Shown here: positions 1 to 64,000 of the stretch, piece after piece
Numbering within the stretch: the first letter of the stretch is position 1
Layout: every line of letters starts with the position of its first letter
From: a virus
Direction: 5' to 3' (one strand)
IMG/VR virus record: IMGVR_UViG_3300042922_000152
Location: 3,831-67,830 of that record
DNA: 64,000 nucleotides
Notes under the pieces: generated by a model
Told to the model about the DNA's origin: nothing
The model's input: the letters and a program-made list of their open reading frames with translations, nothing else
The model's database searches: none
Made by a program: the position numbers and the translations under genes

Positions 1-401
1 GCCTTCTCCTTCAGCCTTTTGGTTTGAAAGAAACCAAACTCGTGTTCAAGAAGCCTGAAATCAGTGACTACGAGAGCCTGTATAAGATTCTCGACGTTAT
101 CAACAAAATCGGCGGCGTAGCGCCTAACGATGTTCGTGACCTCCTTGGTAAGCTGTTAGGCAAGCAGCTTGAGCCGTTCGATGGTGACGAATACAACCTG
201 CCAGCAGGTGCTATGAAGGCGAAGGCTGAAGTCGAGCAGATGCAGACAGCAACGAAGCTGTCAGTCTCAGACGCAGCGAAGCAAAACCAGAGCGTTCAGA
301 AAGCTACATCTGCGCGTGATGACCTGATAGACCTCCTGAAGGACTTAGGAGACATTCTTCAGGAGCAACACGCTCAGATTGAAGGACTGACTGCCTCATG
401 A
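1..401 (+). CDS. Portal protein, C-terminal part (truncated by window start)
   Basis: Open frame from window edge; GGVAPNDVRDLLGK resembles PBSX-family portal C-terminus; directly upstream of head morphogenesis gene. Confidence 0.7.
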   Translation, partial: LLLQPFGLKETKLVFKKPEISDYESLYKILDVINKIGGVAPNDVRDLLGKLLGKQLEPFDGDEYNLPAGAMKAKAEVEQMQTATKLSVSDAAKQNQSVQKATSARDDLIDLLKDLGDILQEQHAQIEGLTAS

Positions 402-1330
402 GCATGGACAAACGCCTTCAGCGCATATTCAAAGCCATTGAGCGAATCACGAAGATAGAGGACGAGGAGCTTGCAGACCTCATTAAAGAGTTTCCTGAAG
501 CTGACGCGCTTATACAGTATATTGCTGCCTACGAGAAAGACTTGGCAAAGCTGCTGAAGGAAGAGAAGAAGTTCTTCATTCAGGCTGTACAGCAGTACCT
601 TGCAGGCGCTCAGACAGGCAACATTCTTGTACAGGCTATGCTTGACCTCGTTGTCACTGACATGCTTGCTGATGATCCCTTTGACGCAAAGCTTGCGGCA
701 CAATCGAAGGCTTTTTTGACAAAGGCTTGTCAAGAACTCTGCACGAAGATCATGGACATTATCGACAAGGACGTACCTTTTCAAATACTCTCGCCGCGCA
801 CAACTCAATGGATTGAGTCATGGTCTGAAGACCTTGGCAAGCTCATGAAGCTGACGAGTCACGAGGCTGTAGAGAACGTCTTGAAGAAAGGCATTGCTGA
901 AGGCCTCGGCATAGACAAGATTGTGGATGAAATGAAAGACTTGCCAGAGTTTTCACGCAGGAGAGCAAGAGCGACTGCAATCACTGAAGTCTTGACAGCA
1001 TCCTCAGTATCACAGAATGAGGCCTACGCTCAATCGCCTGCTGTCGAAGGCAAGACCTGGTTGCACTCAGGCAGCAAGAAGAATAAGCCGCGAGAGCATC
1101 ATGTCAAGCTGCACGATGTTACCATAGGCAAAAATGAAAAGTTTCTCATAGAAGGCCCGAAAGGCAGCTTTCAGGCTTCATTCCCGCGAGATACTGCGCT
1201 TCCTGCTTCTGAACGAGTCTTTTGTCATTGTGCATTAGCTCCTTCAGTGAATGAAAGTATACTCGGCCTGAGCAAGCAGGAAAAAGAAAGCATCAGGGAG
1301 CAGGTGTTAAGGGAGCTGGGAAAGGTGTGA
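398..1330 (+). CDS. Minor head / head morphogenesis protein (Mu gpF / SPP1 gp7-like)
   Basis: RARATAITE, KTW, REHH, ERVFCHC motifs; position after portal. Confidence 0.85.
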   Translation: MSMDKRLQRIFKAIERITKIEDEELADLIKEFPEADALIQYIAAYEKDLAKLLKEEKKFFIQAVQQYLAGAQTGNILVQAMLDLVVTDMLADDPFDAKLAAQSKAFLTKACQELCTKIMDIIDKDVPFQILSPRTTQWIESWSEDLGKLMKLTSHEAVENVLKKGIAEGLGIDKIVDEMKDLPEFSRRRARATAITEVLTASSVSQNEAYAQSPAVEGKTWLHSGSKKNKPREHHVKLHDVTIGKNEKFLIEGPKGSFQASFPRDTALPASERVFCHCALAPSVNESILGLSKQEKESIREQVLRELGKV

Positions 1331-1334
1331 CACT

Positions 1335-1535
1335 ATGGAATGGGATACGGAGGGAAAAACGGTGGACTCTTGTGCTGCATGTGAGTGGGACCATGAAAAC
1401 GTTGCGTTTTTTAGCGCCAATCCTGGTCTTTACTTCAAATGTCCTCTTACGCTTGCGACTGTACGAATCGCACCTAATGGTTCGTATCGTGTCGTAAAAG
1501 CGAAAAACGTGGACATTCTCTTTGGAAGGGGGTGA
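1335..1535 (+). CDS. Small hypothetical protein (CxxC)
   Basis: 66-aa ORF with SD filling the gap between head genes. Confidence 0.5.
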   Translation: MEWDTEGKTVDSCAACEWDHENVAFFSANPGLYFKCPLTLATVRIAPNGSYRVVKAKNVDILFGRG

Positions 1536-1539
1536 GAAT

Positions 1540-2637
1540 ATGCCAAGAGAACTGAAAAACGCACAAATAACCCATGTATCCTACGTAGACAAGGCAGCCA
1601 ATAAACGTCAATTCTTCCTGATGAAGGCAGAAGGTGACAAGCAGCCGAACTTTACGCGGGACGTCAAGATTCTCACCAAGGCTGACGACGAGCAAATGTT
1701 GGTCTATGGTGTTGTATATGAGCCTGGTGTTGAAGATGCCCACGACGACTTCATGACTGCTGCTGAGATTGAGAAAGCTGCTCACGGCTTCATGAAGGAT
1801 GCTCAGAACATCGACACTCAGCACAACTTTAAGGATGGCGCAGGCGAAGTGGTTGAAAGCTACATTGCCCCGCAAGATTTCAAAGTTGGTGAGCAGGTCA
1901 TTACAAAAGGCTCGTGGGTACTCGTCACGAAGGCGACTCCTGAAATCTGGGACGCCATTCAGAAGGGCGAGTTCACAGGCTACAGTATGGCAGGCGTTGC
2001 AGAGGTAGAGCAGAAGGACAGCGTAGAGAAGAATTTCTTCAAGCTGGTCAAGGACTTCTTCACCAAAGGCGAAGTAACTGACAAGTTCAACTCCGGCAAA
2101 GCGCAGCGCGACTTTCGTGCCGCATTTTATTTGTTTGAAGACGTGTATTACCAGTGTGCGTACAACAGCGATTCAAACGTACCTGACTATCAGCGCTTAT
2201 CTGATGCAGCTAAGGACTTGGGCGAGCTTCTGCTTGCACTTGCTGCTGAAGGCTCAACCGTTTGGAAATCGCTTGAACCTATCGACAAGGAGAGTGACAT
2301 TGTAATGATGAAGAAAGAGGAACTGCAACAGCTTATGAAAGAAGCGCTTGAGCCTGTCGTAACGCGCTTGGACAGCCTTGAGAAGGCACAGCCTGAAGCA
2401 CCTGCTGCCGAGCCTGTAGCGAAGTCGGAAGAAGGCGAAGGCGCGAAGCCTGAAGGCGAGTCTGCTGAAGACATCAAGAAGGCCTTCGCTGACATCGTAA
2501 AGGAAGCCCTTGCTCCTATCAGCGCTCGTCTGGATGTCGTCGAAAAGAATCGCGGTATTAGCAAGGCCGCTGACGCTGACGACAAGAAGCCTGCCGAAAC
2601 TGAAGTTCAAAAATCCATCTGGGCAGGCCTGCTGTAA
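1540..2637 (+). CDS. xkdF: XkdF-like prohead protease / scaffold
   Basis: MPRELKNAQITHVSYVDKAANKRQF, VYGVVYEP, GEFTGYSMAG; acidic scaffold-like C-terminus; SD-supported ATG at 1540. Confidence 0.85.
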   Translation: MPRELKNAQITHVSYVDKAANKRQFFLMKAEGDKQPNFTRDVKILTKADDEQMLVYGVVYEPGVEDAHDDFMTAAEIEKAAHGFMKDAQNIDTQHNFKDGAGEVVESYIAPQDFKVGEQVITKGSWVLVTKATPEIWDAIQKGEFTGYSMAGVAEVEQKDSVEKNFFKLVKDFFTKGEVTDKFNSGKAQRDFRAAFYLFEDVYYQCAYNSDSNVPDYQRLSDAAKDLGELLLALAAEGSTVWKSLEPIDKESDIVMMKKEELQQLMKEALEPVVTRLDSLEKAQPEAPAAEPVAKSEEGEGAKPEGESAEDIKKAFADIVKEALAPISARLDVVEKNRGISKAADADDKKPAETEVQKSIWAGLL

Positions 2638-2679
2638 TATCAGCAGCTTTGCACCTATTAAAAGGAGGACTTACACATA

Positions 2680-3627
2680 ATGCCTACTAACCAGCAAATT
2701 ATCGAAAAAGCAGCAATGATGCTGTCTGACCTGTCCACCGGCGGTAAAATGAATGACACTCAGTTTAACACCTTTTACCGCAAGGTGATTGACAGCCCGA
2801 CTATCCTGCGGGATTGCCGTACTGTTGTAATGCCTATCGACAGCATGAAGATTGAGAAGATCGGCTTCGGTACTCGCATTCTGCGTCCCGGTGTTGAAGG
2901 CGTAGCGCTGCTGGACAATCAACTCAGCAAGCCTACTACTTCCACCATCACGCTGAACGCGAAGGAAGTTATCGCGGAAGTTAACATCACTTACGATACC
3001 CTGGAAAACAACATTGAGGGTGACCGTTTGTATGACACCATCATGAACATGATTGCAGAGCGCGTGTCTCTTGACCTGGAAGAGCTTATCCTGAACGGCG
3101 ATACCTCTCTTTCTGCGACTGACCCGTATCTGGCAATTCTGAACGGCCTGCGTAAGAAGGCTACTTCCCACGTGGTTGACTACGCCAACGCAGACCTGAC
3201 CAAGACCTTGTTCAAGAAGCTGTACAATGCTGTGCCGACGAAGTACATTCGTAACCCCGGCGACTGGCGTTTCTACGTGTCCTACAGCAATGAGCTGGAG
3301 TGGAAGGACACTATTGCTAATCGTCAAACAGCTTTGGGTGACCAAGGCGTTACCTCTGCTAACGTGCCTACTGCATATGGCGTACCTGTTCGCGGTATTG
3401 CTATGCTGCAACCGTACACGTCTAACAGCGTTGACGTGAATGATGGTTTCTTCACTCACCCGAAGAACATCCTGACAGGTATCAGCCGGAACATTCGGGT
3501 TGAGGTTGACAAGGACATCCGCGCCCGGAAGTTCATCATCGTTGTTACTGCCAAGATTGACACTCAATTTGAAGAAGAAGACGCTGTGGCTAAGGCCATC
3601 AAGATCAAGAACACAATTTCCGGCTAA
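2680..3627 (+). CDS. xkdG: Major capsid protein (XkdG-like)
   Basis: KIEKIGFGTRIL, LENNIEG, THPKNI motifs; follows protease; strong SD. Confidence 0.9.
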   Translation: MPTNQQIIEKAAMMLSDLSTGGKMNDTQFNTFYRKVIDSPTILRDCRTVVMPIDSMKIEKIGFGTRILRPGVEGVALLDNQLSKPTTSTITLNAKEVIAEVNITYDTLENNIEGDRLYDTIMNMIAERVSLDLEELILNGDTSLSATDPYLAILNGLRKKATSHVVDYANADLTKTLFKKLYNAVPTKYIRNPGDWRFYVSYSNELEWKDTIANRQTALGDQGVTSANVPTAYGVPVRGIAMLQPYTSNSVDVNDGFFTHPKNILTGISRNIRVEVDKDIRARKFIIVVTAKIDTQFEEEDAVAKAIKIKNTISG

Positions 3628-3711
3628 TAATTAGCCTGCGCTATTCAGCGCTCAAATATGCGAGGTAGGTACAAGCTGCCTACCTCTTCTATAATAAGGA
3701 GGAGAACTACA

Positions 3712-4041
3712 ATGGCAAAGTTTGCAAGCCTGATTGTTGGTCAGACTTATGACGTGATGGGCATTCGCTTTACTGCGAACAACCCGATTGAGGTAGACGA
3801 GGCGCTTGCTGACTACCTCGAAGATAACGAACAGTTCGAAATCACTTCCGGCAAAGCTCCTTCCAAGGAGAAAGCAAAGGGCAAAGGCAAGGACGCTGCA
3901 AAGGCTGAAGTGAAAGCTGATGCTGATGCAGACGAAGAACTTGCGCGCCTTCAGGCTATTGCTGCTACCTTGGAACTGGAAACCGAAGGCCTGAGCGTTG
4001 ACGAAATCAAAGCCCTGATTGAAAAGGCTGAGAACGAGTAA
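3712..4041 (+). CDS. YqbF-like head-associated protein
   Basis: GQTYDVMGIRF...LADYLEDNEQFEI N-terminal domain; position after capsid. Confidence 0.6.
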   Translation: MAKFASLIVGQTYDVMGIRFTANNPIEVDEALADYLEDNEQFEITSGKAPSKEKAKGKGKDAAKAEVKADADADEELARLQAIAATLELETEGLSVDEIKALIEKAENE

Positions 4042-4069
4042 TCCCATAAGGGAGAAAGGATGACGTACA

Positions 4070-4285
4070 ATGCCCAAAATTCCTCCGGAAATCGGTAAAG
4101 GCGGCGCGCACCTGAACGAAATCAGGACTCTGCTGTACAGCCTCGTAGATGACCTCACGAGCGTGAAAGCTGAACTGGCAGACCTGAAGACGAAGTACAA
4201 CGCGCACACGCATACTGCAAATGATACTGCGATTATCGCAGGTCAGCGCGGTACTGTCTCCTCTACCATTACCACTACGAAGTAG
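4070..4285 (+). CDS. Small head decoration/fibre-like protein
   Basis: Coiled coil followed by YNAHTH; position in head module. Confidence 0.5.
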   Translation: MPKIPPEIGKGGAHLNEIRTLLYSLVDDLTSVKAELADLKTKYNAHTHTANDTAIIAGQRGTVSSTITTTK

Positions 4286-4294
4286 GTGGCCTGA

Positions 4295-4684
4295 ATGTCC
4301 TTAATAGCTCCGTCTGACGTGAAGGAATACACAGCTTACGAGACTGTGAAGGCGCGCGCTGACGCACAGCTTGCTTTCGACATAATTCAGGCGGAGCAGG
4401 ACATTTTCTCTTACTGCGGTCATGATTTCACCGCAGACGAGTACACTCCGCTGCCTGTACCTGTCAAAATTGCGCTAATCAAGGTAACTGAATACTATTC
4501 GCTGATCAACTCTGATGAATCTGGCATCAAAGGTTACAAGTCAGAGAAGATTGGCGATTATCAGTATCAGGTAGGCGACTCTGCGGGGACGCCTATATTT
4601 GCGCGTTTTGCGCTCGCCTCGCTGCTCAAGCCTTTCATTTTACCCGGCAAAGGCGGACCTCGCTTCCGGTTGAGGGGGATATGA
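4295..4684 (+). CDS. Head-tail connector (YqbG-like)
   Basis: KSEKIGDYQY motif; synteny. Confidence 0.75.
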   Translation: MSLIAPSDVKEYTAYETVKARADAQLAFDIIQAEQDIFSYCGHDFTADEYTPLPVPVKIALIKVTEYYSLINSDESGIKGYKSEKIGDYQYQVGDSAGTPIFARFALASLLKPFILPGKGGPRFRLRGI

Positions 4685-4685
4685 T

Positions 4686-5063
4686 ATGTCGTATGCCTCT
4701 TTGCTGTCTGAGCGAGGCGACTTCTTCAGGCTGAAGGAAATCAAAGCGCCTCGTGCCTATGGCGCTCCTGAGAAGAAAACCTTCGGCTATGACGTAACGC
4801 CTGATCTTGCTGACGTGCCTTGTCAGTCTGTACGCTTCGTTGGTCAAGCAAAAATCACTCAGGAAGAACCCAATCGTGTAGTAGAAGCGCAGTTTCTTTT
4901 GCATGTAGGCATATCGCAAGATATACGCCTAAATGACAAGATCATCCTTTATCCTAAAGGTGATACTGCGAAAGCGCGTGGCGTTGCTTACAAGCTGCGT
5001 GAGCCTCGCAATATTCGAGGACATCATTGGGAAGTCGAAATCTATCGGGATGAAAGTCTATGA
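4686..5063 (+). CDS. Head closure protein (XkdH-like)
   Basis: PRNIRGHHWEV motif; synteny. Confidence 0.7.
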   Translation: MSYASLLSERGDFFRLKEIKAPRAYGAPEKKTFGYDVTPDLADVPCQSVRFVGQAKITQEEPNRVVEAQFLLHVGISQDIRLNDKIILYPKGDTAKARGVAYKLREPRNIRGHHWEVEIYRDESL

Positions 5064-5602
5064 CCGGAATCCAAGGACTTGACGACTTTCTGAATGACCT
5101 GACGAAGCTACAGAACATTAAGAATGAGATACCTTTATGGCTCGAAGCCCTATCCTTTCAGTTCCTCGAAGAGGTTCAACGTGAGATTATACGGTCCCAG
5201 ACAGTAGACACTCGCAGGCTATTGAACAGCTTCGACAAAGGAAATGAAGATGGCGTATTCGAGTACAGTAATGGTGGTCTTACACTTGAGGTTGGCACGA
5301 ACCTTGAATATGCGCGCTTTGCGAACGATGGTCACATGACTGTCAGGCCTGACACTCCCGGTGCGAAGCGCTTGAAAAACGGTCAACTTGCTCGCTGGGT
5401 TCCCGGCTACTGGCGAGGCGGTGAGTTCGTGTATGACAAAGGCGCGAAAACAGGAATGCTCTTAAAGGCAAAATGGGTGGAAGGTTCGCATTATTTTGAT
5501 ACGGCATTCAAAATTTGGGAGGCTATGTTCGGCAAGTCTCTTGAGAAAAAGTTTGCCATGTATCTCAATAATCCTACTATGTCTAAGAAAAGGGGGAAAT
5601 AG
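5060..5602 (+). CDS. HK97 gp10-like neck protein (XkdI-like)
   Basis: VDTRRLLNSF, VGTNLEYARFANDGH, WVEGSHYF. Confidence 0.8.
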   Translation: MTGIQGLDDFLNDLTKLQNIKNEIPLWLEALSFQFLEEVQREIIRSQTVDTRRLLNSFDKGNEDGVFEYSNGGLTLEVGTNLEYARFANDGHMTVRPDTPGAKRLKNGQLARWVPGYWRGGEFVYDKGAKTGMLLKAKWVEGSHYFDTAFKIWEAMFGKSLEKKFAMYLNNPTMSKKRGK

Positions 5603-5603
5603 T

Positions 5604-6068
5604 ATGCTTGAGCAGGAGCTTGGTTCGCTTATGAAGCATGTTCATGCTGCGTTTCCTGTCGATATCTGGACAACAAACGCCACGAAAGACCTTTTGCCTC
5701 CTACGCTATACTTCCCTCCCCCGATAATGACAAGTCGTGTCATCATGCCCGACGCCTTTCAGTATTCATACACGCTTAACGTCAAACTGTTTCACAAGAG
5801 TCAGGAAGAAGCATTTGCTCACGCTCATGCTATTTCCATATCTCTCTGCAAGTACAGAATGACGTTTAAGCTCATGGACGAGGCAGGCGAGGACACAGGC
5901 AAAGTGAAGAAGCTGAAGGCTGTCAGAGTGTCAATGTTGACGCAGCCTGACGAGGAAAATCACATTGCCGAAATCGCTATCGAATGGGATTCAATATACA
6001 GGTATGAGCAAGAAGCATATGAGAAGATGATGGAAGTCAACATCAAGAGATTATCAAAGGAGGAATAG
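5604..6068 (+). CDS. Tail terminator (XkdJ-like)
   Basis: PTLYFPPP, YTLNVKLF; precedes sheath. Confidence 0.7.
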   Translation: MLEQELGSLMKHVHAAFPVDIWTTNATKDLLPPTLYFPPPIMTSRVIMPDAFQYSYTLNVKLFHKSQEEAFAHAHAISISLCKYRMTFKLMDEAGEDTGKVKKLKAVRVSMLTQPDEENHIAEIAIEWDSIYRYEQEAYEKMMEVNIKRLSKEE

Positions 6069-6070
6069 AC

Positions 6071-7129
6071 ATGGCAGGAGGTTCTTGGGACCCGGCTTCT
6101 GCGAAGGTGCGCCCCGGTCTTTACATCAACTTCAAAAATGCCGCTATTGCCGCTATTCAAGGCGGCGCTCGCGGTACTGTCGCTGTTCCGCTTGTGACCT
6201 ATACAGGCGCAACAGCAAAGAAGCTGTATGAAGTGGCTAACGTTGCTGAAGCCTCTCAGCTTTTCGGCGCTGCAAACATCAAGCCCATTCAGCGTATTTT
6301 CAAAGGCGGTGCGAACAAGGTTATTGTGTACACCTTGCCCGCTTATGATGCGCAAACAGCCGCGCAGGATTACATTGACATGCGCGCTGCGTTCGATACT
6401 CGCATTTTCAATGTGTTCGTGTACGCAGGCGAAGTGACGAGCGCAGAGCAGGACAACGCGCTTGCGTGGATGCAAGGTAACAAAGCTGAGGGCAAACTGT
6501 TTCAGGTGGTATTCGGTGGCTCTGCTGCTGATGATCAAAACCCCGCAACAGGCAATGCGCGTACTACGCGCCTCGCAGACCCCTATGCTGTTAACCTGAT
6601 TGTCGGCACGATTGAAAGTGGCGTTGTTATCTCGTCCGCTGAGTTCGCTGCCGAAATCGCGGGCCTGATTGCAGGAACGCCTATCAACAAGTCCATTACT
6701 TACGCACAGGTGCGTGTCGATGATGTCAGCAAGCGCCTGACAAATGCGCAGATCATCACAGCACTTCAGGCTGGCTCGCTTGTCCTTGTGCATGACGGTG
6801 AGAAGGTGAAGGTTGAGCGCGGTCTTGCTACCGACAAGAGCAAAATTCGTAAGGTGCGCGCTGAAATCGCTATTCAAACTGACATCACGAAAACAGCCAA
6901 TGATAACTACATTGGCAAGATTGACAATAACACTGACGGTCAGAAGGCGCTCATTGCAGCTATCAAGGCATTCCTTGAAACGCTGGTAACTATGAACGTC
7001 CTCACCGAGGACTTGACTGTCGGTCTGAGTGCTGATTATCCTTCTGTAGGTGACAAGGTTTACATTGACATCAGCTTTACAGAGGTAGACAGCATGGAAG
7101 AAATCTATCTCACCATCACGGTCAACTAA
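6071..7129 (+). CDS. xkdK: Tail sheath protein (XkdK-like, compact 352 aa)
   Basis: MAGGSW..KVRPGLYINF, KIRKVR, YIGKIDN, VDSMEEIY. Confidence 0.9.
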   Translation: MAGGSWDPASAKVRPGLYINFKNAAIAAIQGGARGTVAVPLVTYTGATAKKLYEVANVAEASQLFGAANIKPIQRIFKGGANKVIVYTLPAYDAQTAAQDYIDMRAAFDTRIFNVFVYAGEVTSAEQDNALAWMQGNKAEGKLFQVVFGGSAADDQNPATGNARTTRLADPYAVNLIVGTIESGVVISSAEFAAEIAGLIAGTPINKSITYAQVRVDDVSKRLTNAQIITALQAGSLVLVHDGEKVKVERGLATDKSKIRKVRAEIAIQTDITKTANDNYIGKIDNNTDGQKALIAAIKAFLETLVTMNVLTEDLTVGLSADYPSVGDKVYIDISFTEVDSMEEIYLTITVN

Positions 7130-7149
7130 GAGAGGAGGTATAGCTTACT

Positions 7150-7587
7150 ATGGCACTTGACGAAAAGCGCATTATTAATGGTCAATATGGCGAGCTTTGG
7201 CACGAAGGTGTATGGCAAACCAACGTCATTAGCGTAGAGGCTTCCGTCGAAATCACGAAGGAAGAAGTAAATCGCGCAGGTACTCGCTGGGTAGGTCACA
7301 AAGCTACCTCGCTTAAAGGTACAGGCACGATGCGTGGTTACAAGGTGACTTCCGACTGGGTTGAGCGTATCGGCACTATCGCAAATGACCGCAATTCTGC
7401 CTATGTGACAGAGCTTATTATTGCTCTGAAAGACCCCGAAGCATGGGGGTCTTATCGTTTGCGTCTGAAAGGCGTTTCCTTCGACAAGATTGACCTCGTT
7501 AACTACGAGCTTGGTCAACTGGTTGAAGAAGAAATGGCCTTCACCTTCACAGGCTTTGACCTGCTGGACAAATACACAGCCGTTTAA
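7150..7587 (+). CDS. xkdM: Tail tube protein (XkdM-like)
   Basis: INGQYGELW, GTGTMRGYKVTS, LKDPEA, EEEMAFTF. Confidence 0.9.
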   Translation: MALDEKRIINGQYGELWHEGVWQTNVISVEASVEITKEEVNRAGTRWVGHKATSLKGTGTMRGYKVTSDWVERIGTIANDRNSAYVTELIIALKDPEAWGSYRLRLKGVSFDKIDLVNYELGQLVEEEMAFTFTGFDLLDKYTAV

Positions 7588-7596
7588 TATATTCAA

Positions 7597-7630
7597 AGAG
7601 GCGAAGAGGCAAAAGCCTTTTCGCCTTTAT
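7597..7630 (+). terminator. Stem-loop after tube gene (likely weak terminator)
   Basis: AGGCGAAGAGGC-AAAA-GCCTTTTCGCCT inverted repeat. Confidence 0.55.
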
Positions 7631-7650
7631 TCTAAGGAGGAGAACACGAA

Positions 7651-8076
7651 ATGAATGAAGAACTGGAGAAGAAAGAACAAACTGCCGAGGACGTACTGAA
7701 TGCGCTGCTTTCGACTGAACACGTTGTACAGAAGAAAATTCACATGAAGCGCTTTGGCGTAGATTTTACTATCTGCGCTGTTGACGGCAAGGTCATTGAC
7801 CGCATTAGCGAGCGCTGTACGCGCTATGTAGGCAAAGGCAGCAAGCGCACGAAGGAAATGGATGAACTGCTGTTCGGCGCGCTGCTGATCAAGCATGGCT
7901 GTGTTGAGCCGAAATGGGATGATCAACGCCTGTTGACTGCCTATCAGACGCATGACGCCGCTGACGTTATCAAGCTTCGCCTGCTCGCTGGCGAGATTAG
8001 CAAGCTGACCTCCGAAATCATGACTCTCAGCGGTTACGAAGATGACGAGGACAGCATTGACACGGTAAAAAACTAA
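7651..8076 (+). CDS. xkdN: Tail assembly chaperone (XkdN-like)
   Basis: LLAGEISKL..IMTLSGY; between tube and tape measure genes. Confidence 0.85.
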   Translation: MNEELEKKEQTAEDVLNALLSTEHVVQKKIHMKRFGVDFTICAVDGKVIDRISERCTRYVGKGSKRTKEMDELLFGALLIKHGCVEPKWDDQRLLTAYQTHDAADVIKLRLLAGEISKLTSEIMTLSGYEDDEDSIDTVKN

Positions 8077-8246
8077 TAAAGGAAGGTGGCGAAGCATTTT
8101 GCTTGCACCTTGTATATCAGCGCCACCACCTTCCTCCACATGAAGTATACAACCTTCCAAAGAAACAAAAGAATTTCATGTATGCCTCTGACCTGCTCGC
8201 ACTTGAGGAGGAAAAGGCCGAAGCTGATAGAATGAAACGAAAGTAG
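8067..8246 (+). CDS. -1 frameshift extension of tail assembly chaperone
   Basis: Slippery A AAA AAC before the stop; -1 frame reads LIKEGGEAFCLHL...FMYASDLLALEEE to TAG at 8246 with no own start. Confidence 0.75.
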   Translation, partial: KKLIKEGGEAFCLHLVYQRHHLPPHEVYNLPKKQKNFMYASDLLALEEEKAEADRMKRK

Positions 8247-8254
8247 GTGACGAA

Positions 8255-10879
8255 ATGGCGGGCAAACAATACAGGCTGACAGCGGTCTTGTCCTTGCGTA
8301 ATAAGCTTTCAGGTCAATTGTCCAAGGTTAAATCTGCTACCTCTAAGGTGGCGAAGACCGTGAGCAAAGACATGAGCGCTATATCCCGCGCTGTATCGAC
8401 AGGCGCGAAGCGAGTCAAGACTGTATCTGGTAGACTGTTTCAGCCTATCTCAGGCGCAGCGACTCAAGCGACTATTGCAGTCAAAGGCCTTGTGTCAGCC
8501 GTGAAGAAGGTTCGCGGCATTTCTGCTCCAACAACTCGTCCGGCTACAGCAGCGCCTCCACAATCTAATGCAGTTTACTCAGGAGGACGCTGGCGTAATC
8601 CTAATACAGGACGCTTCGTAGCTGGTGCAAACGCTGCGACAAACGCCGCGATTCGCGCGACGACAGCAACAGGAAAAACATCCACCTCCCTGAACAAGCT
8701 GACACAGAGCAACGCGCGCGCAGGTTCGAGCTTCATGTCTATGACAAAGGGTATCGTAGGCATGACTGCTGCCTTCGGCGTACTTACAGCAGCAGCGTCC
8801 CCCTTCCTGAAGGTGGTTCAAGGCATTAAAGATGCGTTCAAATTCGAAATGAACCAAGCGACGATAACAGCAATGTTCAAGGGCGACACGAAGCAAGCCG
8901 ACGCATACATGAACATGCTCAGTAAACGAGCGCTTGACTCACCACTGTTTCAAGAACAAGACTATTTTCAGTATTCGAAATCGTTCGTCGGTATGTCTAA
9001 GGACATAAACCAACTGAGCGCCATGTGGGGAATCGCTGAAAGACTTGCTGCGGCTGACCCTGTACAAGGTCTTGAAGGTGCGGTATTCGCTATGCGCGAA
9101 ATGTTCTCCGGTGACGCTGTTTCGATGGTTGAACGTTTTGAAATGCCGAGAGCAAAAATGAACGAAATCAAGAAACTCGACATCAATGGGCAGATTAACG
9201 CTCTTGACAAACAACTGTCAGAAATGGGTTTCGGTGCCGACTTCCTCGACAAGATTTCTGATACCGGAACAGCTTACAAGAATCAAATTCAAGAGAAATT
9301 CCAAAAGGCGTTCAAGAACATCGGTACAGGCGCGCTTGAGGAAATGAAACCTCGTATGAAGGCCTTCAACGAATCGCTTGATACAGGAGGCCTTGAGCAG
9401 TTTACGAAGATTGGCACGAAGGTCATGAAGACTTTCTTCAGCTACACGTTCAGAGGCTTTGACATGTTCGTGAACAAGGTAGCGAAGCCTTTCGTCAAGT
9501 GGTTCAAGGAAATGAGCGCTTGGACTTATCCTCTTGCGAAAGGAATTGGCGTTGCAATCGCAGCCTTTGCAGCTTTCAGCGCTGTGACGATGGTTATTCG
9601 CGCTGTAGGCGCTGCTATATCGTTCCTAACCTCTCCTATCGGTCTTGTCCTCGTAGCTATAGCGCTGCTGTATGCTGCGTGGGATGGAAACTGGTGGGGA
9701 TTCCGTGATACGGTAATTAAGGTGTGGAACTACATCTTCCCGTATCTGACGAAGGCGTGGAACTGGATTGTCAACCTGTTCAAGACGAGTGGGCCTAAAA
9801 TACAGTCAACAGTCATGTCTATGATGTCAAAGGTCAAGCAGATTTTCCTAACCTACTGGCCTATGGTAGTAAACATTGCCAAACAGGTTTGGGGAGTCCT
9901 TGTTAACATTTACAGGACGTTCGCGCCGATTATCGTGCAGGTTGTGCAGTATGCGTGGGGCTTGATTCAGCGGATCATTGCTTTTGTAATGCCCTTCATT
10001 GTCGGGCTAATTCAAAAATATGTACCGATGATTGTCAAAGCCTTTCAAACTGTCTACAACTATATTATGATGATCATGCCGAAGGTGCTTGAGGTCATAA
10101 CGCGCATTTGGAACACAATCTGGCCTATTGTCAAGTTTGCTGTTGACGTGATATGGGAAGTTGTTAAGGTGGCGTTTACGGCAATTTGGGGAATTATCGA
10201 ATGGGTAATGAACCTCATTGTAAACGTCATTCGCGTTGCTTGGGATGTCGTCTCTGGCGTGTTCAACTTCTGGGTATCGCTGCTTTCAGGTGACGTTGTA
10301 GGAGCCTTTACAGGCCTGTGGGATACCGTTCAAAAGGTGTTCGGCAAGAACGGCATTACCAAAATTTTCACAGACGCTATAGGCGGCGCTTGGGATGTTG
10401 GCAAGAACCTCGCAGGTGCGATTCGAGACGGATTCACAAACGTGTTTACGAGCTTCATTGATAATGTCAAGGGCTTGTGGGATGGGCTTACAGGCTGGTT
10501 TAAAAAGGGTGACAAGAAGATTTCTCCGCAGCTTGAAATTCCTTCTGAGGCAGAGCGCGCAGCATTTATTCCTGGAGGCTACAGCGCTGCAAGAGGCTCC
10601 TTTGGGCCTGCCCCGAAAACACCTGCCTCTATTCCTTACAAGTCGCATTCAGGTGGCCTTGATTATGTGCCTTACGATGGCTACAAGGCAAACCTGCATA
10701 AAGGCGAGCGCGTGTTAACCAAGGAAGAAAACAAAGAGCAGAGCAGCGCGCAGCGTCCTATCATCGTCAACATTCCCAAGCTTGCTGATACTATTAATGC
10801 AAGTGACCCGAAGGACGTTGATAAGATGATGGGTATATTCGCTCGCAAACTGAATGAGTTAGGAGGCGCGCCCGCATGA
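8255..10879 (+). CDS. Tail tape measure protein
   Basis: 874 aa, Trp-periodic amphipathic repeats, C-terminal [22 protein letters not shown]. Confidence 0.9.
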
Positions 10880-11526
10880 TGGAGTTTTGGTTGAGCTTCA
10901 ACAATGGTGCAGAGCGCATAAGACTTCCTGTCAATCCTGAAACGCTGCGAATCAAGTTTGGCATGAAATACGATGACATTCAGGTGAATAAGCTCGGCGA
11001 GTATACAGTGATAGGAGACCCGTTGGGGGTGGAGATTGACTTCGCCTCCTTTTTTCCTCTTCGCTTTGACCCGACTTACGTTAACTATCCTGAGCCTGGC
11101 AATCCTTGGAGTCTCGTAGGTCAGATTCGCAGGTGGCATACTTCAGGAAAACCCATGCGCCTGACAATCACAGGTACACCCATCAACTATGCTATGACAA
11201 TTCGGGACTTCGAAGTTTCCGAAACGTTTGGCTCTGTTGGTGACTTATATTATTCCCTATCGTTCAAGGAATACAAGTTCATTGACGTGAAGAAGGTAGA
11301 CCTGACAGACCCGATAGTGCAAGGTTCTGGCGAAAGGCCTCCTCCTGACACAGCTTCGGCTTCAGGTAGCTCGTACACTGTCGCGTCAGGTGATTCGCTC
11401 TGGAAGATTGCAGCGAAGCAGCTTGGTAGTGGTGATAGGTGGAATGAGCTTTACGAGAAGAACAAGGCGACAATTGGGGCGAATCCTAACCTTATTAAGC
11501 CCGGGCAGGTGTTGATCATACCATGA
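10876..11526 (+). CDS. xkdP: LysM-domain tail initiator (XkdP-like)
   Basis: RLPVNPE N-terminus; Lys[14 protein letters not shown]...[11 protein letters not shown]. Confidence 0.9.
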
Positions 11527-12530
11527 GCATCAGCGTTGTGTATGTCGAAGGAGGAACGCAGACAGTTCTTGACACAATTGTTATCAGTATCACTTGGTCA
11601 GGCGATACGCAACAGGCTATGCGCAAGCTTGAAGTCAGCCTTCAAAACGTGTCTAACTTCTATGACAACGGCGCGAAGCGTGTGGTAGACATTAAGCTCG
11701 GCAAGGAATTGCGTCTGCTGGAAGATTCGAAGGAACTTTTTCGTGGCGTTGTGTTCGCCACTGAAATTGACCTGAGAGGACACTTCACCTGTACTGCCTA
11801 TGACGAGGCTGTGTACCTGACGAAGAATAGCGATAGCAAGAAGTGGCTGAAAAAGAAAGCGTCCGACATCGTAAGCGAGCTTTGCAGCGAGTATGGCATT
11901 GCGACAGGCTCTATTGAGGATACAGGCTATGTCATTCCAAAAATGATCATTAAGAATAAATCTCTGTACGAGCATATCATAACCGCATTAACCGAAACTC
12001 GCAAGAACAATGGCAGAACGTTCAAGCTCATTCAGGCTGATGGCAAGCTGAACCTGTACGAGCGCAAGAAGCAAGTTAGTCAGCATGTGATAGAGAATGG
12101 TGTGAACCTCATAGAGGCCAGCTATTCTGTGAACATGGATGACATGCGCACGAAGGTTAAGGTCATCGGAGGCAAGGAAGACGCGCCTGTGGAAGTGGTA
12201 GAACAAAATTCTGCTTTGATAGCTGATTATGGCATCATGCAGCATGTCGAGGAAGTATCTGACGACGATGCCACGCAAGCGCAGATGCAGGCGAAGGCGA
12301 AGGAATTGCTTGAACAGCTTGGCACGTTTGACGACGAGGCAGAAATTGAATGCCTTGGTATAACTGAAGTCATTTCAGGAACAGCTATCTACGTCAAAGA
12401 GCCTATGACGAACATCATGGGTGGCTATTACGTTACCGCAGACACGCATTCCTTTGAAGGCACAAAGCACATTATGAGCCTGACGCTTTCAGCTACCGAC
12501 GATATTCCTACTATGAAGTACGAGGAGTGA
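11523..12530 (+). CDS. xkdQ: Baseplate hub protein (XkdQ-like)
   Basis: [27 protein letters not shown]. Confidence 0.85.
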
Positions 12531-12534
12531 TAAC

Positions 12535-12948
12535 ATGGACAGACTTGAAGGCGCAGGCGTTTCAAAGCTCGCTCAGGTTATTCGCAGCCTCGGGTATAAC
12601 AAAGACGTTGACATTATCTTTGGTACTATTAAGGCTGAACCCCCTGACATCAAGATAAGCCTTGATAACTTCGAGTTTGAGTTGGACAAAGATGACGTGT
12701 ACTTTGTCGAGTCTCTACTTCCTCGCAAGGTAAAGCTGAAAGCGCAGCTTCGTAGTGACTCGGTTTCAAGCTCTATGTCTACAGCAGGCTATACGCCTCA
12801 CACGCACGACATTTCAAAGATGGACATTGACGGCAAGCTCGAAGTAGAATACACGCAAGAAGACAATGGTCTAAAGGTAGGAGATAGGGTTATATTGATT
12901 GATTACGGACAGGCCTATCTTGTACTCGACAAGGTGGTGAAGTTATAA
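12535..12948 (+). CDS. Baseplate spike (XkdR / DUF2577-like)
   Basis: HTH metal motif, LKVGDRVIL, YLVLDKV. Confidence 0.75.
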   Translation: MDRLEGAGVSKLAQVIRSLGYNKDVDIIFGTIKAEPPDIKISLDNFEFELDKDDVYFVESLLPRKVKLKAQLRSDSVSSSMSTAGYTPHTHDISKMDIDGKLEVEYTQEDNGLKVGDRVILIDYGQAYLVLDKVVKL

Positions 12949-13370
12949 TGGCGCTATCTCCTTTGAATAGCAGCGCACCGCGAACGCAGGTCATAGAGAC
13001 AACCGTACTGCCTTCAAGGACTTATGAATTTGATTTCACTACAGGCGAGTTTACAGGAAGGATGATAGACGAAGAAACAGCTATTCGGCAATTCATCATG
13101 AAGGCTATATACACGCCACGCTTTCGACACATCATCTACACCTATCGTTATGGCTGCGAGGTAGATTCCTTGATAGCTGAGAGCTTGCCTTACGATATGG
13201 TTGTGATGGAAGTCGAGCGTATGATACGGGAGGCGCTGATCTACGACGAGCGCATTTCTACCGTTACGGACTTCAGCTTCTCGCAGAAGGCAGACAAGCT
13301 TTATGTGGCGTTTACAGTAACAACGAACACAGGAATTGCTTACAGAGAGGAGGCGAATTTTGATGTTTGA
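12948..13370 (+). CDS. Baseplate wedge protein (XkdS / DUF2634-like)
   Basis: TPRFRHIIY..YG.E, IREALIYDERI. Confidence 0.85.
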   Translation: MALSPLNSSAPRTQVIETTVLPSRTYEFDFTTGEFTGRMIDEETAIRQFIMKAIYTPRFRHIIYTYRYGCEVDSLIAESLPYDMVVMEVERMIREALIYDERISTVTDFSFSQKADKLYVAFTVTTNTGIAYREEANFDV

Positions 13371-14412
13371 GGAACAAACCTCGGCGACAATCTTCGCCCG
13401 AATGTTGCTGAAAATTCCTGACAACGTTGACAAGCGCGAGGGCAGTATTGCACATGACATGCTCATGCCCTCGGCTGTCGAACTCGCTCAGGCCTATATT
13501 GAGCTTAACAATGTGCTGAACTTCGGCTTTGGTGATACGACTTACGGCGAGTACCTTGATAGGCGTGTATCTGAAGTAGGCCTTACGCGCAAGCTTGCTG
13601 CAAAGGCTAACGGGTACGTCAACTTCTATGGAGGTACTGTAGGTACTTTCATTCCTTCAGGAACGCTCCTGCAAACAGCCGATGGCATTCAGTTTATAAC
13701 CACCGATAACGTGACGCTTGCGAGTGCAGGCAATGCGAATAACATCCCCATCATTGCTGTCCTCGAAGGCTCTACAGGTAATGTGCCTATTGGCGCTATC
13801 GTACAAACTCCTGGCTCTACAGGCTTCCTCGTCAATAACACCGCTCCGACCTCTGGAGGCGTTGACATAGAGAACGACGAAGACCTTCGCAAGCGCTACT
13901 TTCAGCGTGTGCGTACCTTCGGCGCAGCGGGAAGTATTGGCGATTACATTCGTCTTGCAATGGAAATTCCCGGTATTGCTGATGCTCGTGTATTCTCAGC
14001 ATGGGATGGACCTACTACGGTCAAGATTGTCCTGTTAGGCACAGACAGGCGAACTCCTTCAGCTACTCTCATTGCGCGCACAGCAGCGCACATCGAGACG
14101 AACAGGCCTCTTGGAGCGCAGGTGACTGTAGTAGGTGCTACAGAAATCGCAATCAACGTACACGCAAACCTGACTTTGAAAGCAGGTGGCGTTATGAGCA
14201 ACGCAATTGCGCAGATTACCGCGAATGTCGTAGAGTATCTGAAAACGCTGGCTTTTACAGACCAAATCATTCGCTATACAAAAATAGCTGACTGCGTTTT
14301 GAATGCAGCGGACGTTCTTGACTATGCGAATCTTACGGTCAATGGCTCAAATTCGAACGTACAGATTGCCGATGACCAAGTGGCTGTCATCGGTGCTGTC
14401 GTCAATACCTAA
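13363..14412 (+). CDS. xkdT: Baseplate J-like protein (XkdT-like)
   Basis: DKREGS, GEYLDRR, GGVDIENDEDLRKR, WDGPTTVK. Confidence 0.9.
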   Translation: MFEEQTSATIFARMLLKIPDNVDKREGSIAHDMLMPSAVELAQAYIELNNVLNFGFGDTTYGEYLDRRVSEVGLTRKLAAKANGYVNFYGGTVGTFIPSGTLLQTADGIQFITTDNVTLASAGNANNIPIIAVLEGSTGNVPIGAIVQTPGSTGFLVNNTAPTSGGVDIENDEDLRKRYFQRVRTFGAAGSIGDYIRLAMEIPGIADARVFSAWDGPTTVKIVLLGTDRRTPSATLIARTAAHIETNRPLGAQVTVVGATEIAINVHANLTLKAGGVMSNAIAQITANVVEYLKTLAFTDQIIRYTKIADCVLNAADVLDYANLTVNGSNSNVQIADDQVAVIGAVVNT

Positions 14413-14425
14413 AGGAGGATGAACT

Positions 14426-14812
14426 ATGTCTCAATTTTCTGATTACCTTGAAAATGCGCTTATCAATGCTACGCTGCGCGGTGTAAATTTCACAGCGCCT
14501 ACCGCTGTATACCTCGCGCTGTTCACCTTGAATCCCGGCGACACTGGCGCTGGTACTGAAGTCTCCGGTGGAGGCTATGCTCGTAGACCTATTACCTTTA
14601 CTGCTCCTTCGAACGGCGTAACGAGCAACAGCGCTGAGGTACTGTTCAATGCAGCCACAGCTAACTGGGGTACTATTACACACATCGGAATTTACGATGC
14701 TACTACAGGCGGAAACCTCCTGTATTACTCGCCTATCTCTAATGCGAAGACGATTAATGCGGATGATCAATTGAAGGTATCGACGGGGGATATTATCGTC
14801 TCGCTGGCATAA
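14426..14812 (+). CDS. Small tail fibre/baseplate-associated structural protein
   Basis: SDYLENALIN, YLALFT, EVSGGGYAR, WGTITHIGIYDA. Confidence 0.7.
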   Translation: MSQFSDYLENALINATLRGVNFTAPTAVYLALFTLNPGDTGAGTEVSGGGYARRPITFTAPSNGVTSNSAEVLFNAATANWGTITHIGIYDATTGGNLLYYSPISNAKTINADDQLKVSTGDIIVSLA

Positions 14813-14849
14813 AATCTTGACATAGGCCTGTCAAAAGTGAGGTGAAATC

Positions 14850-15806
14850 ATGCCAGAGGTAAACTTGGTTGATTCCCCGTTAACCATTACTGCTACGGCG
14901 GGCGTAACTGCTCGCCTTATTCGTCCTGTCGGCGGCCTCTATGTAGGAAATTTGCTTGGATGGGCGACTGTCACCGCAAATTTTTTTAAGAGGATACGTT
15001 ACGCAACCAGCGAGCTTGAAGCAACAGCATCATTTTCGGGCAAGCTTACGCGCATAACGCCCATGAGCAAGGCGTATATTCTTGGTACTGCTACTGTAGA
15101 ATGTGAGACGCTTCATCAGTATAAAAGTCTGGGGCAGGTTGGGATAACTGCCTTCGGTACTATGACCGTCAAACCTCCTAAGCGCTATAGGCTTGCAGCA
15201 GCATCCATTCAGGCTGAAGCTTCTATGGAGGCTTTTCGGTGGGACAGGTCAATCTATCAGGACATGTTGGATTACCTGCCCAAATACTATGAGGACTCGT
15301 TCACAGTCAGCAAAATCATGCAAGTTGTCGCCAACGAGTATGTGCGCCTCACAGTCAACGCCTATGACGTGCTGAATCAATTCACGCCTGAGACTGCTTC
15401 AGAGTGGGGACTTGCTCGCTGGGAAAAAATCTGCTTGATAAAGCCTCTTGAAAACGCGACGATAGCGCAGAGGCGCGCGAGCATCCTGAAGCGCCTGAGA
15501 GGAATCGGGACAGTCACTCTCAGCGTGTTCACGTCATTGATTGAGGAATACTACAGCGCGCGAATCGTGGTAGACGAAGAACTTGCACACGTCACTATAC
15601 AGTGGACAGGTATACGCGACACGCCACCTGAGTTTGCAGAAATTGAGTACCTGACTCGACAAGTATTGCCAGCTCATATGACGTTCGAATTTGAGTCTTC
15701 GTTCCTCACCTTTGAGGAGTTGGCGAAGCTGCGATTCAGTCAGCTTGCAGGCATGACATTTACTGACATCAAGAATTACATTCCACCGGGCTACGCGGGA
15801 CATTAA
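14850..15806 (+). CDS. XkdU/YmfQ-like baseplate protein with N-terminal beta-rich extension
   Basis: DYLPKYY, TASEWGLARWEK, LPAHM in the C-terminal half. Confidence 0.75.
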   Translation: MPEVNLVDSPLTITATAGVTARLIRPVGGLYVGNLLGWATVTANFFKRIRYATSELEATASFSGKLTRITPMSKAYILGTATVECETLHQYKSLGQVGITAFGTMTVKPPKRYRLAAASIQAEASMEAFRWDRSIYQDMLDYLPKYYEDSFTVSKIMQVVANEYVRLTVNAYDVLNQFTPETASEWGLARWEKICLIKPLENATIAQRRASILKRLRGIGTVTLSVFTSLIEEYYSARIVVDEELAHVTIQWTGIRDTPPEFAEIEYLTRQVLPAHMTFEFESSFLTFEELAKLRFSQLAGMTFTDIKNYIPPGYAGH

Positions 15807-15822
15807 AGGAGGTTGATAGAAC

Positions 15823-17079
15823 GTGCCCAATAAAACGCCCAACCTTGGCTTGAATCAATATCAACCTGAAGACTTTGCGCTTCGTGAGTATTTCAACGAA
15901 GACAATCAGGCGGTTGATAAGAAATTCGACGATAACACAGGTCACAGACACTCAGGCGATAACGGTGACGCGCCTCCTATCGACAGGGACGGAATAGCTA
16001 ATCAGGCTATCACTGACGAGAAGATTGTTGAGGTTCATGGCAATAAAATCATTCCCGGCACAATTCCTGCAAGCAGGCTGCGTACCTCGTCGAATGACGA
16101 AAAGATTCGCCTCATTAACTTGCACCCCGAAGTTATCTCGGCTATCACAGGTAATGCTCCTGTTGCAGGCGAGATTCCTGAAGGCAGCATTACAAAAGAA
16201 ATGCTTGCGGCTGAATCTGTAGACGGTGAAAAGCTCGAAAGCGGCACCGTAGATTATAAGCATTTCTCTTTGACGAATCGAGCCGCGCTATCAAGTCCTT
16301 TTCAGCGTTCGACAGGCACATTTTATCTCGCCAAGGACATTTTGACACTGGCGAACAAAGGACAGGCCTCTGGTGGCGCAACAGTGACGCGAGCGCTGCT
16401 GAAGGACTTGCCTGTCAAACCTAAGTGGAATTTGCACACAGCAGCACTTTCATTTCCCTCTGGCTCTGCTGGGCAGTTTAGGATTCCTCTTGACGTGTAC
16501 ACGCAGAGCGCAGGTTTCAACAATAATCAGTCCTTGCAATTCGGAATACTGACAAAGGGCATTATTCCGTATGACTACTTTGTGGGGATGAAGATCAATA
16601 TCAATGACACGCAGGTCATGAACTATCACGCCACGTTCTACGCAGCGCTTGGCAATGACTGGTATTTGAGGTTTGGCACCTACGATGTCACAAGTCAGAT
16701 GGTTAGTTCGCCACAATCTAAATTTGATTCTGTGATGATTAGCAAGCCAACTGAATCTCAGGCTGCTAACTTCACCGTGGCGCTTCCTATCGTCGCAGTA
16801 TGTCGCGGTTCATCCATCGTCAATCTGTTTGAACTTGCCTACAGTTATCTTGACTCTGTGATTACTGAAGGTCTGTTTGATACAGAGATGGTTTATGATA
16901 CTAATGGGCGTCTTCTTGAAATTGTCGATAAAGCAGATGATTCCGAGATTATGTCTACTACCATGAACTATACAGGAGGAATTTTGACTTCTGTAGTGGA
17001 AACCCTGTCTGACGGAAGCGTGGTAACAACAATATTTAATTATGTAGGTGGAAGGCTTGTAGGCGTTTCGAAATCCTAA
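15823..17079 (+). CDS. Tail fibre protein
   Basis: MPNKTPNLGL anchor, GHRHSG, short IT.EK repeats. Confidence 0.7.
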   Translation: MPNKTPNLGLNQYQPEDFALREYFNEDNQAVDKKFDDNTGHRHSGDNGDAPPIDRDGIANQAITDEKIVEVHGNKIIPGTIPASRLRTSSNDEKIRLINLHPEVISAITGNAPVAGEIPEGSITKEMLAAESVDGEKLESGTVDYKHFSLTNRAALSSPFQRSTGTFYLAKDILTLANKGQASGGATVTRALLKDLPVKPKWNLHTAALSFPSGSAGQFRIPLDVYTQSAGFNNNQSLQFGILTKGIIPYDYFVGMKININDTQVMNYHATFYAALGNDWYLRFGTYDVTSQMVSSPQSKFDSVMISKPTESQAANFTVALPIVAVCRGSSIVNLFELAYSYLDSVITEGLFDTEMVYDTNGRLLEIVDKADDSEIMSTTMNYTGGILTSVVETLSDGSVVTTIFNYVGGRLVGVSKS

Positions 17080-17092
17080 AGGAGGTTTGCAA

Positions 17093-19066
17093 ATGGCTGG
17101 TTTTAGTCCCGTATATGTCCTTAATGACAAGCTTCCTGTTAAGCTGCTGCAAGACAAGTTCACGCTGACCGAACTTGGTTATGAGCCTACATCGCAAACC
17201 ACACTCACTGTCAGCAATACTACAGCATCGTCCCAACTCACGCAGAACGAGTATGTGCGCGCGCTGATTACTGTCGAGAACTATCCTATCCGCGTATGGG
17301 TGACAGGCGAGCTTCCAACGAATGCCGCAGGTCATCTTATTGAGGCAGGGGATCAAATTGTTCTCAACTCTCCGACGCAGATCAAGAAATTTCGGGCAAT
17401 CGGTATCGGTGGTCCTGCCGTACTGCAAATTTCTTTCTATCGTCCTTATGACTCTGAAGCGCCTGAAGCTGTCACAGGCGTTGCAGCACAGCCGGGAGTG
17501 CGCCTTGTGTCGCTGACTTGGGACGCCTCGCCTGCTACTGATCTTGCCGGATACAATGTGTATCGAAACGGCTCCAAGGTCAATGACGCGCTGATTACCT
17601 CGACTTCCTACGTCATGCAGAACCTCACAGCAGGTCAGACATATATCTTCCAAGTAACAGCGCTTGACCTGTACAACAACGAATCGCTCAAGAGCGCTGC
17701 GATTGAGGTAGTACCTCTTGCGCCTGACCTTGTACCTCCTGGTGCGCCTACGAATGTCCTGATTGACCCGATTCATGCAGGCTTGCGCGTTTCGTGGGCA
17801 ATCAGTCCTGAGCTTGACCTTGCGGGCTATAACGTCTATGTCAACAATGCCCCTGTGAATCAAGGTCTGATTTTGATTCCGACATACGACATCGAAGGTC
17901 TGACTATTGGTCAATCGTACAGCGTACAGATCACCGCTGTTGATACATCCGACAATGAGTCTGCGAAATCCGCCGCTGTAAACGGCGTACCTGTTGACCT
18001 CACGCCGCCTGCAACACCTACGAACTTCAGCGCCACCGCTGCTGACCGTCAGGTTGTCCTCACTTGGTCTGCAAATACCGAACCTAATCTTGCAGGCTAC
18101 AACGTCTACAGAAACGGCGTCAAGGTTACTGCAACGCCTATCTCTGCGCTGACCTACACGAGCAGCGGCTTGACAAACGGCGTTGAGTATTCCTTCCAAG
18201 TAGCTGCTGTGAATACTCAAGGCATTGAGTCCACAAAGACTGCTGCTGTTCCCAGAACTCCTCGTGACGCTGTAGCGCCTGCAACGCCTGTGAGCCTTGC
18301 TATAACGCCTCAAGACAGCGGACTTGTCCTCACATGGTCTGCTAATACTGAAAGTGACCTTGCTGGTTACAATGTGTACCGCAATAACGTCAAGGTCAAT
18401 TCGACTCTTGTCACTAATGCGACTTACACAATGACAGGCCTCACGAACGGAACGCAGTATTCTTGCCAAGTGTCTGCTGTCGATACTTCAGGCAACGAGT
18501 CTGCAAGAACAGGCGCGATTACAGGCACGCCCAATGACCCGTCCTTGCTGCTGTACGACGATTTCAATCGTACAACCACAACTGACTTGGGTACTGCTGA
18601 TACAGGTCAGGCTTACACGTACTACGGCACAGGAGGTTCCTGGCGTTGTAACAATGGCTCTGCTGCTTATGTCGCTGTCGATGCGTTCGAAATCGGCTAT
18701 GCTGTTGTCAACTTCCCTGGACACAATCACGGCAGCATTGAGGCGCAATTCAACAGCGCGCCCAACGCTCACCTTGGCTTGGCCTTCCGTATGTCTGCTG
18801 ATGACGTTGGTCTGTCTGTACGTCCCGGAACAGGTGGTTATGCGCTTTACAAGGACGCGCAGACTGTTGTTACAACGTTCCCCTCGACGATTGCAGATGG
18901 CGACATTCTGAAGGTGACTTTCATCAATGACGACATCATTGTACACCTGAACGGTGTTGAAATCGGACGCACAAAGCTTTCCGTGTACATGACGAATACG
19001 CAGCATGGTCTTGTGTCGCGCTCTGCTCGTAGTGCTGCATATCTCAAGATTCGCAACAATTCCTAA
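17093..19066 (+). CDS. Fibronectin type III repeat protein (4 FN3 + C-terminal beta-sandwich)
   Basis: Four repeats of P..P...L.W....DLAGYNVY.N...Y..Q.TAVD...NES. Confidence 0.85.
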   Translation: MAGFSPVYVLNDKLPVKLLQDKFTLTELGYEPTSQTTLTVSNTTASSQLTQNEYVRALITVENYPIRVWVTGELPTNAAGHLIEAGDQIVLNSPTQIKKFRAIGIGGPAVLQISFYRPYDSEAPEAVTGVAAQPGVRLVSLTWDASPATDLAGYNVYRNGSKVNDALITSTSYVMQNLTAGQTYIFQVTALDLYNNESLKSAAIEVVPLAPDLVPPGAPTNVLIDPIHAGLRVSWAISPELDLAGYNVYVNNAPVNQGLILIPTYDIEGLTIGQSYSVQITAVDTSDNESAKSAAVNGVPVDLTPPATPTNFSATAADRQVVLTWSANTEPNLAGYNVYRNGVKVTATPISALTYTSSGLTNGVEYSFQVAAVNTQGIESTKTAAVPRTPRDAVAPATPVSLAITPQDSGLVLTWSANTESDLAGYNVYRNNVKVNSTLVTNATYTMTGLTNGTQYSCQVSAVDTSGNESARTGAITGTPNDPSLLLYDDFNRTTTTDLGTADTGQAYTYYGTGGSWRCNNGSAAYVAVDAFEIGYAVVNFPGHNHGSIEAQFNSAPNAHLGLAFRMSADDVGLSVRPGTGGYALYKDAQTVVTTFPSTIADGDILKVTFINDDIIVHLNGVEIGRTKLSVYMTNTQHGLVSRSARSAAYLKIRNNS

Positions 19067-19080
19067 GAGGAGGTACACGC

Positions 19081-20274
19081 ATGGAGATTATTCGCAAGAA
19101 GAAATCTTCAGGCGGACCCGTAGTTTCCGGTAATGCGTGGAAGTATCCTTTTGGGTATAACATCGAATCAGGCTTGGCGCGCTGGCCTCTCAGGCGCGCT
19201 GAGGCTGTGGACCGGATTGTGCGGGTTAACCTGACAGGTGACTCTATTACTCGCGGCGCTTACTCTTCTGACGATACGACAAAATCATATGGCGCACAGC
19301 TTCGCAATATCCTTGCACCTATCTATGGCGATAGCGGTTACGGATATATCAATGCTCGTGAAGGCTATAGCGGACTCGCTACACATCAAACAGCATCCGG
19401 CGTGTACGGCGCGCAGAAGCGCGTTCAATTCCTTGATGCTGCTGATGCTGAATATGTTCCTACTCTCGTAGGCGTAGGCGGTTTTGGTGGCGAGTACATG
19501 CGCATTTTCACCAACTGTAAATGCGTATTTAACAACGTTGTAGGCAACAAGTTCACGCTCCTGTACGTTGACCTTCCCGGCTCTGGTGAATGGGGAGGAG
19601 GCAAGGCGCGAATTGAGGTTGACGGTAACGTTGTCCTGAATAACATTGGTGACAACAGTGTCCTTGTTGAAACGCCTCGCGCTGTGACCTTCACTGTACC
19701 TGCTGGCACTCACACTATTCGCGTAGTAACTACCACGAATCGCTTCGCTGTCAGCGGCATCATCTGTCAGACTGCTGATAAAGGCATTCAGATTAATCGT
19801 GTAGGACGCGAAGCTTGGAAGACAGGCGACTGGGCGAATCGTGCTGACTCGCATCACCTTGCGTGGGAACTCACTCCTGCTGACCTGCATATCATTGCAC
19901 TCGGCACGAATGACCTGAATCCCGGCATTGTGTCGCAATCGAAAGCGAACATGTCCAAGATTATCAACGAGATTAAGGCCACGCAAGCTGACGTTTTGCT
20001 GTACCTGATGCATCAACCTGCGCAAGGATGGGCAAACTACACCGTTTGGCCTGAGTTTGTAAAAGGCTGGTACGAGCTTGCTGACGAGCATAACGTGGGC
20101 CTGCTTGATGGGCACAAAGCATGGTGGGGTAACTATCAGTACCCGAACGAAATGGGATTCTTCGCACCTTCTCCTAATGATTTCAGCGGTGGTCCCGGCA
20201 ATGATCAAGTTCACCCGAGTGACAAGGGCTACAGGTACATGGCCCTTACTATCGCTAACCTCTTGAAAGCATAA
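19081..20274 (+). CDS. SGNH/GDSL hydrolase-domain protein
   Basis: GDSIT, LGTND and DQVHP catalytic blocks. Confidence 0.85.
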   Translation: MEIIRKKKSSGGPVVSGNAWKYPFGYNIESGLARWPLRRAEAVDRIVRVNLTGDSITRGAYSSDDTTKSYGAQLRNILAPIYGDSGYGYINAREGYSGLATHQTASGVYGAQKRVQFLDAADAEYVPTLVGVGGFGGEYMRIFTNCKCVFNNVVGNKFTLLYVDLPGSGEWGGGKARIEVDGNVVLNNIGDNSVLVETPRAVTFTVPAGTHTIRVVTTTNRFAVSGIICQTADKGIQINRVGREAWKTGDWANRADSHHLAWELTPADLHIIALGTNDLNPGIVSQSKANMSKIINEIKATQADVLLYLMHQPAQGWANYTVWPEFVKGWYELADEHNVGLLDGHKAWWGNYQYPNEMGFFAPSPNDFSGGPGNDQVHPSDKGYRYMALTIANLLKA

Positions 20275-20285
20275 CACCCGCTTCC

Positions 20286-20330
20286 AGACGCCGCACGACT
20301 TTGACACTAAAGTTTGTGCGGCGTCTTTTT
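20286..20330 (+). terminator. Intrinsic terminator before lysis genes
   Basis: AGACGCCGCAC...GTGCGGCGTCT followed by T-run. Confidence 0.75.
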
Positions 20331-20361
20331 CTATAATCACCTATATAAGGGAGATGTCAAA

Positions 20362-20790
20362 ATGTTGCTTAAAACTGACAACATGTTTAGCGGCGCGCTT
20401 GCTGGGTTGTTGACTTCCGTAACTGCTTCGTTGGGGGGTTGGGACTTGGCGTTGAAGATTTTGCTCGCCTTTCAGGTCATCGACTACATTACGGGGCTGC
20501 TCGCTGCATGGAAGAGAAATGAACTTGACTCCGAAATTATGCTTTGGGGTGGCGTTCGCAAGGCTATGACGCTTATCGTCGTAGGCGTTGCGGTTATGTT
20601 TGATCATCTGGTTAACGGTGGCGAGCCGATGTTTCGCACACTCGCTGTATATTTCTATGTAGCGCGTGAAGGTCTGTCTGTTACTGAAAACCTTGGTCTG
20701 CTCGGCGTTCAGCTTCCTGATTTCATCAAGGATGCGCTGGTTCAATTGAATAAGCGCGCAGGGGTCAAGGAGGAAAAGAAGGAGGAATAA
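20362..20790 (+). CDS. Holin (phage_holin_4_1-like)
   Basis: LGGWD, IDYITG, EGLSVTENLG; transmembrane segments. Confidence 0.9.
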   Translation: MLLKTDNMFSGALAGLLTSVTASLGGWDLALKILLAFQVIDYITGLLAAWKRNELDSEIMLWGGVRKAMTLIVVGVAVMFDHLVNGGEPMFRTLAVYFYVAREGLSVTENLGLLGVQLPDFIKDALVQLNKRAGVKEEKKEE

Positions 20791-20791
20791 C

Positions 20792-21586
20792 ATGCTAATC
20801 GCTCTTGATAATGGTCACGGTGCAAACACTCCCGGCAAGCGCACTCCGAAATTCGAGGATGGAACCTTCATGCACGAATGGGAGTTTAACAGGCGCGTTG
20901 TGCAGATTCTCGCTGTCGAGCTTCAGCGCTGCGGCTTCAGCGTTCTTGAAGTGTCACCTACTGACGAGGACACTGACCTAATGGTTAGAACAGCGCGCGC
21001 GAATACTGCAAAGGCCGACTTGTTCCTTTCAGTTCATGCGAATGCACTCACAGGCTCATGGGGCAATGCGCGAGGCATTGAAACGCTGACAGCAGGTGTA
21101 GGCGAATCAGTTCGCGTTGGCGCAATCTTACAGCGTCACCTTGTAGCAGATACAGGCCTTTATGATAGAGGCTTGAAAGATGGCACATGGTTAGGCGTTG
21201 TGAAGTATACGAGAATGCCTGCTGTTCTTGTTGAGTGTGGATTCATGGATAACCTGAATGAGGCGCGCTTGCTCGTGACTGAGGAATACAGGCGCGTGTG
21301 CGCTGTCGCGTTGGCTAAAGGAGTATGCGAGGCCTACAGCGTTCAGTATATAGAGGAGGATGACGAAGAAATGAAGGAACAACTTGCGGCACTTGAAAAA
21401 CAGGTGCAAGAACTGACAGCTACTTGTCAAGAATTGAAGGCGAATGCCTCAATGAAGGCACCTTTGTGGTCTGCTGAAGCTGTCGCTGCTGCTGTGCGTA
21501 ATGGGCTTATTGATACGCCTGACGGTGGCAGCTATGACTTCTATCGCATTCTGACAGTAATGTATCGTCAAAAACTGTTCAAATAA
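20792..21586 (+). CDS. Endolysin, N-acetylmuramoyl-L-alanine amidase (Amidase_3)
   Basis: LDNGHG, E, SVHANA, PAVLVECGFMDN. Confidence 0.95.
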   Translation: MLIALDNGHGANTPGKRTPKFEDGTFMHEWEFNRRVVQILAVELQRCGFSVLEVSPTDEDTDLMVRTARANTAKADLFLSVHANALTGSWGNARGIETLTAGVGESVRVGAILQRHLVADTGLYDRGLKDGTWLGVVKYTRMPAVLVECGFMDNLNEARLLVTEEYRRVCAVALAKGVCEAYSVQYIEEDDEEMKEQLAALEKQVQELTATCQELKANASMKAPLWSAEAVAAAVRNGLIDTPDGGSYDFYRILTVMYRQKLFK

Positions 21587-21604
21587 AAAATTTTCGCTGG
21601 TTGT

Positions 21605-21634
21605 GCATAATGTACAAGCGCGTCCACATAGACT
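21605..21634 (+). promoter_or_regulatory. Putative sigmaE/sigmaG-type sporulation promoter
   Basis: GCATA-N17-CATAGACT. Confidence 0.5.
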
Positions 21635-21659
21635 ATTCATAGTCACATAGGCACACTCT

Positions 21660-21690
21660 GACCTCTGCTAACGCAGGGGTCTTTTTTATT
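21660..21690 (+). terminator. Intrinsic terminator after endolysin
   Basis: GACCTCTGC-TAAC-GCAGGGGTC + TTTTTT. Confidence 0.85.
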
Positions 21691-21707
21691 TTGTTCGAAA
21701 AATCTTC

Positions 21708-21737
21708 GAATATGACAAGCTTTTGCCATCATATTCT
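21708..21737 (+). promoter_or_regulatory. Putative sigmaE/sigmaG-type promoter of the parM operon
   Basis: GAATA-N17-CATATTCT; no good sigmaA promoter seen in this gap. Confidence 0.5.
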
Positions 21738-21803
21738 CAAGCAAAGGTACTTTTGAAGTAGCGACAACATGAAAAGTACCTAACATTTGAGGAGGTAGCG
21801 AGT

Positions 21804-22661
21804 ATGATTATAGGCGTAGATGCTGGTAACAACGCTGTGAAGCTGTATGGCGAGGCTGGACCCCTGATGTTTCCTTCCGCGATAGGTGAATATCGTGAAA
21901 GGAACGTTGAAGGACGCTTTTCTGCTGACGACATGATATATGAGTTCAAGGGTAAGAAAGGTTTTGCAGGTACGCTCGCGCTGAATGAGTCGGAGTTTTC
22001 AGGTTCTCGCATGGGTACGACGAAGGCGCATGAGGAATTGCTTCTGCGCGTCCTGTTAGGTCTTCACAGGTACGGGACTTCTCCTGAGTATCAGATTATT
22101 GTAGGTCAGCCCATCAAGCGTCATACAGTCACAGAAAAGGCGAAAATGCGCACGATGCTGCAAGGTCAGCACGAGTTCACATTGAATGGGGTGACGCGCT
22201 TAATCAACATCGTGGATGTAGGTATAGCGCCTGAAGGCAGCGCGTCTTTTTGGGCAGCGCCTTGCAATGGTAAAGTGCGCATTCTTGACTTCGGTTCAGG
22301 CACAGTGAACGGGGCAGCGCTCATAGATGGTGCCTATGTTGATAAGGATTCATTTACACTTGAGTATGGATTCAATACAACACTGTCAGAGGATAGGATT
22401 GAAATGGCGCGCGCTGTAGCAGTTCACGCGCTCAAGAAGTGGCGAAACGAGGATAAACTGCTGCTTGCTGGAGGAGGCGCAGAGGTCATGCTTCCTCACC
22501 TGAGTGAATACTTCGAAAACGTCAGCCTGCTTCGTCCTCGCATCGTTACGAAGTCTTCAGAAGGAGTGGTGACGAAGTACCTTCAGCCTGTGTATGCAAA
22601 CGCTGTTGCTTTCTACAATATCGGTGTGCAACAGTTCAAGGTAGGTGTAGAGAATGGCTAA
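21804..22661 (+). CDS. parM: ParM/StbA-family actin-like segregation ATPase
   Basis: IGVDAGNNAVK, VGQP, PEG, ILDFGSGTVN, LAGGGA, ANA actin-fold motifs. Confidence 0.9.
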   Translation: MIIGVDAGNNAVKLYGEAGPLMFPSAIGEYRERNVEGRFSADDMIYEFKGKKGFAGTLALNESEFSGSRMGTTKAHEELLLRVLLGLHRYGTSPEYQIIVGQPIKRHTVTEKAKMRTMLQGQHEFTLNGVTRLINIVDVGIAPEGSASFWAAPCNGKVRILDFGSGTVNGAALIDGAYVDKDSFTLEYGFNTTLSEDRIEMARAVAVHALKKWRNEDKLLLAGGGAEVMLPHLSEYFENVSLLRPRIVTKSSEGVVTKYLQPVYANAVAFYNIGVQQFKVGVENG

Positions 22662-22905
22662 GAACTCTGGCAAGAACTATGAAATTGTTTCCAAGGCTAC
22701 GTCATTCAACGTCAAAGACCCTGATCAATTGAAGATGCTTGAACATGCGAATAAGCGTAAAAACTTCTCTGCCTACATTAAGCGCCTGATTCAAAGAGAC
22801 ATGGAGGGGGCTATGCCTGTTTTCGTGCAAGCCCCTTCGCAAGCTCCTATACAGGAGGAATCTGAAATGGATTTCAATCCTGACCTGATGCTGAAAATGT
22901 TATAA
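22654..22905 (+). CDS. ParR-like ribbon-helix-helix adaptor
   Basis: TSFN...NFSAYIKRLIQRDM; overlaps the end of parM. Confidence 0.75.
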   Translation: MAKNSGKNYEIVSKATSFNVKDPDQLKMLEHANKRKNFSAYIKRLIQRDMEGAMPVFVQAPSQAPIQEESEMDFNPDLMLKML

Positions 22906-22965
22906 AGGCAGGCGGCTAAAAAGGATAAGAGCAGCACCGATGATGATTTTAATGATAGGCGACAT
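22900..22965 (-). CDS. 21-aa hydrophobic peptide MSPIIKIIIGAALILFSRLPL
   Basis: Strong SD AAGGGGG 7 nt before ATG; upstream sigmaG-type promoter. Confidence 0.6.
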   Translation of the reverse strand: MSPIIKIIIGAALILFSRLPL

Positions 22966-23001
22966 TTGTTTTCCCCCTTAATTCGTTTTGGCTTTCGTTC
23001 G

Positions 23002-23031
23002 TAGTATGTGCGCGGGCGCGCACTAATATTC
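23002..23031 (-). promoter_or_regulatory. Putative sigmaG (forespore) promoter
   Basis: Minus strand GAATA-N18-CATACTA. Confidence 0.65.
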
Positions 23032-23050
23032 ATGAGGAGGCTGTTACATT

Positions 23051-23530
23051 ATGACAACAGTCAACATTAGATGGAAGTCTGAGGTAGGCGTACAGCAGGA
23101 AAAGCGCCTCATTACCTCTCATAGCATTGAAAAGGATTTCGGCACATCTATCGACAAGGAAGGCCTCGAAAAAACCGTCAAGTCATTCTTCTATTCTCTG
23201 CTGTCGCTGACAGGCGCACACGGTTTTTACACTATGGTAAAGGAGGCCTATGTACAAACGCAGACCGAGGCTGTAGCTGTGTTCGCGCAGCAGCAGCTTG
23301 CAGCGCCTACAGGAACGTTCATGACCCGCCTTGCGCCTCTGCTTCACATGTTTCAGGAAATCGCATTGCCTGTCGGCATCATCGTCAGTACATGGGGACT
23401 TGTCGAAATTATCATGGGAAATGTCGATGTAGGCAAAACTAAATTAAAGTGGTCAATTGTTTGCTACATCGGGATTTTCCTGATTCCTGAATTGTTCTAT
23501 GCAATACATGACGCATTCTCCAAGGGGTGA
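23051..23530 (+). CDS. Membrane protein with TrbC/VirB2 pilin-like C-terminal hairpin
   Basis: FQEIALPVGIIVSTWGLVEIIMG-(GKTKLK)-WSIVCYIGIFLIP two-TM pattern. Confidence 0.65.
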   Translation: MTTVNIRWKSEVGVQQEKRLITSHSIEKDFGTSIDKEGLEKTVKSFFYSLLSLTGAHGFYTMVKEAYVQTQTEAVAVFAQQQLAAPTGTFMTRLAPLLHMFQEIALPVGIIVSTWGLVEIIMGNVDVGKTKLKWSIVCYIGIFLIPELFYAIHDAFSKG

Positions 23531-23534
23531 CAGC

Positions 23535-23879
23535 ATGATAAGTGCAACAGCAAAAGGCTTTCGTGTGCTGCTTGAGCCTGAAAAGGATTATGATGGGTTC
23601 TTCGGCTTCTTCAGAGAGGCGCGCGACGATTACGCAGAGATAGGCAGATTCCTTTCAGACATGCGACATGAAGGTATCTGGTATGCTATTACAGGTCAAT
23701 ACTTTACAGATTGGCTCATAGGCATAGGAAACACAATCCTTTATTACTCGGATGCGCTTGTTCTTGTCGCTATGGGTGCAACGCTGTTTTGCATCTTCGG
23801 AAGCAAGAAGGCGCGCAGCGTTCTTTACTGGACAATCGTCTCATATGGCTTCATCAAGTTTCTGGGGGTGCTATTTTGA
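23535..23879 (+). CDS. Small membrane protein (second pilin-like hairpin)
   Basis: Two C-terminal hydrophobic helices separated by GSKKAR. Confidence 0.6.
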   Translation: MISATAKGFRVLLEPEKDYDGFFGFFREARDDYAEIGRFLSDMRHEGIWYAITGQYFTDWLIGIGNTILYYSDALVLVAMGATLFCIFGSKKARSVLYWTIVSYGFIKFLGVLF

Positions 23880-26173
23880 ATTGGCTACTGAACAAGGAGT
23901 ATGTACGCCTGAAGCTGATTCCTGATAGCTCTGTCAGGAACTGGCGAGCAGAAGACCTTGCCAAGACGATTGCAGAACAGTTTAAGCTTCCTATAGAACG
24001 CATCGTGTCTGAAGGCTTGCGTATCAAAGGTTATAAAGTGCAGGAGCGCGCAGGCTTTGAAATCGCCTTTCAAGATGGTTCTGTAACATTTTATCTTACA
24101 GTTCCCAAGCACATAGCGCCTCTCGTTGTCAGGCGCTTGCAGTCTATTTGGGATAGAGCGACATTCGAGGAGACGACATTCGCAAAGCCTTTTGACAGCA
24201 ATATGTCAACAGTTTACGAGCTTGTGTACAAGAAACACGACATGTACTCACTACACACGGACGCAAAGAATAATCTTCCTCTTATCTCGCTGATTGAGTC
24301 AGGCAGGTTACTTGGTGAAGGCGAGCGCGCTTCTGTGTTCGCCTACCTTGAGCCTATCAATCAAATTAGTTGGAACTACAAAATGCAGCAAGCTTGGGAG
24401 ATATTGCGCAGCGGCAAGCTGCCTATGCGCGCACAGCTTACTGTGAGGGTTGTTATTTACATGATAGTATCGGGCCTTGCTTCAATCCTGCAAGAGATTA
24501 TGGCAGCAATGTCTGATGTCCTGTCTTCAGGACGTGGCAACAATATCTACCTCAATAAGCCTGCAATAGCTCCAGAGGCCTCGCAGTATGCTATTGATAG
24601 ACTGTCGGAGTCAACGAAGCGCAAGGCAGCAAAGGCAGGCATGAAGGCGTATGTCTGGACAATGGCGCAAAGTAAGAACGAATCACGCGCCGACCTCGTT
24701 GCGCGCTCACTTGCTGTGAGCTATTCAGACCTCGCAGAGGACAACGAGCTTGAACCTCGAAGGCTTGGCAAAAAGCAGCGCGCAGAGGTTTTGCGTGTCG
24801 TCGCCTCCTCACAACCTCCTAAGATTAACTTGCGGTATAACCTCATGAGCAGCGCAGAGGCGGGCAAGCTTCTTCAGCTTCCCGGCCTCGAATTGCAGGA
24901 GGCATTCAAGGAGATTGAGCGCGTAGAGCAGGCACAGCTTGAAGTGGCTAACAAACGTTTCCTTGATCCGACAGGTATCCTTATAGGTGACGTTACCTTT
25001 AAAGGCAAGACGCAAAAGGTCTATCAGCCTATACATGATGACGACGAGCTTTGCCTGCCTCATGTAGGCGTTGGAGGCATGGGTCAAGGTAAAACGAAAG
25101 GCCTCCTATCTAACTACGCTGTAGAGGCGACGAGAGCAGGCTTTGCAGCTTTGACGATAGACGCGGCAAAAGGCGAGATATTCGAACAGGTTTCTGCTGT
25201 GCTGCCTCCTGAGCAAGTCAATCACATAGACCTTGGCAAAACAGTGTTCGCGCTCGACTTCTGCGAGGCCATGCACGATGACAGGGCGCGCTCACGCCTT
25301 GCAAATATTGTGGTATACTTCTTCGATGTTGCAGAGGAGACAACAGGACAGACAGAACGCTTTCTGCGCGCTTGTGTACTTGCTATGCAGCACGGAAGGC
25401 TGTCAGAGGTCTTGAGCATCCTGAACATGAACAAAGACAACAAGGAGGCAGAGAAGCGCCTTGACGAGGCTATACAGCGCCTCATAGACCGAGACGATGA
25501 ATTTAACCTCGCCACGCTGAAAGAGTTCAAAAGCTATGATACAGGAATGAGGCGCAAGATACTGTCGCCTATCCTGAACAGGATGAACGACATACTTGGT
25601 GACGAGCATCTTGCCAAATGCATGAAAGCTGACAACTCACTTGATTTTGTTGAAATCATGAGCAAGCGAAATCTGTGTACGGTCATAGACGTGCGCGCGG
25701 ATGATCTTGACAAAGTAGCGGTGAACGTCATTGTCAGCCTGCTATCATTGAAGATTGATCTTGCCATGAGGATGCGTGAGAAGATCAAAGGCCCAGAGGC
25801 CTCGTTTCCTTACTTCGCGCTCATTGACGAACCACATCAATACATGAAGTCAACAAAGATATGGGAGGACGCTGTTGTGGAATCAAGGAAGTGGCGTGTG
25901 TGCTACTTCTGGACATTTCACTATTTTGACCAACTGCCTGCGAAGCTTCAAAAAGCAATCAAGAACGCGCTGCCTCATTATCACCTTTATCCTACATCAA
26001 CCGAAACCTTCAAAAGCCTCCTTCAGGAAATACGTCCTTTTGTTCTGGACGATGCGCTAAAACTAAAACGATGGCATGCAATCAACGTTATCAGGTCAGG
26101 AGGCGAAAACGCTACGCCGTTCATAGCGCACATGGCTGCACCCCCAAAAGACCGCTTAAAATCAGGAGCTTAA
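23876..26173 (+). CDS. FtsK/HerA-superfamily ATPase, VirD4/TraG coupling-protein-like
   Basis: Walker A GGMGQGKT, TIDAAKGE, Walker B ALIDEPHQ, ESRKWR; TTG start overlapping upstream stop. Confidence 0.8.
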   Translation: MNWLLNKEYVRLKLIPDSSVRNWRAEDLAKTIAEQFKLPIERIVSEGLRIKGYKVQERAGFEIAFQDGSVTFYLTVPKHIAPLVVRRLQSIWDRATFEETTFAKPFDSNMSTVYELVYKKHDMYSLHTDAKNNLPLISLIESGRLLGEGERASVFAYLEPINQISWNYKMQQAWEILRSGKLPMRAQLTVRVVIYMIVSGLASILQEIMAAMSDVLSSGRGNNIYLNKPAIAPEASQYAIDRLSESTKRKAAKAGMKAYVWTMAQSKNESRADLVARSLAVSYSDLAEDNELEPRRLGKKQRAEVLRVVASSQPPKINLRYNLMSSAEAGKLLQLPGLELQEAFKEIERVEQAQLEVANKRFLDPTGILIGDVTFKGKTQKVYQPIHDDDELCLPHVGVGGMGQGKTKGLLSNYAVEATRAGFAALTIDAAKGEIFEQVSAVLPPEQVNHIDLGKTVFALDFCEAMHDDRARSRLANIVVYFFDVAEETTGQTERFLRACVLAMQHGRLSEVLSILNMNKDNKEAEKRLDEAIQRLIDRDDEFNLATLKEFKSYDTGMRRKILSPILNRMNDILGDEHLAKCMKADNSLDFVEIMSKRNLCTVIDVRADDLDKVAVNVIVSLLSLKIDLAMRMREKIKGPEASFPYFALIDEPHQYMKSTKIWEDAVVESRKWRVCYFWTFHYFDQLPAKLQKAIKNALPHYHLYPTSTETFKSLLQEIRPFVLDDALKLKRWHAINVIRSGGENATPFIAHMAAPPKDRLKSGA

Positions 26174-26194
26174 AAAGTTCCTGATTTTTTTTTT
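26158..26194 (+). terminator. Intrinsic terminator
   Basis: AAAATCAGGAGC-TTAAAAA-GTTCCTGATTTT + long T-run. Confidence 0.8.
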
Positions 26195-26214
26195 GTTTTT
26201 ATGATTAAAATGGC

Positions 26215-26243
26215 TTGCCATAGAAAATGCTATGTAGTATATT
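26215..26243 (+). promoter_or_regulatory. sigmaA-type promoter
   Basis: TTGCCA-N17-TATATT. Confidence 0.65.
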
Positions 26244-26299
26244 AGAAACATGAAGTTCATCAAAACGCCCGGAGAGGCGAACATGGAGGAGAATTTAAA

Positions 26300-27505
26300 A
26301 TGAATAAACTGACTGTAGCTCAAATTAAGGAACTGGTTGAATTTAAGGCTGTAGCTGCCTCGTCCGGCAAGAAAGCGTCCTTTAAGGTCATCGACGACAC
26401 GAAAGCTGTAGCAGCTTTCGAAGATGGCACTTCGAAGGAAATCAAGCTCGAAACTATCAGCAAAATGTGGCGTCTCGAAGGCGAAGCAGGTGAAGCAGGT
26501 GAAGGCGCTCCTGCTGGCGAGGATGCTCCCAAGGTTGAGAAGACCGCCGAAGAAACCGCTGCTGAGAAGGCTGCCGCGAAAGCTGCTGACAAGGCGAAGA
26601 AGGACGCAGAGAAGGCAGAGGCGAAGGCAAAGCGCGAAGCTGACAAGGCCGCTGCAAAGGCGAAGGCTGAGGCTGACAAGAAGGCGAAGGAAGAAGAGAA
26701 CGCTGCAAAGCTGGCGAGCCTGAAGAAGCCCTTGACGCTGCCTGAAGAAAAGCTTGAGGCCCGCGTTACTGAGAAGGAAGCCACCATTTTCAACGTACTC
26801 GCAGGCCTCGTGCTGACGACTGCTGATGGCGTGTCCACCTTTGACCTCGTTGACATTGCACAACGTACAGACATGAAAGCTCGTGTCGTGAAGGGCATCC
26901 TCGGCAGCCTCGTGAAGAAGCGCTTCGTTGAATCCAAGGAAACGAAGGAAGGCGAGAACACGATTGACGTGTTCCACATCGTTCCTACCTACGCGAACAA
27001 GACTCTTGTTCCTTCTGCTGACGCACATGTTGGTACTACTGCTCAACGCCGCGAGACTCAAATTGACACTTCGCCTGCTGTGCCTGCCTGCGACGATTAC
27101 AACAAGTTCCTGCTGGCCTTCGTGAACAACGTCAAGGAAAAGCTGCCCGGCTACAGCACAGTGAAGCGCGTCGGCGCGAAGAATTACATCAGCTTCCCGA
27201 CAGGTCAATCCGAGGCCTCGCTGATTGTAACGCAAGTCAAGAAGGCGCTGCGCATTGAGGTTTACCTGATGGCTGACACAAGCAAGCTGAATGAACTGTA
27301 TGGCAAAATCGAAGCGAAGAAGGAAGAACTGACAGCAGCGCTGGGTGAGCTTGCATGGAGCAATCCTGAAAAGACTCGCAGCGCGACAATCTCCCAAACC
27401 TTTGCAGCAGATACCTTCGAGACTGAGGCGGCTGCTATCGAAAAGCTGACCGAGCGCCTGAAGGCCTTCAAGGAAGCCTTTGCTCCCATCGTAACTGCGA
27501 AGTAA
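26300..27505 (+). CDS. Multidomain protein: Ala/Lys/Glu-rich linker, winged-helix-like segment, DUF4268-like C-terminus
   Basis: AEKAAAKAADKAKK repeats; DLVDIAQRTDMKARVVKGILGSLVKKRFV; NYISFPTG...IEVYL...ELAW; own promoter and terminator. Confidence 0.7.
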   Translation: MNKLTVAQIKELVEFKAVAASSGKKASFKVIDDTKAVAAFEDGTSKEIKLETISKMWRLEGEAGEAGEGAPAGEDAPKVEKTAEETAAEKAAAKAADKAKKDAEKAEAKAKREADKAAAKAKAEADKKAKEEENAAKLASLKKPLTLPEEKLEARVTEKEATIFNVLAGLVLTTADGVSTFDLVDIAQRTDMKARVVKGILGSLVKKRFVESKETKEGENTIDVFHIVPTYANKTLVPSADAHVGTTAQRRETQIDTSPAVPACDDYNKFLLAFVNNVKEKLPGYSTVKRVGAKNYISFPTGQSEASLIVTQVKKALRIEVYLMADTSKLNELYGKIEAKKEELTAALGELAWSNPEKTRSATISQTFAADTFETEAAAIEKLTERLKAFKEAFAPIVTAK

Positions 27506-27523
27506 GGTATACCTCATAATTCG

Positions 27524-27560
27524 AAAAGAGGTCAGCGAAAAAAATCGTTGGCCTCTTTTG
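27524..27560 (+). terminator. Intrinsic terminator
   Basis: AAAAGAGGTCAGCGA-loop-TCGTTGGCCTCTTTT. Confidence 0.75.
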
Positions 27561-27570
27561 CATATAATGC

Positions 27571-27599
27571 TTGCAGGTGTACATATTATATAGTATACT
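27571..27599 (+). promoter_or_regulatory. sigmaA-type promoter
   Basis: TTGCAG-N17-TATACT. Confidence 0.7.
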
Positions 27600-27637
27600 A
27601 TATGTAAAGAAGGAGTTAGCGAAGGAGGCAGTAAGGA

Positions 27638-29440
27638 ATGGCGAACATCACTCTGGCAGTCAAGAAATCGCAGTTTATCAAAACGGCAAAGCAGTCACTT
27701 TTCGTCAGCTTCAGTTATGATATGAACCTGGTTGCAACAATCAAGACCTTGCCGACACGTTACTATGTAGGAGCTTCGCGCGAGTGGGAAGTACCGCTTG
27801 AGAGCGTGAATGATGTCATGAACCTTTTCAGTCAGCATAAGATCACGATTCAAGGCAAGGCGGTCACAGAGCTTGAGGCAGTAGAGCAAAACGCTCCCAA
27901 GACAATGCCTGGTACACTGTTCACCGCTGCTGAGAGCAAAGAATTTCAGTACAAGACGAAGCCCTTCTATCATCAGGAAGAAAGCTTCAAACACTCTTTG
28001 ACACATCCCAAATTTCTTCTTGGTGACGAGCAAGGCCTCGGCAAGACAAAGCAGGCCATTGACATTGCTGTGAATCGCAAGAAGGCGAATGGTTTCAAGC
28101 ATTGCCTCATTATCTGCGGCGTGAACACACTCAAGTCGAATTGGTACAGAGAAGTCATGATACACTCGAATGAACGTCCTCACATCATCGGTGCAAAGGT
28201 TGACTTCAAAGGAAACTCGCTTCGTATCAAAGAAGGCACCATGAAGGAGCGCCTTGCAGACATCAGCAGCGACATGAAGGAGTTCTTCCTGATAACCAAC
28301 ATTGAGTCGATGCGTGACCCGCGCGAATGGGATAAGCACCTGAAGAAGCACAAGCCACTGAACGCTACACAGCAGGTTCAATATGATTTCATTTGCAAAA
28401 TCAAAGAGCTTTGCGAAAACGGAACTATCGGCATGGTAATCCTCGACGAGGCGCACAAAGCCAAGAACTCTGAGAGCAAGCAAGGCAAGGCGCTTCACTT
28501 CGCAAACGCGCATTTCAAACTGCCCATGACAGGAACGCCCATCATGAACAATCCTATTGACGCATACAACGTCATGAAGTGGATAGGCGCAGAGCGCGGC
28601 ACACTGTATCAGTTCAAAAATCGTTATGTAGTGTACGGCTCATTCAATGACGTTGTAGGTTACAAGAACATGGACGAATTGCGCAAGCGCCTTGATGCCA
28701 TCATGCTTCGCAGACGCAAGGACGAAGTTCTTGACCTGCCGCCGAAAATCGAATCCACTGAATACGTGCAGATGTCGAAAGACCAAGCAGCGCTTTACAA
28801 GGAAGTGCTGAATGATATCAAGGCAAACCTTGCAAGCATTGAGTTGGACAGCAATCCTCTCGCCCGGCTCATTCGCCTTCGTCAGGTAACTTCGAATCCT
28901 CTGATTGTGTCTGATGTCATCGACGCCAACGCGAAGCTTGATCGGCTTGAAGAGATTGTGGAAGAGCTTATGGAATCAGGTCAAAAAGCTCTGATCTTTA
29001 GTAACTGGTCTGAAGTGACTGACGCTATCAGAGAGCGCCTGAAGAAGTACAATCCTGCTTACATCACTGGCGACACAAAGAATCGGGATGCAGAAGTACA
29101 AAAGTTTCAAAATGACAAGACTTGTGGTGTTGCGATTGGCACAATAGGCGCAATGGGAACAGGCCTGACGATGACAGCAGCAAGCACCGTTATCTTCTTT
29201 GACAGACCTTGGAACAAGGCTACTGTAGATCAAACAGCAGACAGAGCGCATAGAATTGGTACAACCGGAACTGTAAACGTCATAACGCTTGTGTGTGAGG
29301 ACACAATTGACGAGCGCATTGAAGAAATCATTTCAGACAAAGGACAAATTTCTGATGGCCTTGTAGATGGCGAAGCGTCACCCATTCTGAAGCTCGACAA
29401 GGATGCCAAGAAGAAATTGCTCAAGAAGCTGCTCGCGTAG
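27638..29440 (+). CDS. SNF2-family ATPase with N-terminal HARP-like domain
   Basis: DEQGLGKT, LDEAH, TGTPIMN, QTADRAHRIG. Confidence 0.9.
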   Translation: MANITLAVKKSQFIKTAKQSLFVSFSYDMNLVATIKTLPTRYYVGASREWEVPLESVNDVMNLFSQHKITIQGKAVTELEAVEQNAPKTMPGTLFTAAESKEFQYKTKPFYHQEESFKHSLTHPKFLLGDEQGLGKTKQAIDIAVNRKKANGFKHCLIICGVNTLKSNWYREVMIHSNERPHIIGAKVDFKGNSLRIKEGTMKERLADISSDMKEFFLITNIESMRDPREWDKHLKKHKPLNATQQVQYDFICKIKELCENGTIGMVILDEAHKAKNSESKQGKALHFANAHFKLPMTGTPIMNNPIDAYNVMKWIGAERGTLYQFKNRYVVYGSFNDVVGYKNMDELRKRLDAIMLRRRKDEVLDLPPKIESTEYVQMSKDQAALYKEVLNDIKANLASIELDSNPLARLIRLRQVTSNPLIVSDVIDANAKLDRLEEIVEELMESGQKALIFSNWSEVTDAIRERLKKYNPAYITGDTKNRDAEVQKFQNDKTCGVAIGTIGAMGTGLTMTAASTVIFFDRPWNKATVDQTADRAHRIGTTGTVNVITLVCEDTIDERIEEIISDKGQISDGLVDGEASPILKLDKDAKKKLLKKLLA

Positions 29441-29480
29441 CAGCTTCTTGTACACACTATTCACAGGGGGTTGTTGATAA

Positions 29481-29762
29481 GTGTATAATGTAACTATGAA
29501 GTCATATTGGGTGCTGATGACTCGCACCTATCCGTATAGGTATAGAGGACATCTGGGAACTGGGAACAGCTTTGACTATGCCACGCAATACAAAAGCCTC
29601 AACGCCGCGCAGAAGGCGCGTAAGGCTCACATAGTAGCGCTTGAACAGGACATACGCGCTCGACAACTTTATGAGCAGCCTACAGAGCTTCTGGAAGCCT
29701 GCTTGCGTGTAGCATATGACATGAAGCCTCGTGAAGTCAAAATAACCGTATCAATGCCATAA
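29481..29762 (+). CDS. Hypothetical protein
   Basis: ORF with SD, co-oriented. Confidence 0.5.
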   Translation: MYNVTMKSYWVLMTRTYPYRYRGHLGTGNSFDYATQYKSLNAAQKARKAHIVALEQDIRARQLYEQPTELLEACLRVAYDMKPREVKITVSMP

Positions 29763-29775
29763 GGAGGGCAACAGC

Positions 29776-30018
29776 ATGAAATTTCATAACGGCAAAAGGT
29801 ATTACACAATAGGCGAGGCTGCTGAAATGATTGGGCGCAGTCCTCAAACCATCAAAAATTGGTACAAACTTGCTGAAGGCAAGAAGGATTTTCCTGCTTT
29901 GCCGAAGATATTCTACCTTGACGAGAAGAAGACAAGATACTTTTCTGACGTTGACGTTCAGGTTCTTGAAATGTTCCGGGATGATGTTCGCTATGGATCA
30001 CTTACTGGCGACGCATGA
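29776..30018 (+). CDS. MerR-type HTH DNA-binding protein
   Basis: YTIGEAAEMIGRSPQTIKNWY...RYFS. Confidence 0.8.
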   Translation: MKFHNGKRYYTIGEAAEMIGRSPQTIKNWYKLAEGKKDFPALPKIFYLDEKKTRYFSDVDVQVLEMFRDDVRYGSLTGDA

Positions 30019-30080
30019 TTACCACACTATGCTTACTCATACTCATTGTCGTGCTAATTCACGCCGATGAACATAAATAA
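30015..30080 (+). CDS. Possible 21-aa hydrophobic peptide MITTLCLLILIVVLIHADEHK
   Basis: ATGA overlap with upstream stop; ends at terminator; weak SD. Confidence 0.3.
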   Translation: MITTLCLLILIVVLIHADEHK

Positions 30081-30118
30081 GGCGCTGCTTAAAAAGGCAG
30101 CGCCTTTTGCTATATAAC
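30079..30118 (+). promoter_or_regulatory. Terminator-promoter cassette 1
   Basis: Hairpin with TTAAAA loop, N16, TATATAAC. Confidence 0.75.
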
Positions 30119-30151
30119 GAGTGAACTGATAATTAAAAGGAGGAGAACAAA

Positions 30152-30568
30152 GTGGCAAAAGAAGAAAAAAGTATTGCCGAGGTTGTCAGCGAGTATCACA
30201 GCCTGAACAGTGAGAAGAAGGCGCTTGAAAAAGACCTTGAACCGCTGAACGCTCGCATTAAGGAACACCTTGGTGAAGAAGCGGGCGAGGAGACGTTTGA
30301 AACCGAACAAGGCAAAATTCAAGTCAAGCTCGCTATTCAGGACAGAAGTACGATGAACCCTGAAAAGCTCGTTCTGAAACTGAAGGAACTCGGATTTCAT
30401 CAGGCTATCAAAACTGTTGAAGTCCCGGATGCTCAGGCTGTTGAAATGCTCATGTTCGAAGGTAGGATTCCTGCGGCAGAGCTTGATTCCTGTCGAGAGC
30501 CGAAATTCGTCAGAGTGCTGACTACGAAGCTCGTACTCGAAAAACTGAAGAAGGGCGGTAAAAAATAA
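30152..30568 (+). CDS. Hypothetical coiled-coil protein
   Basis: GTG start with SD; helical N-terminus. Confidence 0.6.
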   Translation: MAKEEKSIAEVVSEYHSLNSEKKALEKDLEPLNARIKEHLGEEAGEETFETEQGKIQVKLAIQDRSTMNPEKLVLKLKELGFHQAIKTVEVPDAQAVEMLMFEGRIPAAELDSCREPKFVRVLTTKLVLEKLKKGGKK

Positions 30569-30811
30569 ATGAAACAACCTCGCGCTGTAACGATTCACGG
30601 TCAGAACGTCGATCTGTACGCCTCGGGTTACGGCAGTATTACCATTGACAGGCAAAACCTTGTAGATATTATTTACGGCGCATTTGGCGCCAAAGATGGT
30701 GTGGCTGTTTCCGGCAGATTTAACATTCAGGTTGTCATCACTGAAGTTGAGTCTTCCTTGTCTGTAGTTGGCGTAGTTCCGAAGGAGGACGAAGAGAATG
30801 GCGCAAGTTAA
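30569..30811 (+). CDS. Hypothetical protein
   Basis: Abutting ORF in operon. Confidence 0.55.
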   Translation: MKQPRAVTIHGQNVDLYASGYGSITIDRQNLVDIIYGAFGAKDGVAVSGRFNIQVVITEVESSLSVVGVVPKEDEENGAS

Positions 30812-30995
30812 AACTTTTCGCGCAGAATTTGGCTCGTCCGTAGAAATTCGTAAGGTGTGGTACAAGTTCACAGCAGCTATCGAACTCGAACTCACGCCAG
30901 ACGATGATCCGCCCGAAGTTATTGAGAAGGCATGGAACACCGTCATAAACGAAGTCGAAATCCAGCTTGAGCATGTTGCAAGGCAGAATCAATAA
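30798..30995 (+). CDS. Hypothetical protein
   Basis: Overlapping ORF with SD. Confidence 0.55.
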   Translation: MAQVKTFRAEFGSSVEIRKVWYKFTAAIELELTPDDDPPEVIEKAWNTVINEVEIQLEHVARQNQ

Positions 30996-31091
30996 AAGCA
31001 GGAGGAAGGAGAAGGCTGCTTGTATACCTTCTCCTTTTCCATGACGTTCTGAGAGTCAGAAATAGGCTTCTAAGAGAGGAGAGCGCAAAGG

Positions 31092-32198
31092 ATGATATTC
31101 AGGCTTTTGAAGTCAGGCGCAACGCTCACAGTGTATAAAGAGCTTGCGAGAGCTATCGGGTTAGAGGCTTCGCTGATGTACTCCGAACTGCTGAAAAGGT
31201 GGGAGCGCTTTGCAGAGCTTGACCAGCTAACTGAAGATGGTTATTTCTATAATACCATTGAGGACATGCAGCGCGAAACGTTCCTTTCAGCACATCAGCA
31301 GCGCGCAGCCATTAAGCTTTTGACAGAACTTAATCTTATCCAAACTACTGTTAAAGGCCTTCCTGCCAAAAGATTTTTCCTCGTAAATCCTGACAGCAGC
31401 GTCATTGAGTCCATACTGAAAAAAGAGTGTGAAGAACAGCCTGCGCAGCAAGTTCAGGAGTCGCAAAAACAAGTTGTTAAAAATTTAATAACTGATAGTG
31501 ACGCGGGTTCGCAGCCTCCTGAAGGTGCAAACCTTACATACTCGCGTCAGTTGTTAAAAATTCAACAACAAGAAGTTAAAATTTTAACTCAATATAAACA
31601 TAAAAACAAAGATCAAGAACCAAAAGAACAAAACCTAAAAGAAAGTTCAAAAGATACTTCTCCTTCGGAGAAGGCGCAAGCGCCAAGCATTCAAAAGCAA
31701 AAGCCTCTCTTCGCTTTACCTGAAGTACCTCTGTCAGTACCTCACTCTGGCAAAAACCTCACACAAGCGCAGCAGTCTGAAAACAAGATTTTTCAGGCAA
31801 GGCACACAGGCGACTGGGATAAAGTAACTAACCAAGACTTTGCGCATTACTACGTTCAGGCTCATAACAAGATCATGAGCAAGCCTGTGACCTTCGACAG
31901 ATATACCTCGACAACGATCATCAGGGACAACCTGATAGGCGCTTTTGACATCGACAAGTCAAAAGTCTGTGAGTACATTGACCAACTGCTGCTGACATAT
32001 AGCAAGTCGCCTGACAAATATGATTGGCTCAGCTTCAACATGATTCAGAAAGCAAGTCCCCTCATGAAAGACCTCATGAGACAAGTTTGCAGCTTGTTAG
32101 AGCCTGTGGAGCGAACGATTGCTTATAACGACTTCACAGATGTTGCCGACGAAGTAGAGAAGCTAAAGAAGCTGTCTACAGACGAACTCATTTTCTAA
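31092..32198 (+). CDS. Replication initiator (N-terminal wHTH)
   Basis: YKELARAIGL, DGYFYNTIED..ETFLS..QQR..IK.L; internal AT-rich repeats; upstream of loader and helicase. Confidence 0.8.
   Translation: MIFRLLKSGATLTVYKELARAIGLEASLMYSELLKRWERFAELDQLTEDGYFYNTIEDMQRETFLSAHQQRAAIKLLTELNLIQTTVKGLPAKRFFLVNPDSSVIESILKKECEEQPAQQVQESQKQVVKNLITDSDAGSQPPEGANLTYSRQLLKIQQQEVKILTQYKHKNKDQEPKEQNLKESSKDTSPSEKAQAPSIQKQKPLFALPEVPLSVPHSGKNLTQAQQSENKIFQARHTGDWDKVTNQDFAHYYVQAHNKIMSKPVTFDRYTSTTIIRDNLIGAFDIDKSKVCEYIDQLLLTYSKSPDKYDWLSFNMIQKASPLMKDLMRQVCSLLEPVERTIAYNDFTDVADEVEKLKKLSTDELIF
31472..31589. repeat. Iteron-like repeats, probable replication origin
   Basis: AGTTGTTAAAAATT twice plus AGTTAAAATTTTAACT inside initiator gene. 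Confidence 0.6.
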
Positions 32199-32204
32199 TT
32201 CGCC

Positions 32205-32236
32205 ACTTAAAAATCGTTCTGCTTTTGCTATATAAC
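32205..32236 (+). promoter_or_regulatory. TTAAAA-N16-TATATAAC promoter (no hairpin)
   Basis: Same boxes and spacing as the cassette family. Confidence 0.7.
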
Positions 32237-32255
32237 TGACAAAGGTGGTGAAAGC

Positions 32256-32987
32256 GTGAATAGATGTCATGCCGAAGGATACTGCAAGAAGTTCAATCCC
32301 CAAAAGAGTAATTGCCACGAATACTGCATCGGATACATTCAGCTTCAAAACATCTACGCAATGTCCAACATGCCTAAGCGCTATCAATTTGACAAGGCTT
32401 TGCACTTCAAGGGGCCTACTGATGCGATAGCAAAGCAGAACTATCAAGACCTTGAAGCATACGCAAAACTGAAAGCTTGGGAAGAGAACGTGCTTGAAAA
32501 CGTGCAAGAGGGCAAAGGCTTGTTCCTCGTCAGCAAAACGACAGGCAATGCCAAGACAACCTGGGCCTGCAAAATCATGAACAAGTATTTCCGACATGTT
32601 GCGCTGACCAATAATTTGCGCTGTCGAGGCCTGTTCGTGAATGTACCTGAGTTCTTCAGAGACTTGAAGGACTCCTTCGATAACCCGTCGGCCGATTTTC
32701 GAGAGTTCATGAGTAACATCAAAACTGCTGACATTGTAATTTGGGATGACATAGGAACTGAGTCACCTACCCGCTTTGTACGCGACACGCTCTATGTGTT
32801 CCTGAATCATAGAGAGGCGAACGGCCTCTCAAACATATATACTTCCAATGTGCTGCCTGACATCATGCAAGAGGAGTCCTATCTGGGTCCCCGCATCGTG
32901 AGCAGGCTGCAAGAGCAATGTAAAGTCATAGAGTTCTTCGGCACAGATAGGAGGGTAACTCTTGGTAGAACTTCAGATACTCAATAG
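32256..32987 (+). CDS. DnaC/IstB-like helicase loader ATPase
   Basis: N-terminal Cys cluster, variant Walker A TGNAKT, IWDDIG, YTSN, RIVSR, GTDRR. Confidence 0.85.
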   Translation: MNRCHAEGYCKKFNPQKSNCHEYCIGYIQLQNIYAMSNMPKRYQFDKALHFKGPTDAIAKQNYQDLEAYAKLKAWEENVLENVQEGKGLFLVSKTTGNAKTTWACKIMNKYFRHVALTNNLRCRGLFVNVPEFFRDLKDSFDNPSADFREFMSNIKTADIVIWDDIGTESPTRFVRDTLYVFLNHREANGLSNIYTSNVLPDIMQEESYLGPRIVSRLQEQCKVIEFFGTDRRVTLGRTSDTQ

Positions 32988-34290
32988 GGTGCTGCATGAA
33001 AAGTCTTTGCGCATCATTCGTCATAATGGTTTAACAGAGGGACATTTTGTTGTGTACAAGAAGGAATATCAATTCATCATGGCACATTATGAGAAGTATG
33101 ACATGGTTCCTGACCTTGTAACCTTCCTTGAGCATTTCAGGGACTTTGACGTGTTCCTTGTAACAGAGTCGGACAAATATCTCATAGATACGATTCAAGA
33201 AGAGTTCTCGTATAAGTACATGGTTCCCTTTATTCATGACGCTGCGGCTCTTCTGAAAGTCGATGCTCGTCAGGCTGTTGACTTTATCGTCACAAACATG
33301 GACAAGCTGCAAAAGCTCACAGCGCAATACAGGGCAGGTGTAGACATCGTTCAGGATTCTGACGCGCGGCGTGAGGAGTTTCGTGATAGGAACAGCATGA
33401 AAGGCCTGCTTGGAATACACACAGGCATTAAAGAGCTTGACGAGATAACGCATGGTTGGCTGAAAGAGGATTTTATTGTAATCCTTGGACGAACGAACGA
33501 AGGAAAATCGTGGGTGCTGCTATTCTTCCTCGTCGCTGCATGGGCAGCAGGAAAAAACGTGCTGCTGTATTCAGGCGAAATGGGTCATACTGTCGTAGGC
33601 TTTCGTTTCGACACTGTACACGCACATTTCAGCAATCGTGCGCTTATGGGTGGCAAGGACGAACTGCAAGGCGAAGCTGCTGAGGAAAAGAAAACACCCG
33701 ACGATTACTATACCTACCTGACAAACCTTTCTAAGACTGAGACAAAGTTCGTTGTCGTGACCCCCAAAGACCTTAACGGTAAGCGCCTTACTGTGCCTAT
33801 GCTGCAAGCACTCATTGAGCAGGTAGGCGCTGACATCGTAGGCATTGACCAAATCTCTTTGATGGAAGATGCTCGCAAAGAGAAAGGACAGCAGGGACGC
33901 ATGGATTACACACACATATCAGAGGATTTATACATAACCTCTGAAAAGTATGGCATACCTATTCTTGCACCTGCGCAGGCAAACAGAAACGGTTCCAAGA
34001 AAAAGAAGAAGGATGATGAAAGCGGCAGCGAGGAGCAAACACCCGAGCTTGAAGATACCGCGGAATCTGATGGCATTCCTCAAAATGCAACGCGCGTTCT
34101 CGCTATCAGGCAGCTTGGCGCTACTATGAAAATCACATTGCGCAAGAATCGCTATGGCGAGCGCAACAAGGACATGCTGCTCATATGGGATATAGACAAG
34201 GGTATTGTGAAACCGTTCTTGCTCGCTTCGACAGATGACAAAGGCGTGGCAGTAGCGACAACAAGCCTTTCAGGAGAGGAGCTTTTCTAA
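32962..34290 (+). CDS. dnaB: Replicative DNA helicase, DnaB-like
   Basis: TGIKELD, GRTNEGKS, YSGEM, GIDQ, AQANR, ESDGI, KNRYG. Confidence 0.9.
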   Translation: MVELQILNRVLHEKSLRIIRHNGLTEGHFVVYKKEYQFIMAHYEKYDMVPDLVTFLEHFRDFDVFLVTESDKYLIDTIQEEFSYKYMVPFIHDAAALLKVDARQAVDFIVTNMDKLQKLTAQYRAGVDIVQDSDARREEFRDRNSMKGLLGIHTGIKELDEITHGWLKEDFIVILGRTNEGKSWVLLFFLVAAWAAGKNVLLYSGEMGHTVVGFRFDTVHAHFSNRALMGGKDELQGEAAEEKKTPDDYYTYLTNLSKTETKFVVVTPKDLNGKRLTVPMLQALIEQVGADIVGIDQISLMEDARKEKGQQGRMDYTHISEDLYITSEKYGIPILAPAQANRNGSKKKKKDDESGSEEQTPELEDTAESDGIPQNATRVLAIRQLGATMKITLRKNRYGERNKDMLLIWDIDKGIVKPFLLASTDDKGVAVATTSLSGEELF

Positions 34291-35309
34291 TGCTGATGAT
34301 ATGGGAAACGCCTGTACTATCAACCGTGCCTGACATAATCGACGCTGTTCACGCAGAGCTTGCAGCACAAGGCGTTCACCTTCTGAAGAAGCGCAAAATC
34401 TCGGCAGGTAACTATATGGTTACCTGTCCTTTTCATGAGGGTAGCAATAAGATTATGGGTGATGAAAAGCATCCCTCTATGGGATTCCTTCTGAAGGATA
34501 TGGAACGCAAAACAGGCATTAAGCCTGCGGGTACTTGTAACTGCTTTAGATGTGGCTATGTCTCTGACATTTGTGAATTTGTGTCGAAGATATTTGGCAA
34601 GGAAGACGCAGGCATGTTTGGCTACAAGTGGATTACAGAGCGCTTCGTGAACCTGTCGATTGAGAAGCGCGAGGATATTGTACTTGACCTTGCACGAGGC
34701 AAAGAGGTTGTGGCTAATGCAAACTACATACCGGAATCTGTCCTCGAGCAGTACAGAACATATCATCCATACATGTATGAGCGTAAACTGACTGACAAGG
34801 TTATTGACTATTTTGACGTAGGGTATGACAAGAAGCATCATGCGTTGACGTTTCCTGTTCATGACCTTACTGGCAAAGTACCACTAATTCAAAGACGGTC
34901 TATCGGACGCAAACAGTTTATAAATGACGAAGGCGCTGACAGAGGCGAGTTCTTATATGGCCTCTATCAGGTCTACGTCAATAAGTTGTGGATTAAAGAA
35001 GTCATCATTTGCGAGTCACCTATTGACGCGCTGACATGCTGGAAGTATAGAAAGCCTGCTGTAGCGCTCATGGGTTCCGATGTTACCCCCACGCAGGTTG
35101 AGCTTCTGCGAAACATGCCTGCGAGGACTTTAATACTTGGCTTAGACAATCCTCTCATAGACAAAGCTGGTGCAAAGGGAATAAAAAAGCTGACTGAGCA
35201 GCTTCGTGAATACAAGCTACTCTATCAGCTTAGATATCCTCCTGGCGTGAAGGATATAAACGAGTTAACCGACGAGGAATTTGTTGAAATGAGGACAACT
35301 TTGCTGTGA
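34290..35309 (+). CDS. dnaG: DNA primase (CHC2 zinc finger + TOPRIM)
   Basis: CPFH...CFRC; ICESPIDAL; LGLDN..DKAG; KDINE. Confidence 0.9.
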   Translation: MLMIWETPVLSTVPDIIDAVHAELAAQGVHLLKKRKISAGNYMVTCPFHEGSNKIMGDEKHPSMGFLLKDMERKTGIKPAGTCNCFRCGYVSDICEFVSKIFGKEDAGMFGYKWITERFVNLSIEKREDIVLDLARGKEVVANANYIPESVLEQYRTYHPYMYERKLTDKVIDYFDVGYDKKHHALTFPVHDLTGKVPLIQRRSIGRKQFINDEGADRGEFLYGLYQVYVNKLWIKEVIICESPIDALTCWKYRKPAVALMGSDVTPTQVELLRNMPARTLILGLDNPLIDKAGAKGIKKLTEQLREYKLLYQLRYPPGVKDINELTDEEFVEMRTTLL

Positions 35310-35332
35310 CGTAGAAGTCACAAAAATGCCTA

Positions 35333-35361
35333 TTGCACGTTACATAGTAACGTGCTAATAT
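35333..35361 (+). promoter_or_regulatory. sigmaA-type promoter with palindromic operator in spacer
   Basis: TTGCAC-N17-TAATAT with TG; GCACGTTAC-ATA-GTAACGTGC. Confidence 0.6.
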
Positions 35362-35462
35362 GTTTGTACAAGCCATGATTGTCCTGAACTTATTATTTTA
35401 AACACATCTAACTTTGTCTAAACATGGCTCTTTGAAAAATTTTTCGAGGAGGACGAAAACAC

Positions 35463-36053
35463 ATGAACCATCTTTCAAATTTCTTGGAGCTTTCTGCGCT
35501 TTATCAGGGTCCCACAGACGAGACAAGCATGATTATTGAATATCAGGAAACAGAGGACCCAACTATACTTAGTATCTTCTATGTACGCCTTCACTCAGTA
35601 GCCTTTAAGCTCGCCAATCAGTTTTTCTATATTACTGAGGAAGACAAGCAGTCTTTTATTGTTGAGGAACTACATAAGACACTCCAAGCATTTGATACCT
35701 CTATGAACTGTAAACTTTCTACCGCGTTCTATTCCTTCCTGAAAAATCGCCTGCGCTCTGAAACAAAGCTGCTCGCCTACCAAAAACGCCGCGTTAATAA
35801 CGTTGCTTGTGAAATCCCTGAAGGCCTTTCGACTGATCAAGACTTTTCGAGAGTCGAGGTCATGCAGTCTATTGCCCAAGCTAACATACTGACAACCAAC
35901 GAACTTCGTTATTGCAGTATCATTCTCAGCGACAACTATGCCGTTATTGACTCTGACGTTGCAGCTATTCTTAATATCTCTCCCTCTGCTATTCATCAAC
36001 TGAAAAAGTCTATTTGCAGAAAGTTTATGAACGCTCGTCTTTTTGTATGCTAA
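35463..36053 (+). CDS. Divergent sigma-70-like factor
   Basis: EEDKQS..EELHKTLQAFD...KLST...LKNRLR region 2-like; C-terminal HTH VAAILNISPSAIHQ. Confidence 0.65.
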   Translation: MNHLSNFLELSALYQGPTDETSMIIEYQETEDPTILSIFYVRLHSVAFKLANQFFYITEEDKQSFIVEELHKTLQAFDTSMNCKLSTAFYSFLKNRLRSETKLLAYQKRRVNNVACEIPEGLSTDQDFSRVEVMQSIAQANILTTNELRYCSIILSDNYAVIDSDVAAILNISPSAIHQLKKSICRKFMNARLFVC

Positions 36054-36068
36054 CTTTTGTACAAGCTC

Positions 36069-36100
36069 ACTTAAAAATTTTCGGGGTTTTACTATATAAC
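36069..36100 (+). promoter_or_regulatory. TTAAAA-N16-TATATAAC promoter (no hairpin)
   Basis: Same boxes and spacing as the cassette family. Confidence 0.7.
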
Positions 36101-36143
36101 GCTATGACAACAAGAAACACAACAGCCAGAGGAGGGACTTATA

Positions 36144-36320
36144 ATGATGACACTTATTCGGAAGCTCAAAAAGGCCGCAAAGGTTTTCAAGTCGGACTGC
36201 GTTGTGCTTGTTGTGCAGGATGATACTTTGATTGTTGACGCTGGAAACAAGAGTGCTGAAGAGGTTAAAAGCCTCGCCAGTACCTTTTTCAAAACAGCCT
36301 ATAGGCTGAAAAATTCATAA
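36144..36320 (+). CDS. Small hypothetical protein (58 aa)
   Basis: SD GGAGG; reads MMTLIRKLKKAAKVF...; below ORF-track cutoff. Confidence 0.55.
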   Translation: MMTLIRKLKKAAKVFKSDCVVLVVQDDTLIVDAGNKSAEEVKSLASTFFKTAYRLKNS

Positions 36321-36360
36321 ACGTTCACACGTACAAACGAGAAAACGAGGAGGAACTAAC

Positions 36361-37173
36361 ATGACAGGTAGAAGACTTGAAGACGCTATGGATGATTATC
36401 GCTCGGAATCATTCGAGTGGTGGGCAGCACCGAAGGAAGACAAGGAAATTAAAGTCGCTCGTATTTTGCTTGGCAAAGAACTTGTCCATAATGTTGACTG
36501 GTTCATTGTTCACGAAGCGCAAATTAACGGCCGGAAGCGGTATATCGTATGCCCGGAAGATAGTTCCTGCCCTTGGTGCAGAAGCGGTGGCAAACCGTTT
36601 ATCAAGCTGTTCCTTGCAATGCAAGACCCCGACACTGAAGAAGTTGGCATTTGGGAGCGCGGTCAAAAATTCATCCCACAACTTCAGTCACTTCTTAAAA
36701 GCAAGAAGGAGCTTTGTGAAAGACTGTATGAGGTAGAGCGTCACGGTCAGCCCGGCGACAAACGCACCACCTACAAGCTGCTTCCTTTGCGCGTTGACAA
36801 CGTTCGTTATTCTGAAGTCGAGCCGCTGCGTCCTGAAGTTGTTAGCGACTCGCATAAGACTTGGGTAATGAACGTAGAGGCAGAAGTCATGGAAGCAATC
36901 CACGATGGTTCATATGCTGATCAATATATGACCGAAGAGGAGCGCAACGCGGGTCGGCAAGACAATGACGAACGCGGCTATGAGCGTAGCTATGAGCGCG
37001 AAGGACGCAGAAGCTATGGCGACAGCGAGGAACGCAGCTATGACAGAGGTAGCAGAGGAAGAGGCGCAGGTTATGGTGGTCCTTCTCGTGATTCCCGCAA
37101 TGACAATTCTCTGTCTGACTCTGCGCCTCCTGAGCGTTCAGGAAGGCAGCGCGGTGGCGACGAAATTTTCTAA
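36361..37173 (+). CDS. Single-stranded DNA-binding protein (gp32-like)
   Basis: VHE, CPEDSSCPWC, IWERG, RHG..DKRTTY; disordered tail ending DEIF; upstream of polymerase. Confidence 0.7.
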   Translation: MTGRRLEDAMDDYRSESFEWWAAPKEDKEIKVARILLGKELVHNVDWFIVHEAQINGRKRYIVCPEDSSCPWCRSGGKPFIKLFLAMQDPDTEEVGIWERGQKFIPQLQSLLKSKKELCERLYEVERHGQPGDKRTTYKLLPLRVDNVRYSEVEPLRPEVVSDSHKTWVMNVEAEVMEAIHDGSYADQYMTEEERNAGRQDNDERGYERSYEREGRRSYGDSEERSYDRGSRGRGAGYGGPSRDSRNDNSLSDSAPPERSGRQRGGDEIF

Positions 37174-37183
37174 GGCAATATTC

Positions 37184-37224
37184 AAAGACGCTGCTTAAAT
37201 GCAGCGTCTTTTTTACTATATAAC
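37184..37224 (+). promoter_or_regulatory. Terminator-promoter cassette
   Basis: AAAGACGCTGC/GCAGCGTCTTT hairpin, TTAAAT loop, N16, TATATAAC. Confidence 0.75.
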
Positions 37225-37248
37225 GAAGTAACGAAAGGAGAGTGTATA

Positions 37249-39630
37249 ATGGCTAAGAAGCAACAAAGTATATTTGGTGCAATGCAGCGCGACGACAAGA
37301 CCAAGGAACTCAACAAGGCTATACTCGAACGCGCGCAGCAATCGCAGAAGCAGGCACGAACAATGTCAGCGCGCGTTACTGTAGACCCCAAGGAAGGCAA
37401 GCGCGCTGCGCTCATTGCTAAGGTGCAGGCTGCTGTGGAAGTAGCGAAGCAGAAGCTTATACCTGATGACACCTATGAAATCATTAGAGACGAAGCGCGA
37501 CTTGTAGAATACGTGGATACTTTGATAGGTATCGTCACTGTCAATCCTGATGAAATTATTGGCATTGACTTCGAGGCGACGAGCCTTGATCCGATAACAG
37601 GAACGCTCGTAGGCACAGCACTTTACATTCAGGGCACGAAGGAAGTCTATATACCACATACTCACACAGACTACTTTGACAAGCTGTTGCCAAATCAGAT
37701 TTCCTTTGAAGTCATGGCGCGTGAGCTTATGCGTCTTATCGCTGCAAATGCCAAGTTCGTCTATCATAATGCTAAGTTTGATATGCGATATGCTAAGAAC
37801 GCTATGGGCGTTCTTATACCTGTGCATTGGGATACTTCGCTTGGCTCAAACTTCCTGAATGAGTATGAGCCTCACGGCCTCAAGCCTTTGTGGGACAAAT
37901 ATGTAAGCAAGGACAGCGAAAAGAAATCCGAGCAGTTTTCTGACCTGTTTGACGGCATACCTTTTAACTATGTTCCTATCGAACTTGGCGCAATCTATGC
38001 AGCGAAAGACCCGCGCAAGACTGTTGAACTATGTTACTTCCAAAAGCAGTACCTAACTGAGACTGCGGAGAAGTGCATAAAGGCTGACCTTGTTGACACA
38101 GCGCGTCTACATTGTAACTGGGAAACGCCACTAATTCCTGTTCTCAGAGACATGGAAGAACGAGGCGTTGGACTTGACAAAGACATGTCAAAAGAACTGT
38201 CCGTCAAGTATAATAGATTGAAGGTAGAGGCTGAAGCAAAATGTCAAGCGTACCTGAAGAAGCTTGATTATCGTAAGCTGAACGCAGAGCAGCGCGGCAA
38301 GCTCGGCAATCCTATAAATTTGAACAGTCCCATTCAGCTTCAGATTGTACTATATGACGTTATGGAGCTACCTTCTGTAGAAAGGAAGTCTCCAAGAGGT
38401 ACGGGTGAGAAGGTTCTTGAAAAGCTCAAGGAGCGCCTTCAGAATGAGAAGAATACAAAGGATGGCGATAAGAAAAAGCATGTTGAATTTTTTGACTTGC
38501 TTCTTGAATATCGCGGCATAGCGAAACTCGTTTCCACATACATTGACAACCTGCCTGACCTTGTTAAGGAGAAGACAGGCAAGATTCACACCCAATACAA
38601 TCAGTATGGCGCAAGAACAGGACGATTCTCTTCAGAAGCGCCCAACCTGCAAAATATACCGTCAAAGAATAAAGAGATTCGAAAGATGTTCATTCCTTCG
38701 ATTGGCTTTGTGTTCATCGGCGGCGACTTTTCACAGCAGGAGCCTCGCGCGCTTGCTCACCTGTGCTTTGTCCTCTTTCAGGACAGGAAAATGCTTGACG
38801 CATATCTTGCAGGCAAAGACTTGTATTCATGGATGGCTGCTGAAATTTACAAAGTTTCTTACGAGGAATGTAAAGAGTTCCGGCCTGATGGCAGCACCAA
38901 TGCTGAAGGCAAGAAGCGCAGAAACTCAGTTAAGAGCATTTTGCTTGGCCTGATGTACGGGCGCTCGACTGCATCCGTAGCAGAGCAAATGGAAGTAACT
39001 GAAGCTGAAGCGCAAAAAATTGTTGACATGCTGTTTAACGAGTTTCCCGGCATTCTTCGTGTCATTCATTACTATGAAGACATGGTTCGTGAGAAGGGTT
39101 ATGTTAAGACCATATACGGGCGCAAGTGTCGTATACCTGATTTCAATCTTCCTGATTATCAATGCGTGTATGACAGCGACAGGAAGACGCCAATACAAGA
39201 GCGTGAAATAAATGATTACTATGTACGCAAGATGCGCCTTGCTACGGGTTACAAGTCAAGGCGCGCAGTCATCGAAGAGGCTAATTCGAAAGGCATATGG
39301 ATTGAGGACAACACACTTCTAATCTCAGAAGCGCAACGTCAAATACTGAACAGCGTCATTCAGGGCACAGGCGCAGACATCACGAAAATTGCTATGGTGC
39401 TTGTAGGTACGGACGAGCAATTGAAGGAATGGGGTTTCCATTTGTTGCTAACTGTGCATGACGAACTTATTGGCGAAGCTCCTGAAGCGACTGCTCGTAA
39501 GTGCGCCGAGCGTATGCGTGAACTGATGCTGAAGGCTACTGAAGGCGTTCTTACAGTACCTATGTCTGTTGACTGTGAAATTACAAGGCGCTGGTTCGGT
39601 GAGGATATCACAAATGAATTAGCTGCATAA
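37249..39630 (+). CDS. polA: Family A DNA polymerase (3'-5' exonuclease + polymerase)
   Basis: DFEAT, HNAKFD, YAAKD, TGRFSS..PNLQNIP, DFSQQEPR, K..LLGLMYG, NSVIQGTGAD, VHDE. Confidence 0.95.
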   Translation: MAKKQQSIFGAMQRDDKTKELNKAILERAQQSQKQARTMSARVTVDPKEGKRAALIAKVQAAVEVAKQKLIPDDTYEIIRDEARLVEYVDTLIGIVTVNPDEIIGIDFEATSLDPITGTLVGTALYIQGTKEVYIPHTHTDYFDKLLPNQISFEVMARELMRLIAANAKFVYHNAKFDMRYAKNAMGVLIPVHWDTSLGSNFLNEYEPHGLKPLWDKYVSKDSEKKSEQFSDLFDGIPFNYVPIELGAIYAAKDPRKTVELCYFQKQYLTETAEKCIKADLVDTARLHCNWETPLIPVLRDMEERGVGLDKDMSKELSVKYNRLKVEAEAKCQAYLKKLDYRKLNAEQRGKLGNPINLNSPIQLQIVLYDVMELPSVERKSPRGTGEKVLEKLKERLQNEKNTKDGDKKKHVEFFDLLLEYRGIAKLVSTYIDNLPDLVKEKTGKIHTQYNQYGARTGRFSSEAPNLQNIPSKNKEIRKMFIPSIGFVFIGGDFSQQEPRALAHLCFVLFQDRKMLDAYLAGKDLYSWMAAEIYKVSYEECKEFRPDGSTNAEGKKRRNSVKSILLGLMYGRSTASVAEQMEVTEAEAQKIVDMLFNEFPGILRVIHYYEDMVREKGYVKTIYGRKCRIPDFNLPDYQCVYDSDRKTPIQEREINDYYVRKMRLATGYKSRRAVIEEANSKGIWIEDNTLLISEAQRQILNSVIQGTGADITKIAMVLVGTDEQLKEWGFHLLLTVHDELIGEAPEATARKCAERMRELMLKATEGVLTVPMSVDCEITRRWFGEDITNELAA

Positions 39631-39636
39631 TTTGGC

Positions 39637-39665
39637 TTGCCTCTGGACACGTTATATAGTATACT
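39637..39665 (+). promoter_or_regulatory. sigmaA-type promoter
   Basis: TTGCCT-N17-TATACT. Confidence 0.65.
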
Positions 39666-39693
39666 AAAAGAAAAACGTTTCGGAGGTTTGAAC

Positions 39694-39933
39694 ATGATCA
39701 CTACGAAAAAGCAAAAGGTCATTGACGCGCTGAAGGCTGGTAACGCTCTTGAGGCAACAAAGTTGGCGAAGGCCTTCAAGATTGAGCTTACAAAGGAGCA
39801 GCAAGCTATTGTGGCGCGCGCCTTCGAAATGTCTCACTCGCCCGCGTTCTACGAACAACTTGGCTTTAATGCTGCTGATCAACTTCAGAAAGCCGAAACA
39901 ATCCTGCGCGAGGTATACGCAGAACATTTGTAA
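39694..39933 (+). CDS. Small hypothetical protein in a single-gene cassette
   Basis: SD GGAGG; own promoter and terminator. Confidence 0.65.
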   Translation: MITTKKQKVIDALKAGNALEATKLAKAFKIELTKEQQAIVARAFEMSHSPAFYEQLGFNAADQLQKAETILREVYAEHL

Positions 39934-39946
39934 TAATTTCACACAT

Positions 39947-39988
39947 AAAAGACTCCACTTAAAAAGTGGGGTCTTTTTGTTATATAAC
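39947..39988 (+). promoter_or_regulatory. Terminator-promoter cassette
   Basis: AAAAGACTCCACT/AGTGGGGTCTTTT hairpin, TTAAAA, N16, TATATAAC. Confidence 0.75.
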
Positions 39989-40020
39989 GATTGAAAAACT
40001 AAAAGAGGAGTGACTGGACA

Positions 40021-41112
40021 ATGAAGTTCAAAATCAGCACAGCAAACCTTAATCGCATCTTGGCAATCGTCATCAAAGGGGCAGGCAACAAGCACACGCT
40101 GCCTATTACGAAATACTTCGCTCTGAGCCTGTCGAGTAACACATTGATTGTCACAGCTACGAACGGCGTTAACTTTATCTCGTACATTGAACCTGATGTA
40201 CATGGTGAGGATGGTTACGCTGTTGTCGCTGCTGATCAACTGGTGCAGCTTGTAAAGCGCACTACGAAGCCGGAAATTGCCTTTGCTTCTGTGAAAGGTC
40301 ATCTTGAAGTCAAAGGCAATGGCAAGTATTCGCTGCCTCTGTACACCTTCAGTGAAGGTGAGAGCTATCCGTCCTATGAGTTTGACGAAGATGCTGCACC
40401 GTTCGAAGTGAACGCGCAGATTCTCAAGAAGGCGCTGAAGGTCAACGAGTCGGCAATTGCAACAAACCTGATCATTCCTTATCTCGCAGGCTATAACATT
40501 GGTGGACAACTGATCACTACCGATGGCCTCAAGATGTGCGTTAACGAGAGCGTGTTTGTTGATCCGCCTATGCTCGTCTCTCAGCAGCTTGCAGACCTGT
40601 TGCAAATGCTTACCGCTGAAAAAGTCACTGTGCAAAAGGATGAAAACAAGCTGCTCTTTACTACTGACAATATCGTTATCTTTGGCGCAGAGCTTGATGG
40701 CCTGAAAGATTATCCCGACATTACAGGTGTACTCGGCTTCGAGTACGACAATGTAGTGACTGTATCCAAAGTTGAGTTCACGAATGCACTTGACCGCCTG
40801 AAGTTGTTCACAGACCCTAACGACAATAACAGCATTATCATGACATTCGCTAAGAAAGGCCTGCTCATTGAAGACAGCAAAAAGAGCAGTCAAGAAGTGG
40901 TAGCGATTCAAGAGGGACCGGAGTATGCAGAGTTCTCCGTGACTGTCAACATTGAACTCTTGACTGACCTTATTGACGTGCTTGTTCATCCTGTCGTCAA
41001 GATTGAGTTTGGCGAAAACCTGCCTCTCAAGATTACTGAGAACGATGTTACATTGACGCTCGGCGTTATCGGTGACGACGAGGAAGAAGAGGACGCTGGC
41101 GAGGAGGAGTAA
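40021..41112 (+). CDS. dnaN: Sliding clamp (DNA Pol III beta-like)
   Basis: 363 aa; LPI, LIVTATN, YP, TTDG, DYPDI, ALDRL. Confidence 0.85.
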   Translation: MKFKISTANLNRILAIVIKGAGNKHTLPITKYFALSLSSNTLIVTATNGVNFISYIEPDVHGEDGYAVVAADQLVQLVKRTTKPEIAFASVKGHLEVKGNGKYSLPLYTFSEGESYPSYEFDEDAAPFEVNAQILKKALKVNESAIATNLIIPYLAGYNIGGQLITTDGLKMCVNESVFVDPPMLVSQQLADLLQMLTAEKVTVQKDENKLLFTTDNIVIFGAELDGLKDYPDITGVLGFEYDNVVTVSKVEFTNALDRLKLFTDPNDNNSIIMTFAKKGLLIEDSKKSSQEVVAIQEGPEYAEFSVTVNIELLTDLIDVLVHPVVKIEFGENLPLKITENDVTLTLGVIGDDEEEEDAGEEE

Positions 41113-41114
41113 GC

Positions 41115-41906
41115 TTGACAAACAATCCCTACAAGAACCTCGCAAAGCTCATTCAGAACGCGCAGCAAAACCAGTCACCCGAGGATGCGTTCCTTCAGGC
41201 TCTTAACAGCGCTATATCTAAATATAGCAAGCTGAATGACAAGCCTCCCTCACAGTCCTACAAACCCAGTATGCTCGGCGGGTGCCTGCGTGAAATCTAT
41301 TTCACAGTGACAGGCGCTCCCGAGGATGACGTATTGCCTGACCCGAATCTTGTAGGTATGGGGGAATCGGGAACTGACAGGCATTTACGCCTTCAGACTG
41401 TTATCTCCGAAATGAAAAAGATGGGCTTCAAAGATGTCGAATGGATTGACGTTGAGGAATTTTTGAAGTTTCATCCTGTCGAAGGCACAGAGGTTGTAGA
41501 ACGCAAAGGCATGGAGGTAAAGCTGCGAAACACGATTTTTAATATGTCCTTCATGTGTGATGGCATTATTAAGTTTCGCGGCGTTTACTATGTCCTTGAA
41601 ATCAAGACGGAAACAAGTTTCAAGTGGCAGCCTCGAACAGGTCCCGAGCCTAAAGCTGTAGTACAGGCAAGCTCTTACAGCCTGTGTCTTGGCGTAAATA
41701 AGGTGATGTTTGTTTACGAGAATCGGGACGTGTGCAGCAAAAAGGTATACATTCATCAAGTATCTGAAATTGAAAAATATGATCTTGTGGTTCACAAGAT
41801 TGAAGAATGTAACACCTATGTTGAAACGGACACTGTGCCTCCCAAGAGCGACAACAAAAATGACTGTCGCTACTGCGACTACAAGCAGGAATGCAAAAAA
41901 TATTGA
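41115..41906 (+). CDS. Cas4-like PD-(D/E)XK exonuclease
   Basis: PS..GGC.R, GTDRH, CDGI, LEIKT, Q..SY, C-terminal CRYCDY..EC. Confidence 0.85.
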   Translation: MTNNPYKNLAKLIQNAQQNQSPEDAFLQALNSAISKYSKLNDKPPSQSYKPSMLGGCLREIYFTVTGAPEDDVLPDPNLVGMGESGTDRHLRLQTVISEMKKMGFKDVEWIDVEEFLKFHPVEGTEVVERKGMEVKLRNTIFNMSFMCDGIIKFRGVYYVLEIKTETSFKWQPRTGPEPKAVVQASSYSLCLGVNKVMFVYENRDVCSKKVYIHQVSEIEKYDLVVHKIEECNTYVETDTVPPKSDNKNDCRYCDYKQECKKY

Positions 41907-41922
41907 TAGGAGGCTGATTCGA

Positions 41923-42660
41923 TTGACTTTCGTAGCAAAGCGCATTAACGTTATGGAGGGCGGCTTTGAGCAGGAAGGAGGCTATGTCACGCTCAGGAAT
42001 ACAATGGGTGATGACAGGACGATTGTAGACGCTGCGCGCGTATCTTACAATAAACGTGCGGGCGAAGTCCTTTCAGCGAAGGACGTTCGACTCATTGACT
42101 TTCTGGCTGAGAACGGTCACACTTCTCCTTTTCGCCATGCTGTGCTTCAATTCGAGGTACACGCACCTTTGATGGTAGCGCGTCAATGGTGGAAGTATGT
42201 TGTCGGCTCTGTTCATGACACTATGGAAGCCTGGAATGAATCTTCTCGACGCTACATTACAGAGGAAGTGAATTTCTATACACCTAACTCGTCCATGTGG
42301 CGTTTGGCTCCTGAGAACTCGAAACAAGGTTCGGGCGCCAATATGCACTGGAAGGAAGGCGAAGAAGTCACTAAAATGCTCTATGAATTGCAGGAAAAAT
42401 GTCACGATTATTACAAAACCGCAATTGCAATGGGTATATGTGCAGAGCAGGCGCGCTTGTTCCTTCCTGCTTACGGTTTGTACGTTCGCTGGATGTGGAC
42501 TGCTTCGCTGCAAGGCGTAGCTCATTTCATTAACCAACGAACAGCAGAAGACGCTCAAGGCGAAATTCAGAAATTCGCTGAGGCTGTGAAGGAACTGGCG
42601 ATGTATCAGTTTCCTGCTGCGCTGTCTGCTCTGTTAGGTGAAAATAATGAGCGGGCGTAA
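41923..42660 (+). CDS. thyX: Flavin-dependent thymidylate synthase
   Basis: AARVSY, HTSPFRH, VARQWWK, WNESSRRY, EQARLFLP, AQGEI. Confidence 0.9.
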   Translation: MTFVAKRINVMEGGFEQEGGYVTLRNTMGDDRTIVDAARVSYNKRAGEVLSAKDVRLIDFLAENGHTSPFRHAVLQFEVHAPLMVARQWWKYVVGSVHDTMEAWNESSRRYITEEVNFYTPNSSMWRLAPENSKQGSGANMHWKEGEEVTKMLYELQEKCHDYYKTAIAMGICAEQARLFLPAYGLYVRWMWTASLQGVAHFINQRTAEDAQGEIQKFAEAVKELAMYQFPAALSALLGENNERA

Positions 42661-43150
42661 ATCGAAAAATAAAGGTTATCGTGGTGAAAAGGAGTTCGCT
42701 GACCTGACAGGAGGAAGGCGAGTTCCTCTGTCAGGTGCAGCAGCCCATGCAGGCGAGGAGTTCGGCAACGATGTCATACTACCGAACGGCATGAAGGTAG
42801 AGGTCAAGCGCAGAGCAGAGATGGAGAAGACGCTCTATGGCTGGCTGCTTGACGAGCGCGAGAAGCCTGACCTCGTAGCCTTTCGCGCAGATCACAAGCC
42901 TTGGATTATCAGCATGACGCTTGACCAGTTTGCGCGCCTCATGAATATTGAGATTGCTGCAAAAGACTTGCTTAATCAAATGTTTGAAGAGGACATGTCT
43001 GACGTTGGCGCCTCGCAGCTAATAAAGGCGGTGATGAAACTAAATGACGACGGAACAAGAACAGGCAGATTCTCAGGAGCAGGAACACACAGAAGCAGCG
43101 TCCCCAAAGCAGGACGAGGAGAAGTTGAGAACAATACGGCACAAGATTAA
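42647..43150 (+). CDS. Holliday junction resolvase-like nuclease
   Basis: SKNKGYRGEKE, RVPLSGA, DV, VEVKR. Confidence 0.75.
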   Translation: MSGRKSKNKGYRGEKEFADLTGGRRVPLSGAAAHAGEEFGNDVILPNGMKVEVKRRAEMEKTLYGWLLDEREKPDLVAFRADHKPWIISMTLDQFARLMNIEIAAKDLLNQMFEEDMSDVGASQLIKAVMKLNDDGTRTGRFSGAGTHRSSVPKAGRGEVENNTAQD

Positions 43151-43610
43151 AGCTGACTCAGATGTGGTAACTCGCCTCGTTGATCAACTGGTGAACGAGT
43201 ACAGCAGAGAAATTGACAGACTCGTGTCAGAAGTCAAGGACATGCTCGTCAAGAAGGATACGCTTGACGACGAAGAAATTGAGAAATGCGTCCTGCGTTT
43301 CCCGGTTTACATGTATAGCGCAGTTAATGGCGTTGAGAATGTAGGCATTCAGGCAGAGCTTGCAAAGGCGAACAAGATGGAAGTTCTCAATCAGGCATTT
43401 GAAGCCATTGAAGGTACGATACCTGACAAGACGAAGTATGCCGAGCTTGAGAGCTTCAATGAACACCTGATGACTGTAGTGTTTGAGAAAGCCTACAGGA
43501 AGCTGAAGGCAAAAATTGAACACGCCGACAAGGTTTACTCTGCGACGAAGAAGGTCATGGAAAAGCGCATTGCTGAAATGGGAGTTCTTAGGAGGGATAG
43601 AAATGGCTAA
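43044..43610 (+). CDS. Helical protein, possible recombination mediator (UvsY-like)
   Basis: Coiled coil with GTIPDK; near recA. Confidence 0.45.
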   Translation: MTTEQEQADSQEQEHTEAASPKQDEEKLRTIRHKIKADSDVVTRLVDQLVNEYSREIDRLVSEVKDMLVKKDTLDDEEIEKCVLRFPVYMYSAVNGVENVGIQAELAKANKMEVLNQAFEAIEGTIPDKTKYAELESFNEHLMTVVFEKAYRKLKAKIEHADKVYSATKKVMEKRIAEMGVLRRDRNG

Positions 43611-44061
43611 CGGAAAACGCAGATTTCAATACCTGCCCGAATATCAGCACCTTAACATGCCAATACCTCAACGCAAAACGCTGCGCTCGGCAGGCTACGA
43701 CATTGCAGCAGCCTTTGTGAATCCTTATGAAAGGCGCGTCATTAGTCCTGGCGGCATTGACCTCATACCTACAGGCCTTACAGTGTATGACATGGAAGAT
43801 GATGATGAATTGCAAATACGTTCACGCTCAGGCCTCGCATGGAAGAACGGCATTATTGTTGCCAACTCACCCGGCACAATAGATGCTGACTATGAAGGTC
43901 AGCACATTCAAGTTCTCTTGCATAACGTAAGTGACACTGACTTTGTTGTTACCTGCGGTATGCGTATCGCTCAAGGCGTTTTCAGTAAGGTTCATTTCAC
44001 ATTGCTGGACTGTCCTGATGAAGTAGTTCGCCGGGGCGGCTTCGGTCACACGGGGGTGTAA
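43603..44061 (+). CDS. dut: Trimeric dUTPase
   Basis: SAGYDI, RSRSGLA, GTIDADY, RIAQ, RGGFGHTG. Confidence 0.95.
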   Translation: MANGKRRFQYLPEYQHLNMPIPQRKTLRSAGYDIAAAFVNPYERRVISPGGIDLIPTGLTVYDMEDDDELQIRSRSGLAWKNGIIVANSPGTIDADYEGQHIQVLLHNVSDTDFVVTCGMRIAQGVFSKVHFTLLDCPDEVVRRGGFGHTGV

Positions 44062-44063
44062 CA

Positions 44064-45248
44064 TTGAACGCACTTGATAAAGCAATGGGCGAAATTAATA
44101 AGAAGTACGGTAAGCAGATGGTGCAAATGGGAACCTCTCGTATTTACGTAGACAAGATTCCCTTCTCGTCTCCTAAGCTTAACTGGATGACTTATGGTGG
44201 CGTTCCTATCGGCAAGGCTACTGAGCTTATCGGTCAAGAGTCTGGTGGCAAAACGACAAATGCGCTTGACATCGTAGCGAACGCACAGAAGAAAGCTGAA
44301 AGGGATTATCGCGCAATTCTCGCTGACACAGATAAAAAGATTGAAGCACTCGAAGACTCGGGCACAAAAACAGCGTTGAAGGAAGCTGACAAGCTGCGCG
44401 CCGCTCGTGCAAAGATCGTTGAAGATGGTCCTCGTCGTGTCGTCTACGTAGACCTTGAGAACACGCTTGACGAGGATTGGGCAGAACTCCTTGGCGTTGA
44501 CCTCGAAGCCTTGTACCTCGCTCGCTTCGACGACGAGACTGCCGAGCAAGTCCTTCAGGCCATTCTTGATCTGATAGCGACAGGTCAGGTAATCGCGCTC
44601 GTTGTCGATTCTATACCAATGCTCGTTCCTCAACAAATTGCTACAGAAGACCTAAGTAAAAAGAGCTATGGAGGTATAGCTGGCGCTGTTACTGAGTTCT
44701 GTCGCCGGGTATCCTCGCTTATCAGCACCAACAAAACTGCTCTTATCATTATCAATCAGGTGCGCGAGGACTTTGACAATCCCTACAATCAGTACAAAAC
44801 GCCGGGCGGACGTGCGCTGAAGCATCTGTACGCGCTGCGCCTCTTCTTCCGAAAAGGTACGTACTTTGACGCTGATTACAAGGAACTCAAGAACAAGAAC
44901 GCTGTAGAGCCTGCTGGTCATATCATTGACGTTGAAATTGTCAAAACGAAAGTATGTAAGCCGGACAGACGCCTTGGTCAAGAAACACTGACCTACGACA
45001 AGGGTATTGACATCACGGCTGACACACTTGACATGGCTATCAGGTACAAGCTTATCGAACTGTCAGGTGCGTGGCATTACATTATGGATAGCGCAGGCAC
45101 AGGAGAGGTACGCAAAGACGAAATGGATGAAGATATGAAATTCCAAGGACGTCCGCGCACTCTTGAATTTTTCCTCAATGAAGGTGCTGAGGTCTTCGAG
45201 GAGATATATGAAGAGGTTCACAGCCTCGTGACTGCGCTGCCTGAATGA
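44064..45248 (+). CDS. recA: RecA-like recombinase
   Basis: GGVPIG, GQESGGKTT, VDLE, VVDSI, INQVRE, TPGGRALKH. Confidence 0.95.
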   Translation: MNALDKAMGEINKKYGKQMVQMGTSRIYVDKIPFSSPKLNWMTYGGVPIGKATELIGQESGGKTTNALDIVANAQKKAERDYRAILADTDKKIEALEDSGTKTALKEADKLRAARAKIVEDGPRRVVYVDLENTLDEDWAELLGVDLEALYLARFDDETAEQVLQAILDLIATGQVIALVVDSIPMLVPQQIATEDLSKKSYGGIAGAVTEFCRRVSSLISTNKTALIIINQVREDFDNPYNQYKTPGGRALKHLYALRLFFRKGTYFDADYKELKNKNAVEPAGHIIDVEIVKTKVCKPDRRLGQETLTYDKGIDITADTLDMAIRYKLIELSGAWHYIMDSAGTGEVRKDEMDEDMKFQGRPRTLEFFLNEGAEVFEEIYEEVHSLVTALPE

Positions 45249-45336
45249 CAAGCATCCCAAAATAATCGTTCTAAGGTACTTCAAAGGTGTGTATGCTGTT
45301 AGTGTAAGCTACACTTCACACAAAGGAGACTGAGGA

Positions 45337-45489
45337 ATGATGGATCAAATTAAAGAGGTATTGTCTCAACTCATGGCAGCAGAGGAAAAAGGCGCGCACA
45401 TCTTTTTCACCAACGAAGGTTTGCGCTTCATTGCTACCTTGCCTGACAGCCTGCTCATTCACGAGGAGGACGAAGCTGCTGCTATGTAA
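45337..45489 (+). CDS. Small hypothetical protein (50 aa)
   Basis: SD present; MMDQIKEVLSQL...; ends before terminator. Confidence 0.5.
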   Translation: MMDQIKEVLSQLMAAEEKGAHIFFTNEGLRFIATLPDSLLIHEEDEAAAM

Positions 45490-45504
45490 AATTTTCCTTC
45501 TCGC

Positions 45505-45544
45505 AAGGCGCCACTTAAAAGGTGGCGCCTTTTTGCTATACAAT
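45505..45544 (+). promoter_or_regulatory. Terminator-promoter cassette
   Basis: AAGGCGCCAC/GTGGCGCCTT hairpin, TTAAAA, N16, TATACAAT. Confidence 0.75.
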
Positions 45545-45586
45545 GATTAAGCTCAAATTTTAATCATTGTATAGGAGGAATGAAGT

Positions 45587-46195
45587 ATGGGACGTGCATT
45601 ACTCGTGACAGAACTGCCCAAGCCTGTAGTTGGCGAGGAGGCGCTGATTGTAGAGCATACAGACCTGGTTCACTTCGTTTGTCAGCGTTTTCGGACTACT
45701 TCTCATTTTCTTAATGTTGACTATGAGGACTTATATCAGGAAGGCATGATTGGTCTGCTTTTGTCAATTCGCAAGTTTGACCCGACACGTGGTCTTAAAT
45801 TGTCTACCTACGCCGTACCTTCTATATACTTTGCTATTCGTAAATATTTACGCGACAAGTCGCGCTTGATTAGAACACCACGAAGTAAGGTTTCGAAGGC
45901 CTATATCGTCGATAGCTTAGAGCGTACTGCATATAATGGTGATAGTGAGCCTGTTACACTTGGCGACATGATAGGCGTAGATGACGACATGAACAGCTTT
46001 TATTCCGCTGACCTTTGCAACAGGATTATGGAAAGGCTTCCTACGTTACACCGCGAAGTTCTTAATTTAAGCATACAGGGTTACAATCAGCCCGAGATAA
46101 GCAAGAAAGTTGGCATATCGCAACCACATGTAAGCAGAATAATTCGAAGTTCGAAAGAAACCGCTCGCCAAGAATTGTCAGAACATCTTGCATAA
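45587..46195 (+). CDS. Sigma factor, SigF/SigG-like
   Basis: YEDLYQEGMIGL..IRKFD...KLSTYAVP.I...IRKYLRD; QPEISKKVGISQPHVSRI. Confidence 0.9.
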   Translation: MGRALLVTELPKPVVGEEALIVEHTDLVHFVCQRFRTTSHFLNVDYEDLYQEGMIGLLLSIRKFDPTRGLKLSTYAVPSIYFAIRKYLRDKSRLIRTPRSKVSKAYIVDSLERTAYNGDSEPVTLGDMIGVDDDMNSFYSADLCNRIMERLPTLHREVLNLSIQGYNQPEISKKVGISQPHVSRIIRSSKETARQELSEHLA

Positions 46196-46200
46196 TTCTG

Positions 46201-46229
46201 TTGCATCTGAACACACTACATAGTATACT
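46201..46229 (+). promoter_or_regulatory. sigmaA-type promoter
   Basis: TTGCAT-N17-TATACT. Confidence 0.7.
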
Positions 46230-46263
46230 ATATACAAAGATGCAATGAAGGAGCTGGTAACAA

Positions 46264-46911
46264 ATGTTGAACCTGTTGACCTATGAAAAGCCTCTGCTTG
46301 TAAATGGCAAGCTTTTCGAAAACGCTGCTGAAGCTTTTGCTGCTTTCAAGGACAGCGCGGATGACTTGAAGATTGAACTGCATCTGTCTGACGCTGAGAT
46401 AGCTGAAAAGCGTGTTTCTAACTCTCACATTATCGTGGACGTGCCTGCTGCCTCCTCTACACCTTCAGCGCGCAAGCTGACTGTCTACAAGTTGATTGTC
46501 AGACAGTACATGACAAAGCATTCATCACCTGGCTTCGACTTCATGAAGAAGTACAATGATGACAATCCCATGCCTATGCGCGTCATGTATGGCGTCATTC
46601 TTCAGGAAACACCTGGCATGTACAAGATGCAATTGCATTGCAGAGCGCATAAGGATTCGGTACACTGTTCACATTGTATGCGTGAATTGACGCATCCTAT
46701 AAGCAGAGTTTATGGCGTTGGGCCTATATGCGGCGAACATTATTGGCAGGCTGATGAATGGATTAAGTCGCTCGCAAATGACGAGGAGGCGCTTTTCAAG
46801 GAAGCTGACAAACGCCTGCGTCAAATAACTTGGGAAGGATGGATACCGAAGAAGGCGCTTGAATCGTTTACGCCTTTGCTTGAAAAAATGTCTGTGGAGG
46901 TGGCTTCGTAG
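46264..46911 (+). CDS. Zinc-finger protein (DUF6011-like)
   Basis: CSHCMRELTHPISRVYGVGPIC. Confidence 0.7.
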   Translation: MLNLLTYEKPLLVNGKLFENAAEAFAAFKDSADDLKIELHLSDAEIAEKRVSNSHIIVDVPAASSTPSARKLTVYKLIVRQYMTKHSSPGFDFMKKYNDDNPMPMRVMYGVILQETPGMYKMQLHCRAHKDSVHCSHCMRELTHPISRVYGVGPICGEHYWQADEWIKSLANDEEALFKEADKRLRQITWEGWIPKKALESFTPLLEKMSVEVAS

Positions 46912-46914
46912 CTC

Positions 46915-47166
46915 ATGAGTTTACGCGCAGCAATATTTGAAGCAATCAACGCAGAACGCGCAAGGCAGAACAAGAAGCATCCGGAGTTTCAAAAGGAACT
47001 CCGGATGGCTGTTCTTGCTGAAGAAGTAGGAGAGGTTGGAACAGCCTTACAGACTGGTGACCTTGAGAACCTGCGCGAGGAGTTAACGCAGGTAGCCGCA
47101 TTAGCAGTAAGATGGCTTGAATACATTGACAAGGAGGGTGACCCGGATGCTGCTTTCGAAAACTAA
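46915..47166 (+). CDS. MazG-like NTP pyrophosphohydrolase
   Basis: LAEEVGEV...EELTQVAA. Confidence 0.8.
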   Translation: MSLRAAIFEAINAERARQNKKHPEFQKELRMAVLAEEVGEVGTALQTGDLENLREELTQVAALAVRWLEYIDKEGDPDAAFEN

Positions 47167-47530
47167 TCTTGAGAAGGTCATTGAAAATATTATGCAGCTT
47201 GACAGCTTTGCGGATGTTGAGGAACTGACGTTTCCCATGAAGCGGCCTACAGCAGCGCGTCAGCAGGAATGGCTTGACGAATTTATGAACAGGTTCGAAA
47301 CACATATTCGCGGCGTTCTTGAGGAGTACACAGAAGTTCCAAAAAAGATTTTTGAGCCTACAGCAGATATTAACATCACGAAATTGCAGTTACGTGTTAA
47401 TATAGCTCGTGACTCGGAAACGGCAGTTAAAATGCGCGAACATGGTTACACGTTGATTGACAGGTATGGCTCTATGGAACGTGATTACCTCTTTCATGAG
47501 TATATATTGCCTGACAAGAGGGGCGAATAA
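47147..47530 (+). CDS. Hypothetical protein
   Basis: SD-supported ORF. Confidence 0.55.
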   Translation: MLLSKTNLEKVIENIMQLDSFADVEELTFPMKRPTAARQQEWLDEFMNRFETHIRGVLEEYTEVPKKIFEPTADINITKLQLRVNIARDSETAVKMREHGYTLIDRYGSMERDYLFHEYILPDKRGE

Positions 47531-47531
47531 C

Positions 47532-47660
47532 ATGTTCGGAGCTATCCTTTTCCTGATTGTCGCTTATCCTGTCGCGCTGTTCGTTTGCAATCTCGTTGTC
47601 AGGCTGTTCGTCGGTGACAAATACGAAGGAGTCTCAAAGGTTGGTGACGACGATGACTAA
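47532..47660 (+). CDS. Small membrane protein (42 aa)
   Basis: MFGAILFLIVAYPVALFV single TM. Confidence 0.5.
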   Translation: MFGAILFLIVAYPVALFVCNLVVRLFVGDKYEGVSKVGDDDD

Positions 47661-47964
47661 GAAGCAGCAGAGCCTTTTCAGTCTCAAGCCTCCTGCGCCT
47701 AAAGCAGCGTCGAAGCCTGCTGTACCTGTAGCTGTCGTCACTCGCACCTATCCTGCGTTTACGCCTCATGCAGGTGACTCCTGTCGCGTATGGACTGAGG
47801 ATAGGACAAAGCAGGAAAAGGCTGTCATTGAGTTTGTAGATTATCCGAACCTGTATCGTGACCACATGTATCCTGTACAGGTTCGCGTCAATGATGAATA
47901 TATGTTCCGCTGTGCGTTTTCCGATATCGAAAAGGAGGAGCAAAATGAAATTTCAGAGAAGTAG
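47653..47964 (+). CDS. Hypothetical protein with N-terminal QQSLF clamp-binding-like motif
   Basis: MTKKQQSLF, linker, small beta domain. Confidence 0.55.
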   Translation: MTKKQQSLFSLKPPAPKAASKPAVPVAVVTRTYPAFTPHAGDSCRVWTEDRTKQEKAVIEFVDYPNLYRDHMYPVQVRVNDEYMFRCAFSDIEKEEQNEISEK

Positions 47965-48343
47965 CAGAAGCGAGTACCTGAAGCTTAACTGGACTATTGC
48001 GACTGACTACCTGCGCGCCATCGAAGATCAACTTCAGCGCATGTCAGATAACGAAGGCCTTGCAGATGAAATTCCTTCACGAGAGCAGATTGAAATGGTG
48101 CTGCTCGCTGCTGAGGTTGTAGGCGAGCGCCTTGTTGATACACCTGACATTGAGGTGGTGAAGTCAAGCATCAGGACACTGATGGAGGAGGTCAGCAAGC
48201 TAACGGGCTGGCTCAAACACAACAAGGACGCACCCGACTTCGTTACTGCACCACTTATCATTCAAAAGCAGGCTATGCTTGACGCAGCCGACGCGCATTC
48301 TAAAACGCTTCGAAAGCTCGAAGGACTTCAACCAATTGAATAA
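47945..48343 (+). CDS. Hypothetical protein
   Basis: Strong SD. Confidence 0.55.
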   Translation: MKFQRSSRSEYLKLNWTIATDYLRAIEDQLQRMSDNEGLADEIPSREQIEMVLLAAEVVGERLVDTPDIEVVKSSIRTLMEEVSKLTGWLKHNKDAPDFVTAPLIIQKQAMLDAADAHSKTLRKLEGLQPIE

Positions 48344-48351
48344 ATCCAAAC

Positions 48352-48390
48352 AGGCCTCGCTTAAAAAAGCGGGGCCTTTTACTATATAAC
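48352..48390 (+). promoter_or_regulatory. Terminator-promoter cassette
   Basis: AGGCCTCGCT/AGCGGGGCCT hairpin, TTAAAA, N16, TATATAAC. Confidence 0.75.
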
Positions 48391-48415
48391 GTTCTGAAAG
48401 GAGGAAACACACTAT

Positions 48416-49054
48416 ATGCGAAGCGTGGTGAGGTTAAGCGCAGCAGCGCAGAAGCTCGTTGAAGACCATTATAATCTTGCTTGGAAATATGCGCGTAAAT
48501 ATCAGCGCATGGGTTGGGCAAACGGCTTGACTGTTGAAGACCTTGTATCTGCGGGTCATCTTGCTTTAGTCGATGTTGCGCGCTATTATAAACCAGAATC
48601 CGGCTTCGCTTTCGCTACTCCCGCAATAAAAGTTATCAAGCGGTACATCCGAGAAGAAGTTGACAAAAACAGACGCAGAAAAGGCGAAACGCGAGGCTAC
48701 TACGTAATAAGCTTGGACGCTCTTTTGAATAGCGAGCGCATGAAAACGCAAGAGCACCACAATACTAAGCTGACCTATGCCGACACATTCTCGTACCTTC
48801 AGGATTTAACCGACATTGATTACATTGACTTCGTAGAATCTCTTACACTTATGGATCAAACTATACTTAGCCTTCGAATGCAGGACTATTCCTTTCGTGA
48901 GATTGCTGACATGTATGGTCAAAAGAGTATAAACTTTGCGCAGCGTCGCATGATCAAGATAAGAGAAAAATTCATATCGGAGGGACTGCATGAAGCCTAC
49001 CCGTCATTACAGCAAAAGGCAGGAAGAAAGCGTATCTCGAAGCCTCGGTCTTAG
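48416..49054 (+). CDS. Sigma-70 family factor
   Basis: LVEDHYNLAWKYA, EDLVSAG.LAL, FAT.A...I; YSFREIA HTH. Confidence 0.85.
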   Translation: MRSVVRLSAAAQKLVEDHYNLAWKYARKYQRMGWANGLTVEDLVSAGHLALVDVARYYKPESGFAFATPAIKVIKRYIREEVDKNRRRKGETRGYYVISLDALLNSERMKTQEHHNTKLTYADTFSYLQDLTDIDYIDFVESLTLMDQTILSLRMQDYSFREIADMYGQKSINFAQRRMIKIREKFISEGLHEAYPSLQQKAGRKRISKPRS

Positions 49055-49337
49055 ACGCACAGCGAACAGTGGTGCCACACAGTTCGATAAAGGTGATGTC
49101 GTAGGTGAACACATCATGATTGAGTGCAAGACGCTGACTAAACCGCAAGCCTCTATCAGCATCAAGAAGGAATGGCTTGACAAGAATCAGGAAGAGGCCT
49201 TTGCAAGGGGCAAACAAATTGCAGCGCTCACCTTCGACTTCGGTGACAATGGTAACAGGTATTACATTGTCAGGGAGGACGACTTCCGGCAATTTTACAA
49301 TTTATTTCTGAAGGAGCTTGAAGAAGATGGAAGCTGA
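48990..49337 (+). CDS. Second resolvase-like PD-(D/E)XK nuclease
   Basis: SKRQE, NSGA..KGDV, IECK, SISIKKEW. Confidence 0.7.
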   Translation: MKPTRHYSKRQEESVSRSLGLRRTANSGATQFDKGDVVGEHIMIECKTLTKPQASISIKKEWLDKNQEEAFARGKQIAALTFDFGDNGNRYYIVREDDFRQFYNLFLKELEEDGS

Positions 49338-49545
49338 AAGCAGGGAACTTCAAAAGTTCTGCAAAGGCCGTAAGGTGACAGGCATTTGGCTTGACGGTGA
49401 TCAACTCATATGGGAGCTTGATAACGTGTTGATTGTTACCGCACAGGCAGGACACAGCCGCACACTTTTTACTGATGTGAAGAAGAAAACAGTATCGTAT
49501 GTTGAACCCACTGAGGAGGACTATTCCTATGAATCTCGCCAATAA
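49327..49545 (+). CDS. Hypothetical protein
   Basis: Overlapping ORF in operon. Confidence 0.5.
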   Translation: MEAESRELQKFCKGRKVTGIWLDGDQLIWELDNVLIVTAQAGHSRTLFTDVKKKTVSYVEPTEEDYSYESRQ

Positions 49546-50515
49546 GTACAGACCGCAAAGCTTCATCGACGTTGTAGGTCAGGAGCATGTGAAGAAGATT
49601 CTTGCGAATCAACTTCGCACCAAGGACATCAAGAACGCCTACCTTTTCACAGGGGGCGCAGGAACAGGCAAGACAACCAATGCTCGTATCTTCGCTAACT
49701 GCATTGACGCTGAAGTTATCGAAATTGATGGCGCAAGTAACAACGGCGTGGACAACGTTCGTGAATTGATTGAATCCTCTCGGTATCGTCCTATTAGCGC
49801 CGCGTACAAAGCTTACATCATTGACGAGGTTCACATGTTGTCTACAGGCGCGTTCAATGCGCTGCTGAAGACGCTGGAAGAGCCGCCTGCTCACGCTGTA
49901 TTCATTCTCGCTACGACTGACCCGCAAAAGATTCCGGCAACGATTATGAGTCGAGTTCAGCGCTTCGACTTTCACCGCCTCACTGTCGAGCAGATTGTTG
50001 CGAACCTGAGCAACATTGCGGAAGCAGAAGACCGCAGCGTTGCTGAGGATGCGCTCGAATACATTGCAAAGCTCGCTCAGGGTGGAATGCGTGACGCTAT
50101 CACGATTCTCGACACAAGCCTTGGTTATGTTTCTGAAGGCGAGACGCTGACCCTTGATACAGTGATTGACGTTGTAGGAACTACGCCACATAGCTTGTAC
50201 ATTGACCTGTGCAGGTATAAGGAAGCAGGCAACACGTTGGAAATTCTCAACCTGCTTGAGCAGGTTTACGCTTCAGGCGCCGACTTCAAGCGCTTCGTTG
50301 CAGGCCTGCTTGAGTTTGTAGTGGACGTTGAAAAGCTTGTGGTACTTGATGACATGCGCTATGTAGCTGCTCCTGCTATCTATGAGGTTGACATGAGGAG
50401 TCTTGCGGACATGAACCTCCTCAAGTGGTACAAGCCTCTGTCTGACCTGCTTGCTCAGATTAAGTACGAGCATTCACCTAAAACTTTGGTTACGGGGGCG
50501 ATACTGTGTCTGTAG
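49529..50515 (+). CDS. dnaX: Clamp loader gamma/tau subunit
   Basis: KYRPQSF.DVVGQ, GTGKTT, EIDGASN.GVD, IDEVHML, NALLKTLEEPP, GGMRDA. Confidence 0.95.
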   Translation: MNLANKYRPQSFIDVVGQEHVKKILANQLRTKDIKNAYLFTGGAGTGKTTNARIFANCIDAEVIEIDGASNNGVDNVRELIESSRYRPISAAYKAYIIDEVHMLSTGAFNALLKTLEEPPAHAVFILATTDPQKIPATIMSRVQRFDFHRLTVEQIVANLSNIAEAEDRSVAEDALEYIAKLAQGGMRDAITILDTSLGYVSEGETLTLDTVIDVVGTTPHSLYIDLCRYKEAGNTLEILNLLEQVYASGADFKRFVAGLLEFVVDVEKLVVLDDMRYVAAPAIYEVDMRSLADMNLLKWYKPLSDLLAQIKYEHSPKTLVTGAILCL

Positions 50516-51333
50516 AAAAGAACTTAGTATTCCTCGGACAGTCTCCTGTTTATACTCACCTTATGCACCTGATTTTTACAAAGCGCCTGCCTAACTTCAT
50601 CATCATTGCGGCGCCTCCGCGCTGGGGAAAAAAGACCTTCGCTCGCGCTATCGCTATGGCAGCAAACATGCCTCTTCTGGAGGCGACAGAGTTCAAAGTT
50701 GACGAAATGCGGGACTTCATCATTGACGCGCAGACTCTCAGGCAGCGCAAGGCCTACCTGATACCCGACATTGAAACAATGTCACTCGGCGCACAAAACG
50801 CGCTGCTGAAGTTCATGGAGGAGCCTCCGAAAAATGCGTACATCTTCGCAACAGTTTCGGCGCTTCATACTGTGCTGCCAACGATTCGCTCACGCGCTAA
50901 GACTTTCATCTTCAGGCCTTATGATGTTGAGGAGCTTCGACACTTCACAGACGACGAGGAACTTCTGAGCGCCTGCATGTCACCCGGACAGGTCAAGCGA
51001 TTCCTCGACATGGGGGAAGCGGGCTACAAGGCAATGCTGAAGCTCACGAAGAAGCTCGTGGATGACATTGCGAAGGCAAGCGCTGCGAACCTGTTCAAGA
51101 TTCCCGCGCAAGTTACCGCAGATGACTTGGACCTGTTCTTCATGCTCATTGAGCATTACCTGTTCATTAACTTGTGTGTTCCTTTTGGCAATAATAGCGT
51201 CGAGCTTTCACGTTTGCACCGTATGTCTATCGTTACAGCAGAGTTCAAACATCAAAGTCATAACAAGGGAATCAGCAAAGCAAACATGCTGGACATGTAC
51301 CTTGTCAGGCTGCGCGAGGAGGCTTTACAGTGA
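50506..51333 (+). CDS. holB: Clamp loader delta-prime-like subunit
   Basis: Degenerate Walker A WGKKT; AQNALLKFMEEPP; LPTIRSR. Confidence 0.8.
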   Translation: MSVEKNLVFLGQSPVYTHLMHLIFTKRLPNFIIIAAPPRWGKKTFARAIAMAANMPLLEATEFKVDEMRDFIIDAQTLRQRKAYLIPDIETMSLGAQNALLKFMEEPPKNAYIFATVSALHTVLPTIRSRAKTFIFRPYDVEELRHFTDDEELLSACMSPGQVKRFLDMGEAGYKAMLKLTKKLVDDIAKASAANLFKIPAQVTADDLDLFFMLIEHYLFINLCVPFGNNSVELSRLHRMSIVTAEFKHQSHNKGISKANMLDMYLVRLREEALQ

Positions 51334-51476
51334 TTGTTCGTATCAATGGTGAACGCATTGAAAACGTAGAGCGCTTGGAAATCGTGAATAACGAAGTTCC
51401 CACATCTGTAGCGCTTGCGTGGGTGGCTGTAGGCCTCGTAGTGCTGATTGCGTGGATTGAGAGGTTCGCGTCATGA
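51330..51476 (+). CDS. Small membrane protein (48 aa)
   Basis: GTG start overlapping stop, SD GGAGG; C-terminal TM. Confidence 0.5.
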   Translation: MIVRINGERIENVERLEIVNNEVPTSVALAWVAVGLVVLIAWIERFAS

Positions 51477-51495
51477 ACGAGAGGAGAAAAAGCCG

Positions 51496-52431
51496 ATGAA
51501 CTTCCAAACATTGAAGAAGGAACTTGATAACGGCGTCTACAGGAACCTGTATATCTTCTCAGGTGACGAGCGTGAAGTGATGCGCAAGTACATTAAGCGC
51601 ATAGCTGGTGATACTCCTATAACACGTCCCGACAGCATCAAGAGCATAGCAAAGGCGCTGCAAACGCGCTCCTTGTTTCCTTCTCGTCGCGTGTATCTGC
51701 TGGAAGATGATAAGGCAGTTCTTGACATGAATTTGTCAACTTTGCAGCACAAGGCCAACATGTGCAAGGATACCGTCATCATTATCACCTTCAGGAGTAT
51801 TGACAATCGCCTCAAGTTTTTCAAGGACGTGAAAGAGGAGCTTTGTAGCTTCGACAAGTACACGGAGCAGCAGCTTGTAGGCTTTATAGTCAAGCAGGTT
51901 CAAATGCCTGAAGAGGTAGCTTTGCAGCTTGCAAAACGTTGTGGAAATGACGTTGCGCGCATTGAGTCTGAATGTAACAAGCTGAAGCACTTCACGAGTG
52001 ATGTACCACCATTCATTGACGATGCGATTACCCTTGAAATGCTGCGCGATATTGTTGCACCTACGCTGGAAGATAGGATATTCGAAATGATTGACGCGGT
52101 GGCTACAAAGAAACTCTCAAAAGCCTTCAGCCTCTACAAGGAACTGCTGGACATGAAAGAAAGCCCCATCAAAATTGTGTCGCTTCTGTACACGAAGTTT
52201 CGTCAAATTTTCCTGCTGCAATATTACAGCGGCTTGAAAGGCGAAATCGGTCAGAACACAGGCATGAATCCTTGGCAAATTAAAATGACTCAACCGCTCG
52301 TAGGTCACTTTCAGACTGAGCGCCTGCTGAAGATCATGAAGCAGATTCAAAGCGCAGAGGTCAAAATGAAAACAGGTCAGATGGACATGTCAACTGGTAT
52401 GGATGTCCTGATGATAAACATTCTCGCATAG
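51496..52431 (+). CDS. holA: Clamp loader delta-like subunit
   Basis: LYIFSGDE, SLF, IESECNKL, IFEMIDA, KMKTG. Confidence 0.85.
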   Translation: MNFQTLKKELDNGVYRNLYIFSGDEREVMRKYIKRIAGDTPITRPDSIKSIAKALQTRSLFPSRRVYLLEDDKAVLDMNLSTLQHKANMCKDTVIIITFRSIDNRLKFFKDVKEELCSFDKYTEQQLVGFIVKQVQMPEEVALQLAKRCGNDVARIESECNKLKHFTSDVPPFIDDAITLEMLRDIVAPTLEDRIFEMIDAVATKKLSKAFSLYKELLDMKESPIKIVSLLYTKFRQIFLLQYYSGLKGEIGQNTGMNPWQIKMTQPLVGHFQTERLLKIMKQIQSAEVKMKTGQMDMSTGMDVLMINILA

Positions 52432-52443
52432 GAGGAATAACAC

Positions 52444-52620
52444 ATGCCGTATATTTTGCAAAGCGTTCACGCAGAGGAATATCTGGATGAACATGAAGAT
52501 TATGTAACTGATCCCGAAGAGGCGAAACACTTCGAGGACTATGACGATGCTGTGGCTTACAAGAACGATGACGAAATTGTTATGAATTATGTGGAAGGTA
52601 GAGTGGAACCTATTTCCTAA
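52444..52620 (+). CDS. Small highly acidic protein (58 aa)
   Basis: SD AGGAGG; 18 Asp/Glu vs 3 Lys/Arg. Confidence 0.6.
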   Translation: MPYILQSVHAEEYLDEHEDYVTDPEEAKHFEDYDDAVAYKNDDEIVMNYVEGRVEPIS

Positions 52621-52640
52621 AAATTCTTACAATATCTTGA

Positions 52641-52680
52641 AGGCCACCGCTTAAAAAACGGGGCCTTTTTACTATATATA
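52641..52680 (+). promoter_or_regulatory. Terminator-promoter cassette
   Basis: AGGCC..CG/CGGGGCCT imperfect hairpin, TTAAAA, N16, TATATATA. Confidence 0.7.
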
Positions 52681-52729
52681 GATATGTAAGACTAATTCTA
52701 AACTACTATTCTCTTGGAGGAGAACACAC

Positions 52730-53053
52730 ATGAATAATGAAGAGGTAACAACGAATGTCCCTATGTACGCAGACTTTGCATGTTGGTTGAAAGATTATCA
52801 CACTGGTGCAGAAAAGGCAATCTCTGCGAAGCATCTGCGCGCGTGGGGGCGTGGCGTAGAGATTCGCAAGATTGTAAACTCTCTGCGCAACAGTGGTGTG
52901 CCCATTTGTTCTGATCAAAATGGCTATTACTACGCTGCGAACCAGCGCGAACTTCAGCACACTATCAACAATCTGAGGAGTCGCGCTACCGAAATCACGA
53001 AGGCACAAGAAGGACTTTGCAAAGCTCTTGACGATGGCACTTTAACAACATGA
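52730..53053 (+). CDS. Winged-helix-like protein
   Basis: AISAKHL, EIRKIVNSLR..GVPICS..GYYYA. Confidence 0.65.
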   Translation: MNNEEVTTNVPMYADFACWLKDYHTGAEKAISAKHLRAWGRGVEIRKIVNSLRNSGVPICSDQNGYYYAANQRELQHTINNLRSRATEITKAQEGLCKALDDGTLTT

Positions 53054-53066
53054 CGGGGGTGACCTA

Positions 53067-53423
53067 ATGGGCGCTGTCGCTATTGAGACTTACAACGCAC
53101 AGCTAATGGCTATAGCAAACTACGAAAACGCTGGTCAATTGAAACACTTACTGCGAAACTATAACAACCTGTACGGACTTTCTCAGCGTGGCGATGGTGT
53201 AGCCCAGAGCATTTACATTGACCTGAAGACAGCGCTTGAAGCTAACGCGCTCACTGATCTTCAGGCGCTCTACATAAGGGAACATCTGATTGAGGGTATG
53301 TCCCTCGAATACCTGAGTAACTTTTACGGTGTTAAACGCGCATCAGTAGCAGATTCCGTTAAGCGAGGCCTGAGCAATCTTCAGAAGGTCTTGCAGGGAG
53401 GAAACCTGTATGCGCGCTCGTGA
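53067..53423 (+). CDS. Sigma region-4-type HTH regulator
   Basis: IDLKTALE..LTDLQ...EGMS..LS..YGVKRASV. Confidence 0.65.
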   Translation: MGAVAIETYNAQLMAIANYENAGQLKHLLRNYNNLYGLSQRGDGVAQSIYIDLKTALEANALTDLQALYIREHLIEGMSLEYLSNFYGVKRASVADSVKRGLSNLQKVLQGGNLYARS

Positions 53424-53631
53424 CCTTGACAAGGCTGCGGAAGACTTTCTTCGAGAACATGATCCGCTGTTTCACGCGAAGAACAAGAAAAAGCTTATGG
53501 AGTATCCCTACCTGTCACGCAGACAGTCACAGATACGCGCGTCCACTGAGATTCCGGGAAGCGCGTTATCAAAAGGTCAAAGGCGCGTGTGTGGTCAAAT
53601 GCTTGAATGTGTATACTACGACGAGGAGTGA
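53410..53631 (+). CDS. Hypothetical protein
   Basis: Overlapping ORF with SD. Confidence 0.5.
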   Translation: MRARDLDKAAEDFLREHDPLFHAKNKKKLMEYPYLSRRQSQIRASTEIPGSALSKGQRRVCGQMLECVYYDEE

Positions 53632-53702
53632 GGTGGCATGGACTTCTTGCGTTCCCTTTACAAGTATGTAAAATCGAAGATCACAAAGCCGCGTTAATTT
53701 CT

Positions 53703-53742
53703 AAGGAGCCACTTAAAAATGGCTCCTTTTTTGCTATATAAA
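53703..53742 (+). promoter_or_regulatory. Terminator-promoter cassette
   Basis: AAGGAGCCA/TGGCTCCTT hairpin, TTAAAA, N16, TATATAAA. Confidence 0.75.
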
Positions 53743-53761
53743 GAGTAAAGGAGGAATGAAC

Positions 53762-54484
53762 ATGACAATTTACAAAGCTAATAACTGGGAGTTTAACGAG
53801 GACGTAGCGAAGGTTTTCAAAGATCATGTCCGGCAATCTGTGCCCATGTACGATGCGTTTCACGACATGATTGCAGAATTATCACGCTGGTTCATCAGGA
53901 ACGACTCTATAGTGTTTGACCTCGGTTGCGCAACGGGTGAAGTCATCAGGCGTTTGTGCCTGGAACATGCTGACAAGAATGTTACTTATGTTGGTATTGA
54001 TAATTCGATTGCCATGATTCAAGAGTCCCATGAAATGGTAAACACCTATAAATTTCAGAATGTTTGTCTGCAACAAGACGACATAAGAAATCTTGAGGAT
54101 TATGTACCCGGCGAAGGTACTCTGGATTTCATTACGTCCGTACTCACGCTTCAATTCGTTCATCCGCGTTATCGTCCTGAGATTTTACGCGCTGTTCATG
54201 CTTCACTCGCTCCCGGCGGTGCGTTCATCCTTGTTGAGAAGACCGTAGGCGCGTTCGCGCAGCTTGATGAAATGTATGTCGAATGCTATCATGAAATGAA
54301 AATGCGCAAAGGTTTGACGGTGCAAGACGTTCACGACAAGCAAAAATCTCTGCGCAGCGTACTTATGCCTGCGTCTGTAGGTGAGAACATTCGCTGGTTG
54401 AAGGACGCTGGCTTTCGTACAATGGAGGCATTCTTCAAATGGCACAATTTTGTAGGCATTATTGCCATTAAGGACAATGTATGA
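53762..54484 (+). CDS. CmoA-like (carboxy-SAM synthase family) SAM-dependent enzyme
   Basis: WEF..DVAKVF..HVRQSVP.Y, DLGCATG, GIDNS..M, LTLQF, LVEK, NF...IA.K. Confidence 0.8.
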   Translation: MTIYKANNWEFNEDVAKVFKDHVRQSVPMYDAFHDMIAELSRWFIRNDSIVFDLGCATGEVIRRLCLEHADKNVTYVGIDNSIAMIQESHEMVNTYKFQNVCLQQDDIRNLEDYVPGEGTLDFITSVLTLQFVHPRYRPEILRAVHASLAPGGAFILVEKTVGAFAQLDEMYVECYHEMKMRKGLTVQDVHDKQKSLRSVLMPASVGENIRWLKDAGFRTMEAFFKWHNFVGIIAIKDNV

Positions 54485-55335
54485 CAAAGGCGCAGGAGTT
54501 TCGAACACTGTTGCTGCAAAAAGTCGAAGCTATTACGAAGGAGCATAAAGACCTGGCTTTGTTGTTCAGCGGGGGAACAGATTCGAGCCTGATTCTGTTC
54601 TGTCTCCTCGAACTTGGTATAAAGCCTGTATGCTACACCTTTGGCGTCGAAGGCTACAGGTCAAGAGACGTTATAGTCTCTCAGCAGCTTGCACAGCACT
54701 TTGGCGTTAAGCAGCAGCTTATCATGCTGAAGCCTGATGTCCAAACGCTTGAGCGAGACGTGCGGCAGATCATACGCTATGCAAAGACCTCACGCAAAAC
54801 TGTTGTGCAATGCCTTCACCCAATCAAGTATGTAATGCAGGTAGTGAAGGAGCCTGTATTGCTGAATGGTCTTAACGCTGACTCACTCTATGGAACAAGT
54901 CGGAAAATCTGCATTGAAGGCAAGGACGACAAGGAAGCCTTTGACAGGCTGCGGTACGCTGAAATGTATGACCCGGAACTGTCCGACTTTTATATCAAGC
55001 GATACGTGGAGAGTCATGGTATAGTGTCGATTGACCCGTATCGTGACAAGGAAATAGAGGACTTCTTTCTCCCATTCACATGGCGAGAAGTGAATGAGCC
55101 TAAAGAGAAGCAGATTGCTGTAGACGCCTTTCAGGATTACTTCGGCGCGTTCGACTTTTACAGGCGCTCCGCGTCCTACCAGATTGAAAGCAAGCTGCGT
55201 GAATATCATGACTTGCTGCTTGCACAGCCTCACTTGAACCTCAAAGGCTGGAAGATTGTTAAGCCCATTTATGACCTGATTTACTCGCAAGAAGTTCTTC
55301 AGGCAGGCAAACCCAAGCAGCGGCGATTATTTTAG
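54481..55335 (+). CDS. Asparagine-synthase-like ATP-dependent amide ligase (no glutaminase domain)
   Basis: PP-loop LFSGGTDS; NGLNADSLYG; C-terminal QRRLF. Confidence 0.8.
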   Translation: MTKAQEFRTLLLQKVEAITKEHKDLALLFSGGTDSSLILFCLLELGIKPVCYTFGVEGYRSRDVIVSQQLAQHFGVKQQLIMLKPDVQTLERDVRQIIRYAKTSRKTVVQCLHPIKYVMQVVKEPVLLNGLNADSLYGTSRKICIEGKDDKEAFDRLRYAEMYDPELSDFYIKRYVESHGIVSIDPYRDKEIEDFFLPFTWREVNEPKEKQIAVDAFQDYFGAFDFYRRSASYQIESKLREYHDLLLAQPHLNLKGWKIVKPIYDLIYSQEVLQAGKPKQRRLF

Positions 55336-55352
55336 AAAGGAGGCTTGCAGCT

Positions 55353-55787
55353 ATGGGAGATATGGCGGATTACTATCTTGATCTGGCGATGAACGCTTAC
55401 GGTCTTGACGTAAACGACGAATGGCAAGGACGCTCATACAGCAGAAAGCATAAGACAAGGACGCACTACACGCAGTATCGAAAGCCTGAAAAGAGTAATA
55501 AGCCCACGGTACAATTTCTCAAATTGCGGGATAATCCTAAGCTCTGGATAAACGCAGAAGGTGACATTATTCACATTTACGACATGGACAGCAAACACCT
55601 GTTCAACTGCGTGAGACTTATTGAACGGCGTGAGCAAGAGCAGAAAGGAAATCCTCCTCCTGTATATGCGGAAATGATTAAGGAGCTGGTGAAGCGCGGC
55701 GTCATCACAGAACGCTATCAGCAGCAATCCTACATGAGAAAAAGCTTGAATGTGGAGGTAAACCTAAATGCGATTTACAATGACTGA
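55353..55787 (+). CDS. Hypothetical phage protein
   Basis: MGDMADYY; W...G..I.I.DM...HL.N. Confidence 0.6.
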   Translation: MGDMADYYLDLAMNAYGLDVNDEWQGRSYSRKHKTRTHYTQYRKPEKSNKPTVQFLKLRDNPKLWINAEGDIIHIYDMDSKHLFNCVRLIERREQEQKGNPPPVYAEMIKELVKRGVITERYQQQSYMRKSLNVEVNLNAIYND

Positions 55788-56796
55788 TTTATTTTGTGGC
55801 TCTGGTATAGGTGCGATAGGTTTTCTCGCAGCAGGTTTTGATATTAACTATGCTCTTGATTTTAATGAATATGCGGTGAATACTTACAACCTGAATCACG
55901 CTGGTAAACACGCATTCAAGGCTGATGTGCGCGAGCTTGTATCAAGTGACCTGCCTGATAATGACATTATCTCGGGAGGTTTTCCTTGTACCCCCTTTTC
56001 ACTCGGAGGCAGCAACAGAGGCGAGAATGACGAGCGCCTTGGCAATCTTGGTTATCACTTCTTCAGGATGATACAGGTCAAGAAGCCTATGGCCTTCATC
56101 GTTGAGAATGTCGAAGGCCTGACGAATGGGCGACACGTAAGATTCTTTCACTCGCTCATTGGTTGGCTTGAAAGTGCTGGCTACAATGTCGCTTTTCGTG
56201 TCGTCGATTGTTGGGACTATGGCGTACCACAGACACGAAATCGTGTGTTTATCGTAGGTATTCGCAAAGACCTTGGCAAGCATTTTGTGTTCCCTGAAGT
56301 GCTGCCTATTCATGAACGTCCTACGATGCGTCAAGCGATATCTGACCTTCCTTTTCATCCTGAAGGCAGTAACATCCGCAATCATGTACGCTTTGTGCGT
56401 GGCTTCTCCTCGCGTTCTGCAATGATGAACAGGCAGCGCACATGGGACGAACCATCGTATACCATAGTCAGCAATCCTCGTCACCTTCCTTTGCATCCTG
56501 AGCCAGCAGGCTACGACTTCAGGCACAGAAGCATTGAGCAGATACATGAGGACGAGAAGAACCATATTATTCGCAGGCTTACAGTTAGAGAATGTCTGCG
56601 CCTTCAGTCTGTACCTGATTGGTACTACTTCCCCGATATACCTGGGCGCAAGCTGAACGGCATCCTTGAGAAGCAGCATGAACGCTGTTCCGGTATTCCT
56701 CCCATCGTTGCTGAAAAGCTTGGTAAGCGCCTGATTGACACACTGACAGGCGACTTTCAAGAACCGCCTCGACAGAAAAAACTTTTCTCCATTTAA
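55768..56796 (+). CDS. DNA C5-cytosine methyltransferase homologue with atypical motif X
   Basis: DLFCGSG, GGFPC, ENV, QTRNR, RRLTVREC.RLQ; motif X reads HERCSGIPP. Confidence 0.9.
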   Translation: MRFTMTDLFCGSGIGAIGFLAAGFDINYALDFNEYAVNTYNLNHAGKHAFKADVRELVSSDLPDNDIISGGFPCTPFSLGGSNRGENDERLGNLGYHFFRMIQVKKPMAFIVENVEGLTNGRHVRFFHSLIGWLESAGYNVAFRVVDCWDYGVPQTRNRVFIVGIRKDLGKHFVFPEVLPIHERPTMRQAISDLPFHPEGSNIRNHVRFVRGFSSRSAMMNRQRTWDEPSYTIVSNPRHLPLHPEPAGYDFRHRSIEQIHEDEKNHIIRRLTVRECLRLQSVPDWYYFPDIPGRKLNGILEKQHERCSGIPPIVAEKLGKRLIDTLTGDFQEPPRQKKLFSI

Positions 56797-56833
56797 GACT
56801 TGCTTAAAAAGCAAGTCTTTTTTCTTATATAAC
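56795..56833 (+). promoter_or_regulatory. Terminator-promoter cassette
   Basis: AAGACTTGCT/AGCAAGTCTT hairpin, TTAAAA, N16, TATATAAC. Confidence 0.75.
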
Positions 56834-56863
56834 GAGTATCAGACAAGAAAGGAAGTAGAAAGT

Positions 56864-57400
56864 ATGGACGTAAGATTTCAAGTAACTACTGTTGTTGGTG
56901 AAACTCGCAAGGAAATTGACTTTTCGCTGGATCGGGCAGATGAAGTGCAGAAGTGGGCGTTAATCTGCGGCATGTTCGAAGTTCTTGGCGTGAACGTGCC
57001 TGAAGTGTTTACGACGTATGAAAGGATTGGTAAGGCGTACAAGGACTTCTTTGACCAAGTTAGACCTGAAGAACCTAAAGTTATCACTGTTGAGGCAAGC
57101 GCCGTTACAAACGTGCCTATAATGACCTCGCCACCTGTCAAACACATGCATCACAGCATCAGTCAACATGATATAGACGCGCTCAAATATGCTATGCAAG
57201 GCGGCGAAGTGACATACAAGTGCCGCGTATTCTGTGACTGTGTATCTTACTCACAAGTTACATACATTGCACAACACACCAAGAGCGTTAACTGTCCTTC
57301 ATGTGGTAAAAAGCTTCGCGTCTATCAGACGATGGACAAGTTCCTTGAGCCTGACAAATTCGGCAATTATTTCAGGGCAAAGCCTGCAATTACTGATTAA
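56864..57400 (+). CDS. Hypothetical zinc-ribbon protein
   Basis: YKCRVFCDC...CPSC...DKFGNYF. Confidence 0.6.
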   Translation: MDVRFQVTTVVGETRKEIDFSLDRADEVQKWALICGMFEVLGVNVPEVFTTYERIGKAYKDFFDQVRPEEPKVITVEASAVTNVPIMTSPPVKHMHHSISQHDIDALKYAMQGGEVTYKCRVFCDCVSYSQVTYIAQHTKSVNCPSCGKKLRVYQTMDKFLEPDKFGNYFRAKPAITD

Positions 57401-57414
57401 AGGAGGAATGACAA

Positions 57415-57537
57415 ATGCGTTGGGTATTTCATCAGTCTCATGGACGTATTTACGCCGTATCTGTGTATGCGCGTAAGGACGCCTTGCCGGAGTACATGAC
57501 ACTCGAAGAGTTTCGCGCCTTCAAGCGCGGCTCCTGA
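57415..57537 (+). CDS. Small hypothetical protein (40 aa)
   Basis: SD AGGAGG; MRWVFHQSHGRIYAV. Confidence 0.4.
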   Translation: MRWVFHQSHGRIYAVSVYARKDALPEYMTLEEFRAFKRGS

Positions 57538-57554
57538 AAAGGTGGTGACAGATA

Positions 57555-57749
57555 ATGTTGGTATTATCGTGTGAAGTTTGTACATCCCCGCTCACTTTAG
57601 AACAAGGTACGGAGCGTGACCTGCTCAAAGCTGCCAACATCATCTGTCCTGTCTGTCAGCAGCGCTCGCCTATTCCGAACAGCCTGAAAGCCTTCATCAA
57701 GAAAAACTATCGTGTACCAAGAAAGGTGGAAAAAGATGGGTCCGAGTGA
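57555..57749 (+). CDS. Small zinc-ribbon protein
   Basis: CEVC...CPVC. Confidence 0.55.
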   Translation: MLVLSCEVCTSPLTLEQGTERDLLKAANIICPVCQQRSPIPNSLKAFIKKNYRVPRKVEKDGSE

Positions 57750-58149
57750 ACTTCCTGCAAGTCAGTTGTCTGACGCTGAACTCATTGCCGAGTTCGAACT
57801 CGCTTGTCGCGGTGGTGATCATGAATTTGCTCCCGAATATCGCGCTGAACTCTCTGAGCGCCTTTCTAAGCGCGCTTATGACGCTGACCTGTATCAGCAG
57901 CTTAAAGAGGCGCCCCTGTACGCAGCAGTCATTCAAAGGCTTGTAGCGCAGCAGGAAAAAGGTATCAAGAAGTACGGTGCGCTGCTCAGTGGGAAGACCT
58001 ATTCCGTAGACGAGTATATCGAACACGTACAGCAGGAACTCACTGACGCGCTCGTGTACTTCGAAGGCCTGAAGCAGCAGCTTGAACAGCTTAATAGCAG
58101 CAGACTTCCAGTGTATTTACAGTTTCCTAATTGGGTTCCGAATGATTGA
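57736..58149 (+). CDS. All-alpha NTP-pyrophosphatase-like phage protein
   Basis: QQEKGIKKYG...EHVQQELTDALVY. Confidence 0.55.
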   Translation: MGPSELPASQLSDAELIAEFELACRGGDHEFAPEYRAELSERLSKRAYDADLYQQLKEAPLYAAVIQRLVAQQEKGIKKYGALLSGKTYSVDEYIEHVQQELTDALVYFEGLKQQLEQLNSSRLPVYLQFPNWVPND

Positions 58150-58351
58150 CGAGGACAATCCTGCCCCGCGGTACAAGCTGAAGACCTTTCAACGTATACG
58201 CCACACAAAGAACTCACGCCTACCTCATGCCTGCGTGTACTGCCTTCAGGTCATTCCTTCAGGCTCGAACCTCATAGAAGTATCCGGCAAGAGCCTGAAG
58301 TTTTATTATTACTATGTATGTCGTGCATGTTGGGAGGAGGACGACATGTGA
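58142..58351 (+). CDS. Small zinc-finger protein
   Basis: HACVYC...CRAC. Confidence 0.5.
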   Translation: MIDEDNPAPRYKLKTFQRIRHTKNSRLPHACVYCLQVIPSGSNLIEVSGKSLKFYYYYVCRACWEEDDM

Positions 58352-58539
58352 GGTTTACACATCTGCATGGCCTGTCAGTAACCGAGTGCTTAGAGGTAGA
58401 GCAGCGCATTATAGAACTTATCCATAAGAAGCCGAAACGTAAGGTATTCTATTTTCAGCACAAGACGCACAAGCTCTGCTGCTTTTCCGTAGGTGTGCAG
58501 CTTTGGGAAGTCGTGAAAGACGTATGGGAAGACTACTAA
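58348..58539 (+). CDS. Hypothetical protein
   Basis: GTG start overlapping stop; SD. Confidence 0.45.
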   Translation: MRFTHLHGLSVTECLEVEQRIIELIHKKPKRKVFYFQHKTHKLCCFSVGVQLWEVVKDVWEDY

Positions 58540-58551
58540 GGAGGAATCAAC

Positions 58552-58845
58552 ATGGAAGAACAACAAGGTCAAACTGAAGTCAAGAAGGAAGTTGTCGCGC
58601 TGCGTCCTGAAGTCGCATGGTTCGCTGAACAGATGGAACTCACGCTGCGCAAGAATGACGCCAAAGGCGGTTGGGTGTTCACTGACAATCAGTATCTCAC
58701 GAACAAAATTCAGGAACACGCCGAGAAGATCGGCCTGACGCTTGAAGGAGGATTTCCTTCAGCAGTAATCCTTGAGTACGCTGTACACGCTGCGAATTAT
58801 GCAATGATGGTAGGCGACAACGTAGCCGGACCGTACACAAGATAA
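58552..58845 (+). CDS. Phage protein, possible all-alpha NTP-pyrophosphatase-like fold
   Basis: WFAEQME..LRKND.KGGW...ANYAMM. Confidence 0.55.
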   Translation: MEEQQGQTEVKKEVVALRPEVAWFAEQMELTLRKNDAKGGWVFTDNQYLTNKIQEHAEKIGLTLEGGFPSAVILEYAVHAANYAMMVGDNVAGPYTR

Positions 58846-58850
58846 TAATG

Positions 58851-58876
58851 AAGCGCCTCAAAAAAGAGGCGCTTTT
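58851..58876 (+). terminator. Intrinsic terminator
   Basis: AAGCGCCTC-AAAAAA-GAGGCGCTT + T. Confidence 0.8.
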
Positions 58877-58890
58877 CTTCAAGAATTTTC

Positions 58891-58920
58891 TTGACATGTA
58901 AGTGTCAAAAATGATATATT
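58891..58920 (+). promoter_or_regulatory. sigmaA promoter whose -35 is half of a TTGACA-N6-TGTCAA palindrome
   Basis: TTGACA-N18-TATATT with TG extension. Confidence 0.75.
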
Positions 58921-58958
58921 ATATACATAAGGAACACACAAACGGAGGCGATTCACAA

Positions 58959-59141
58959 ATGACAAAAGCTTTTGAAAATATAGATGGTTTATTCGCTACA
59001 GCAAAGCAGCTAACTAATGAAATTTACGATTATGCTGAAGCCAATAACACATTAGAGTATGTAAAAGAAGCGGAGTCTACAGAAGGAATTTTGTGTAACG
59101 TGTACGCTGTAAACGGCGAGTATTACTATTCATTAGCATAA
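58959..59141 (+). CDS. Small acidic protein (60 aa)
   Basis: SD GGAGG; first gene after promoter. Confidence 0.6.
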   Translation: MTKAFENIDGLFATAKQLTNEIYDYAEANNTLEYVKEAESTEGILCNVYAVNGEYYYSLA

Positions 59142-59160
59142 CAAAAGGAGCGGATAAACA

Positions 59161-59328
59161 ATGAACCTGTACTACATCACTTTCAAACTCGGAAGCCGGA
59201 GCATTAAAGTCACTCAACGGGCAATGAACAAGCAAGCAGCGATAGTGGCAGCAAAAGGCAAGTTGACTTGGAGAGAGCGTGACCGCATCACTGACATTGA
59301 GGTCATTGAAGACAAAAACAACATATAA
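59161..59328 (+). CDS. Small hypothetical protein (55 aa)
   Basis: SD AAGGAG; MNLYYITFKLG. Confidence 0.55.
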   Translation: MNLYYITFKLGSRSIKVTQRAMNKQAAIVAAKGKLTWRERDRITDIEVIEDKNNI

Positions 59329-59340
59329 GGCCTTCGGGCC

Positions 59341-59394
59341 TCAAGTAATGCAGCCTACGGCGGTTCCAAGCCCGCGCAAATGCAGAGGACTTGA
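59341..59394 (+). ncRNA. Twister self-cleaving ribozyme (P1 type)
   Basis: P1 UCAAG/CUUGA, UAA, P2 UGC/GCA, AGCC, P4 GCGG/CCGC, loop UUCCAAGC, GAGG. Confidence 0.85.
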
Positions 59395-59417
59395 AAATAC
59401 AAAGGAGGAATTAACAT

Positions 59418-60125
59418 ATGACAACAGAAGTGATGACCTCGGACCTGCAAGTGCAAGGAACCCCTGAAGAGCAGCGCGTTTTCAACTCCGACGTGACAAT
59501 TTCAGAACTGAACAGAGCTTACAGGCTGTTCAATGAACACATCTTCAATAACTACCTCGAAGACGCTTATATCATCGTCACAAGCACAGCGAAGCAGAAG
59601 GCAAATGGTTACTTCACTGTACAGAAGGTGTGGACAGACGTTGAGAATAAGATTGAACGTCACGAAATCGGTATCGGCGCTGAGTACATGAACAGACCTT
59701 TGCTCGAAATCATGAGAACACTGTTGCATGAAATGGTTCACCTGTACTGCGAGAGCAATGAAATTCAGGATACATCCAGGCAGAATCGTTATCATAACAA
59801 GAAGTTCAAGAAGGCCTGCGAGGAAAACGGTATGTTCTATCCTGAAGGCTTCGTACCTGACGACAAGTACGGATGGTCAGCAGCGCAGCTTACACCCGAG
59901 ACTGTTGAACTCGTTAAATCCTGGGAGATCAATGAGGAGGCGTTCAAGCTGTACCGCAAGCGCTTCGACACAGCGCCTAAAGGTGACGACGAGGAAGAGA
60001 AGAAGCCGCGCGTCCTGTTCAACATCAAGCACATGTGCCCCAAGTGCTTCGCAGAGTTCAAAGCGCCTGCGCCTCTCAACGTGACATGCAACGAGTGTGA
60101 AGAGGAATATCTGGTGATGGAATGA
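59418..60125 (+). CDS. SprT-like zinc metalloprotease
   Basis: LLHEMVHL, YHNKKFK, C-terminal CxxC pairs. Confidence 0.9.
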   Translation: MTTEVMTSDLQVQGTPEEQRVFNSDVTISELNRAYRLFNEHIFNNYLEDAYIIVTSTAKQKANGYFTVQKVWTDVENKIERHEIGIGAEYMNRPLLEIMRTLLHEMVHLYCESNEIQDTSRQNRYHNKKFKKACEENGMFYPEGFVPDDKYGWSAAQLTPETVELVKSWEINEEAFKLYRKRFDTAPKGDDEEEKKPRVLFNIKHMCPKCFAEFKAPAPLNVTCNECEEEYLVME

Positions 60126-60136
60126 CAACAAAAATA

Positions 60137-60161
60137 AGGCCTCCTTCTCAGGAGGCCTTTT
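60137..60161. terminator. Bidirectional terminator
   Basis: AAGGCCTCCT/AGGAGGCCTT between convergent genes. Confidence 0.75.
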
Positions 60162-60162
60162 C

Positions 60163-60369
60163 TTATGCTTTATAAGTCCATATGCGCTCAATAGGAACCT
60201 TTAATGCGGATGAAAGTATGAAGGCTGTTTCTAACGAAGGACTCTGTACCTTATTGTTGGCTAATCTGTTGATTGTCTCTCGTGACAGTCCGGACAATTT
60301 TGCAAGTTCAATCTGATCAACGTTAAGCTCAACCATGACGAGCTTCAGTTTGCATTCGAGCATTATCAT
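60163..60369 (-). CDS. Xre/Cro-family HTH regulator
   Basis: QIELAKLSGLSRETINRL..PSLETAF.L..AL; SD on minus strand. Confidence 0.9.
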   Translation of the reverse strand: MIMLECKLKLVMVELNVDQIELAKLSGLSRETINRLANNKVQSPSLETAFILSSALKVPIERIWTYKA

Positions 60370-60446
60370 TCACCCCCTTTGTTGGAGAGATACACACTGT
60401 CACGAGAGCGCTACAAAACGTCGCGGAATTTGTGTGACGTGGAATG

Positions 60447-60474
60447 CACATAAGTGATTTCCGATGCATATGAT
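60447..60474 (+). promoter_or_regulatory. Putative sigmaK-type promoter
   Basis: CACA-N16-CATATGAT. Confidence 0.55.
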
Positions 60475-60499
60475 GTATCAAGAGAGGAGACAAAGACAA

Positions 60500-60757
60500 A
60501 TGAGCAGCGACAGCAAGAGCAAGGAAGGTACAGAGGAGCAAAACGTTGGCGCGGCCTGCTCCTTCTGCAAATGTGACAGTTTTGAAAATTCTCTTTTACT
60601 TCATCGTATTGAAGACGGCTTGTATTTATGTCAACAATGTTCTGACAATTTAAAAAAAGGATGGGATGACGGATGCTTACTATTAACATACGACTTGCTG
60701 AAATTTGGGAATTACAACGGAAGCGTGACCTCACCGAAGCCGAGGAACTCGAACTGA
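60500..60757 (+). CDS. ClpX-type C4 zinc-finger protein
   Basis: CSFC...LYLCQQC. Confidence 0.55.
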   Translation: MSSDSKSKEGTEEQNVGAACSFCKCDSFENSLLLHRIEDGLYLCQQCSDNLKKGWDDGCLLLTYDLLKFGNYNGSVTSPKPRNSN

Positions 60758-60915
60758 AACAATGCCTTCAGGCTAATGCTTCATATGTGCGCAAGCGCTC
60801 TGAGTTCCTGAATTGGATGTATGTCGCCTCTCTTACAAAGGACATCGAAGAGGAAGCGAAGTATGCCGCTGAAATTATCAAGCTTGATATGAAGTATACA
60901 GCAAGTGTCGTCTGA
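60673..60915 (+). CDS. Small helical hypothetical protein
   Basis: RLAEIW..RDLTEAE..EL..CL.AN. Confidence 0.6.
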   Translation: MLTINIRLAEIWELQRKRDLTEAEELELKQCLQANASYVRKRSEFLNWMYVASLTKDIEEEAKYAAEIIKLDMKYTASVV

Positions 60916-60967
60916 GGTCATCAGGAAATAATTGACGCTCTTTTGTCAAAAAAGTTATTCCTCCCTG

Positions 60968-60996
60968 TTGCATTAAAACTTATCATGTAGTATACT
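60968..60996 (+). promoter_or_regulatory. sigmaA-type promoter
   Basis: TTGCAT-N17-TATACT. Confidence 0.7.
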
Positions 60997-61040
60997 ATAT
61001 ATAAAGAGGTTAAGCATAAACGACAGGGAGGAATTTTAAA

Positions 61041-61280
61041 ATGATCAACCTTCAAAAGAAGACTCTTATCGTCGGTGGTACTTACAAGGTCAACAAGGAC
61101 AGCAAGCTCAAAGTGCGCAACAGCAACGTGGCAGAACTCAAGGCAGGCGAAACCTTCAAGCTTCATTACTACGGCATTCCTGTTCTCGTGATGAACGGCG
61201 CAGACGAGGAGCGCTATTGTTCCTTGAACTGCCTGACAAAGCTGCACGAGGCGGGCGCAATCGAAGAAATCCTTCATTAA
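61041..61280 (+). CDS. Hypothetical protein
   Basis: Strong SD after promoter. Confidence 0.6.
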   Translation: MINLQKKTLIVGGTYKVNKDSKLKVRNSNVAELKAGETFKLHYYGIPVLVMNGADEERYCSLNCLTKLHEAGAIEEILH

Positions 61281-61333
61281 TCAAACTGGCTGCGCTTGAT
61301 CAATCAGGCGCAGCCTGAAAGGAGGCAGCGTAC

Positions 61334-61597
61334 TTGGCTAAAATATACCACTATCTGCGCATTATCAAGAAGCTCGACGACATCAGCTACAAAGGTCATA
61401 AGCTCACAGCCAATCAGCGCAGGCTCTATGCAAGGCTTGACAACTGGCGTGACAGAGATTATTGGCGCAAGCAGGAAGAGAAGGCGCGCAAATACAGCAA
61501 GCTCATTGACACATTCACGCTCGGCGAACCTTCACCTGTAGCACCGAAAGGCATTGTAAGTTCTGTTATGCTCAAGAATCATTCTTGTGACACATAG
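61334..61597 (+). CDS. Basic hypothetical protein
   Basis: TTG start with SD AGGAGG. Confidence 0.55.
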   Translation: MAKIYHYLRIIKKLDDISYKGHKLTANQRRLYARLDNWRDRDYWRKQEEKARKYSKLIDTFTLGEPSPVAPKGIVSSVMLKNHSCDT

Positions 61598-61639
61598 GTC
61601 ATATATTAGTAAAATCCTAAACGAAAGGCGGTGACACAC

Positions 61640-61720
61640 ATGAAATTCATCAAATGGATTAAGAGCTTCTTCCCGGCAATGACTGTTGAAAACGGCAATG
61701 TAGATTACTATAACCTGTAA
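61640..61720 (+). CDS. Possible 26-aa peptide MKFIKWIKSFFPAMTVENGNVDYYNL
   Basis: SD AGGCGGTG; fills gap before AbrB-like gene. Confidence 0.4.
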   Translation: MKFIKWIKSFFPAMTVENGNVDYYNL

Positions 61721-61739
61721 GAAGAGAGGAGCGGGCGGG

Positions 61740-62066
61740 ATGAACGTCATATCAACCGGAATTGTAAGGCGTATTGACGACTTGGGAAGGGTAGTTATTC
61801 CAAAAGACATTCGTAGGAAGATGGGGCTTCAACCCGGCGACTGCGTTGAAATGGGCCTTTCAGGTACAGCACTTATTGCTTGGAAATATGAAGCTGACGA
61901 CACAACGCCTGTGAACCTCGGTCAAACGGAAATTGGTGCAATCCTGTTTTGCCTCGCTGATTACAATGAACATGGTCCTGAAAAGGAGTGGAGCCTTGAT
62001 AAGGAGGCGCTGCTGCTCAAGCTCAAGGACGCTTTCACACGCCTGCAAGTTCCCAACTCTGATTGA
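61740..62066 (+). CDS. AbrB/SpoVT-family regulator
   Basis: TGIVRRIDDLGRVVIPKDIRR...GD.VE. Confidence 0.9.
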   Translation: MNVISTGIVRRIDDLGRVVIPKDIRRKMGLQPGDCVEMGLSGTALIAWKYEADDTTPVNLGQTEIGAILFCLADYNEHGPEKEWSLDKEALLLKLKDAFTRLQVPNSD

Positions 62067-62081
62067 AGGAGGACAGCACAC

Positions 62082-62480
62082 ATGCCGTACTGTGCTAATG
62101 CTGAATGTAAGGAGCCTTATGATAAGGTGCTGAATCGAATCTCAGGCTTAACGTACTTCGCTATTGATAACGGCGAGTGGTGCTGTGGCTATGAGTGCTA
62201 CAAAAAGGAAATGGCGAGACGCTTTCAGGTAACGCCCGCATTAGATATGAAGGTCACGCTTGATATTCTCTCTGAGAAGTTAGCGCCCATTGGTATCATG
62301 CCTCGCAAGCTCTGGCTTGAACAACGCTTTGAAGAAGTACGCAGCGCAATACAGCGCTACGAAATGTCTGCGTATCCTGTACCTGAAGAATGGATTTCAG
62401 AACTCTGCTCACTTGCAGAACAGCTTGTACATTTCAAAGAAGAGAGGATGTATGGAAATTGGAAGGCAAATGGCTCATAG
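62082..62480 (+). CDS. Hypothetical protein with Cys-rich N-terminus
   Basis: CANAEC...CCGYEC; LGIMPRKLW-type C-terminal domain. Confidence 0.6.
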   Translation: MPYCANAECKEPYDKVLNRISGLTYFAIDNGEWCCGYECYKKEMARRFQVTPALDMKVTLDILSEKLAPIGIMPRKLWLEQRFEEVRSAIQRYEMSAYPVPEEWISELCSLAEQLVHFKEERMYGNWKANGS

Positions 62481-62956
62481 GTGAAACTGAAATTCCTGCT
62501 TGGCTCATGACTGAAAAGTATGATACGCGAGAGGATGCTATTGCAGCAGGCCTCGAACGCTTCAAAGGCGACGAGTTCGATATCGGTCAGGTCATGACAT
62601 TACCTATTCGCGCTGTAGCAGACGTAGAGGCAGTTCTTGATCACATTCACGAGAATCATGTTGACGAACACGAACTTTACGCCGAGGAAGACGACATATT
62701 TAAACAGGTGACGCCTGAGCAATACAAAGACCTTGACACAAAGCTTCGTGCGGCTATCAGCGCATGGATCACCGAAAACAATATCAAGTCACCTGCCTTT
62801 CAGATCAACGGGGAGACTGTTGAAACAATTCACCCCGATAGCACCAGGTGTGTGCTGTGTAATGAGAATGAAATTGACAAAACGTTGTCAACTCCTTGGT
62901 GTACTCCTTGTTCAGACGATATAAACAAACCTTCATTCGGAAGGCACAAAACATAA
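62459..62956 (+). CDS. Hypothetical acidic protein with C-terminal zinc finger
   Basis: YDTREDAI; CVLC...CTPC; start uncertain. Confidence 0.55.
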   Translation: MEGKWLIGETEIPAWLMTEKYDTREDAIAAGLERFKGDEFDIGQVMTLPIRAVADVEAVLDHIHENHVDEHELYAEEDDIFKQVTPEQYKDLDTKLRAAISAWITENNIKSPAFQINGETVETIHPDSTRCVLCNENEIDKTLSTPWCTPCSDDINKPSFGRHKT

Positions 62957-62964
62957 TTGATTAC

Positions 62965-62992
62965 GCCTCGCAGAAGCGGGGCTTTTTTATTT
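62965..62992 (+). terminator. Intrinsic terminator ending early/middle region
   Basis: GCCTCGC-AGAA-GCGGGGC + T-run. Confidence 0.8.
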
Positions 62993-63109
62993 TTATTTCT
63001 CCCCCATACAAAGCCTGTACAGAACGTGCTATAAGGTGTGAGGTTCATTCGTGAAACACGAGCTACTTTGGAATGTATTAATTGACGGTTTGAAAGCGAG
63101 GCGCGCCAT

Positions 63110-63244
63110 ATGAGGTTCATCATACAAACTGAGTATGCAGAGGAGTGTTATGGCTTCTCATTCGTTGTAGGCAAAGACGATGACGAACGCTGGAAGCTGA
63201 TAATCCTGTTCCTATGCTTCACCATATCATTCTCAGTAAACTAA
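63110..63244 (+). CDS. Possible 44-aa protein
   Basis: MRFIIQTEY...; weak SD. Confidence 0.35.
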   Translation: MRFIIQTEYAEECYGFSFVVGKDDDERWKLIILFLCFTISFSVN

Positions 63245-63246
63245 GC

Positions 63247-63470
63247 CTTGTTACGCTGCTGAAAGGAAGCTCTGTTCCCCCTTCCTGTGTTCTCCTCCAA
63301 GACAATACAGATAAGGCTTGCGCGCAGAGGACACTTAAATGTGTCGTCCCCATCCTCATGGCGTTTATCCTACTGGGAGACGCGAAACGGACCGAGGTCA
63401 ATAATATGAATAGCCTCCGAGCGCTATAGCATACAAGCCTGACAGAGCTTCCTTTCATCAGCATAATAAG
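63247..63470 (+). ncRNA. Putative structured RNA / late leader
   Basis: Long closing inverted repeat with nested stems; no credible ORF. Confidence 0.5.
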
Positions 63471-63509
63471 ACGCATCACACACGACAGAAGAAAGGAGGG
63501 CGCATCACT

Positions 63510-64000
63510 ATGGATCAACTTCCTCAACGAGAAAAGTTCGGACGCAAACCTAAACTAACCATAGACGTAATAAAAGAGGTAGAAATACTCCTCAAGCAAG
63601 GACACTACACGTCAACAATAGCGCAGTACCTCAAGATCAACACAGCAACGTGGTACTTGTGGATAAAGAACGGCGAAGAAGTTCTATCAGCTATAAATGA
63701 GTTAGATGATACATTGACTGCTGAAGAAGTAGACAACGTATTGACCAACTTGAATCCGAATTGGACATTGTACCTGGATTTTATCGAAGCCGTCAATAGA
63801 GCGCAATCTGTAGCAGAAATGCGCAACCTCGAACTCATTACGAAAGCTGCAAAGAAAAGTTGGCAGGCTGCCGCATGGTTCCTTGAGCGTCGTCATCGTG
63901 ACAAATGGGGACAGAAGATTGACGTTGCCTCTAAGAATGTCGATGTCAGCGCACTTGATAGGTTCCTGAACGCTGTGGATACAATAGCAAACACAGATGC
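63510..64000 (+). CDS. Terminase small subunit (truncated by window end)
   Basis: GRKPKLT HTH N-terminus; WQAAAWFLERR..DKWG; strong SD. Confidence 0.8.
   Translation, partial: MDQLPQREKFGRKPKLTIDVIKEVEILLKQGHYTSTIAQYLKINTATWYLWIKNGEEVLSAINELDDTLTAEEVDNVLTNLNPNWTLYLDFIEAVNRAQSVAEMRNLELITKAAKKSWQAAAWFLERRHRDKWGQKIDVASKNVDVSALDRFLNAVDTIANTD

Follow-up and report, generated by a model that had tools for sequence, protein, structure and literature searches.

Dispersed copies of a selected palindrome

The chromosome of this soil phage carries one spaced palindrome, TTGACA-N6-TGTCAA, many times over and mostly inside genes, and the question that it raises is which protein reads the word and what the copies are for. 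The window analysed here, a stretch of 64,000 nucleotides, covers bases 3831-67830 of a virus record that is 67,830 bp long and has a terminal repeat of 127 bp. It holds seven exact matches to the word and six with one mismatch, and all 13 copies reported in the initial annotation were found where it had placed them; a 14th, with one mismatch, lies at genome position 2886, in the 3.8 kb beyond the window. The window copies, to which no strand is assigned, are as follows.

716-733: perfect site within the head-morphogenesis gene (398-1330), read L-T-K-A-C-Q
9204-9221: site with one mismatch (TGTCAG) within an 874-aa gene of tape-measure size (8255-10879)
14817-14834: perfect site in the 37-bp gap between the ORFs 14426-14812 and 14850-15806
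21413-21430: site with one mismatch (CTGACA) within the endolysin gene (20792-21586)
24192-24209: perfect site within the 820-aa phrog_5156 gene (23711-26173)
31945-31962: site with one mismatch (AGTCAA) within the O-like initiator gene (31092-32198)
37676-37693: site with one mismatch (TGCCAA) within the DNA polymerase I gene (37249-39630)
38174-38191: perfect site within the DNA polymerase I gene, read L-D-K-D-M-S-K
43213-43230: site with one mismatch (TGTCAG) within a 188-aa gene without assigned function (43044-43610)
51722-51739: perfect site within the clamp-loader subunit gene (51448-52431)
58891-58908: perfect site forming the -35 hexamer and most of the spacer of promoter P58891
60932-60949: site with one mismatch (TTGACG), intergenic
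62874-62891: perfect site close to the 3' end of the 188-aa phrog_1672 gene (62390-62956)

The excess over chance claimed earlier was borne out, since dinucleotide shuffles averaged 0.02 perfect copies, or 0.32 copies when up to one mismatch was allowed, and none of 100 shuffles reached the observed counts. The suspected preference for a six-base spacer was equally clear: all seven perfect copies have k=6 and no other spacer between 0 and 30 gave any, everted and direct arrangements of the half-sites were absent apart from one direct pair at k=15, and when all spaced palindromes were counted de novo, TTGACA-N6-TGTCAA stood alone. Symmetry is perfect across the 12 fixed bases. Our recount agrees that ten of the 13 window copies are intragenic, all in + strand ORFs, with three intergenic, and that gaps do not exceed about 8.5 kb (the largest is 8509 bp); the copies are spaced more evenly than random placement gives (20,000 simulations: largest gap, P = 0.003; coefficient of variation, P = 0.012). 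The copy at 14817 lies immediately 5' of a ribosome-binding site, with no -10 downstream, and that at 62874 about 75 bp 5' of a terminator at 62965.

The coding copies allow selection on the DNA to be separated from selection on the protein. Seven positions in the proteome have a peptide compatible with the exact word; five of them encode it, against 0.125 expected from codon usage, and a sixth, at 21413, has the one-mismatch form. With spacers of 3, 4, 5, 7, 8 or 9, there were 0-3 compatible positions and none was used. These results support the view that the palindrome is a signal selected at the DNA level, of the type read by a dimeric protein. Single TTGACA hexamers are also common on the + strand (60 versus about 18 expected), mostly a codon effect of xTT-GAC-Axx, and this surplus is outside the palindrome signal.

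The protease operon

The copy at 58891 had been proposed as the -35 of a promoter, and this was confirmed: P58891 is near consensus (TTGACA-18-TATATT with a TG extension) and stands directly 3' of a terminator at 58851-58874. It is followed by these features.

58960-59328, + strand: two small ORFs (58960-59141 and 59161-59328) between P58891 and the protease gene
59418-60125, + strand: gene for a SprT-like zinc metalloprotease of 235 aa, the proposed reader of the sites
60136-60159, no strand assigned: two-way terminator hairpin that closes the protease operon and the convergent Xre gene (60163-60369, minus strand)

The small ORFs, the first of which (58960-59141) matched no family in our search, are probably co-transcribed with the protease gene. 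The protease has the motif HEMVH at residues 104-108, a third histidine at 126 and a C-terminal CxxC...CxxC zinc ribbon at 207-227; H104, E105, H108 and H126 are invariant in an alignment of 17 sequences. It matches the Pfam SprT-like family PF10263 with 32.8 bits (cut-off 25.6, E 6.7e-8). The closest PDB entry to its structural model (mean pLDDT 79) is human SPRTN, 6MDX_A (Foldseek E 3e-3, probability 1.00), with an rmsd of 2.3 over 107 columns; TM-scores are no higher than 0.35 and 0.44, and the match is thus limited to the core. Two copies of the protease were predicted to pair symmetrically with a score of 0.67, versus 0.01 for the best of three controls. At least 75% of the contacts agreed between runs, with a partner pLDDT of at least 79. 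Among solved structures, 20 of 30 homodimers and one of 23 monomers attained the mark used for this score, counts that hold only roughly here because our own alignment was used.

Binders suggested in the initial annotation, namely the Xre protein at 60163, the ParR-like protein at 22654, the wHTH/DUF4268 protein at 26300 and the MerR-like protein at 29776, did not fare well, as none has a relative at E <= 0.01 in the other contigs that bear the word. The SprT-like protease, which travels with the word, was absent from that list. The initiator finds no support either: it has iterons of its own, GTTAAAAATTYAAC, inside its gene at 31464-31588, and the site at 31945 is distinct from them.

The word and the protease in other phages

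A scan of viral contigs for the word with two flanking A's returned at least 120 stretches, and among those listed nine hold at least three sites. Five whole records carry 17-24 sites each, whereas a reversed-word control gave 0-1. Selection is seen there too, the exact word being used at 10 of 10, 8 of 8, 5 of 6, 4 of 4 and 5 of 6 compatible peptide positions in five other contigs, against at most 0.08 expected. When this phage and the five records were compared all against all, only the SprT-like protein and an SF2 helicase reached four of the six genomes; the protease is missing from two of the records, whose completeness is 56% and 80%.

The converse search, made with the protease only (an alignment of four sequences), found 26 loci with GC of 0.43-0.74. 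At least three sites with up to one mismatch are present in 21 of them (18 of 23 when the three records used to build the query are removed), and in 21 of the 26 the highest-ranking spaced palindrome is TGACA-N6-TGTCA or TTGAC-N8-GTCAA. In 42 control loci fetched for other reasons (619 kb), there were four sites in total and no locus reached three. The site-positive loci represent about 12 protein lineages, and their flanks, compared over 10 kb on each side of the protease gene in most loci, have nothing else in common; the 'families' that rank next in size consist of ORFs antisense to the protease gene itself.

Position adds to this association. In 22 of 27 loci, three of which have only one or two sites overall, a site lies 277-520 nt 5' of the HExxH codon, which places it on or shortly ahead of the start of the protease gene, and in several loci the end of the gene carries another. 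A site at the start of a gene typically marks the product as a DNA-binding protein under its own control. The cultured Actinoplanes phage phiAsp2 is a case in point, with 22 sites, one of them 19 bp before its SprT-like gene pas43. Our phage departs from the usual position, since its closest site is 836 nt 5' of the HExxH codon with the two small ORFs between.

The link falls short of universal. Five of the 26 protease loci have 0-2 sites, and there are none in seven of eight named phages having a SprT-like relative (PMBT24, Mel-JY33, Attoomi, Desulfofustis phage, Samy, Dulem virus 37 and Manatee Spring phage). In the protein tree, the protease of this phage falls on a long branch beside site-free PMBT24, and the six label changes that the tree needs were equalled by 96 of 500 shuffles. 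Three word-rich contigs, all incomplete, yielded no such protease, and a complete 193-kb phage has 26 copies of a fixed-spacer version without one. Between protein clades there is little variation in the motif, and what there is could reflect common ancestry. One clade (L182, L184, L185 and L187) keeps the word with a protease that has no zinc ribbon, and therefore the ribbon cannot be the sole reading head.

The protease as a candidate reader

Taken together, the analyses establish that the word exists, that it is under selection, that across phage lineages it is linked to the protease gene and that it is placed at the start of that gene. Because this is, a common helicase aside, the only gene that unrelated word-bearing phages share, the SprT-like protease is the most likely reader. 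We favour, with about even confidence, the reading that the palindromes are docking and operator sites of the phage's own protease. The 14 copies would be double-stranded docking sites, kept by selection despite their codon and amino-acid cost, to which the protease would bind as a symmetric dimer with one half-site per subunit. Binding over the -35 and spacer of P58891 would shut off the protease operon, giving negative autoregulation, and the remaining sites, about one per 2-8 kb and mostly intragenic, would station the protease along the whole chromosome. As a working model, it would be anchored on phage DNA and would cut proteins that occupy that DNA or are crosslinked to it; less likely, it may in addition serve as a roadblock or regulator at the dispersed sites.

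More tentatively, and as a reading that we find possible rather than probable, the protease may be sequence-addressed: phages of several host phyla, from 12 or so lineages at the least, would write one docking palindrome every 2-5 kb into their own DNA, genes included, and so station a SPRTN-like zinc protease dimer along the chromosome. Its targets would then be host proteins on phage DNA, whether bound to it, moving along it or crosslinked to it, with defence nucleases, silencers and the host sigma factor as examples, and the copy at its own gene would provide feedback control. If true, a sequence-addressed protease would add a new class to phage genome self-marking and counter-defence.

Alternative explanations

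The alternative that survives best, although we consider it unlikely, is that another protein reads the sites and that the SprT-like gene is merely the most conserved target of that regulator, which could be a small, fast-evolving phage DNA-binding protein beyond the reach of sequence searches across phages, or a host protein. A site at the start of a gene indicates that the gene is regulated and not by what, the ribbonless clade retains the word, and there are DNA binders of unassigned role near the sites in this phage: Xre (60163-60369), an AbrB/MazE-like protein (61740-62066), whose operon is bracketed by the sites at 60932 and 62874, and a YlxM-like HTH protein (53067). However, the same 12-base specificity in about 12 lineages with GC of 0.43-0.69 needs a conserved reading head, and no second common family was found by blastp (1e-3 to 1e-4) or phmmer (0.01), mostly in 10-kb flanks.

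It is improbable that the host primary sigma factor or RNA polymerase reads the sites, which would then be polymerase traps or decoys with the protease acting on the captives. The host phyla implied by GC of 0.43-0.69 all have TTGACA as their -35 consensus, and a universal half-site would explain one word over so many hosts; moreover, the 58891 copy looks like a working -35, and the phage encodes two sigma factors and a separate set of promoters not of host type. Nevertheless, a -10 hexamer 16-18 bp past the -35 is present at 58891 only, and the other 12 window sites have no properly spaced -10. At 38174, a promoter tool paired the second half-site, shifted by one base, with TATAAT; the other 11 have no such -10. 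The 60932 site ends 18 bp 5' of the -35 of a second host-type promoter (TTGCAT-17-TATACT, 60968-60996, recognised by eye), its centre at about -62 from the inferred start. Two Bacilli genomes (4.7 and 5.4 Mb) hold no copies, relatives without the protease (five capsid relatives and Bacillus phage Flasso) hold 0-1, and face-to-face -35 hexamers 6 bp apart presumably cannot hold two polymerases.

Slightly less probable again are operators and elongation roadblocks of a lysogenic repressor, Xre or similar, as in Cluster A mycobacteriophages. The initial annotation had proposed a dimeric repressor with a roadblock role, of which the DNA-level selected word and the copy in a promoter where binding would repress hold up, and lysogeny finds no support. 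The sites are dispersed, one is in an early promoter, the lone Xre gene is on the minus strand and ParM could maintain a plasmid prophage. On the other hand, the Xre protein is without a relative in the other word-bearing contigs, and Flasso has the ParM module without the word. A search of this phage for a tyrosine or serine integrase and for a ParB domain found none, and a lysogenic repressor with roadblock sites is therefore without independent support. Moreover, stoperators are asymmetric and oriented with transcription, according to the available part of the source (PMC6550527), whereas the sites here are palindromic.

A distributed centromere or set of genome-organising marks for a ParM/ParR-like pair, also raised earlier, is very improbable. 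ParM (21804-22661) is followed by an 83-aa gene, the sites are evenly spaced and dispersed centromere repeats are known in prophage N15, but Flasso has ParM and the small gene with no sites, and the other word-bearing contigs have no ParM relative. The parM leader has repeats of its own (TTCGAA-N5-TTCGAA and a 15-nt inverted repeat), and the degenerate copy near parM, at 21712, exists with three mismatches, its supposed role in the parM promoter being unsupported. Least probable of all is an RNA hairpin in the transcript (6-bp stem, 6-nt loop): most copies are transcribed, nearly all genes being on the + strand, and four of seven one-mismatch variants keep a G-U pair on that strand, but six of the seven are simple transitions with no compensatory change, the 58891 copy lies 5' of its promoter's start and right after a terminator, and the stem, which does not extend into the flanks, is fixed in sequence with a free loop, usually the reverse of protein-read hairpins.

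Comparison with known systems

The protease activity of SPRTN and Wss1 is tied to DNA, and SPRTN is recruited via DNA structure and the replisome, not sequence; we know of no DNA sequence reading by SPRTN and of no dispersed address word described for it. The phage protein has the fold and the catalytic motif in common with these DNA-dependent metalloproteases (6MDX). A published account of a SprT-like protease paired with a dispersed palindrome was not found. SprT-like proteases are reported in actinobacteriophages of Cluster AZ (10.1101/2025.05.26.655371) and Cluster K (PMC3203893) and in the mycobacteriophage pangenome (PMC12363180), and the available portions of these sources showed no link to a repeated word.

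PF02195, the ParB N-terminal domain, was not found in this genome by a search that was positive in 10 of 14 control genomes. In this the phage is unlike the KorB-OB system, which belongs to a plasmid, RK2, with 12 OB sites. The likeness lies in a palindromic site present many times on a replicon of about 60 kb, at promoters and far from them, with a dimeric reader that has a second activity, KorB being a ParB-family CTPase clamp acting at OB operators, as far as the available part of its description goes (PMC11790492).

Streptomyces phage phiC31 is similar in having a palindrome in many dispersed copies within one phage. These conserved inverted repeats (CIRs) are bound by repressor c, as known from the literature of the 1990s. 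We counted 15 copies of ACTCAC/GTGAGT in phiC31 (NC_001978) versus 0.01 expected. The word is different, TTGACA-N6-TGTCAA being absent from phiC31 even at two mismatches; hmmsearch found no SprT domain in repressor c, and tblastn of repressor c against this genome gave a best E of 9.

The Cluster A stoperators, described in the available part of the source as tens of asymmetric, transcription-oriented copies read by an HTH immunity repressor of the L5 gp71 type in temperate phages (PMC6550527), are likewise one short site dispersed genome-wide, with few copies in promoters and a single presumed phage reader. Here there are 14 copies, one in P58891 and one 5' of a second promoter. Unlike stoperators, the site of this phage is a palindrome, ten of its 13 window copies are in coding sequence, no integrase was found in the phage, and the site is associated with a protease of the SPRTN fold.

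Results

A palindrome selected at the DNA level

The window holds seven exact copies of the 18-bp palindrome TTGACA-N6-TGTCAA and 13 copies with at most one mismatch, while dinucleotide shuffles gave means of 0.02 and 0.32, which bears out the seven perfect and six one-mismatch copies, far above chance, that were reported in the initial annotation. The window covers bases 3831-67830 of a viral record of 67,830 bp, and a 14th copy, with one mismatch, lies beyond it at genome position 2886. When spacers of 0-30 were scanned, copies were found at a length of 6 only, with none at any other length, and no other spaced palindrome in the genome came near the excess of this word. The change falls at position 1 or 6 or at their mirror positions in six of the seven one-mismatch variants, which points to TGAC-N8-GTCA as the firm core; no conservation of spacer or flanks was seen across copies. 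The 14 copies are also more evenly spaced than chance (largest gap 8509 bp, P = 0.003).

Single + strand TTGACA hexamers are mostly a codon effect (xTT-GAC-Axx), and a codon-aware test was therefore needed. Across all + strand ORFs, seven peptide positions are able to encode the exact word and five of them do so, against 0.125 expected from codon usage, and a sixth carries a one-mismatch form. The other spacers have 0-3 compatible peptide positions each, none of them realised, so the spacer comparison and codon control proposed along with the palindrome single out a spacing of 6. Since five of the seven compatible positions are filled, codon choice and local peptide sequence both bend to the word, and selection acts on it at the DNA level.

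The word in unrelated phages

Viral contigs were scanned for the word with two flanking A's, which returned at least 120 stretches, mostly with single matches; at least nine of the stretches listed hold three or more sites. Five whole records among the matches listed contain 17, 22, 24, 19 and 23 sites (at most one mismatch) in 20-65 kb, and the reversed word gave 0-1 in the same records. Their GC content is 0.43-0.60, the sites are mostly inside ORFs in each of them, and the exact word fills 10/10, 8/8, 5/6, 4/4 and 5/6 of the compatible peptide positions. Unrelated phages of AT-rich as well as GC-rich hosts have acquired the same 18-bp word within their coding sequence, independently of one another.

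An all-against-all protein comparison of the six genomes left two families that reach four of the six, a SprT-like zinc metalloprotease and an SF2 helicase; the protease is missing from two genomes, of 56% and 80% completeness. The genes concerned, with the DNA-binding candidates of the window, are:

59418-60125, + strand, SprT-like protease (235 aa)
27638-29440, SF2 helicase (phrog_62)
60163-60369, minus strand, Xre protein
22654, ParR-like protein
26300, wHTH protein
29776, MerR-like protein
61740-62066, AbrB-like protein

SF2 helicases of this family are common in phages. The gene is present in three of the five word-rich records and in two further protease loci among those described below (L181 and L185), and its product could be a partner or just a widespread phage protein. 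A phmmer search of every ORF of the phage against the word-bearing contigs found no further recurring family, the AbrB-like protein included, and the binders first put forward (Xre, ParR-like, wHTH and MerR-like) lost ground because none of them recurs there. No relative of the Xre or AbrB-like protein was found in the viral contigs searched.

Five word-rich or word-bearing records lack the protease: G413 (76% complete), G414, G415, G416 and G417. G414, the complete 193-kb jumbo phage behind contig L060, carries a fixed-spacer form, TTGACAAA-SS-TTTGTCAA, 26 times with at most one mismatch and has no member of this SprT-like family; it is a different system with an overlapping word. In G415 (8167-8230, behind L065) and G416 (24369-24432, behind L137), TTGACA(C/T)CCCC(C/T)TGTCAA occurs three times in tandem at 23-bp spacing, and this arrangement suggests local arrays of iterons or operators in place of dispersed sites.

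Protease loci found without the word

An alignment of four SprT-like proteins, with the word unused, was taken as query and retrieved 26 loci from viral contigs (GC 0.43-0.74). Three or more sites are present in 21 of the 26, and in 18 of 23 after removal of the three records used for the query. In 21 of 26, TGACA-N6-TGTCA or TTGAC-N8-GTCAA ranks first among the spaced palindromes of the entire locus. Among 42 control loci fetched for other reasons (619 kb), four sites were found altogether and no locus held three. The site-positive loci represent about a dozen protein lineages, and their flanks have nothing else in common, the next 'families' being antisense ORFs of the protease gene itself.

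The position of the sites is also recurrent. In 22 of 27 loci (the 26 and Actinoplanes phage phiAsp2), a site lies 277-520 nt ahead of the HExxH codon, which places it at the gene start or shortly upstream, and three of those 22 loci own only one or two sites altogether. Several loci have a second site at the end of the protease gene. The studied phage differs in that its perfect site (58891-58908) provides both the -35 and the spacer of a promoter close to consensus (TTGACA-18-TATATT with TG), directly after a terminator. Two small ORFs, the protease gene and a terminator follow, and we infer that the three genes are co-transcribed.

Among eight named phages tested with a SprT-like relative, the word occurs in phiAsp2 only (22 sites, one of them 19 bp upstream of pas43), so the link holds for part of the family, and the protein tree does not resolve a single origin for it. 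GTTTAAAC is not enriched in five named SprT-bearing phages (2, 0, 0, 0 and 0 copies). The SprT-like copy of Streptomyces phage Attoomi (L209, 19269-19811) has lost HExxH and Attoomi has no sites; the word is absent from Samy as well. In both of these phiC31-like phages (Samy: L211, 24861-26356) the SprT-like gene lies between the dNMP kinase gene and the position of the immunity repressor, as annotated in Samy and phiC31.

The protease

The protein matches the Pfam SprT-like family above the cut-off. HExxH and a third His do not vary among 17 relatives, at least 90% of which also have a C-terminal four-Cys ribbon. The predicted model (mean pLDDT 79) has a confident core and ribbon with a disordered linker between them, and among solved structures human SPRTN is the nearest. 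A symmetric pairing of two copies is predicted with a score of 0.67 (best control 0.01), at least 75% of contacts agreeing between runs and pLDDT being at least 79; 20 of 30 solved homodimers and one of 23 monomers attain the pairing mark, counts that are rough here because our own alignment was used. The prediction favours a dimer that would match a palindromic site.

The phage and its relatives

The genes are almost all on the + strand. Annotation recognises a head and tail module with an endolysin, ParM with a small gene, two sigma factors, a DNA methyltransferase, and a large replication module of SF2 helicase, O-like initiator, DnaC, DnaB, primase, SSB, PolA, clamp, clamp loader, Cas4-like nuclease, ThyX and a RecA/UvsX-like recombinase. 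Neither an integrase nor a ParB domain was found in the genome. Further elements of the window are:

58.8-63 kb, early region with host-type promoters
63247-63275 and 63442-63470, downstream of the early region, two 29-nt arms of an inverted repeat that are 90% complementary and separated by 166 nt
21690-21781, parM leader with TTCGAA-N5-TTCGAA and a 15-nt inverted repeat, AGGTACTTTTGAAGT / ACATGAAAAGTACCT
31464-31588, three to four copies of GTTAAAAATTYAAC, direct and inverted, within the O-like initiator gene
30089, 32207, 36071, 37195, 39959, 45515, 48361, 52651, 53713 and 56804, second element: CTTAAAAA, 10-12 nt, then TTTT-n-CTATATAAC(G)

The parM leader repeats are candidate sites of the ParR-like protein, distinct from the palindrome, and the GTTAAAAATTYAAC array is likely a replication origin of the lambda-ori-in-O type. 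All ten copies of the second element stand before genes of the replication and nucleotide-metabolism region, and CTTAAAAA usually occupies the loop of a terminator hairpin with a stem that varies in sequence among copies. Their probable role is that of middle promoters specific to the phage and embedded in the terminators that precede them; one of its two sigma factors (45587 and 48416) may recognise them.

An exact 127-bp repeat occupies positions 1-127 and 67704-67830 of the record, which we take to be the typical look of a circular assembly; it is likely the assembly overlap of a circular or permuted genome, not a physical end. The stretch was found in only one DNA sequencing run, a soil metagenome from which it may originate, with no RNA run listed.

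The replication module, ParM included, is syntenic with that of Bacillus cereus phage Flasso (PolA 48.6% identical). Window 20792-52431 and MZ357961 50-88 kb have in common the order endolysin, ParM, small gene, helicase, initiator, DnaC, DnaB, primase, PolA, clamp, Cas4, ThyX, RecA and clamp loader, which suggests that an actin-like ParM belongs stably to this replication module. No integrase is annotated in the stretches of the Flasso record examined. Flasso was rejected as an analogue, its strong TATTA-N5-TAATA excess (34 copies) being its host-type promoters.

No close relative was found in which conservation of site positions could be followed. A megablast search of phages with 20 kb of the sequence had no match. 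Searches with PolA and the 820-aa protein in viral and metagenome contigs found relatives at 40% identity or less, and in 401 Bacilli genomes sampled the 820-aa protein had relatives of about 35% identity or short fragments only. Capsid relatives (46-74% identity), located in Enterococcus and Brevibacillus genomes among others, have no exact copies, and across these, Flasso and two Bacilli genomes the word is absent or almost so. The closest capsid relative (74%), the 5985-bp viral contig L005, carries two one-mismatch sites within its 6 kb, neither matched in position in the studied phage, and may be a closer relation in which the word is likewise used.

Discussion

The best-supported explanation, with the protease as inferred reader, is that the palindromes are candidate docking sites of the SprT-like protease and that the copy at its own promoter is a putative operator. 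In the main rival view, some other, unseen protein would read the sites, a small one of the phage or one of the host. In one variant of this view the reader is the host sigma factor, since each half-site equals the -35 consensus. A host-wide motif was rejected, as the Enterococcus avium and Brevibacillus genomes carrying capsid relatives have no copies; the true host of the phage may differ. The initiator was rejected because it has its own iterons inside its gene. The stoperator and centromere roles first suggested for the palindrome each fail at least one test, as does an RNA reading, and an anti-CRISPR Aca paper with both hexamers concerns a different inverted repeat.

Literature searches on the word-protease pairing, Flasso and phiAsp2 found no description of the pairing. 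Phage SprT-like genes are mentioned in main-text passages of 10.1101/2025.05.26.655371, PMC3203893 and PMC12363180, which do not link them to a repeated word; a passage of the first, the AZ preprint, mentions 'repeat sequences (data not shown)', which could bear on the pairing.

The common SF2 helicase aside, the sole gene that travels with the word codes for a DNA-repair-type protease. If this protease reads the word, a widespread 'hypothetical' phage gene would gain a function, SPRTN-fold proteases would be targetable by DNA sequence, and synonymous and even amino-acid choices at many genome sites would be explained. phiAsp2 offers a cultured example that is open to genetics.

To our knowledge, few dispersed phage operator networks have been described, and all are read by classical repressors or ParB-type proteins. 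The nearest kinds are stoperators (PMC6550527), the phiC31 CIRs (15 copies counted) and the KorB/OB system (PMC11790492), each of which has a different reader.

Follow-up and report, generated by a model that had tools for sequence, protein, structure and literature searches.

The 64,000-nucleotide stretch of DNA analysed here (the window) carries a plus-strand cassette whose sequence points to a stripped-down T4SS core, formed by a VirB2/TrbC-like pilin, a 2-TM anchor and a VirB4-like ATPase, and preceded by a putative ParM/ParR-like actin partition pair, an order seen in 27 of 62 related loci. Judged by homology the set is not new: it corresponds to genes 31-31.1-31.2-32 of phage SPP1, noted in 2018 (in the accessible part of PMC6316719) and found here in a soil phage, and the first-pass annotation's claim of a new system is withdrawn. 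A conserved spore-type micro-gene on the opposite strand hints that the cassette acts when the host sporulates.

Five closely packed plus-strand genes are flanked by two terminators, and the stems, T runs and tight gene packing agree with the single unit proposed in the first-pass annotation. The upstream terminator-like site (21660..21691, plus strand), a 9-pair stem (21660-21681) followed by a T run, comes after the amidase gene (20792-21586) and probably marks the end of the late (structural and lysis) operon. At the other side a 14-pair stem (26158-26188) and its T run form the intrinsic terminator that ends the cassette (26158..26198, plus strand). The position after the lysis genes is a gathering place of accessory genes.

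The ATPase gene (23876..26173, plus strand; 765 aa) has a TTG start and overlaps the stop of the preceding gene. Its product matched phrog_5156 in a profile search (2.4e-165) and SPP1 gene 32 in tblastn (25% identity, 2e-38), and none of the Pfam VirB4 models was significant. In the structure models (pLDDT 88 and 85) the N-domain superposes on that of TrwK/VirB4 with Z 16.0 (rmsd 3.8 Å over 249 residues), the next-best match having Z 9.1, and the C-domain is tied between TrwB, VirB4, HerA and DndH (Z ~26). The Walker A residues G403, G405 and K406 are invariant in the family, together with D651 and E652. The models thus predict a protein that is VirB4-like in both domains, rather than a VirD4-like coupling protein. 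The VirD4/HerA-type assignment made earlier is contradicted by the N-domain match; because the ATPase appears VirB4-like, the accompanying statement that VirB4 is absent was wrong.

The first membrane protein, p159 (23051..23530, plus strand; 159 aa), is pilin-like and places two hydrophobic helices at its C-terminus. Pfam searches with 20 members of its family gave a T4SS_pilin match for 10 (best 1.9e-6) and a TrbC/VirB2 match for 8 (best 2e-5), the match of the window copy itself being weak (T4SS_pilin, 0.026); atlas leads are concordant with a pilin-like reading. The second, p114 (23535..23879, plus strand; 114 aa), ends in a 2-TM hairpin (residues 68-90 and 96-114) that aligns to the C-terminal 2-TM anchor of the relatives' membrane proteins and in whose loop GS is invariant. 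Peptidase_M23 is present in 8 of the 11 aligned family members and was not found in the window's copy. The alignment marks p114 as the likely counterpart of the relatives' M23-peptidase membrane protein and of SPP1 gp31.2. Two VirB2/TrbC-like hairpin proteins had been proposed; the assignment stands for p159 on its family matches and is given up for p114.

A closer look at the minus strand revealed a gene for a 21-aa hydrophobic micropeptide (MSPIIKIIIGAALILFSRLPL; 22900..22965, minus strand), situated between the ParR-like and pilin genes. It has the SD AAGGGGG, and its stop codon shares sequence with the final codon of the ParR-like gene. Its promoter (23002..23031, minus strand) carries the boxes GAATA-N18-CATACTA, read from 23031 to 23002, with the -35 box placed 3 nt off the SD of the pilin gene. 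These are a full match to the sigmaG boxes of B. subtilis (GNATA / CAWAMTA; sigmaF, GTATA / GGNAANAMTR; Table 4, PMC3416734), and relatives match sigmaF or sigmaG boxes, two factors whose recognition overlaps according to the accessible part of PMC7438776. A single sigmaG match in the window, where 0.47 would be expected, is no more than chance would give, and the promoter is taken to be real because it is conserved in relatives. At 67 of 75 loci the pilin gene is preceded by a short minus-strand ORF that has an SD and encodes a hydrophobic product, against 2/75, 5/75 and 1/75 in three controls, the loci in these and the following promoter counts not being independent of each other. The micropeptides of related loci are 17-32 aa long and very hydrophobic, homologues occur at 9 other loci (38-67% identity), and SPP1 and SPO1-like loci likewise carry a micro-ORF. 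Across 59 distinct upstream sequences of the micro-gene, and with promoter spacings that are our assumption, the sigmaF model gave 8 full matches, 22 with at most one mismatch and 37 with at most two (shuffles 0, 0 and 0), the sigmaG model 5, 33 and 43 (shuffles 0, 1.0 and 8.0), and the sigmaE, sigmaK and sigmaA models almost nothing. The antisense sigmaG consensus promoter reported earlier inside the operon is therefore present, its sigmaF/G-type boxes are conserved in relatives, and it is predicted to drive the 21-aa membrane-peptide gene. The phage encodes, among its sigma factors, one of the SigB/F/G family, comparable to the phage sigF/G-like factors described in the accessible part of PMC9429907, and a motif like the antisense promoter also stands upstream of terS; on these two grounds the "forespore" promoter of this phage may be no more than one of its own middle or late promoters.

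Searches recovered the ATPase family exclusively from endospore formers, in their phages and in their genomes, as had been anticipated for these modules. Among 50,697 phage records, tblastn gave 132 hits, distributed over phages of Bacillus (120), Geobacillus (3) and Lysinibacillus (2), the "Deep-sea" phage D6E (2) and, with 1 each, Brevibacillus, Clostridium, Terrisporobacter, Alicyclobacillus and Microcystis; the Staphylococcus, Listeria, Lactococcus, Streptococcus and Enterococcus phage records gave no match. In one class, 26 of 401 genomes match the ATPase profile (26/272 with SpoIVA, 0/129 without), and in a second class 7 of 300, SpoIVA being present in 5 of 5 tested; phylogeny and phage gene pools are confounders of this restriction. 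Both lytic and temperate phages carry the cassette, and many prophage copies adjoin a divergent XRE-type regulator gene. Because the ATPase is confined to spore-former phages and genomes and the antisense forespore-type promoter is conserved, a link between cassette and sporulation is plausible.

In the scenario that we favour, a hexamer of the VirB4-like protein would sit on the cytoplasmic membrane via the pilin-like and anchor proteins as a small translocon, the inverted repeats upstream of parM would be bound by ParR, and the phage DNA so bound would be moved by ParM filaments. Expression of the forward genes would belong to ordinary infection; when the host sporulates, a forespore sigma or the phage SigF/G-like sigma would turn on the micropeptide, and its promoter would direct antisense transcripts through parR and parM. 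The machine would therefore be in different states on either side of the sporulation septum, and most probably its net role would be to determine what becomes of the phage genome in the sporulating host, namely its carriage into the spore. Taken whole, an SPP1-type translocon with ParM/ParR, a forespore-type micropeptide switch and a role in spore carriage is our best explanation, held tentatively and at slightly under an even chance. Pumping of phage DNA from mother cell to forespore is possible; VirB4 alone is not known as a DNA pump. Spore carriage of lytic Bacillus phages has been observed as "virospores" (accessible part of PMC12991052).

The strongest rival, which we consider unlikely but deserving of weight, is an ordinary early accessory function without a sporulation role (for example superinfection exclusion, the blocking or expelling of DNA that enters the cell, or a membrane ATPase complex that remodels the envelope locally); the micropeptide would then be a subunit or regulator under a phage or alternative sigma. 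The SPP1 genes are early and dispensable in the accessible account (PMC6316719), the cassette occupies an accessory-gene spot after the lysis genes, the XRE-type regulator stands beside many prophage copies, the M23 peptidase of relatives points to cell-wall action, and the phage has its own SigF/G-like sigma. Left unexplained by such a function are the lack of any match in the 129 SpoIVA-negative genomes and in phages of the five non-matching genera, and the retention of sigmaF/G-type boxes where a homologue of the phage's sigma was found in 0 of 5 records with related loci (1 of them complete).

The ParM-like actin (21804..22661, plus strand; 285 aa) matches Pfam ALP_N with 64.9 bits (cut-off 26.3; 1.3e-17) and, in a profile search, phrog_691 "partition protein" (5.4e-41), which confirms its earlier identification; its nearest solved relatives are CBg-/Cbc-ParM of C. 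botulinum (E ~1e-6) and AlfA. The ParR-like small protein (22654..22905, plus strand; 83 aa) matches phrog_8966 (2.9e-14) and, in phmmer, SPP1 gp31, the gene 31 product (2.8e-6), and has an acidic/hydrophobic C-terminal tail. We infer an RHH fold from its RHH-like sequence pattern; profile searches against Pfam and PDB returned no significant match for this protein. Of the RHH adaptor announced earlier the sequence pattern thus stands, and the HMM and structure searches that had been suggested matched ParM, the pilin family and the ATPase and gave no support for the small protein's fold. Upstream sequence of 3.5 kb or more is available for 62 distinct loci, of which 55 have the pilin, 40 RHH, 27 ParM and 24 all three. 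By our own reading of the sequences, where ParM is present in the locus 18 of 22 distinct RHH proteins finish with an acidic stretch and a hydrophobic C-terminus, the other 4 being second, gp31-like copies, and 22 of 24 from loci without detected ParM end otherwise, often in a GGIKF-type tail (one of the two exceptions, L005, has its upstream sequence cut off); the ParR-like tail type appears to track the presence of ParM.

Relatives show iterons or inverted repeats upstream of parM. No iteron run was seen in the window, and an inverted repeat with 8-bp arms, GAATATGA-N13-TCATATTC, read from the sequence at about 21708..21738, is a candidate ParR operator/parC-like site or weak sigmaG-like promoter. 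A repeat search placed a second one, with 15-nt arms (87% complementary), in the parM leader at 21745..21781, which as an RNA hairpin is not significant (z -1.5).

Somewhat less probable than an accessory function is that ParM/ParR is a plasmid-prophage partition module that merely abuts the VirB4 cassette. This would suit the lack of a tyrosine integrase or serine recombinase in the 67.8-kb record, the 35 of 62 loci without ParM, and the clade with 50-53% ATPase identity, in which 0.9-1.9 kb of other small genes part the ParM and VirB4 halves. Against it, ParM, when present, lies upstream on the same strand (27/62), also in integrase-bearing phages such as D6E, the RHH family is common to both parts, and R1 ParM and ParR reportedly bind T4SS ATPases including TraC (accessible part of PMC4949242).

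The first-pass annotation had placed the forward operon under host sigmaE/sigmaG, as a pump that carries DNA or an effector out of the mother cell into the forespore and is shut off by a signal on the forespore side, and we now regard this as improbable. The motif GAATA-N17-CATATTCT is present at 21708-21738, but it is made of the two arms of the inverted repeat described above, is picked up on both strands (GAATA-N17/18-CATA scan), shares 5 of 7 positions with the sigmaG -10 box and is a poor match to sigmaE. Its form GAATA-N17-CATATTC is common to one related lineage (L004/L049), where it directly follows a sigmaA-type -10 box; the closest relatives have TTGTAA-N17-TATAAT. Upstream of the relatives' ParM, RHH and pilin genes (32, 52 and 71 sequences) sporulation promoters are not kept, sigmaE/F/G boxes showing no enrichment, and the ParM regions lean sigmaA-like (9/32 within 2 mismatches, 3.4 in shuffles). 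The vegetative expression named beforehand as telling against the idea is suggested by the SPP1 homologues, which are early genes in the accessible text of PMC6316719. Because of this early expression, the poor-consensus repeat and the sigmaA-type relatives, the sporulation-controlled operon and its forward sigmaE/sigmaG promoter are unsupported, even though no sigma-70-type promoter was found at 21690-21780, the antisense forespore-type promoter is conserved, and the family is confined to spore-forming hosts; the phage also has its own sigma factors. Equally improbable is an anti-sporulation device in which the micropeptide is a membrane toxin of the forespore or late infection, aborting spores so that the lytic cycle finishes, since this leaves the VirB4, pilin and ParM parts unexplained and the peptide is retained in temperate prophages, which would gain from spore carriage, despite a transcript convergent with the ParR-like gene (an arrangement known from type I toxin-antitoxin pairs), the small size, hydrophobicity and overlapping stop codon of the peptide, and the lowering of spore yield by phage sigF/G-like factors (accessible part of PMC9429907).

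Returning to the translocon with ParM/ParR, its partition half resembles type II ParMRC (R1, C. botulinum CBg-/Cbc-ParM) in ALP_N and the matches to solved ParM structures, in a parM followed by an overlapping small gene, in a C-terminal tail that tracks ParM, and in the inverted repeats upstream of parM. Unlike ParMRC, the pair lies in a phage that brings its own replication genes and lacks an integrase; no iteron run is seen in the window, and the ParR fold is putative. R1 offers the precedent for partition actins that bind T4SS ATPases, of which the VirB4-like TraC is one, and promote transfer (Gruber et al. 2016, accessible part of PMC4949242), in a full conjugation system with relaxase and coupling protein; any such binding in the phage is putative.

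The VirB2-VirB3-VirB4 core of T4SS (R388 TrwL/TrwM/TrwK; PDB 7o42, 8rtd) shares with the cassette the order pilin, small membrane protein, ATPase, a pilin family matching Pfam T4SS_pilin and TrbC, and an ATPase that matches TrwK/VirB4 in both domains. It differs in that the phage module has no VirD4, relaxase, VirB6 or VirB8, its ATPase stays below significance in the Pfam VirB4 models, and the set is borne by lytic and temperate phages. Relaxase (PF03432), VirD4 (PF02534) and FtsK_SpoIIIE (PF01580) models were unmatched in the 67.8-kb record, and the window encodes no membrane protein of the polytopic VirB6-like kind; this compact module is therefore not a normal conjugation system, in agreement with the first-pass annotation. 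Gram-positive T4SS include a wall hydrolase, as do relatives of the phage cassette.

The closest counterpart is that of SPP1, where gp31.1, gp31.2 and gp32 were proposed as a putative trans-membrane translocon (Godinho et al. 2018, PMC6316719). The accessible part of that account gives transcription as early, from PE5, genes 31.2 and 32 as non-essential in the laboratory, and genes 31, 31.1, 31.2 and 32 as kept also in Geobacillus phage GBK2, with no mention in that part of the micro-ORF, a sporulation link or the VirB4 N-domain. Unlike the phage described here, SPP1 is without ParM and its RHH protein has the other C-terminal tail type; gp31.1 was undetected with the pilin profile. In both phages the cassette follows the lysis genes, a small DNA-binding protein, membrane proteins and a large ATPase are encoded in that order, and in SPP1 too a hydrophobic micro-ORF runs antisense, together with a CATACTA box, in the gap between genes 31 and 31.1.

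The five cassette genes lie on the + strand, which carries all large genes of the window, and are tightly packed, with ends that overlap or almost touch. Terminator-like sites at 21660–21681 and 26158–26188, each followed by a T run, enclose them, in agreement with the single transcription unit described in the first-pass annotation. Two late genes, for a holin (20314–20790, +) and an amidase (20792–21586, +), are found upstream, the latter directly before the cassette, while the replication region starts downstream with an SNF2 helicase gene (27638–29440, +). The source record (67,830 bp), of which the window covers bases 3831–67830, has direct terminal repeats and is rated complete. Models for tyrosine integrases and serine recombinases had no match in this 67.8-kb record, and neither had the Pfam models PF02534 (VirD4), PF03432 (relaxase) and PF01580 (FtsK_SpoIIIE). 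A transmembrane scan of the window revealed no VirB6-like channel protein, since every protein save the tape measure has at most two predicted membrane segments; the unit is therefore not a normal conjugation system, as had been claimed. The gene after the cassette encodes a 401-residue protein (26300–27505) with a DUF4268 match (3.5e-10) and weak HTH-type matches below cut-off. In a clade of relatives with 50–53% ATPase identity, the ATPase gene is followed by that of a protein of about 500 residues with a DndB/GmrSD_N (ParB-like) domain (locus L006, 9403–10929; locus L082, 7952–9409).

The ATPase (765 residues, 23876–26173) yielded a full-length predicted model with a pLDDT of 88.3 (84.7 for residues 1–350 folded separately). 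The model of this N-domain matched TrwK/VirB4 first among 48,161 chains (7o42_A; VIA-align Z 16.0, rmsd 3.8 Å over 249 residues), with the runner-up at Z 9.1 and the remainder below 7, and TrwK/VirB4 filled the first 11 rows of the Foldseek search. Residues 347–761 matched TrwB (Z 26.6), T. pseudethanolicus VirB4 (26.6), HerA (26.2) and DndH (26.2) almost equally well. The earlier VirD4/HerA-type assignment would thus fit the C-domain alone, but the predicted fold of the N-domain makes the protein VirB4-like, and the statement that no VirB4 is present has to be withdrawn. With this identity the gene order becomes pilin, small membrane protein, VirB4-like ATPase. The Walker A and B residues Gly403, Gly405, Lys406, Asp651 and Glu652 are invariant among 30 ATPase sequences, and the protein matches phrog_5156 (2.4e-165). 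Pfam gave no match for the window ATPase itself; AAA_10 matched one of the 30 relatives (0.0041), with otherwise stray matches only, and NCBIfam returned a single VirD4-like model (0.005), far under its cut-off. Searches of PDB sequences with the single sequence and with a profile found nothing, and a metagenome scan with the single protein as query found no relative; a profile search placed the family at 570 clusters (50% identity, E ≤ 1e-30). A membrane-spanning ATPase was considered and rejected, as the hydrophobic helix 186–212 lacks conservation, with 4 of the 30 relatives missing it by deletion. The protein is therefore probably peripheral, as reported for gp32 of Bacillus phage SPP1 in the accessible excerpts of PMC6316719.

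The product of the gene at 23051–23530 (p159) has two hydrophobic helices at its C-terminal end, and its family shows three hydrophobic stretches (alignment A2, pilin family). PF18895 (T4SS_pilin) was matched by 10 of 20 family members (best 1.9e-6) and PF04956 (TrbC/VirB2) by eight (best 2e-5); p159 alone matched T4SS_pilin weakly (0.026), and the atlas leads agree with the assignment. These family-wide matches place p159, as a predicted member, with the VirB2/TrbC pilins. The following protein, p114 (23535–23879), ends in a two-helix transmembrane hairpin. Its counterparts between the pilin and ATPase genes of relatives have about 215 residues, and 8 of 11 aligned ones carry a Peptidase_M23 domain (best 1.6e-26) followed by the same hairpin, in which a Gly-Ser pair is invariant in the alignment. 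Both p114 and SPP1 gp31.2 consist of the hairpin without the M23 domain, and the alignment identifies p114 as a remnant of an M23 peptidase membrane protein. Of the two pilin-like proteins initially proposed, p159 is retained but p114 is not; likewise, the reported lack of a wall hydrolase holds for the window but not for the family.

ParM (21804–22661) scored 64.9 bits against PF17989 (ALP_N; cut-off 26.3) and 5e-41 against phrog_691 ('partition protein'), and its closest solved structures are those of Clostridium botulinum CBg-ParM (5.9e-7) and Cbc-ParM (9e-7), followed by AlfA (7.6e-4). Its predicted identity as a ParM-like actin, already recognized from the sequence, is secure. The adjacent 83-residue protein (22654–22905) has a strand-helix-helix pattern in its sequence, with PHROG matches all of unknown function; for its family the best PDB profile match was 0.46, and Pfam CcdA matched 2 of 18 members (0.0087). 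Two types of C-terminal tail, read by eye, could be distinguished among the RHH proteins of related loci. At ParM loci, 18 of 22 distinct RHH proteins end in an acidic stretch and a hydrophobic C-terminus, the remaining four being second copies, whereas those of loci without ParM mostly end in a GGIKF-type tail like that of SPP1 gp31. The single RHH protein of the window has the ParM-type tail, which fits a ParR role for this predicted RHH protein. Two RHH paralogues are seen in the D6E-like loci L008, L039, L050 and L098, where the one with the ParM-type tail adjoins ParM and the gp31-like one precedes the pilin gene. No centromere-like iterons were found near parM in the window, and a leader hairpin at 21745–21781 was discarded as an RNA structure (z −1.5, not significant). 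Many prophage copies have an adjacent divergent, putatively XRE-type gene and iterons or inverted repeats ahead of parM. A divergent gene directly upstream of parM, which reads like an XRE-type HTH regulator, is present in phage D6E (L001, about 2615–3040, minus strand, unannotated there) and in many prophage loci, namely L010, L015, L019, L044, L053, L055, L064 and L070. Taken together, the identities of the cassette parts are well supported.

The tblastn search found the ATPase in 132 phage records, including SPP1 gene 32, SPO1-like phages, TP-84 and D6E. In SPP1, genes 31, 31.1, 31.2 and 32 follow in this order downstream of the lysis genes. Gene 31 is homologous to that of the 83-residue protein (2.8e-6); gp31.2 is alignable with p114 in the C-terminal hairpin only (11% identity), and gp31.1 was missed by a profile built from the window pilin. 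By homology of gp31 and gp32, the same order, the small membrane proteins in between and the post-lysis position, the unit is identified as the SPP1 cassette. According to the accessible excerpts of Godinho et al. (2018; PMC6316719), transmembrane segments are found in gp31.1 and gp31.2, the C-terminus of gp32 resembles TrwB, VirB4 and FtsK, genes 31.2 and 32 are non-essential, the cassette genes belong to an early unit under PE5, and their products might form a translocon, with a role that 'remains to be established'. Profiles iterated from the window proteins were searched against 45 fetched viral loci, 30 genomic ones and 65 from metagenomes, and synteny was counted in the 62 distinct loci in which the sequence ahead of the ATPase gene was 3.5 kb or longer. 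A pilin-like gene was present in 55 of them, an RHH gene in 40, ParM in 27 and all three together in 24. Thus, ParM is a frequent yet optional front end of the cassette.

The minus strand ahead of the pilin gene holds a further element. A GAATA-N18-CATACTA sequence (minus strand, 23031→23002), previously read as an antisense sigmaG promoter, is followed by a Shine-Dalgarno sequence (AAGGGGG) and an ORF of 21 codons (22965→22900) whose predicted product is hydrophobic, and its −35 box is placed 3 nt from the Shine-Dalgarno sequence of the pilin gene. In 75 distinct regions, a hydrophobic ORF of 14–45 codons with a Shine-Dalgarno sequence was found at this position in 67, as compared with 2 on the plus strand, 5 on the minus strand within the ATPase gene and 1 in shuffled sequence. 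The window micropeptide is 38–67% identical to the peptides of nine other loci; of these loci, those listed have ATPase identities of 30–53%, and the six with pilins in A2 have pilin identities of 15–35%. SPP1 contains an unannotated 17-codon hydrophobic ORF in the gap between genes 31 and 31.1 (L002, 4059–4112, minus strand), with a strong Shine-Dalgarno sequence (AAAGGAGGG) and a CATACTA box upstream, and the micro-ORF is likewise present in SPO1-like loci.

Five promoter models were run on 59 distinct 85-nt sequences upstream of the micro-ORF, with the window left out, and on shuffles. The spacings in the models are those that we take to apply to each sigma factor. The boxes, here and for the forward promoter, were those of Bacillus subtilis (PMC3416734, Table 4). 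The sigmaF model (GTATA, 14–16 nt, GGNAANAMTR) gave 8 full matches (shuffles 0), 22 with at most one mismatch (0) and 37 with at most two (0), and the sigmaG model (GNATA, 17–18 nt, CAWAMTA) gave 5 (0), 33 (1.0) and 43 (8.0), respectively. The corresponding counts were 0 (0), 0 (0) and 0 (0) for sigmaE, 0 (0), 1 (0) and 3 (1.8) for sigmaK, and 0 (0), 0 (0.2) and 2 (1.2) for sigmaA. The distance from the end of the −10 box to the start codon of the micro-ORF is 16–38 nt. In the window alone the antisense motif is at chance level (one found, 0.47 expected), but the match of the putative micropeptide promoter to forespore sigmaF/G boxes is conserved in relatives. From 22900 to 21800 the terminator search detected nothing on the minus strand, so antisense transcription would cross parR and parM.

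The forward promoter, for which a sigmaE/sigmaG type had been proposed, fared differently. The motif GAATA-N17-CATATTCT (21708–21738) does exist, but its boxes form the two halves of a palindrome, GAATATGA-N13-TCATATTC, so that one scan detects it on both strands; the sigmaG −35 box fits, the −10 box agrees at 5 of 7 positions and the fit to sigmaE is poor. In the lineage of loci L004 and L049, GAATA-N17-CATATTC is kept just after a canonical TTGTAA-N17-TATAAT, where it occupies the place of a putative operator, and L006 and L007 have a sigmaA-type promoter with different repeats. The boxes of sigmaE, sigmaF and sigmaG are not enriched upstream of the ParM (32), RHH (52) or pilin (71) genes of relatives, and the 32 ParM upstream regions lean sigmaA-like (9 against 3.4 expected, at most two mismatches); the expectation that homologues keep forward sporulation promoters was not supported. 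No good sigma-70-type site was found ahead of parM in the window, and forward transcription may arise by read-through, from a weak sigmaG-like site or by means of the phage's own sigma factor. A full sigmaK match, TCACA-N15-GCATAGTATA, lies 38 nt upstream of the forward RHH gene in the lineage of loci L111–L113; sigmaK boxes were dismissed as a general feature of RHH upstream regions because all three full matches come from this lineage.

The phage encodes two sigma-70-family proteins, one (45587–46195) with its best match to the SigB/SigF/SigG family model (8.5e-35, under the cut-offs for that family) and a more distant one (48416–49054). Excerpts of Schwartz et al. (2022; PMC9429907) report that sigF/G-like sigma factors are preferentially carried by phages of spore formers. 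Similar motifs were located about 75 nt upstream of terS (GAATA-N18-CATACAA, 63408–63436; terS start at 63510) and upstream of the SNF2 helicase gene (GCATA-N16-CATATTA, 27560–27588), and the relaxed form G[ACT]AT[AG]-N16-18-CATA has six plus-strand matches, four of them intergenic. Such motifs could represent a class of promoters recognized by the sigma factor of the phage itself, and the sigmaG-type promoters may therefore belong to its middle or late programme. A homologue of the 45587–46195 protein was not found in any of five related records, one of them complete, and for most relatives the host forespore sigma factors would be the simplest reader of the micropeptide promoter. A palindrome, TTGACA-N6-TGTCAA, occurs in 13 copies with at most one mismatch in the window (716, 9204, 14817, 21413, 24192, 31945, 37676, 38174, 43213, 51722, 58891, 60932 and 62874; 0.32 expected), one of them within the ATPase gene; it is absent from five related virus records and was not tied to the cassette.

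The hosts of the family are nearly all endospore formers. Among the 132 phage records, 120 are of Bacillus and the rest of other endospore formers, plus one Microcystis record; tblastn matched no ATPase in phage records of Staphylococcus, Listeria, Lactococcus, Streptococcus or Enterococcus. The 30 genomic loci represent spore-forming genera of Bacillota, with the addition of two short contigs assigned to an Elusimicrobiaceae MAG. In the class of one matching genome, the ATPase profile hit 26 of 401 sampled genomes at E ≤ 1e-5 (about 16 strong and full-length) and the SpoIVA model 272; all 26 are within the 272 and none among the other 129, which by our own arithmetic, with phylogeny not controlled, would occur by chance about 4 times in 100,000. 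In the Clostridium-type class the ATPase was found in 7 of 300 genomes, with SpoIVA in all five examined. The ATPase family was thus found with endospore-forming hosts only, but for the Microcystis record and the Elusimicrobiaceae contigs.

Two independent signs, the spore-former hosts and the conserved micro-gene with its forespore-type boxes, favour a role of the cassette linked to sporulation, to which we give slightly less than an even chance. Against it, the SPP1 forward genes are early, the forward promoters are ordinary, VirB4 by itself is not known to pump DNA and phylogeny may explain the host range; a vegetative accessory role is one alternative. A bolder proposal, and an unlikely one at present, is a two-compartment viral machine that carries the phage genome into the spore. 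In this scenario the VirB4-pilin translocon would be made in the infected mother cell, the forespore-made micropeptide would mark or gate its forespore side, ParM/ParR would deliver the phage genome to it, and the parts would jointly move or hold the genome in the forespore, giving 'virospores'. A rival of lower probability is that the micropeptide acts as an anti-sporulation peptide. The further and also unlikely rival that ParM/ParR is merely adjacent to the VirB4 cassette has its optional occurrence on one side and, on the other, an RHH family present beside ParM and beside the pilin part, so that both halves share one protein family.

The entry of lytic phage genomes into spores is only partly understood. 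Excerpts of PMC12991052 link it to host partition functions and Spo0A boxes. Were the spore-entry reading true, the cassette would represent the first system that a virus encodes specifically for this purpose; were the sporulation tie false, the annotation would still be corrected by a VirB4-like ATPase, an M23-protein remnant and an unannotated peptide gene. Its presence in SPP1 and SPO1-like phages places it in tractable models. The cassette itself is already in print for SPP1; in the literature searched, no functional study beyond Godinho et al. (2018) was found, and the portions accessible to us do not describe for it the VirB4 N-domain, the micro-gene with forespore boxes or its confinement to spore formers. 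The copy studied here is a new member, which differs from the SPP1 cassette in its ParM/ParR front end and from the M23-bearing relatives in the lack of that domain. If it does serve spore entry, it would be, by analogy, a viral counterpart of SpoIIIE or of the SpoIIIA–SpoIIQ channel.

Follow-up and report, generated by a model that had tools for sequence, protein, structure and literature searches.

The closest described system to the locus reported here is the CmoA/CmoX/CmoY pathway of Synechococcus phage S-B43 (Yang et al., Nat Commun 2025, PMC12783734), which has been shown by LC-MS, by a crystal structure (CmoX, PDB 8YF3) and by reconstitution, and in which the phage CmoA (SpCmoA) makes carboxy-SAM with a kcat of 2.33 per s. 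CmoX enzymes are defined in that report by an SPPC motif together with R350 at the position of the motif-X Asn; this Arg makes SpCmoX strictly dependent on carboxy-SAM, and the R350N variant is dead on both cofactors. The same two features, SPPC and R350, served to filter a census of natural carboxymethyl-cytosine systems, which comprises 5,615 CmoX candidates. The report further cites an engineered carboxymethyltransferase, M.MpeI N374K, and associates the use of carboxy-SAM with a cofactor pocket from which the motif-X Asn is lost and in which a basic side chain is present (PMC12783734). Phage clusters of CmoA, a methyltransferase (MTase) and an amide ligase had been mentioned in the original prediction for our locus, and it is in the S-B43 system that they are found in print. 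The pathway itself is already published; what is new is the transferase, which belongs to another branch of the C5-methyltransferases that had so far gone unrecognised.

Within the 64-kb stretch of viral DNA analysed here (the window), positions 53756-56796 form one transcription unit with four open reading frames (ORFs) inside and a hairpin cassette on each side, and we consider it likely that this unit, as an operon of the CmoA/CmoY/CmoX kind, serves to hypermodify cytosines in phage DNA. The upstream cassette (53703..53748, + strand), made up of a hairpin, a T-run and GCTATATAAAG, lies just 5' of the cmoA gene and appears to join a terminator, with its hairpin at 53703-53728, to a probable phage promoter; it belongs to repeat family D1, whose copies lie at 45505, 48351, 52641 and 53703. 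The downstream cassette (56795..56829, + strand) ends the unit with a terminator-like hairpin (56795-56819) and a T-run, the hairpin being followed by TTTTCTTATA. The operon had been described earlier as cassette-bounded, and the hairpin/T-run/CTATA elements at its two ends are indeed members of a repeated family. The source is a contractile-tailed phage of about 68 kb, with replication genes that resemble those of Firmicute phages, and near-identical phage DNA was not found in the phage collection.

All four ORFs lie on the + strand. The first, at 53756..54484, encodes a CmoA homologue of 242 aa that is predicted to be a carboxy-SAM synthase; the gene call stands, with its start moved from 53762, which is the second Met of an ORF that opens at 53756. 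A predicted CmoY-like ATP-dependent amide ligase of 284 aa (54481..55335) follows with an overlap of 4 nt, then an orphan ORF of 144 aa (55353..55787), and then a HaeIII-like C5-cytosine transferase of 342 aa (55768..56796), whose start is overlapped by 20 nt by the 3' end of the orphan and which we predict to be a DNA cytosine C5-carboxymethyltransferase of what we term the 'QYERCSGIP' clade. Family profiles and motifs agree with the original prediction that a CmoA-family protein, a glutaminase-less PP-loop ligase and an Asn-less C5-methyltransferase share one operon, but this three-gene content was incomplete, the orphan ORF having been overlooked. The orphan is without a family match in Pfam or NCBIfam and without an informative match in an Atlas search, and among 5.8 billion proteins its sole match is itself. 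In PADLOC, generic MTase models alone were matched.

The CmoA homologue matches TIGR00740 (1.8e-47, 162 bits), phrog_4752 (1.3e-66) and, by HMMER, the E. coli CmoA structure 4GEK (3.4e-30), and it shares 29% pairwise identity with the biochemically verified SpCmoA. Its score falls below the curated TIGR00740 cut-off of 193.3 bits, which counts against a carboxymethyl reading; however, since verified SpCmoA reaches only 115.6 bits, this cut-off fails to separate active phage enzymes. Hand mapping of the SAM contacts of E. coli CmoA (Y39, D62, G64, D89, N90, D117, F137 and E164; PMC3663124) through the 4GEK alignment finds all of these kept, as Y32, D55, G57, D82, N83, D109, F134 and E161; two further contact residues are changed, S66 to A59 and N132 to V129, and this too counts against a carboxymethyl reading. 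In the E. coli enzyme Arg199 is the salt-bridge partner of the cofactor carboxylate (PMC3663124). The ungapped HMMER alignment to 4GEK places Gln196 at this position, as had been seen by eye, and Arg200, at the position of E. coli Glu203, four residues later, both within the KQKSLRS segment (54338..54358, + strand). In the AF2 model (mean pLDDT 91.7) Gln196 lies within helix 189-199 and Arg200 at the C-terminal end of that helix. SpCmoA, a verified Cx-SAM synthase, has a Glu at the Arg199 position and an Arg four residues later, and this swapped arrangement, common to the two phage enzymes, is present in 18 of the 108 CmoA homologues compared. The carboxylate-binding Arg would thus appear to have moved by four residues, to Arg200, as in SpCmoA.

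The Gln at this position had led the original prediction to suggest that a different group is installed, that is, that Gln196 and the Ser/Arg of the transferase motif X reflect a SAM derivative other than carboxy-SAM, which would be made, transferred and then modified by the ligase. Besides the Gln196 that replaces E. coli Arg199, this would fit the observation that some CmoA-like partners in the transferase clade have no Arg at either position (D..F, E..S, Q..S and Q..E; 8 of 108 rows, duplicate contigs included), which suggests that the chemistry may vary in parts of the clade. For the window enzyme we regard it as very unlikely, and the least probable of the alternatives weighed here, because the same Arg200 swap is found in a carboxy-SAM maker, because the bacterial CmoA profile gives the window CmoA a higher score than SpCmoA, and because an ATP-dependent amide ligase with homology to SpCmoY requires a carboxylate as the group that it activates; on these grounds we do not retain the suggestion.

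That ligase has an Asn_synthase match (PF00733, 6.2e-10) confined to residues 6-138, its domain being a PP-loop of the AsnB synthetase type with the ATP pyrophosphatase motif SGGTDS (54568..54585, + strand), and a glutaminase domain was not found by Pfam search. It aligns with SpCmoY over 239 residues at 30% pairwise identity (E 1e-34), and its homologues are 250-320 aa long. An identity to SpCmoY of only 30% is a point against a carboxymethyl-amide reading.

The transferase matches PF00145 (2.1e-59) and retains motifs I, IV (GGFPCTPF, 55975..55998, + strand, with Cys74 the predicted nucleophile), VI (ENV, residues 113-115) and VIII (QxRxR; Q155, R157 and R159). Its motif X reads QHERCSGIPP (56674..56703, + strand), in which the canonical Gly-Asn of 5mC C5-methyltransferases is absent: the motif has lost its Asn by deletion, and Arg306, which is invariant, stands three positions before the former place of the Asn. 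The anatomy originally described, with PC, ENV and RxR intact and a motif X without Asn, is therefore what we find. The structural model is of moderate confidence around Arg306 (mean pLDDT 65 for residues 301-310). Arg at N-3 (W-E-R-L-G-R) is seen also in SpCmoX and in nine other CmoA-linked SPPC enzymes. Set against the published definition of CmoX, the enzyme carries GGFPCTPF instead of SPPC and, in a motif X one residue shorter than that of SpCmoX (E-R-C-S-G-I-P-P vs E-R-V-G-R-M-V-P-P), no Arg at the R350 position; a CmoA neighbour, often with a CmoY ligase, is a further part of that definition and is present here. The absence of both SPPC and R350 counts against a carboxymethyl reading, as does the rank of the CmoX structure 8YF3, which is 21st by fold (TM 0.69); pairwise identity to SpCmoX is 23%.

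M.HaeIII is the best match of the window transferase in sequence (1dct_A, 1.5e-48, residues 5-288, HMMER) and in fold (TM 0.80, 31% identity). It belongs to the HaeIII restriction-modification system, as the methylase, and is not known to partner with a CmoA; a genuine 5mC enzyme as the nearest solved relative counts against a carboxymethyl reading. The window enzyme probably targets GGCC, of which there are 113 sites in the window, at the inner C, because the resemblance to M.HaeIII, the one ground for this prediction, continues through the target-recognition domain. GGCC methyltransferases of known 5mC type keep the G-N of motif X (YKMIGNAVP in M.HaeIII, YTMVGNAVP in the pFV1 enzyme, whose gene adjoins an NgoPII-family endonuclease gene), and the phi3T MTases likewise keep the Asn (VGNGI and AGNSI).

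The variant motif X had been identified correctly in the original prediction; what had been missed is that it is not private to this phage and marks a large clade tied to CmoA. Among the best 120 of 2,541 homologues of the window transferase, 118 carry R-[CT]-S-G-I-P, and residues Q303, R306, C307, S308, G309, I310 and P311 do not vary among 22 diverse clade members. Pattern scans for Q[YH]ERCSGIP returned 9 viral, 9 genome and 54 metagenome matches, and those within C5-MTase ORFs (7, 2 and 44, respectively) represent 41 unique enzymes. A CmoA homologue lies within flanks of up to 2 kb in 18 of these 41, and a CmoY-like ligase alone, without CmoA, in 2 further members. Where at least 650 bp is present on both sides (22 members), CmoA is found in 14, and in one further member a weakly scoring CmoA-like gene (59.9 bits) lies immediately past the flank; there is no CmoA nearby in 8 of the 22, which counts against a carboxymethyl reading. 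In the control, generic scans for GFPC-type MTases with 6-kb flanks, CmoA occurred at 1 of 111 loci, namely the sole QYERCSGIP locus, and beside none of the other 110. The 21 CmoA-linked clade enzymes that we compared share 36-82% mutual identity (median 49%), and the position of CmoA varies between upstream, downstream and past a ligase gene. Within IMG/VR, peptide patterns found no close relatives of the window MTase, and a scan with an alignment of its closest relatives gave only MTases of at most 33% identity. Because the published census was filtered on SPPC and R350, it cannot contain this clade; the motif strings searched for are absent from the xlsx supplement of PMC12783734, whose PDF supplement, with SSN details, may show whether such variants were encountered, and the string ERCSGIP was not found in a text search of the literature.

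The MTase-CmoA pair also resides in bacteria, on four Bacillales megaplasmids and one Bacillus chromosome. CmoA lies directly upstream of the clade MTase on plasmids of Brevibacillus halotolerans, B. thuringiensis Bt407 (plasmid BTB_502p) and Jeotgalibacillus, and the pair occurs in addition on an Aneurinibacillus plasmid and on the chromosome of Bacillus sp. M6-12. In the Aneurinibacillus and M6-12 genomes the MTase neighbour is the sole CmoA-like gene of at least 160 bits, which suggests that this CmoA serves the MTase exclusively. Plasmid pJFP838A of C. perfringens encodes, at a syntenic locus, an MTase with 57.7% identity to the Bt407 enzyme over 421 aa, whose motif X, KQYEIVGNGIPS (IVGNGI), keeps the Asn and is one residue longer; no CmoA match was found within 3 kb of it, even at E <= 1. 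These plasmid orthologues offer a natural comparison for the residues that set cofactor choice. In the free tree, the Asn-keeping clade of the phi3T_149 type is sister to the QYERCSGIP clade (SH-aLRT 98). However, a topology that unites all Asn-less enzymes in one clade is not rejected by the AU test (lnL difference 2.86, p-AU 0.436), so that the QYERCSGIP and R350 CmoX clades may have arisen independently or may share an origin.

These distributions bear on whether the transferase could instead be an ordinary SAM-dependent GGCC 5mC anti-restriction methylase, of the kind known from SPbeta-type phages, in which the motif-X change is neutral and the CmoA and ligase act elsewhere, on tRNA or a small molecule. 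The likeness to M.HaeIII and the intact catalytic motifs speak for such an enzyme, as do the clade members without a nearby CmoA, among them that of Vibrio phage ICP1, in whose whole 127-kb genome no CmoA was found (we found nothing specific on an ICP1 cytosine methylase in the literature), an absence that counts against a carboxymethyl reading. The linkage of the clade to CmoA is, however, strong and repeated over the observed range of identities and in different gene orders, none of the 110 control MTases lies beside CmoA, the C. perfringens orthologue that keeps the Asn has no CmoA, and no second CmoA-like gene reaches the same threshold in the Bacillales hosts. Also against this alternative, no CmoB-like partner was seen in Pfam, NCBIfam and PHROG searches of the operon's proteins. 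An ordinary methylase is thus, in our judgement, unlikely, and were it nevertheless correct, the tight linkage to CmoA would need another explanation.

Under the hypermodification pathway that we favor, catalysis would proceed in three steps. By homology, CmoA would first convert SAM and prephenate into carboxy-SAM. Gene linkage and motif anatomy then suggest that Cys74 of the HaeIII-like transferase attacks cytosine C6 and that the carboxymethyl group of carboxy-SAM is moved to C5, with Arg306 in the shortened, Asn-less motif X proposed to hold the carboxylate. Finally, as the homology to SpCmoY indicates, the PP-loop ligase may adenylate the new carboxylate and join it to an amine, which would yield an amide of 5-carboxymethylcytosine; among amines, glycine alone has a precedent in this role. 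The second step could be less exclusive if a relaxed MTase accepted both SAM and carboxy-SAM, yielding a mixture of 5mC and 5-carboxymethylcytosine (or its amide) in a ratio set by the supply of CmoA. R350, the basis of the strict carboxy-SAM dependence of SpCmoX, is absent here, and clade members without a CmoA neighbour would still be useful as plain methylases, yet both the Arg and the deletion are constant throughout the clade, as would suit a specialised pocket, and the loss of both activities in SpCmoX R350N (PMC12783734) indicates that such a pocket is not easily permissive. We consider dual cofactor use quite unlikely.

Beyond this phage, we lean towards the wider reading that the QYERCSGIP clade is a second, large and unrecognised class of natural DNA cytosine carboxymethyltransferases in phages and Bacillales, and that the mark in the window phage is further converted to an amide, for which the amine could be one other than glycine. 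If this is true, bacterial DNA, too, would bear 5-carboxymethylcytosine as a mark, and clade members without their own CmoA, such as that of ICP1, would draw on host carboxy-SAM. Use of carboxy-SAM by the clade would mean that carboxymethyl-cytosine marks have a wider distribution than has been described, with bacterial replicons included in addition to phages, that they occur with a four-base (GGCC-type) specificity, and that there is a second structural way for the pocket of a C5-methyltransferase to accept a carboxymethyl donor, which, if real, may be of use in the engineering of sequence-specific DNA carboxymethylases.

Among known systems, that of S-B43 is matched by the window operon in its three enzyme types and in their order, CmoA-ligase-MTase, in the apparently relocated Arg of CmoA, in a ligase of 30% identity that lacks a glutaminase domain, and in an MTase that has lost the motif-X Asn and carries Arg at N-3. 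It differs in that the window operon has an extra orphan ORF, that the phage host is of Firmicute type rather than cyanobacterial, and that the window MTase, at 23% identity to SpCmoX, has GFPC and not SPPC, no R350, a motif X shorter by one residue and a HaeIII-like target-recognition domain, from which GGCC is predicted where SpCmoX recognises GC. M.HaeIII (1DCT) resembles the window MTase in sequence and fold, including the target-recognition region, but keeps the canonical motif X, and the HMMER alignment of the two ends before this motif. M.MpeI N374K, which recognises CG and not the predicted GGCC, shares the loss of the Asn and a basic residue nearby, though through a point substitution at the Asn itself; the window MTase has lost this Asn by deletion, and its basic residue stands three positions before the former site. 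E. coli CmoA (4GEK), of the tRNA cmo5U34 pathway, is alike in fold and SAM-contact residues; it differs in having Arg199 where the window enzyme has Gln with Arg at +4, in a pathway that includes CmoB, which the window operon lacks, and in an acceptor that is tRNA, whereas the predicted acceptor of the window operon is DNA.

The four genes of the operon lie on one strand within window 53756-56796. The IMG/VR virus record is 67,830 bp long and carries direct repeats at its termini; the window covers 64,000 bases of it. PHROG matches show a phage that has a contractile tail and encodes replication genes of its own, and the host is probably a Firmicute, because the clamp-loader protein is closest in sequence to its counterparts in Bacillus, Streptococcus and Clostridium phages (41-50% identity). 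A CmoA homologue (242 aa) is followed, with a 4-nt overlap of stop and start, by a ligase (284 aa), then an orphan ORF (144 aa; 55353-55787) and a C5-methyltransferase (C5-MTase; 342 aa) whose start overlaps the orphan by 20 nt and which is the only C5-MTase match in the whole genome. The orphan ORF was absent from the original prediction and has no homologue but itself among 5.8 billion proteins. The operon was correctly described as cassette-bounded, since cassettes of hairpin, T-run and CTATA box directly precede its first gene (53703-53748, with family members also at 45505, 48351 and 52641) and directly follow its last (56795-56819). The repeat copies span 45505-45550, 48351-48396, 52641-52686, 53703-53748 and 56795-56829; their hairpin is GC-rich and has a CTTAAAA loop, their box reads CTATA(T/C)A, and both accompany a T-run. 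Each copy is probably a terminator joined to a promoter specific to the phage. Three sigma-factor-like genes (45587-46195, 48416-49054 and 53067-53423) are also present in the genome. CTAG does not occur in the window (0 observed vs ~90 expected from trinucleotide counts), as if a restriction site were being avoided altogether, and GATC and CCAG stand at 0.45 and 0.35 of expectation. An ordinary-looking flavin-dependent thymidylate synthase, ThyX (PF02511, 8.7e-34), lies at 41710-42660, with no sign there of a second base-modification route.

The MTase matches PF00145 (2.1e-59) and, as originally described, combines intact PC, ENV and RxR motifs (GGFPC, ENV, QxRxR) with an altered motif X, QHERCSGIPP. 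Its nearest solved relative is M.HaeIII, both by sequence (1.5e-48 over residues 5-288, target-recognition region included) and by fold (rank 1, TM 0.80; model pLDDT 83.7), with the CmoX structure 8YF3 of Synechococcus phage S-B43 at rank 21 (TM 0.69). M.HaeIII keeps the canonical motif-X Asn (YKMIGNAVP), as does the GGCC methylase of the pFV1 restriction system (V-G-N-A-V), which adjoins an NgoPII-family endonuclease. M.HaeIII, the closest relative of characterised function, is a genuine methylase, which counts against carboxymethylation, as does the moderate confidence of the modelled motif-X region (pLDDT 65, residues 301-310). Homologues at E <= 1e-20 numbered 2,541, and 118 of the best 120 carry R-[CT]-S-G-I-P; Q303, R306, C307, S308, G309, I310 and P311 are invariant in 22 diverse members of this clade. 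The motif is not private to the window phage, its carriers have only generic names in source annotations, and the string was found in no paper.

The CmoA homologue matches TIGR00740 at 1.8e-47 (162 bits, short of the 193.3 cut-off) and the E. coli CmoA structure 4GEK at 3.4e-30. The reported salt-bridge partner of the cofactor carboxylate, E. coli Arg199 (PMC3663124), aligns without gaps to window Gln196 in HMMER, in agreement with the original prediction. Its further suggestion that a different group is installed is unsupported, since at the positions of the E. coli Arg199/Glu203 pair the window protein (Gln196/Arg200) resembles SpCmoA of phage S-B43 (Glu/Arg), reported as a verified carboxy-SAM synthase ~10x faster than the E. 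coli enzyme (PMC12783734), and fits the TIGR00740 profile better (162 vs 115.6 bits). A Staphylococcus phage CmoA in the same alignment has Gln/Arg and an Erwinia phage CmoA Arg/Glu; among 108 collected homologues the pair is Arg/Glu in 79 and x/Arg in 18. In the AlphaFold model (pLDDT 91.7) Gln196 lies inside helix 189-199 and Arg200 at its end, and we infer that the two positions could reach the same spot. Against carboxy-SAM synthesis count two contact residues that differ from E. coli CmoA (S66->A59 and N132->V129) and the eight of 108 homologues with no Arg at either position, all of which adjoin clade MTases. These Arg-less partners (loci L200/L122/L244, L202/L226/L263, L208 and L234; patterns D..F, E..S, Q..S and Q..E) may make a different product, or another residue may take over. 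The second protein is indeed a PP-loop asparagine-synthase-like ligase: its Asn_synthase domain is confined to residues 6-138, the SGGTDS PP-loop is present, and a Pfam search found no glutaminase domain. Its family is small: at E <= 1e-10 it contains 27 clusters besides the window's, each 250-320 aa long and the nearest 56% identical.

Three collections were scanned for DNA encoding Q[YH]ERCSGIP. Viral contigs gave 9 matches, 7 in C5-MTase ORFs and 5 no more than 2 kb from a CmoA homologue; the corresponding numbers were 9, 2 and 2 for species genomes and 54, 44 and 15 for metagenome contigs. One viral locus (L207) has the CmoA-ligase-MTase order of the window, in a sixth viral record a CmoA-like gene with a weak score (59.9 bits) lies just beyond the flank, and in both species genomes the CmoA just upstream is the sole CmoA-like gene of at least 160 bits. 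CmoA lies near 18 of 41 deduplicated clade enzymes, with a CmoY-like ligase alone near 2 more, and these counts are lower bounds because flanks reaching only ~1 kb upstream of the MTase miss a CmoA beyond a ligase, as in the window. Where 650 bp or more of sequence is available on each side of the MTase (22 members), CmoA is present in 14, and the 8 without it count against use of carboxy-SAM. The CmoA-linked members compared (n=21) are 36-82% identical (median 49%). In two control scans of generic GFPC-type MTases (111 loci, 6-kb flanks), CmoA was found at a single locus, the only one bearing the clade motif. Conversely, a C5-MTase lies within 5 kb at 11 of 80 CmoA-anchored IMG/VR loci: nine of the SPPC/R350 type, one clade member (QYNRCSGVP) and one other Asn-less type. 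At the other 69 (within L009-L088) the CmoAs are nearly all Arg/Glu and E. coli-like. Two further CmoA-adjacent MTases, in Staphylococcus phage vB-SscS-F1 (L001, 4986-7504; YDVVGGVINQ) and at L009 (5721-6941; QLYRRPSRSV), lack the Asn in other ways, so Asn-less CmoA partners are wider than the clade and SPPC/R350 classes. Vibrio phage ICP1 (MW794141.1) counts against carboxy-SAM use: its clade MTase (4001-5020; KQYERCSGIPP; 43% identical to the window's by MAFFT) is accompanied by no CmoA anywhere in the 127-kb genome. For ICP1, carboxy-SAM use by the clade would imply supply by the CmoA of its host; E. coli is reported to have supplied the cofactor for SpCmoX (PMC12783734).

Bacterial replicons provide a natural control. 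CmoA lies immediately upstream of a clade MTase on PLSDB megaplasmids of Brevibacillus halotolerans, B. thuringiensis Bt407 (BTB_502p, 4175-6203; QYERCSGIPS) and Jeotgalibacillus malaysiensis, all with Arg at the 203 rather than the 199 position of CmoA, and on an Aneurinibacillus plasmid among the species-genome matches. The C. perfringens pJFP838A MTase (2950-4221) is 57.7% identical to the Bt407 enzyme over 421 aa and syntenic with it, with a replication-relaxation gene and HTH regulator downstream; its motif X reads KQYEIVGNGIPS (QYEIVGNGIPS), and no CmoA matched within 3 kb even at E <= 1. With the alignment anchored by these two enzymes (E-R-C-S-(gap)-G vs E-I-V-G-N-G), the Asn is, by sequence, deleted in the clade, with Arg306 three positions before it, and they are a naturally occurring pair in which to compare cofactor choice. 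A conserved island shared by a Bacillus sp. M6-12 chromosome (L223, 4086-16636) and the Aneurinibacillus plasmid (L224, 8206-15951) encodes a ~975-aa protein without family, CmoA, a clade MTase and a second C5-MTase, which lacks the Asn (WQKICSSISP) and clusters with the R350 CmoX clade, then StiP/PELOTA genes and, in one of the two, PRTase/TRSP, C-C bond lyase and HAD genes. A tree of 73 rows, 23 of them clade members, places the clade as sister of Asn-keeping enzymes of the phi3T_149 type (98% SH-aLRT) and joins the R350 clade (97%) to the second MTases found on the Bacillales islands. A single clade of all Asn-less enzymes was not rejected (AU test, p 0.436), and the clade may be a diverged CmoX branch or a separate recruitment.

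From homology and linkage, the operon would synthesize carboxy-SAM, carboxymethylate cytosine C5, probably at GGCC (113 sites in the window, observed/expected 0.75), and amidate the product using ATP. The literature search on 5-carboxymethylcytosine or carboxy-SAM with DNA returned only Yang et al. (PMC12783734) and methods papers on an engineered enzyme. As that paper reports, S-B43 CmoA makes carboxy-SAM, CmoX carboxymethylates C5 of the cytosine at GC sites, CmoY attaches glycine at the expense of ATP, and the glycine amide is present in virion DNA. The window operon is real and of this known kind: the predicted combination of CmoA, amide ligase and Asn-less cytosine C5-MTase was right, matching S-B43 in content and in gene order, at protein identities of 29% (CmoA), 30% (CmoY; E 1e-34) and 23% (CmoX). 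Yang et al. define candidate CmoX by an SPPC motif plus R350 (an Arg in contact with the carboxymethyl group, at the place of Asn304 in M.HhaI), a filter that excludes the clade, with the proviso that the supplementary PDFs might mention variants (PMC12783734). By its sequence the window MTase, with GFPC in place of SPPC and no R350, is outside this definition. It stands for an unreported variant class of transferase, and the genomic case that this class uses carboxy-SAM is strong. Its motif X, E-R-C-S-G-I-P-P, is one residue shorter than E-R-V-G-R-M-V-P-P of SpCmoX; the Arg three positions before the Asn site (W-E-R-L-G-R) in SpCmoX and nine more SPPC enzymes linked to CmoA occupies the same position as window Arg306.
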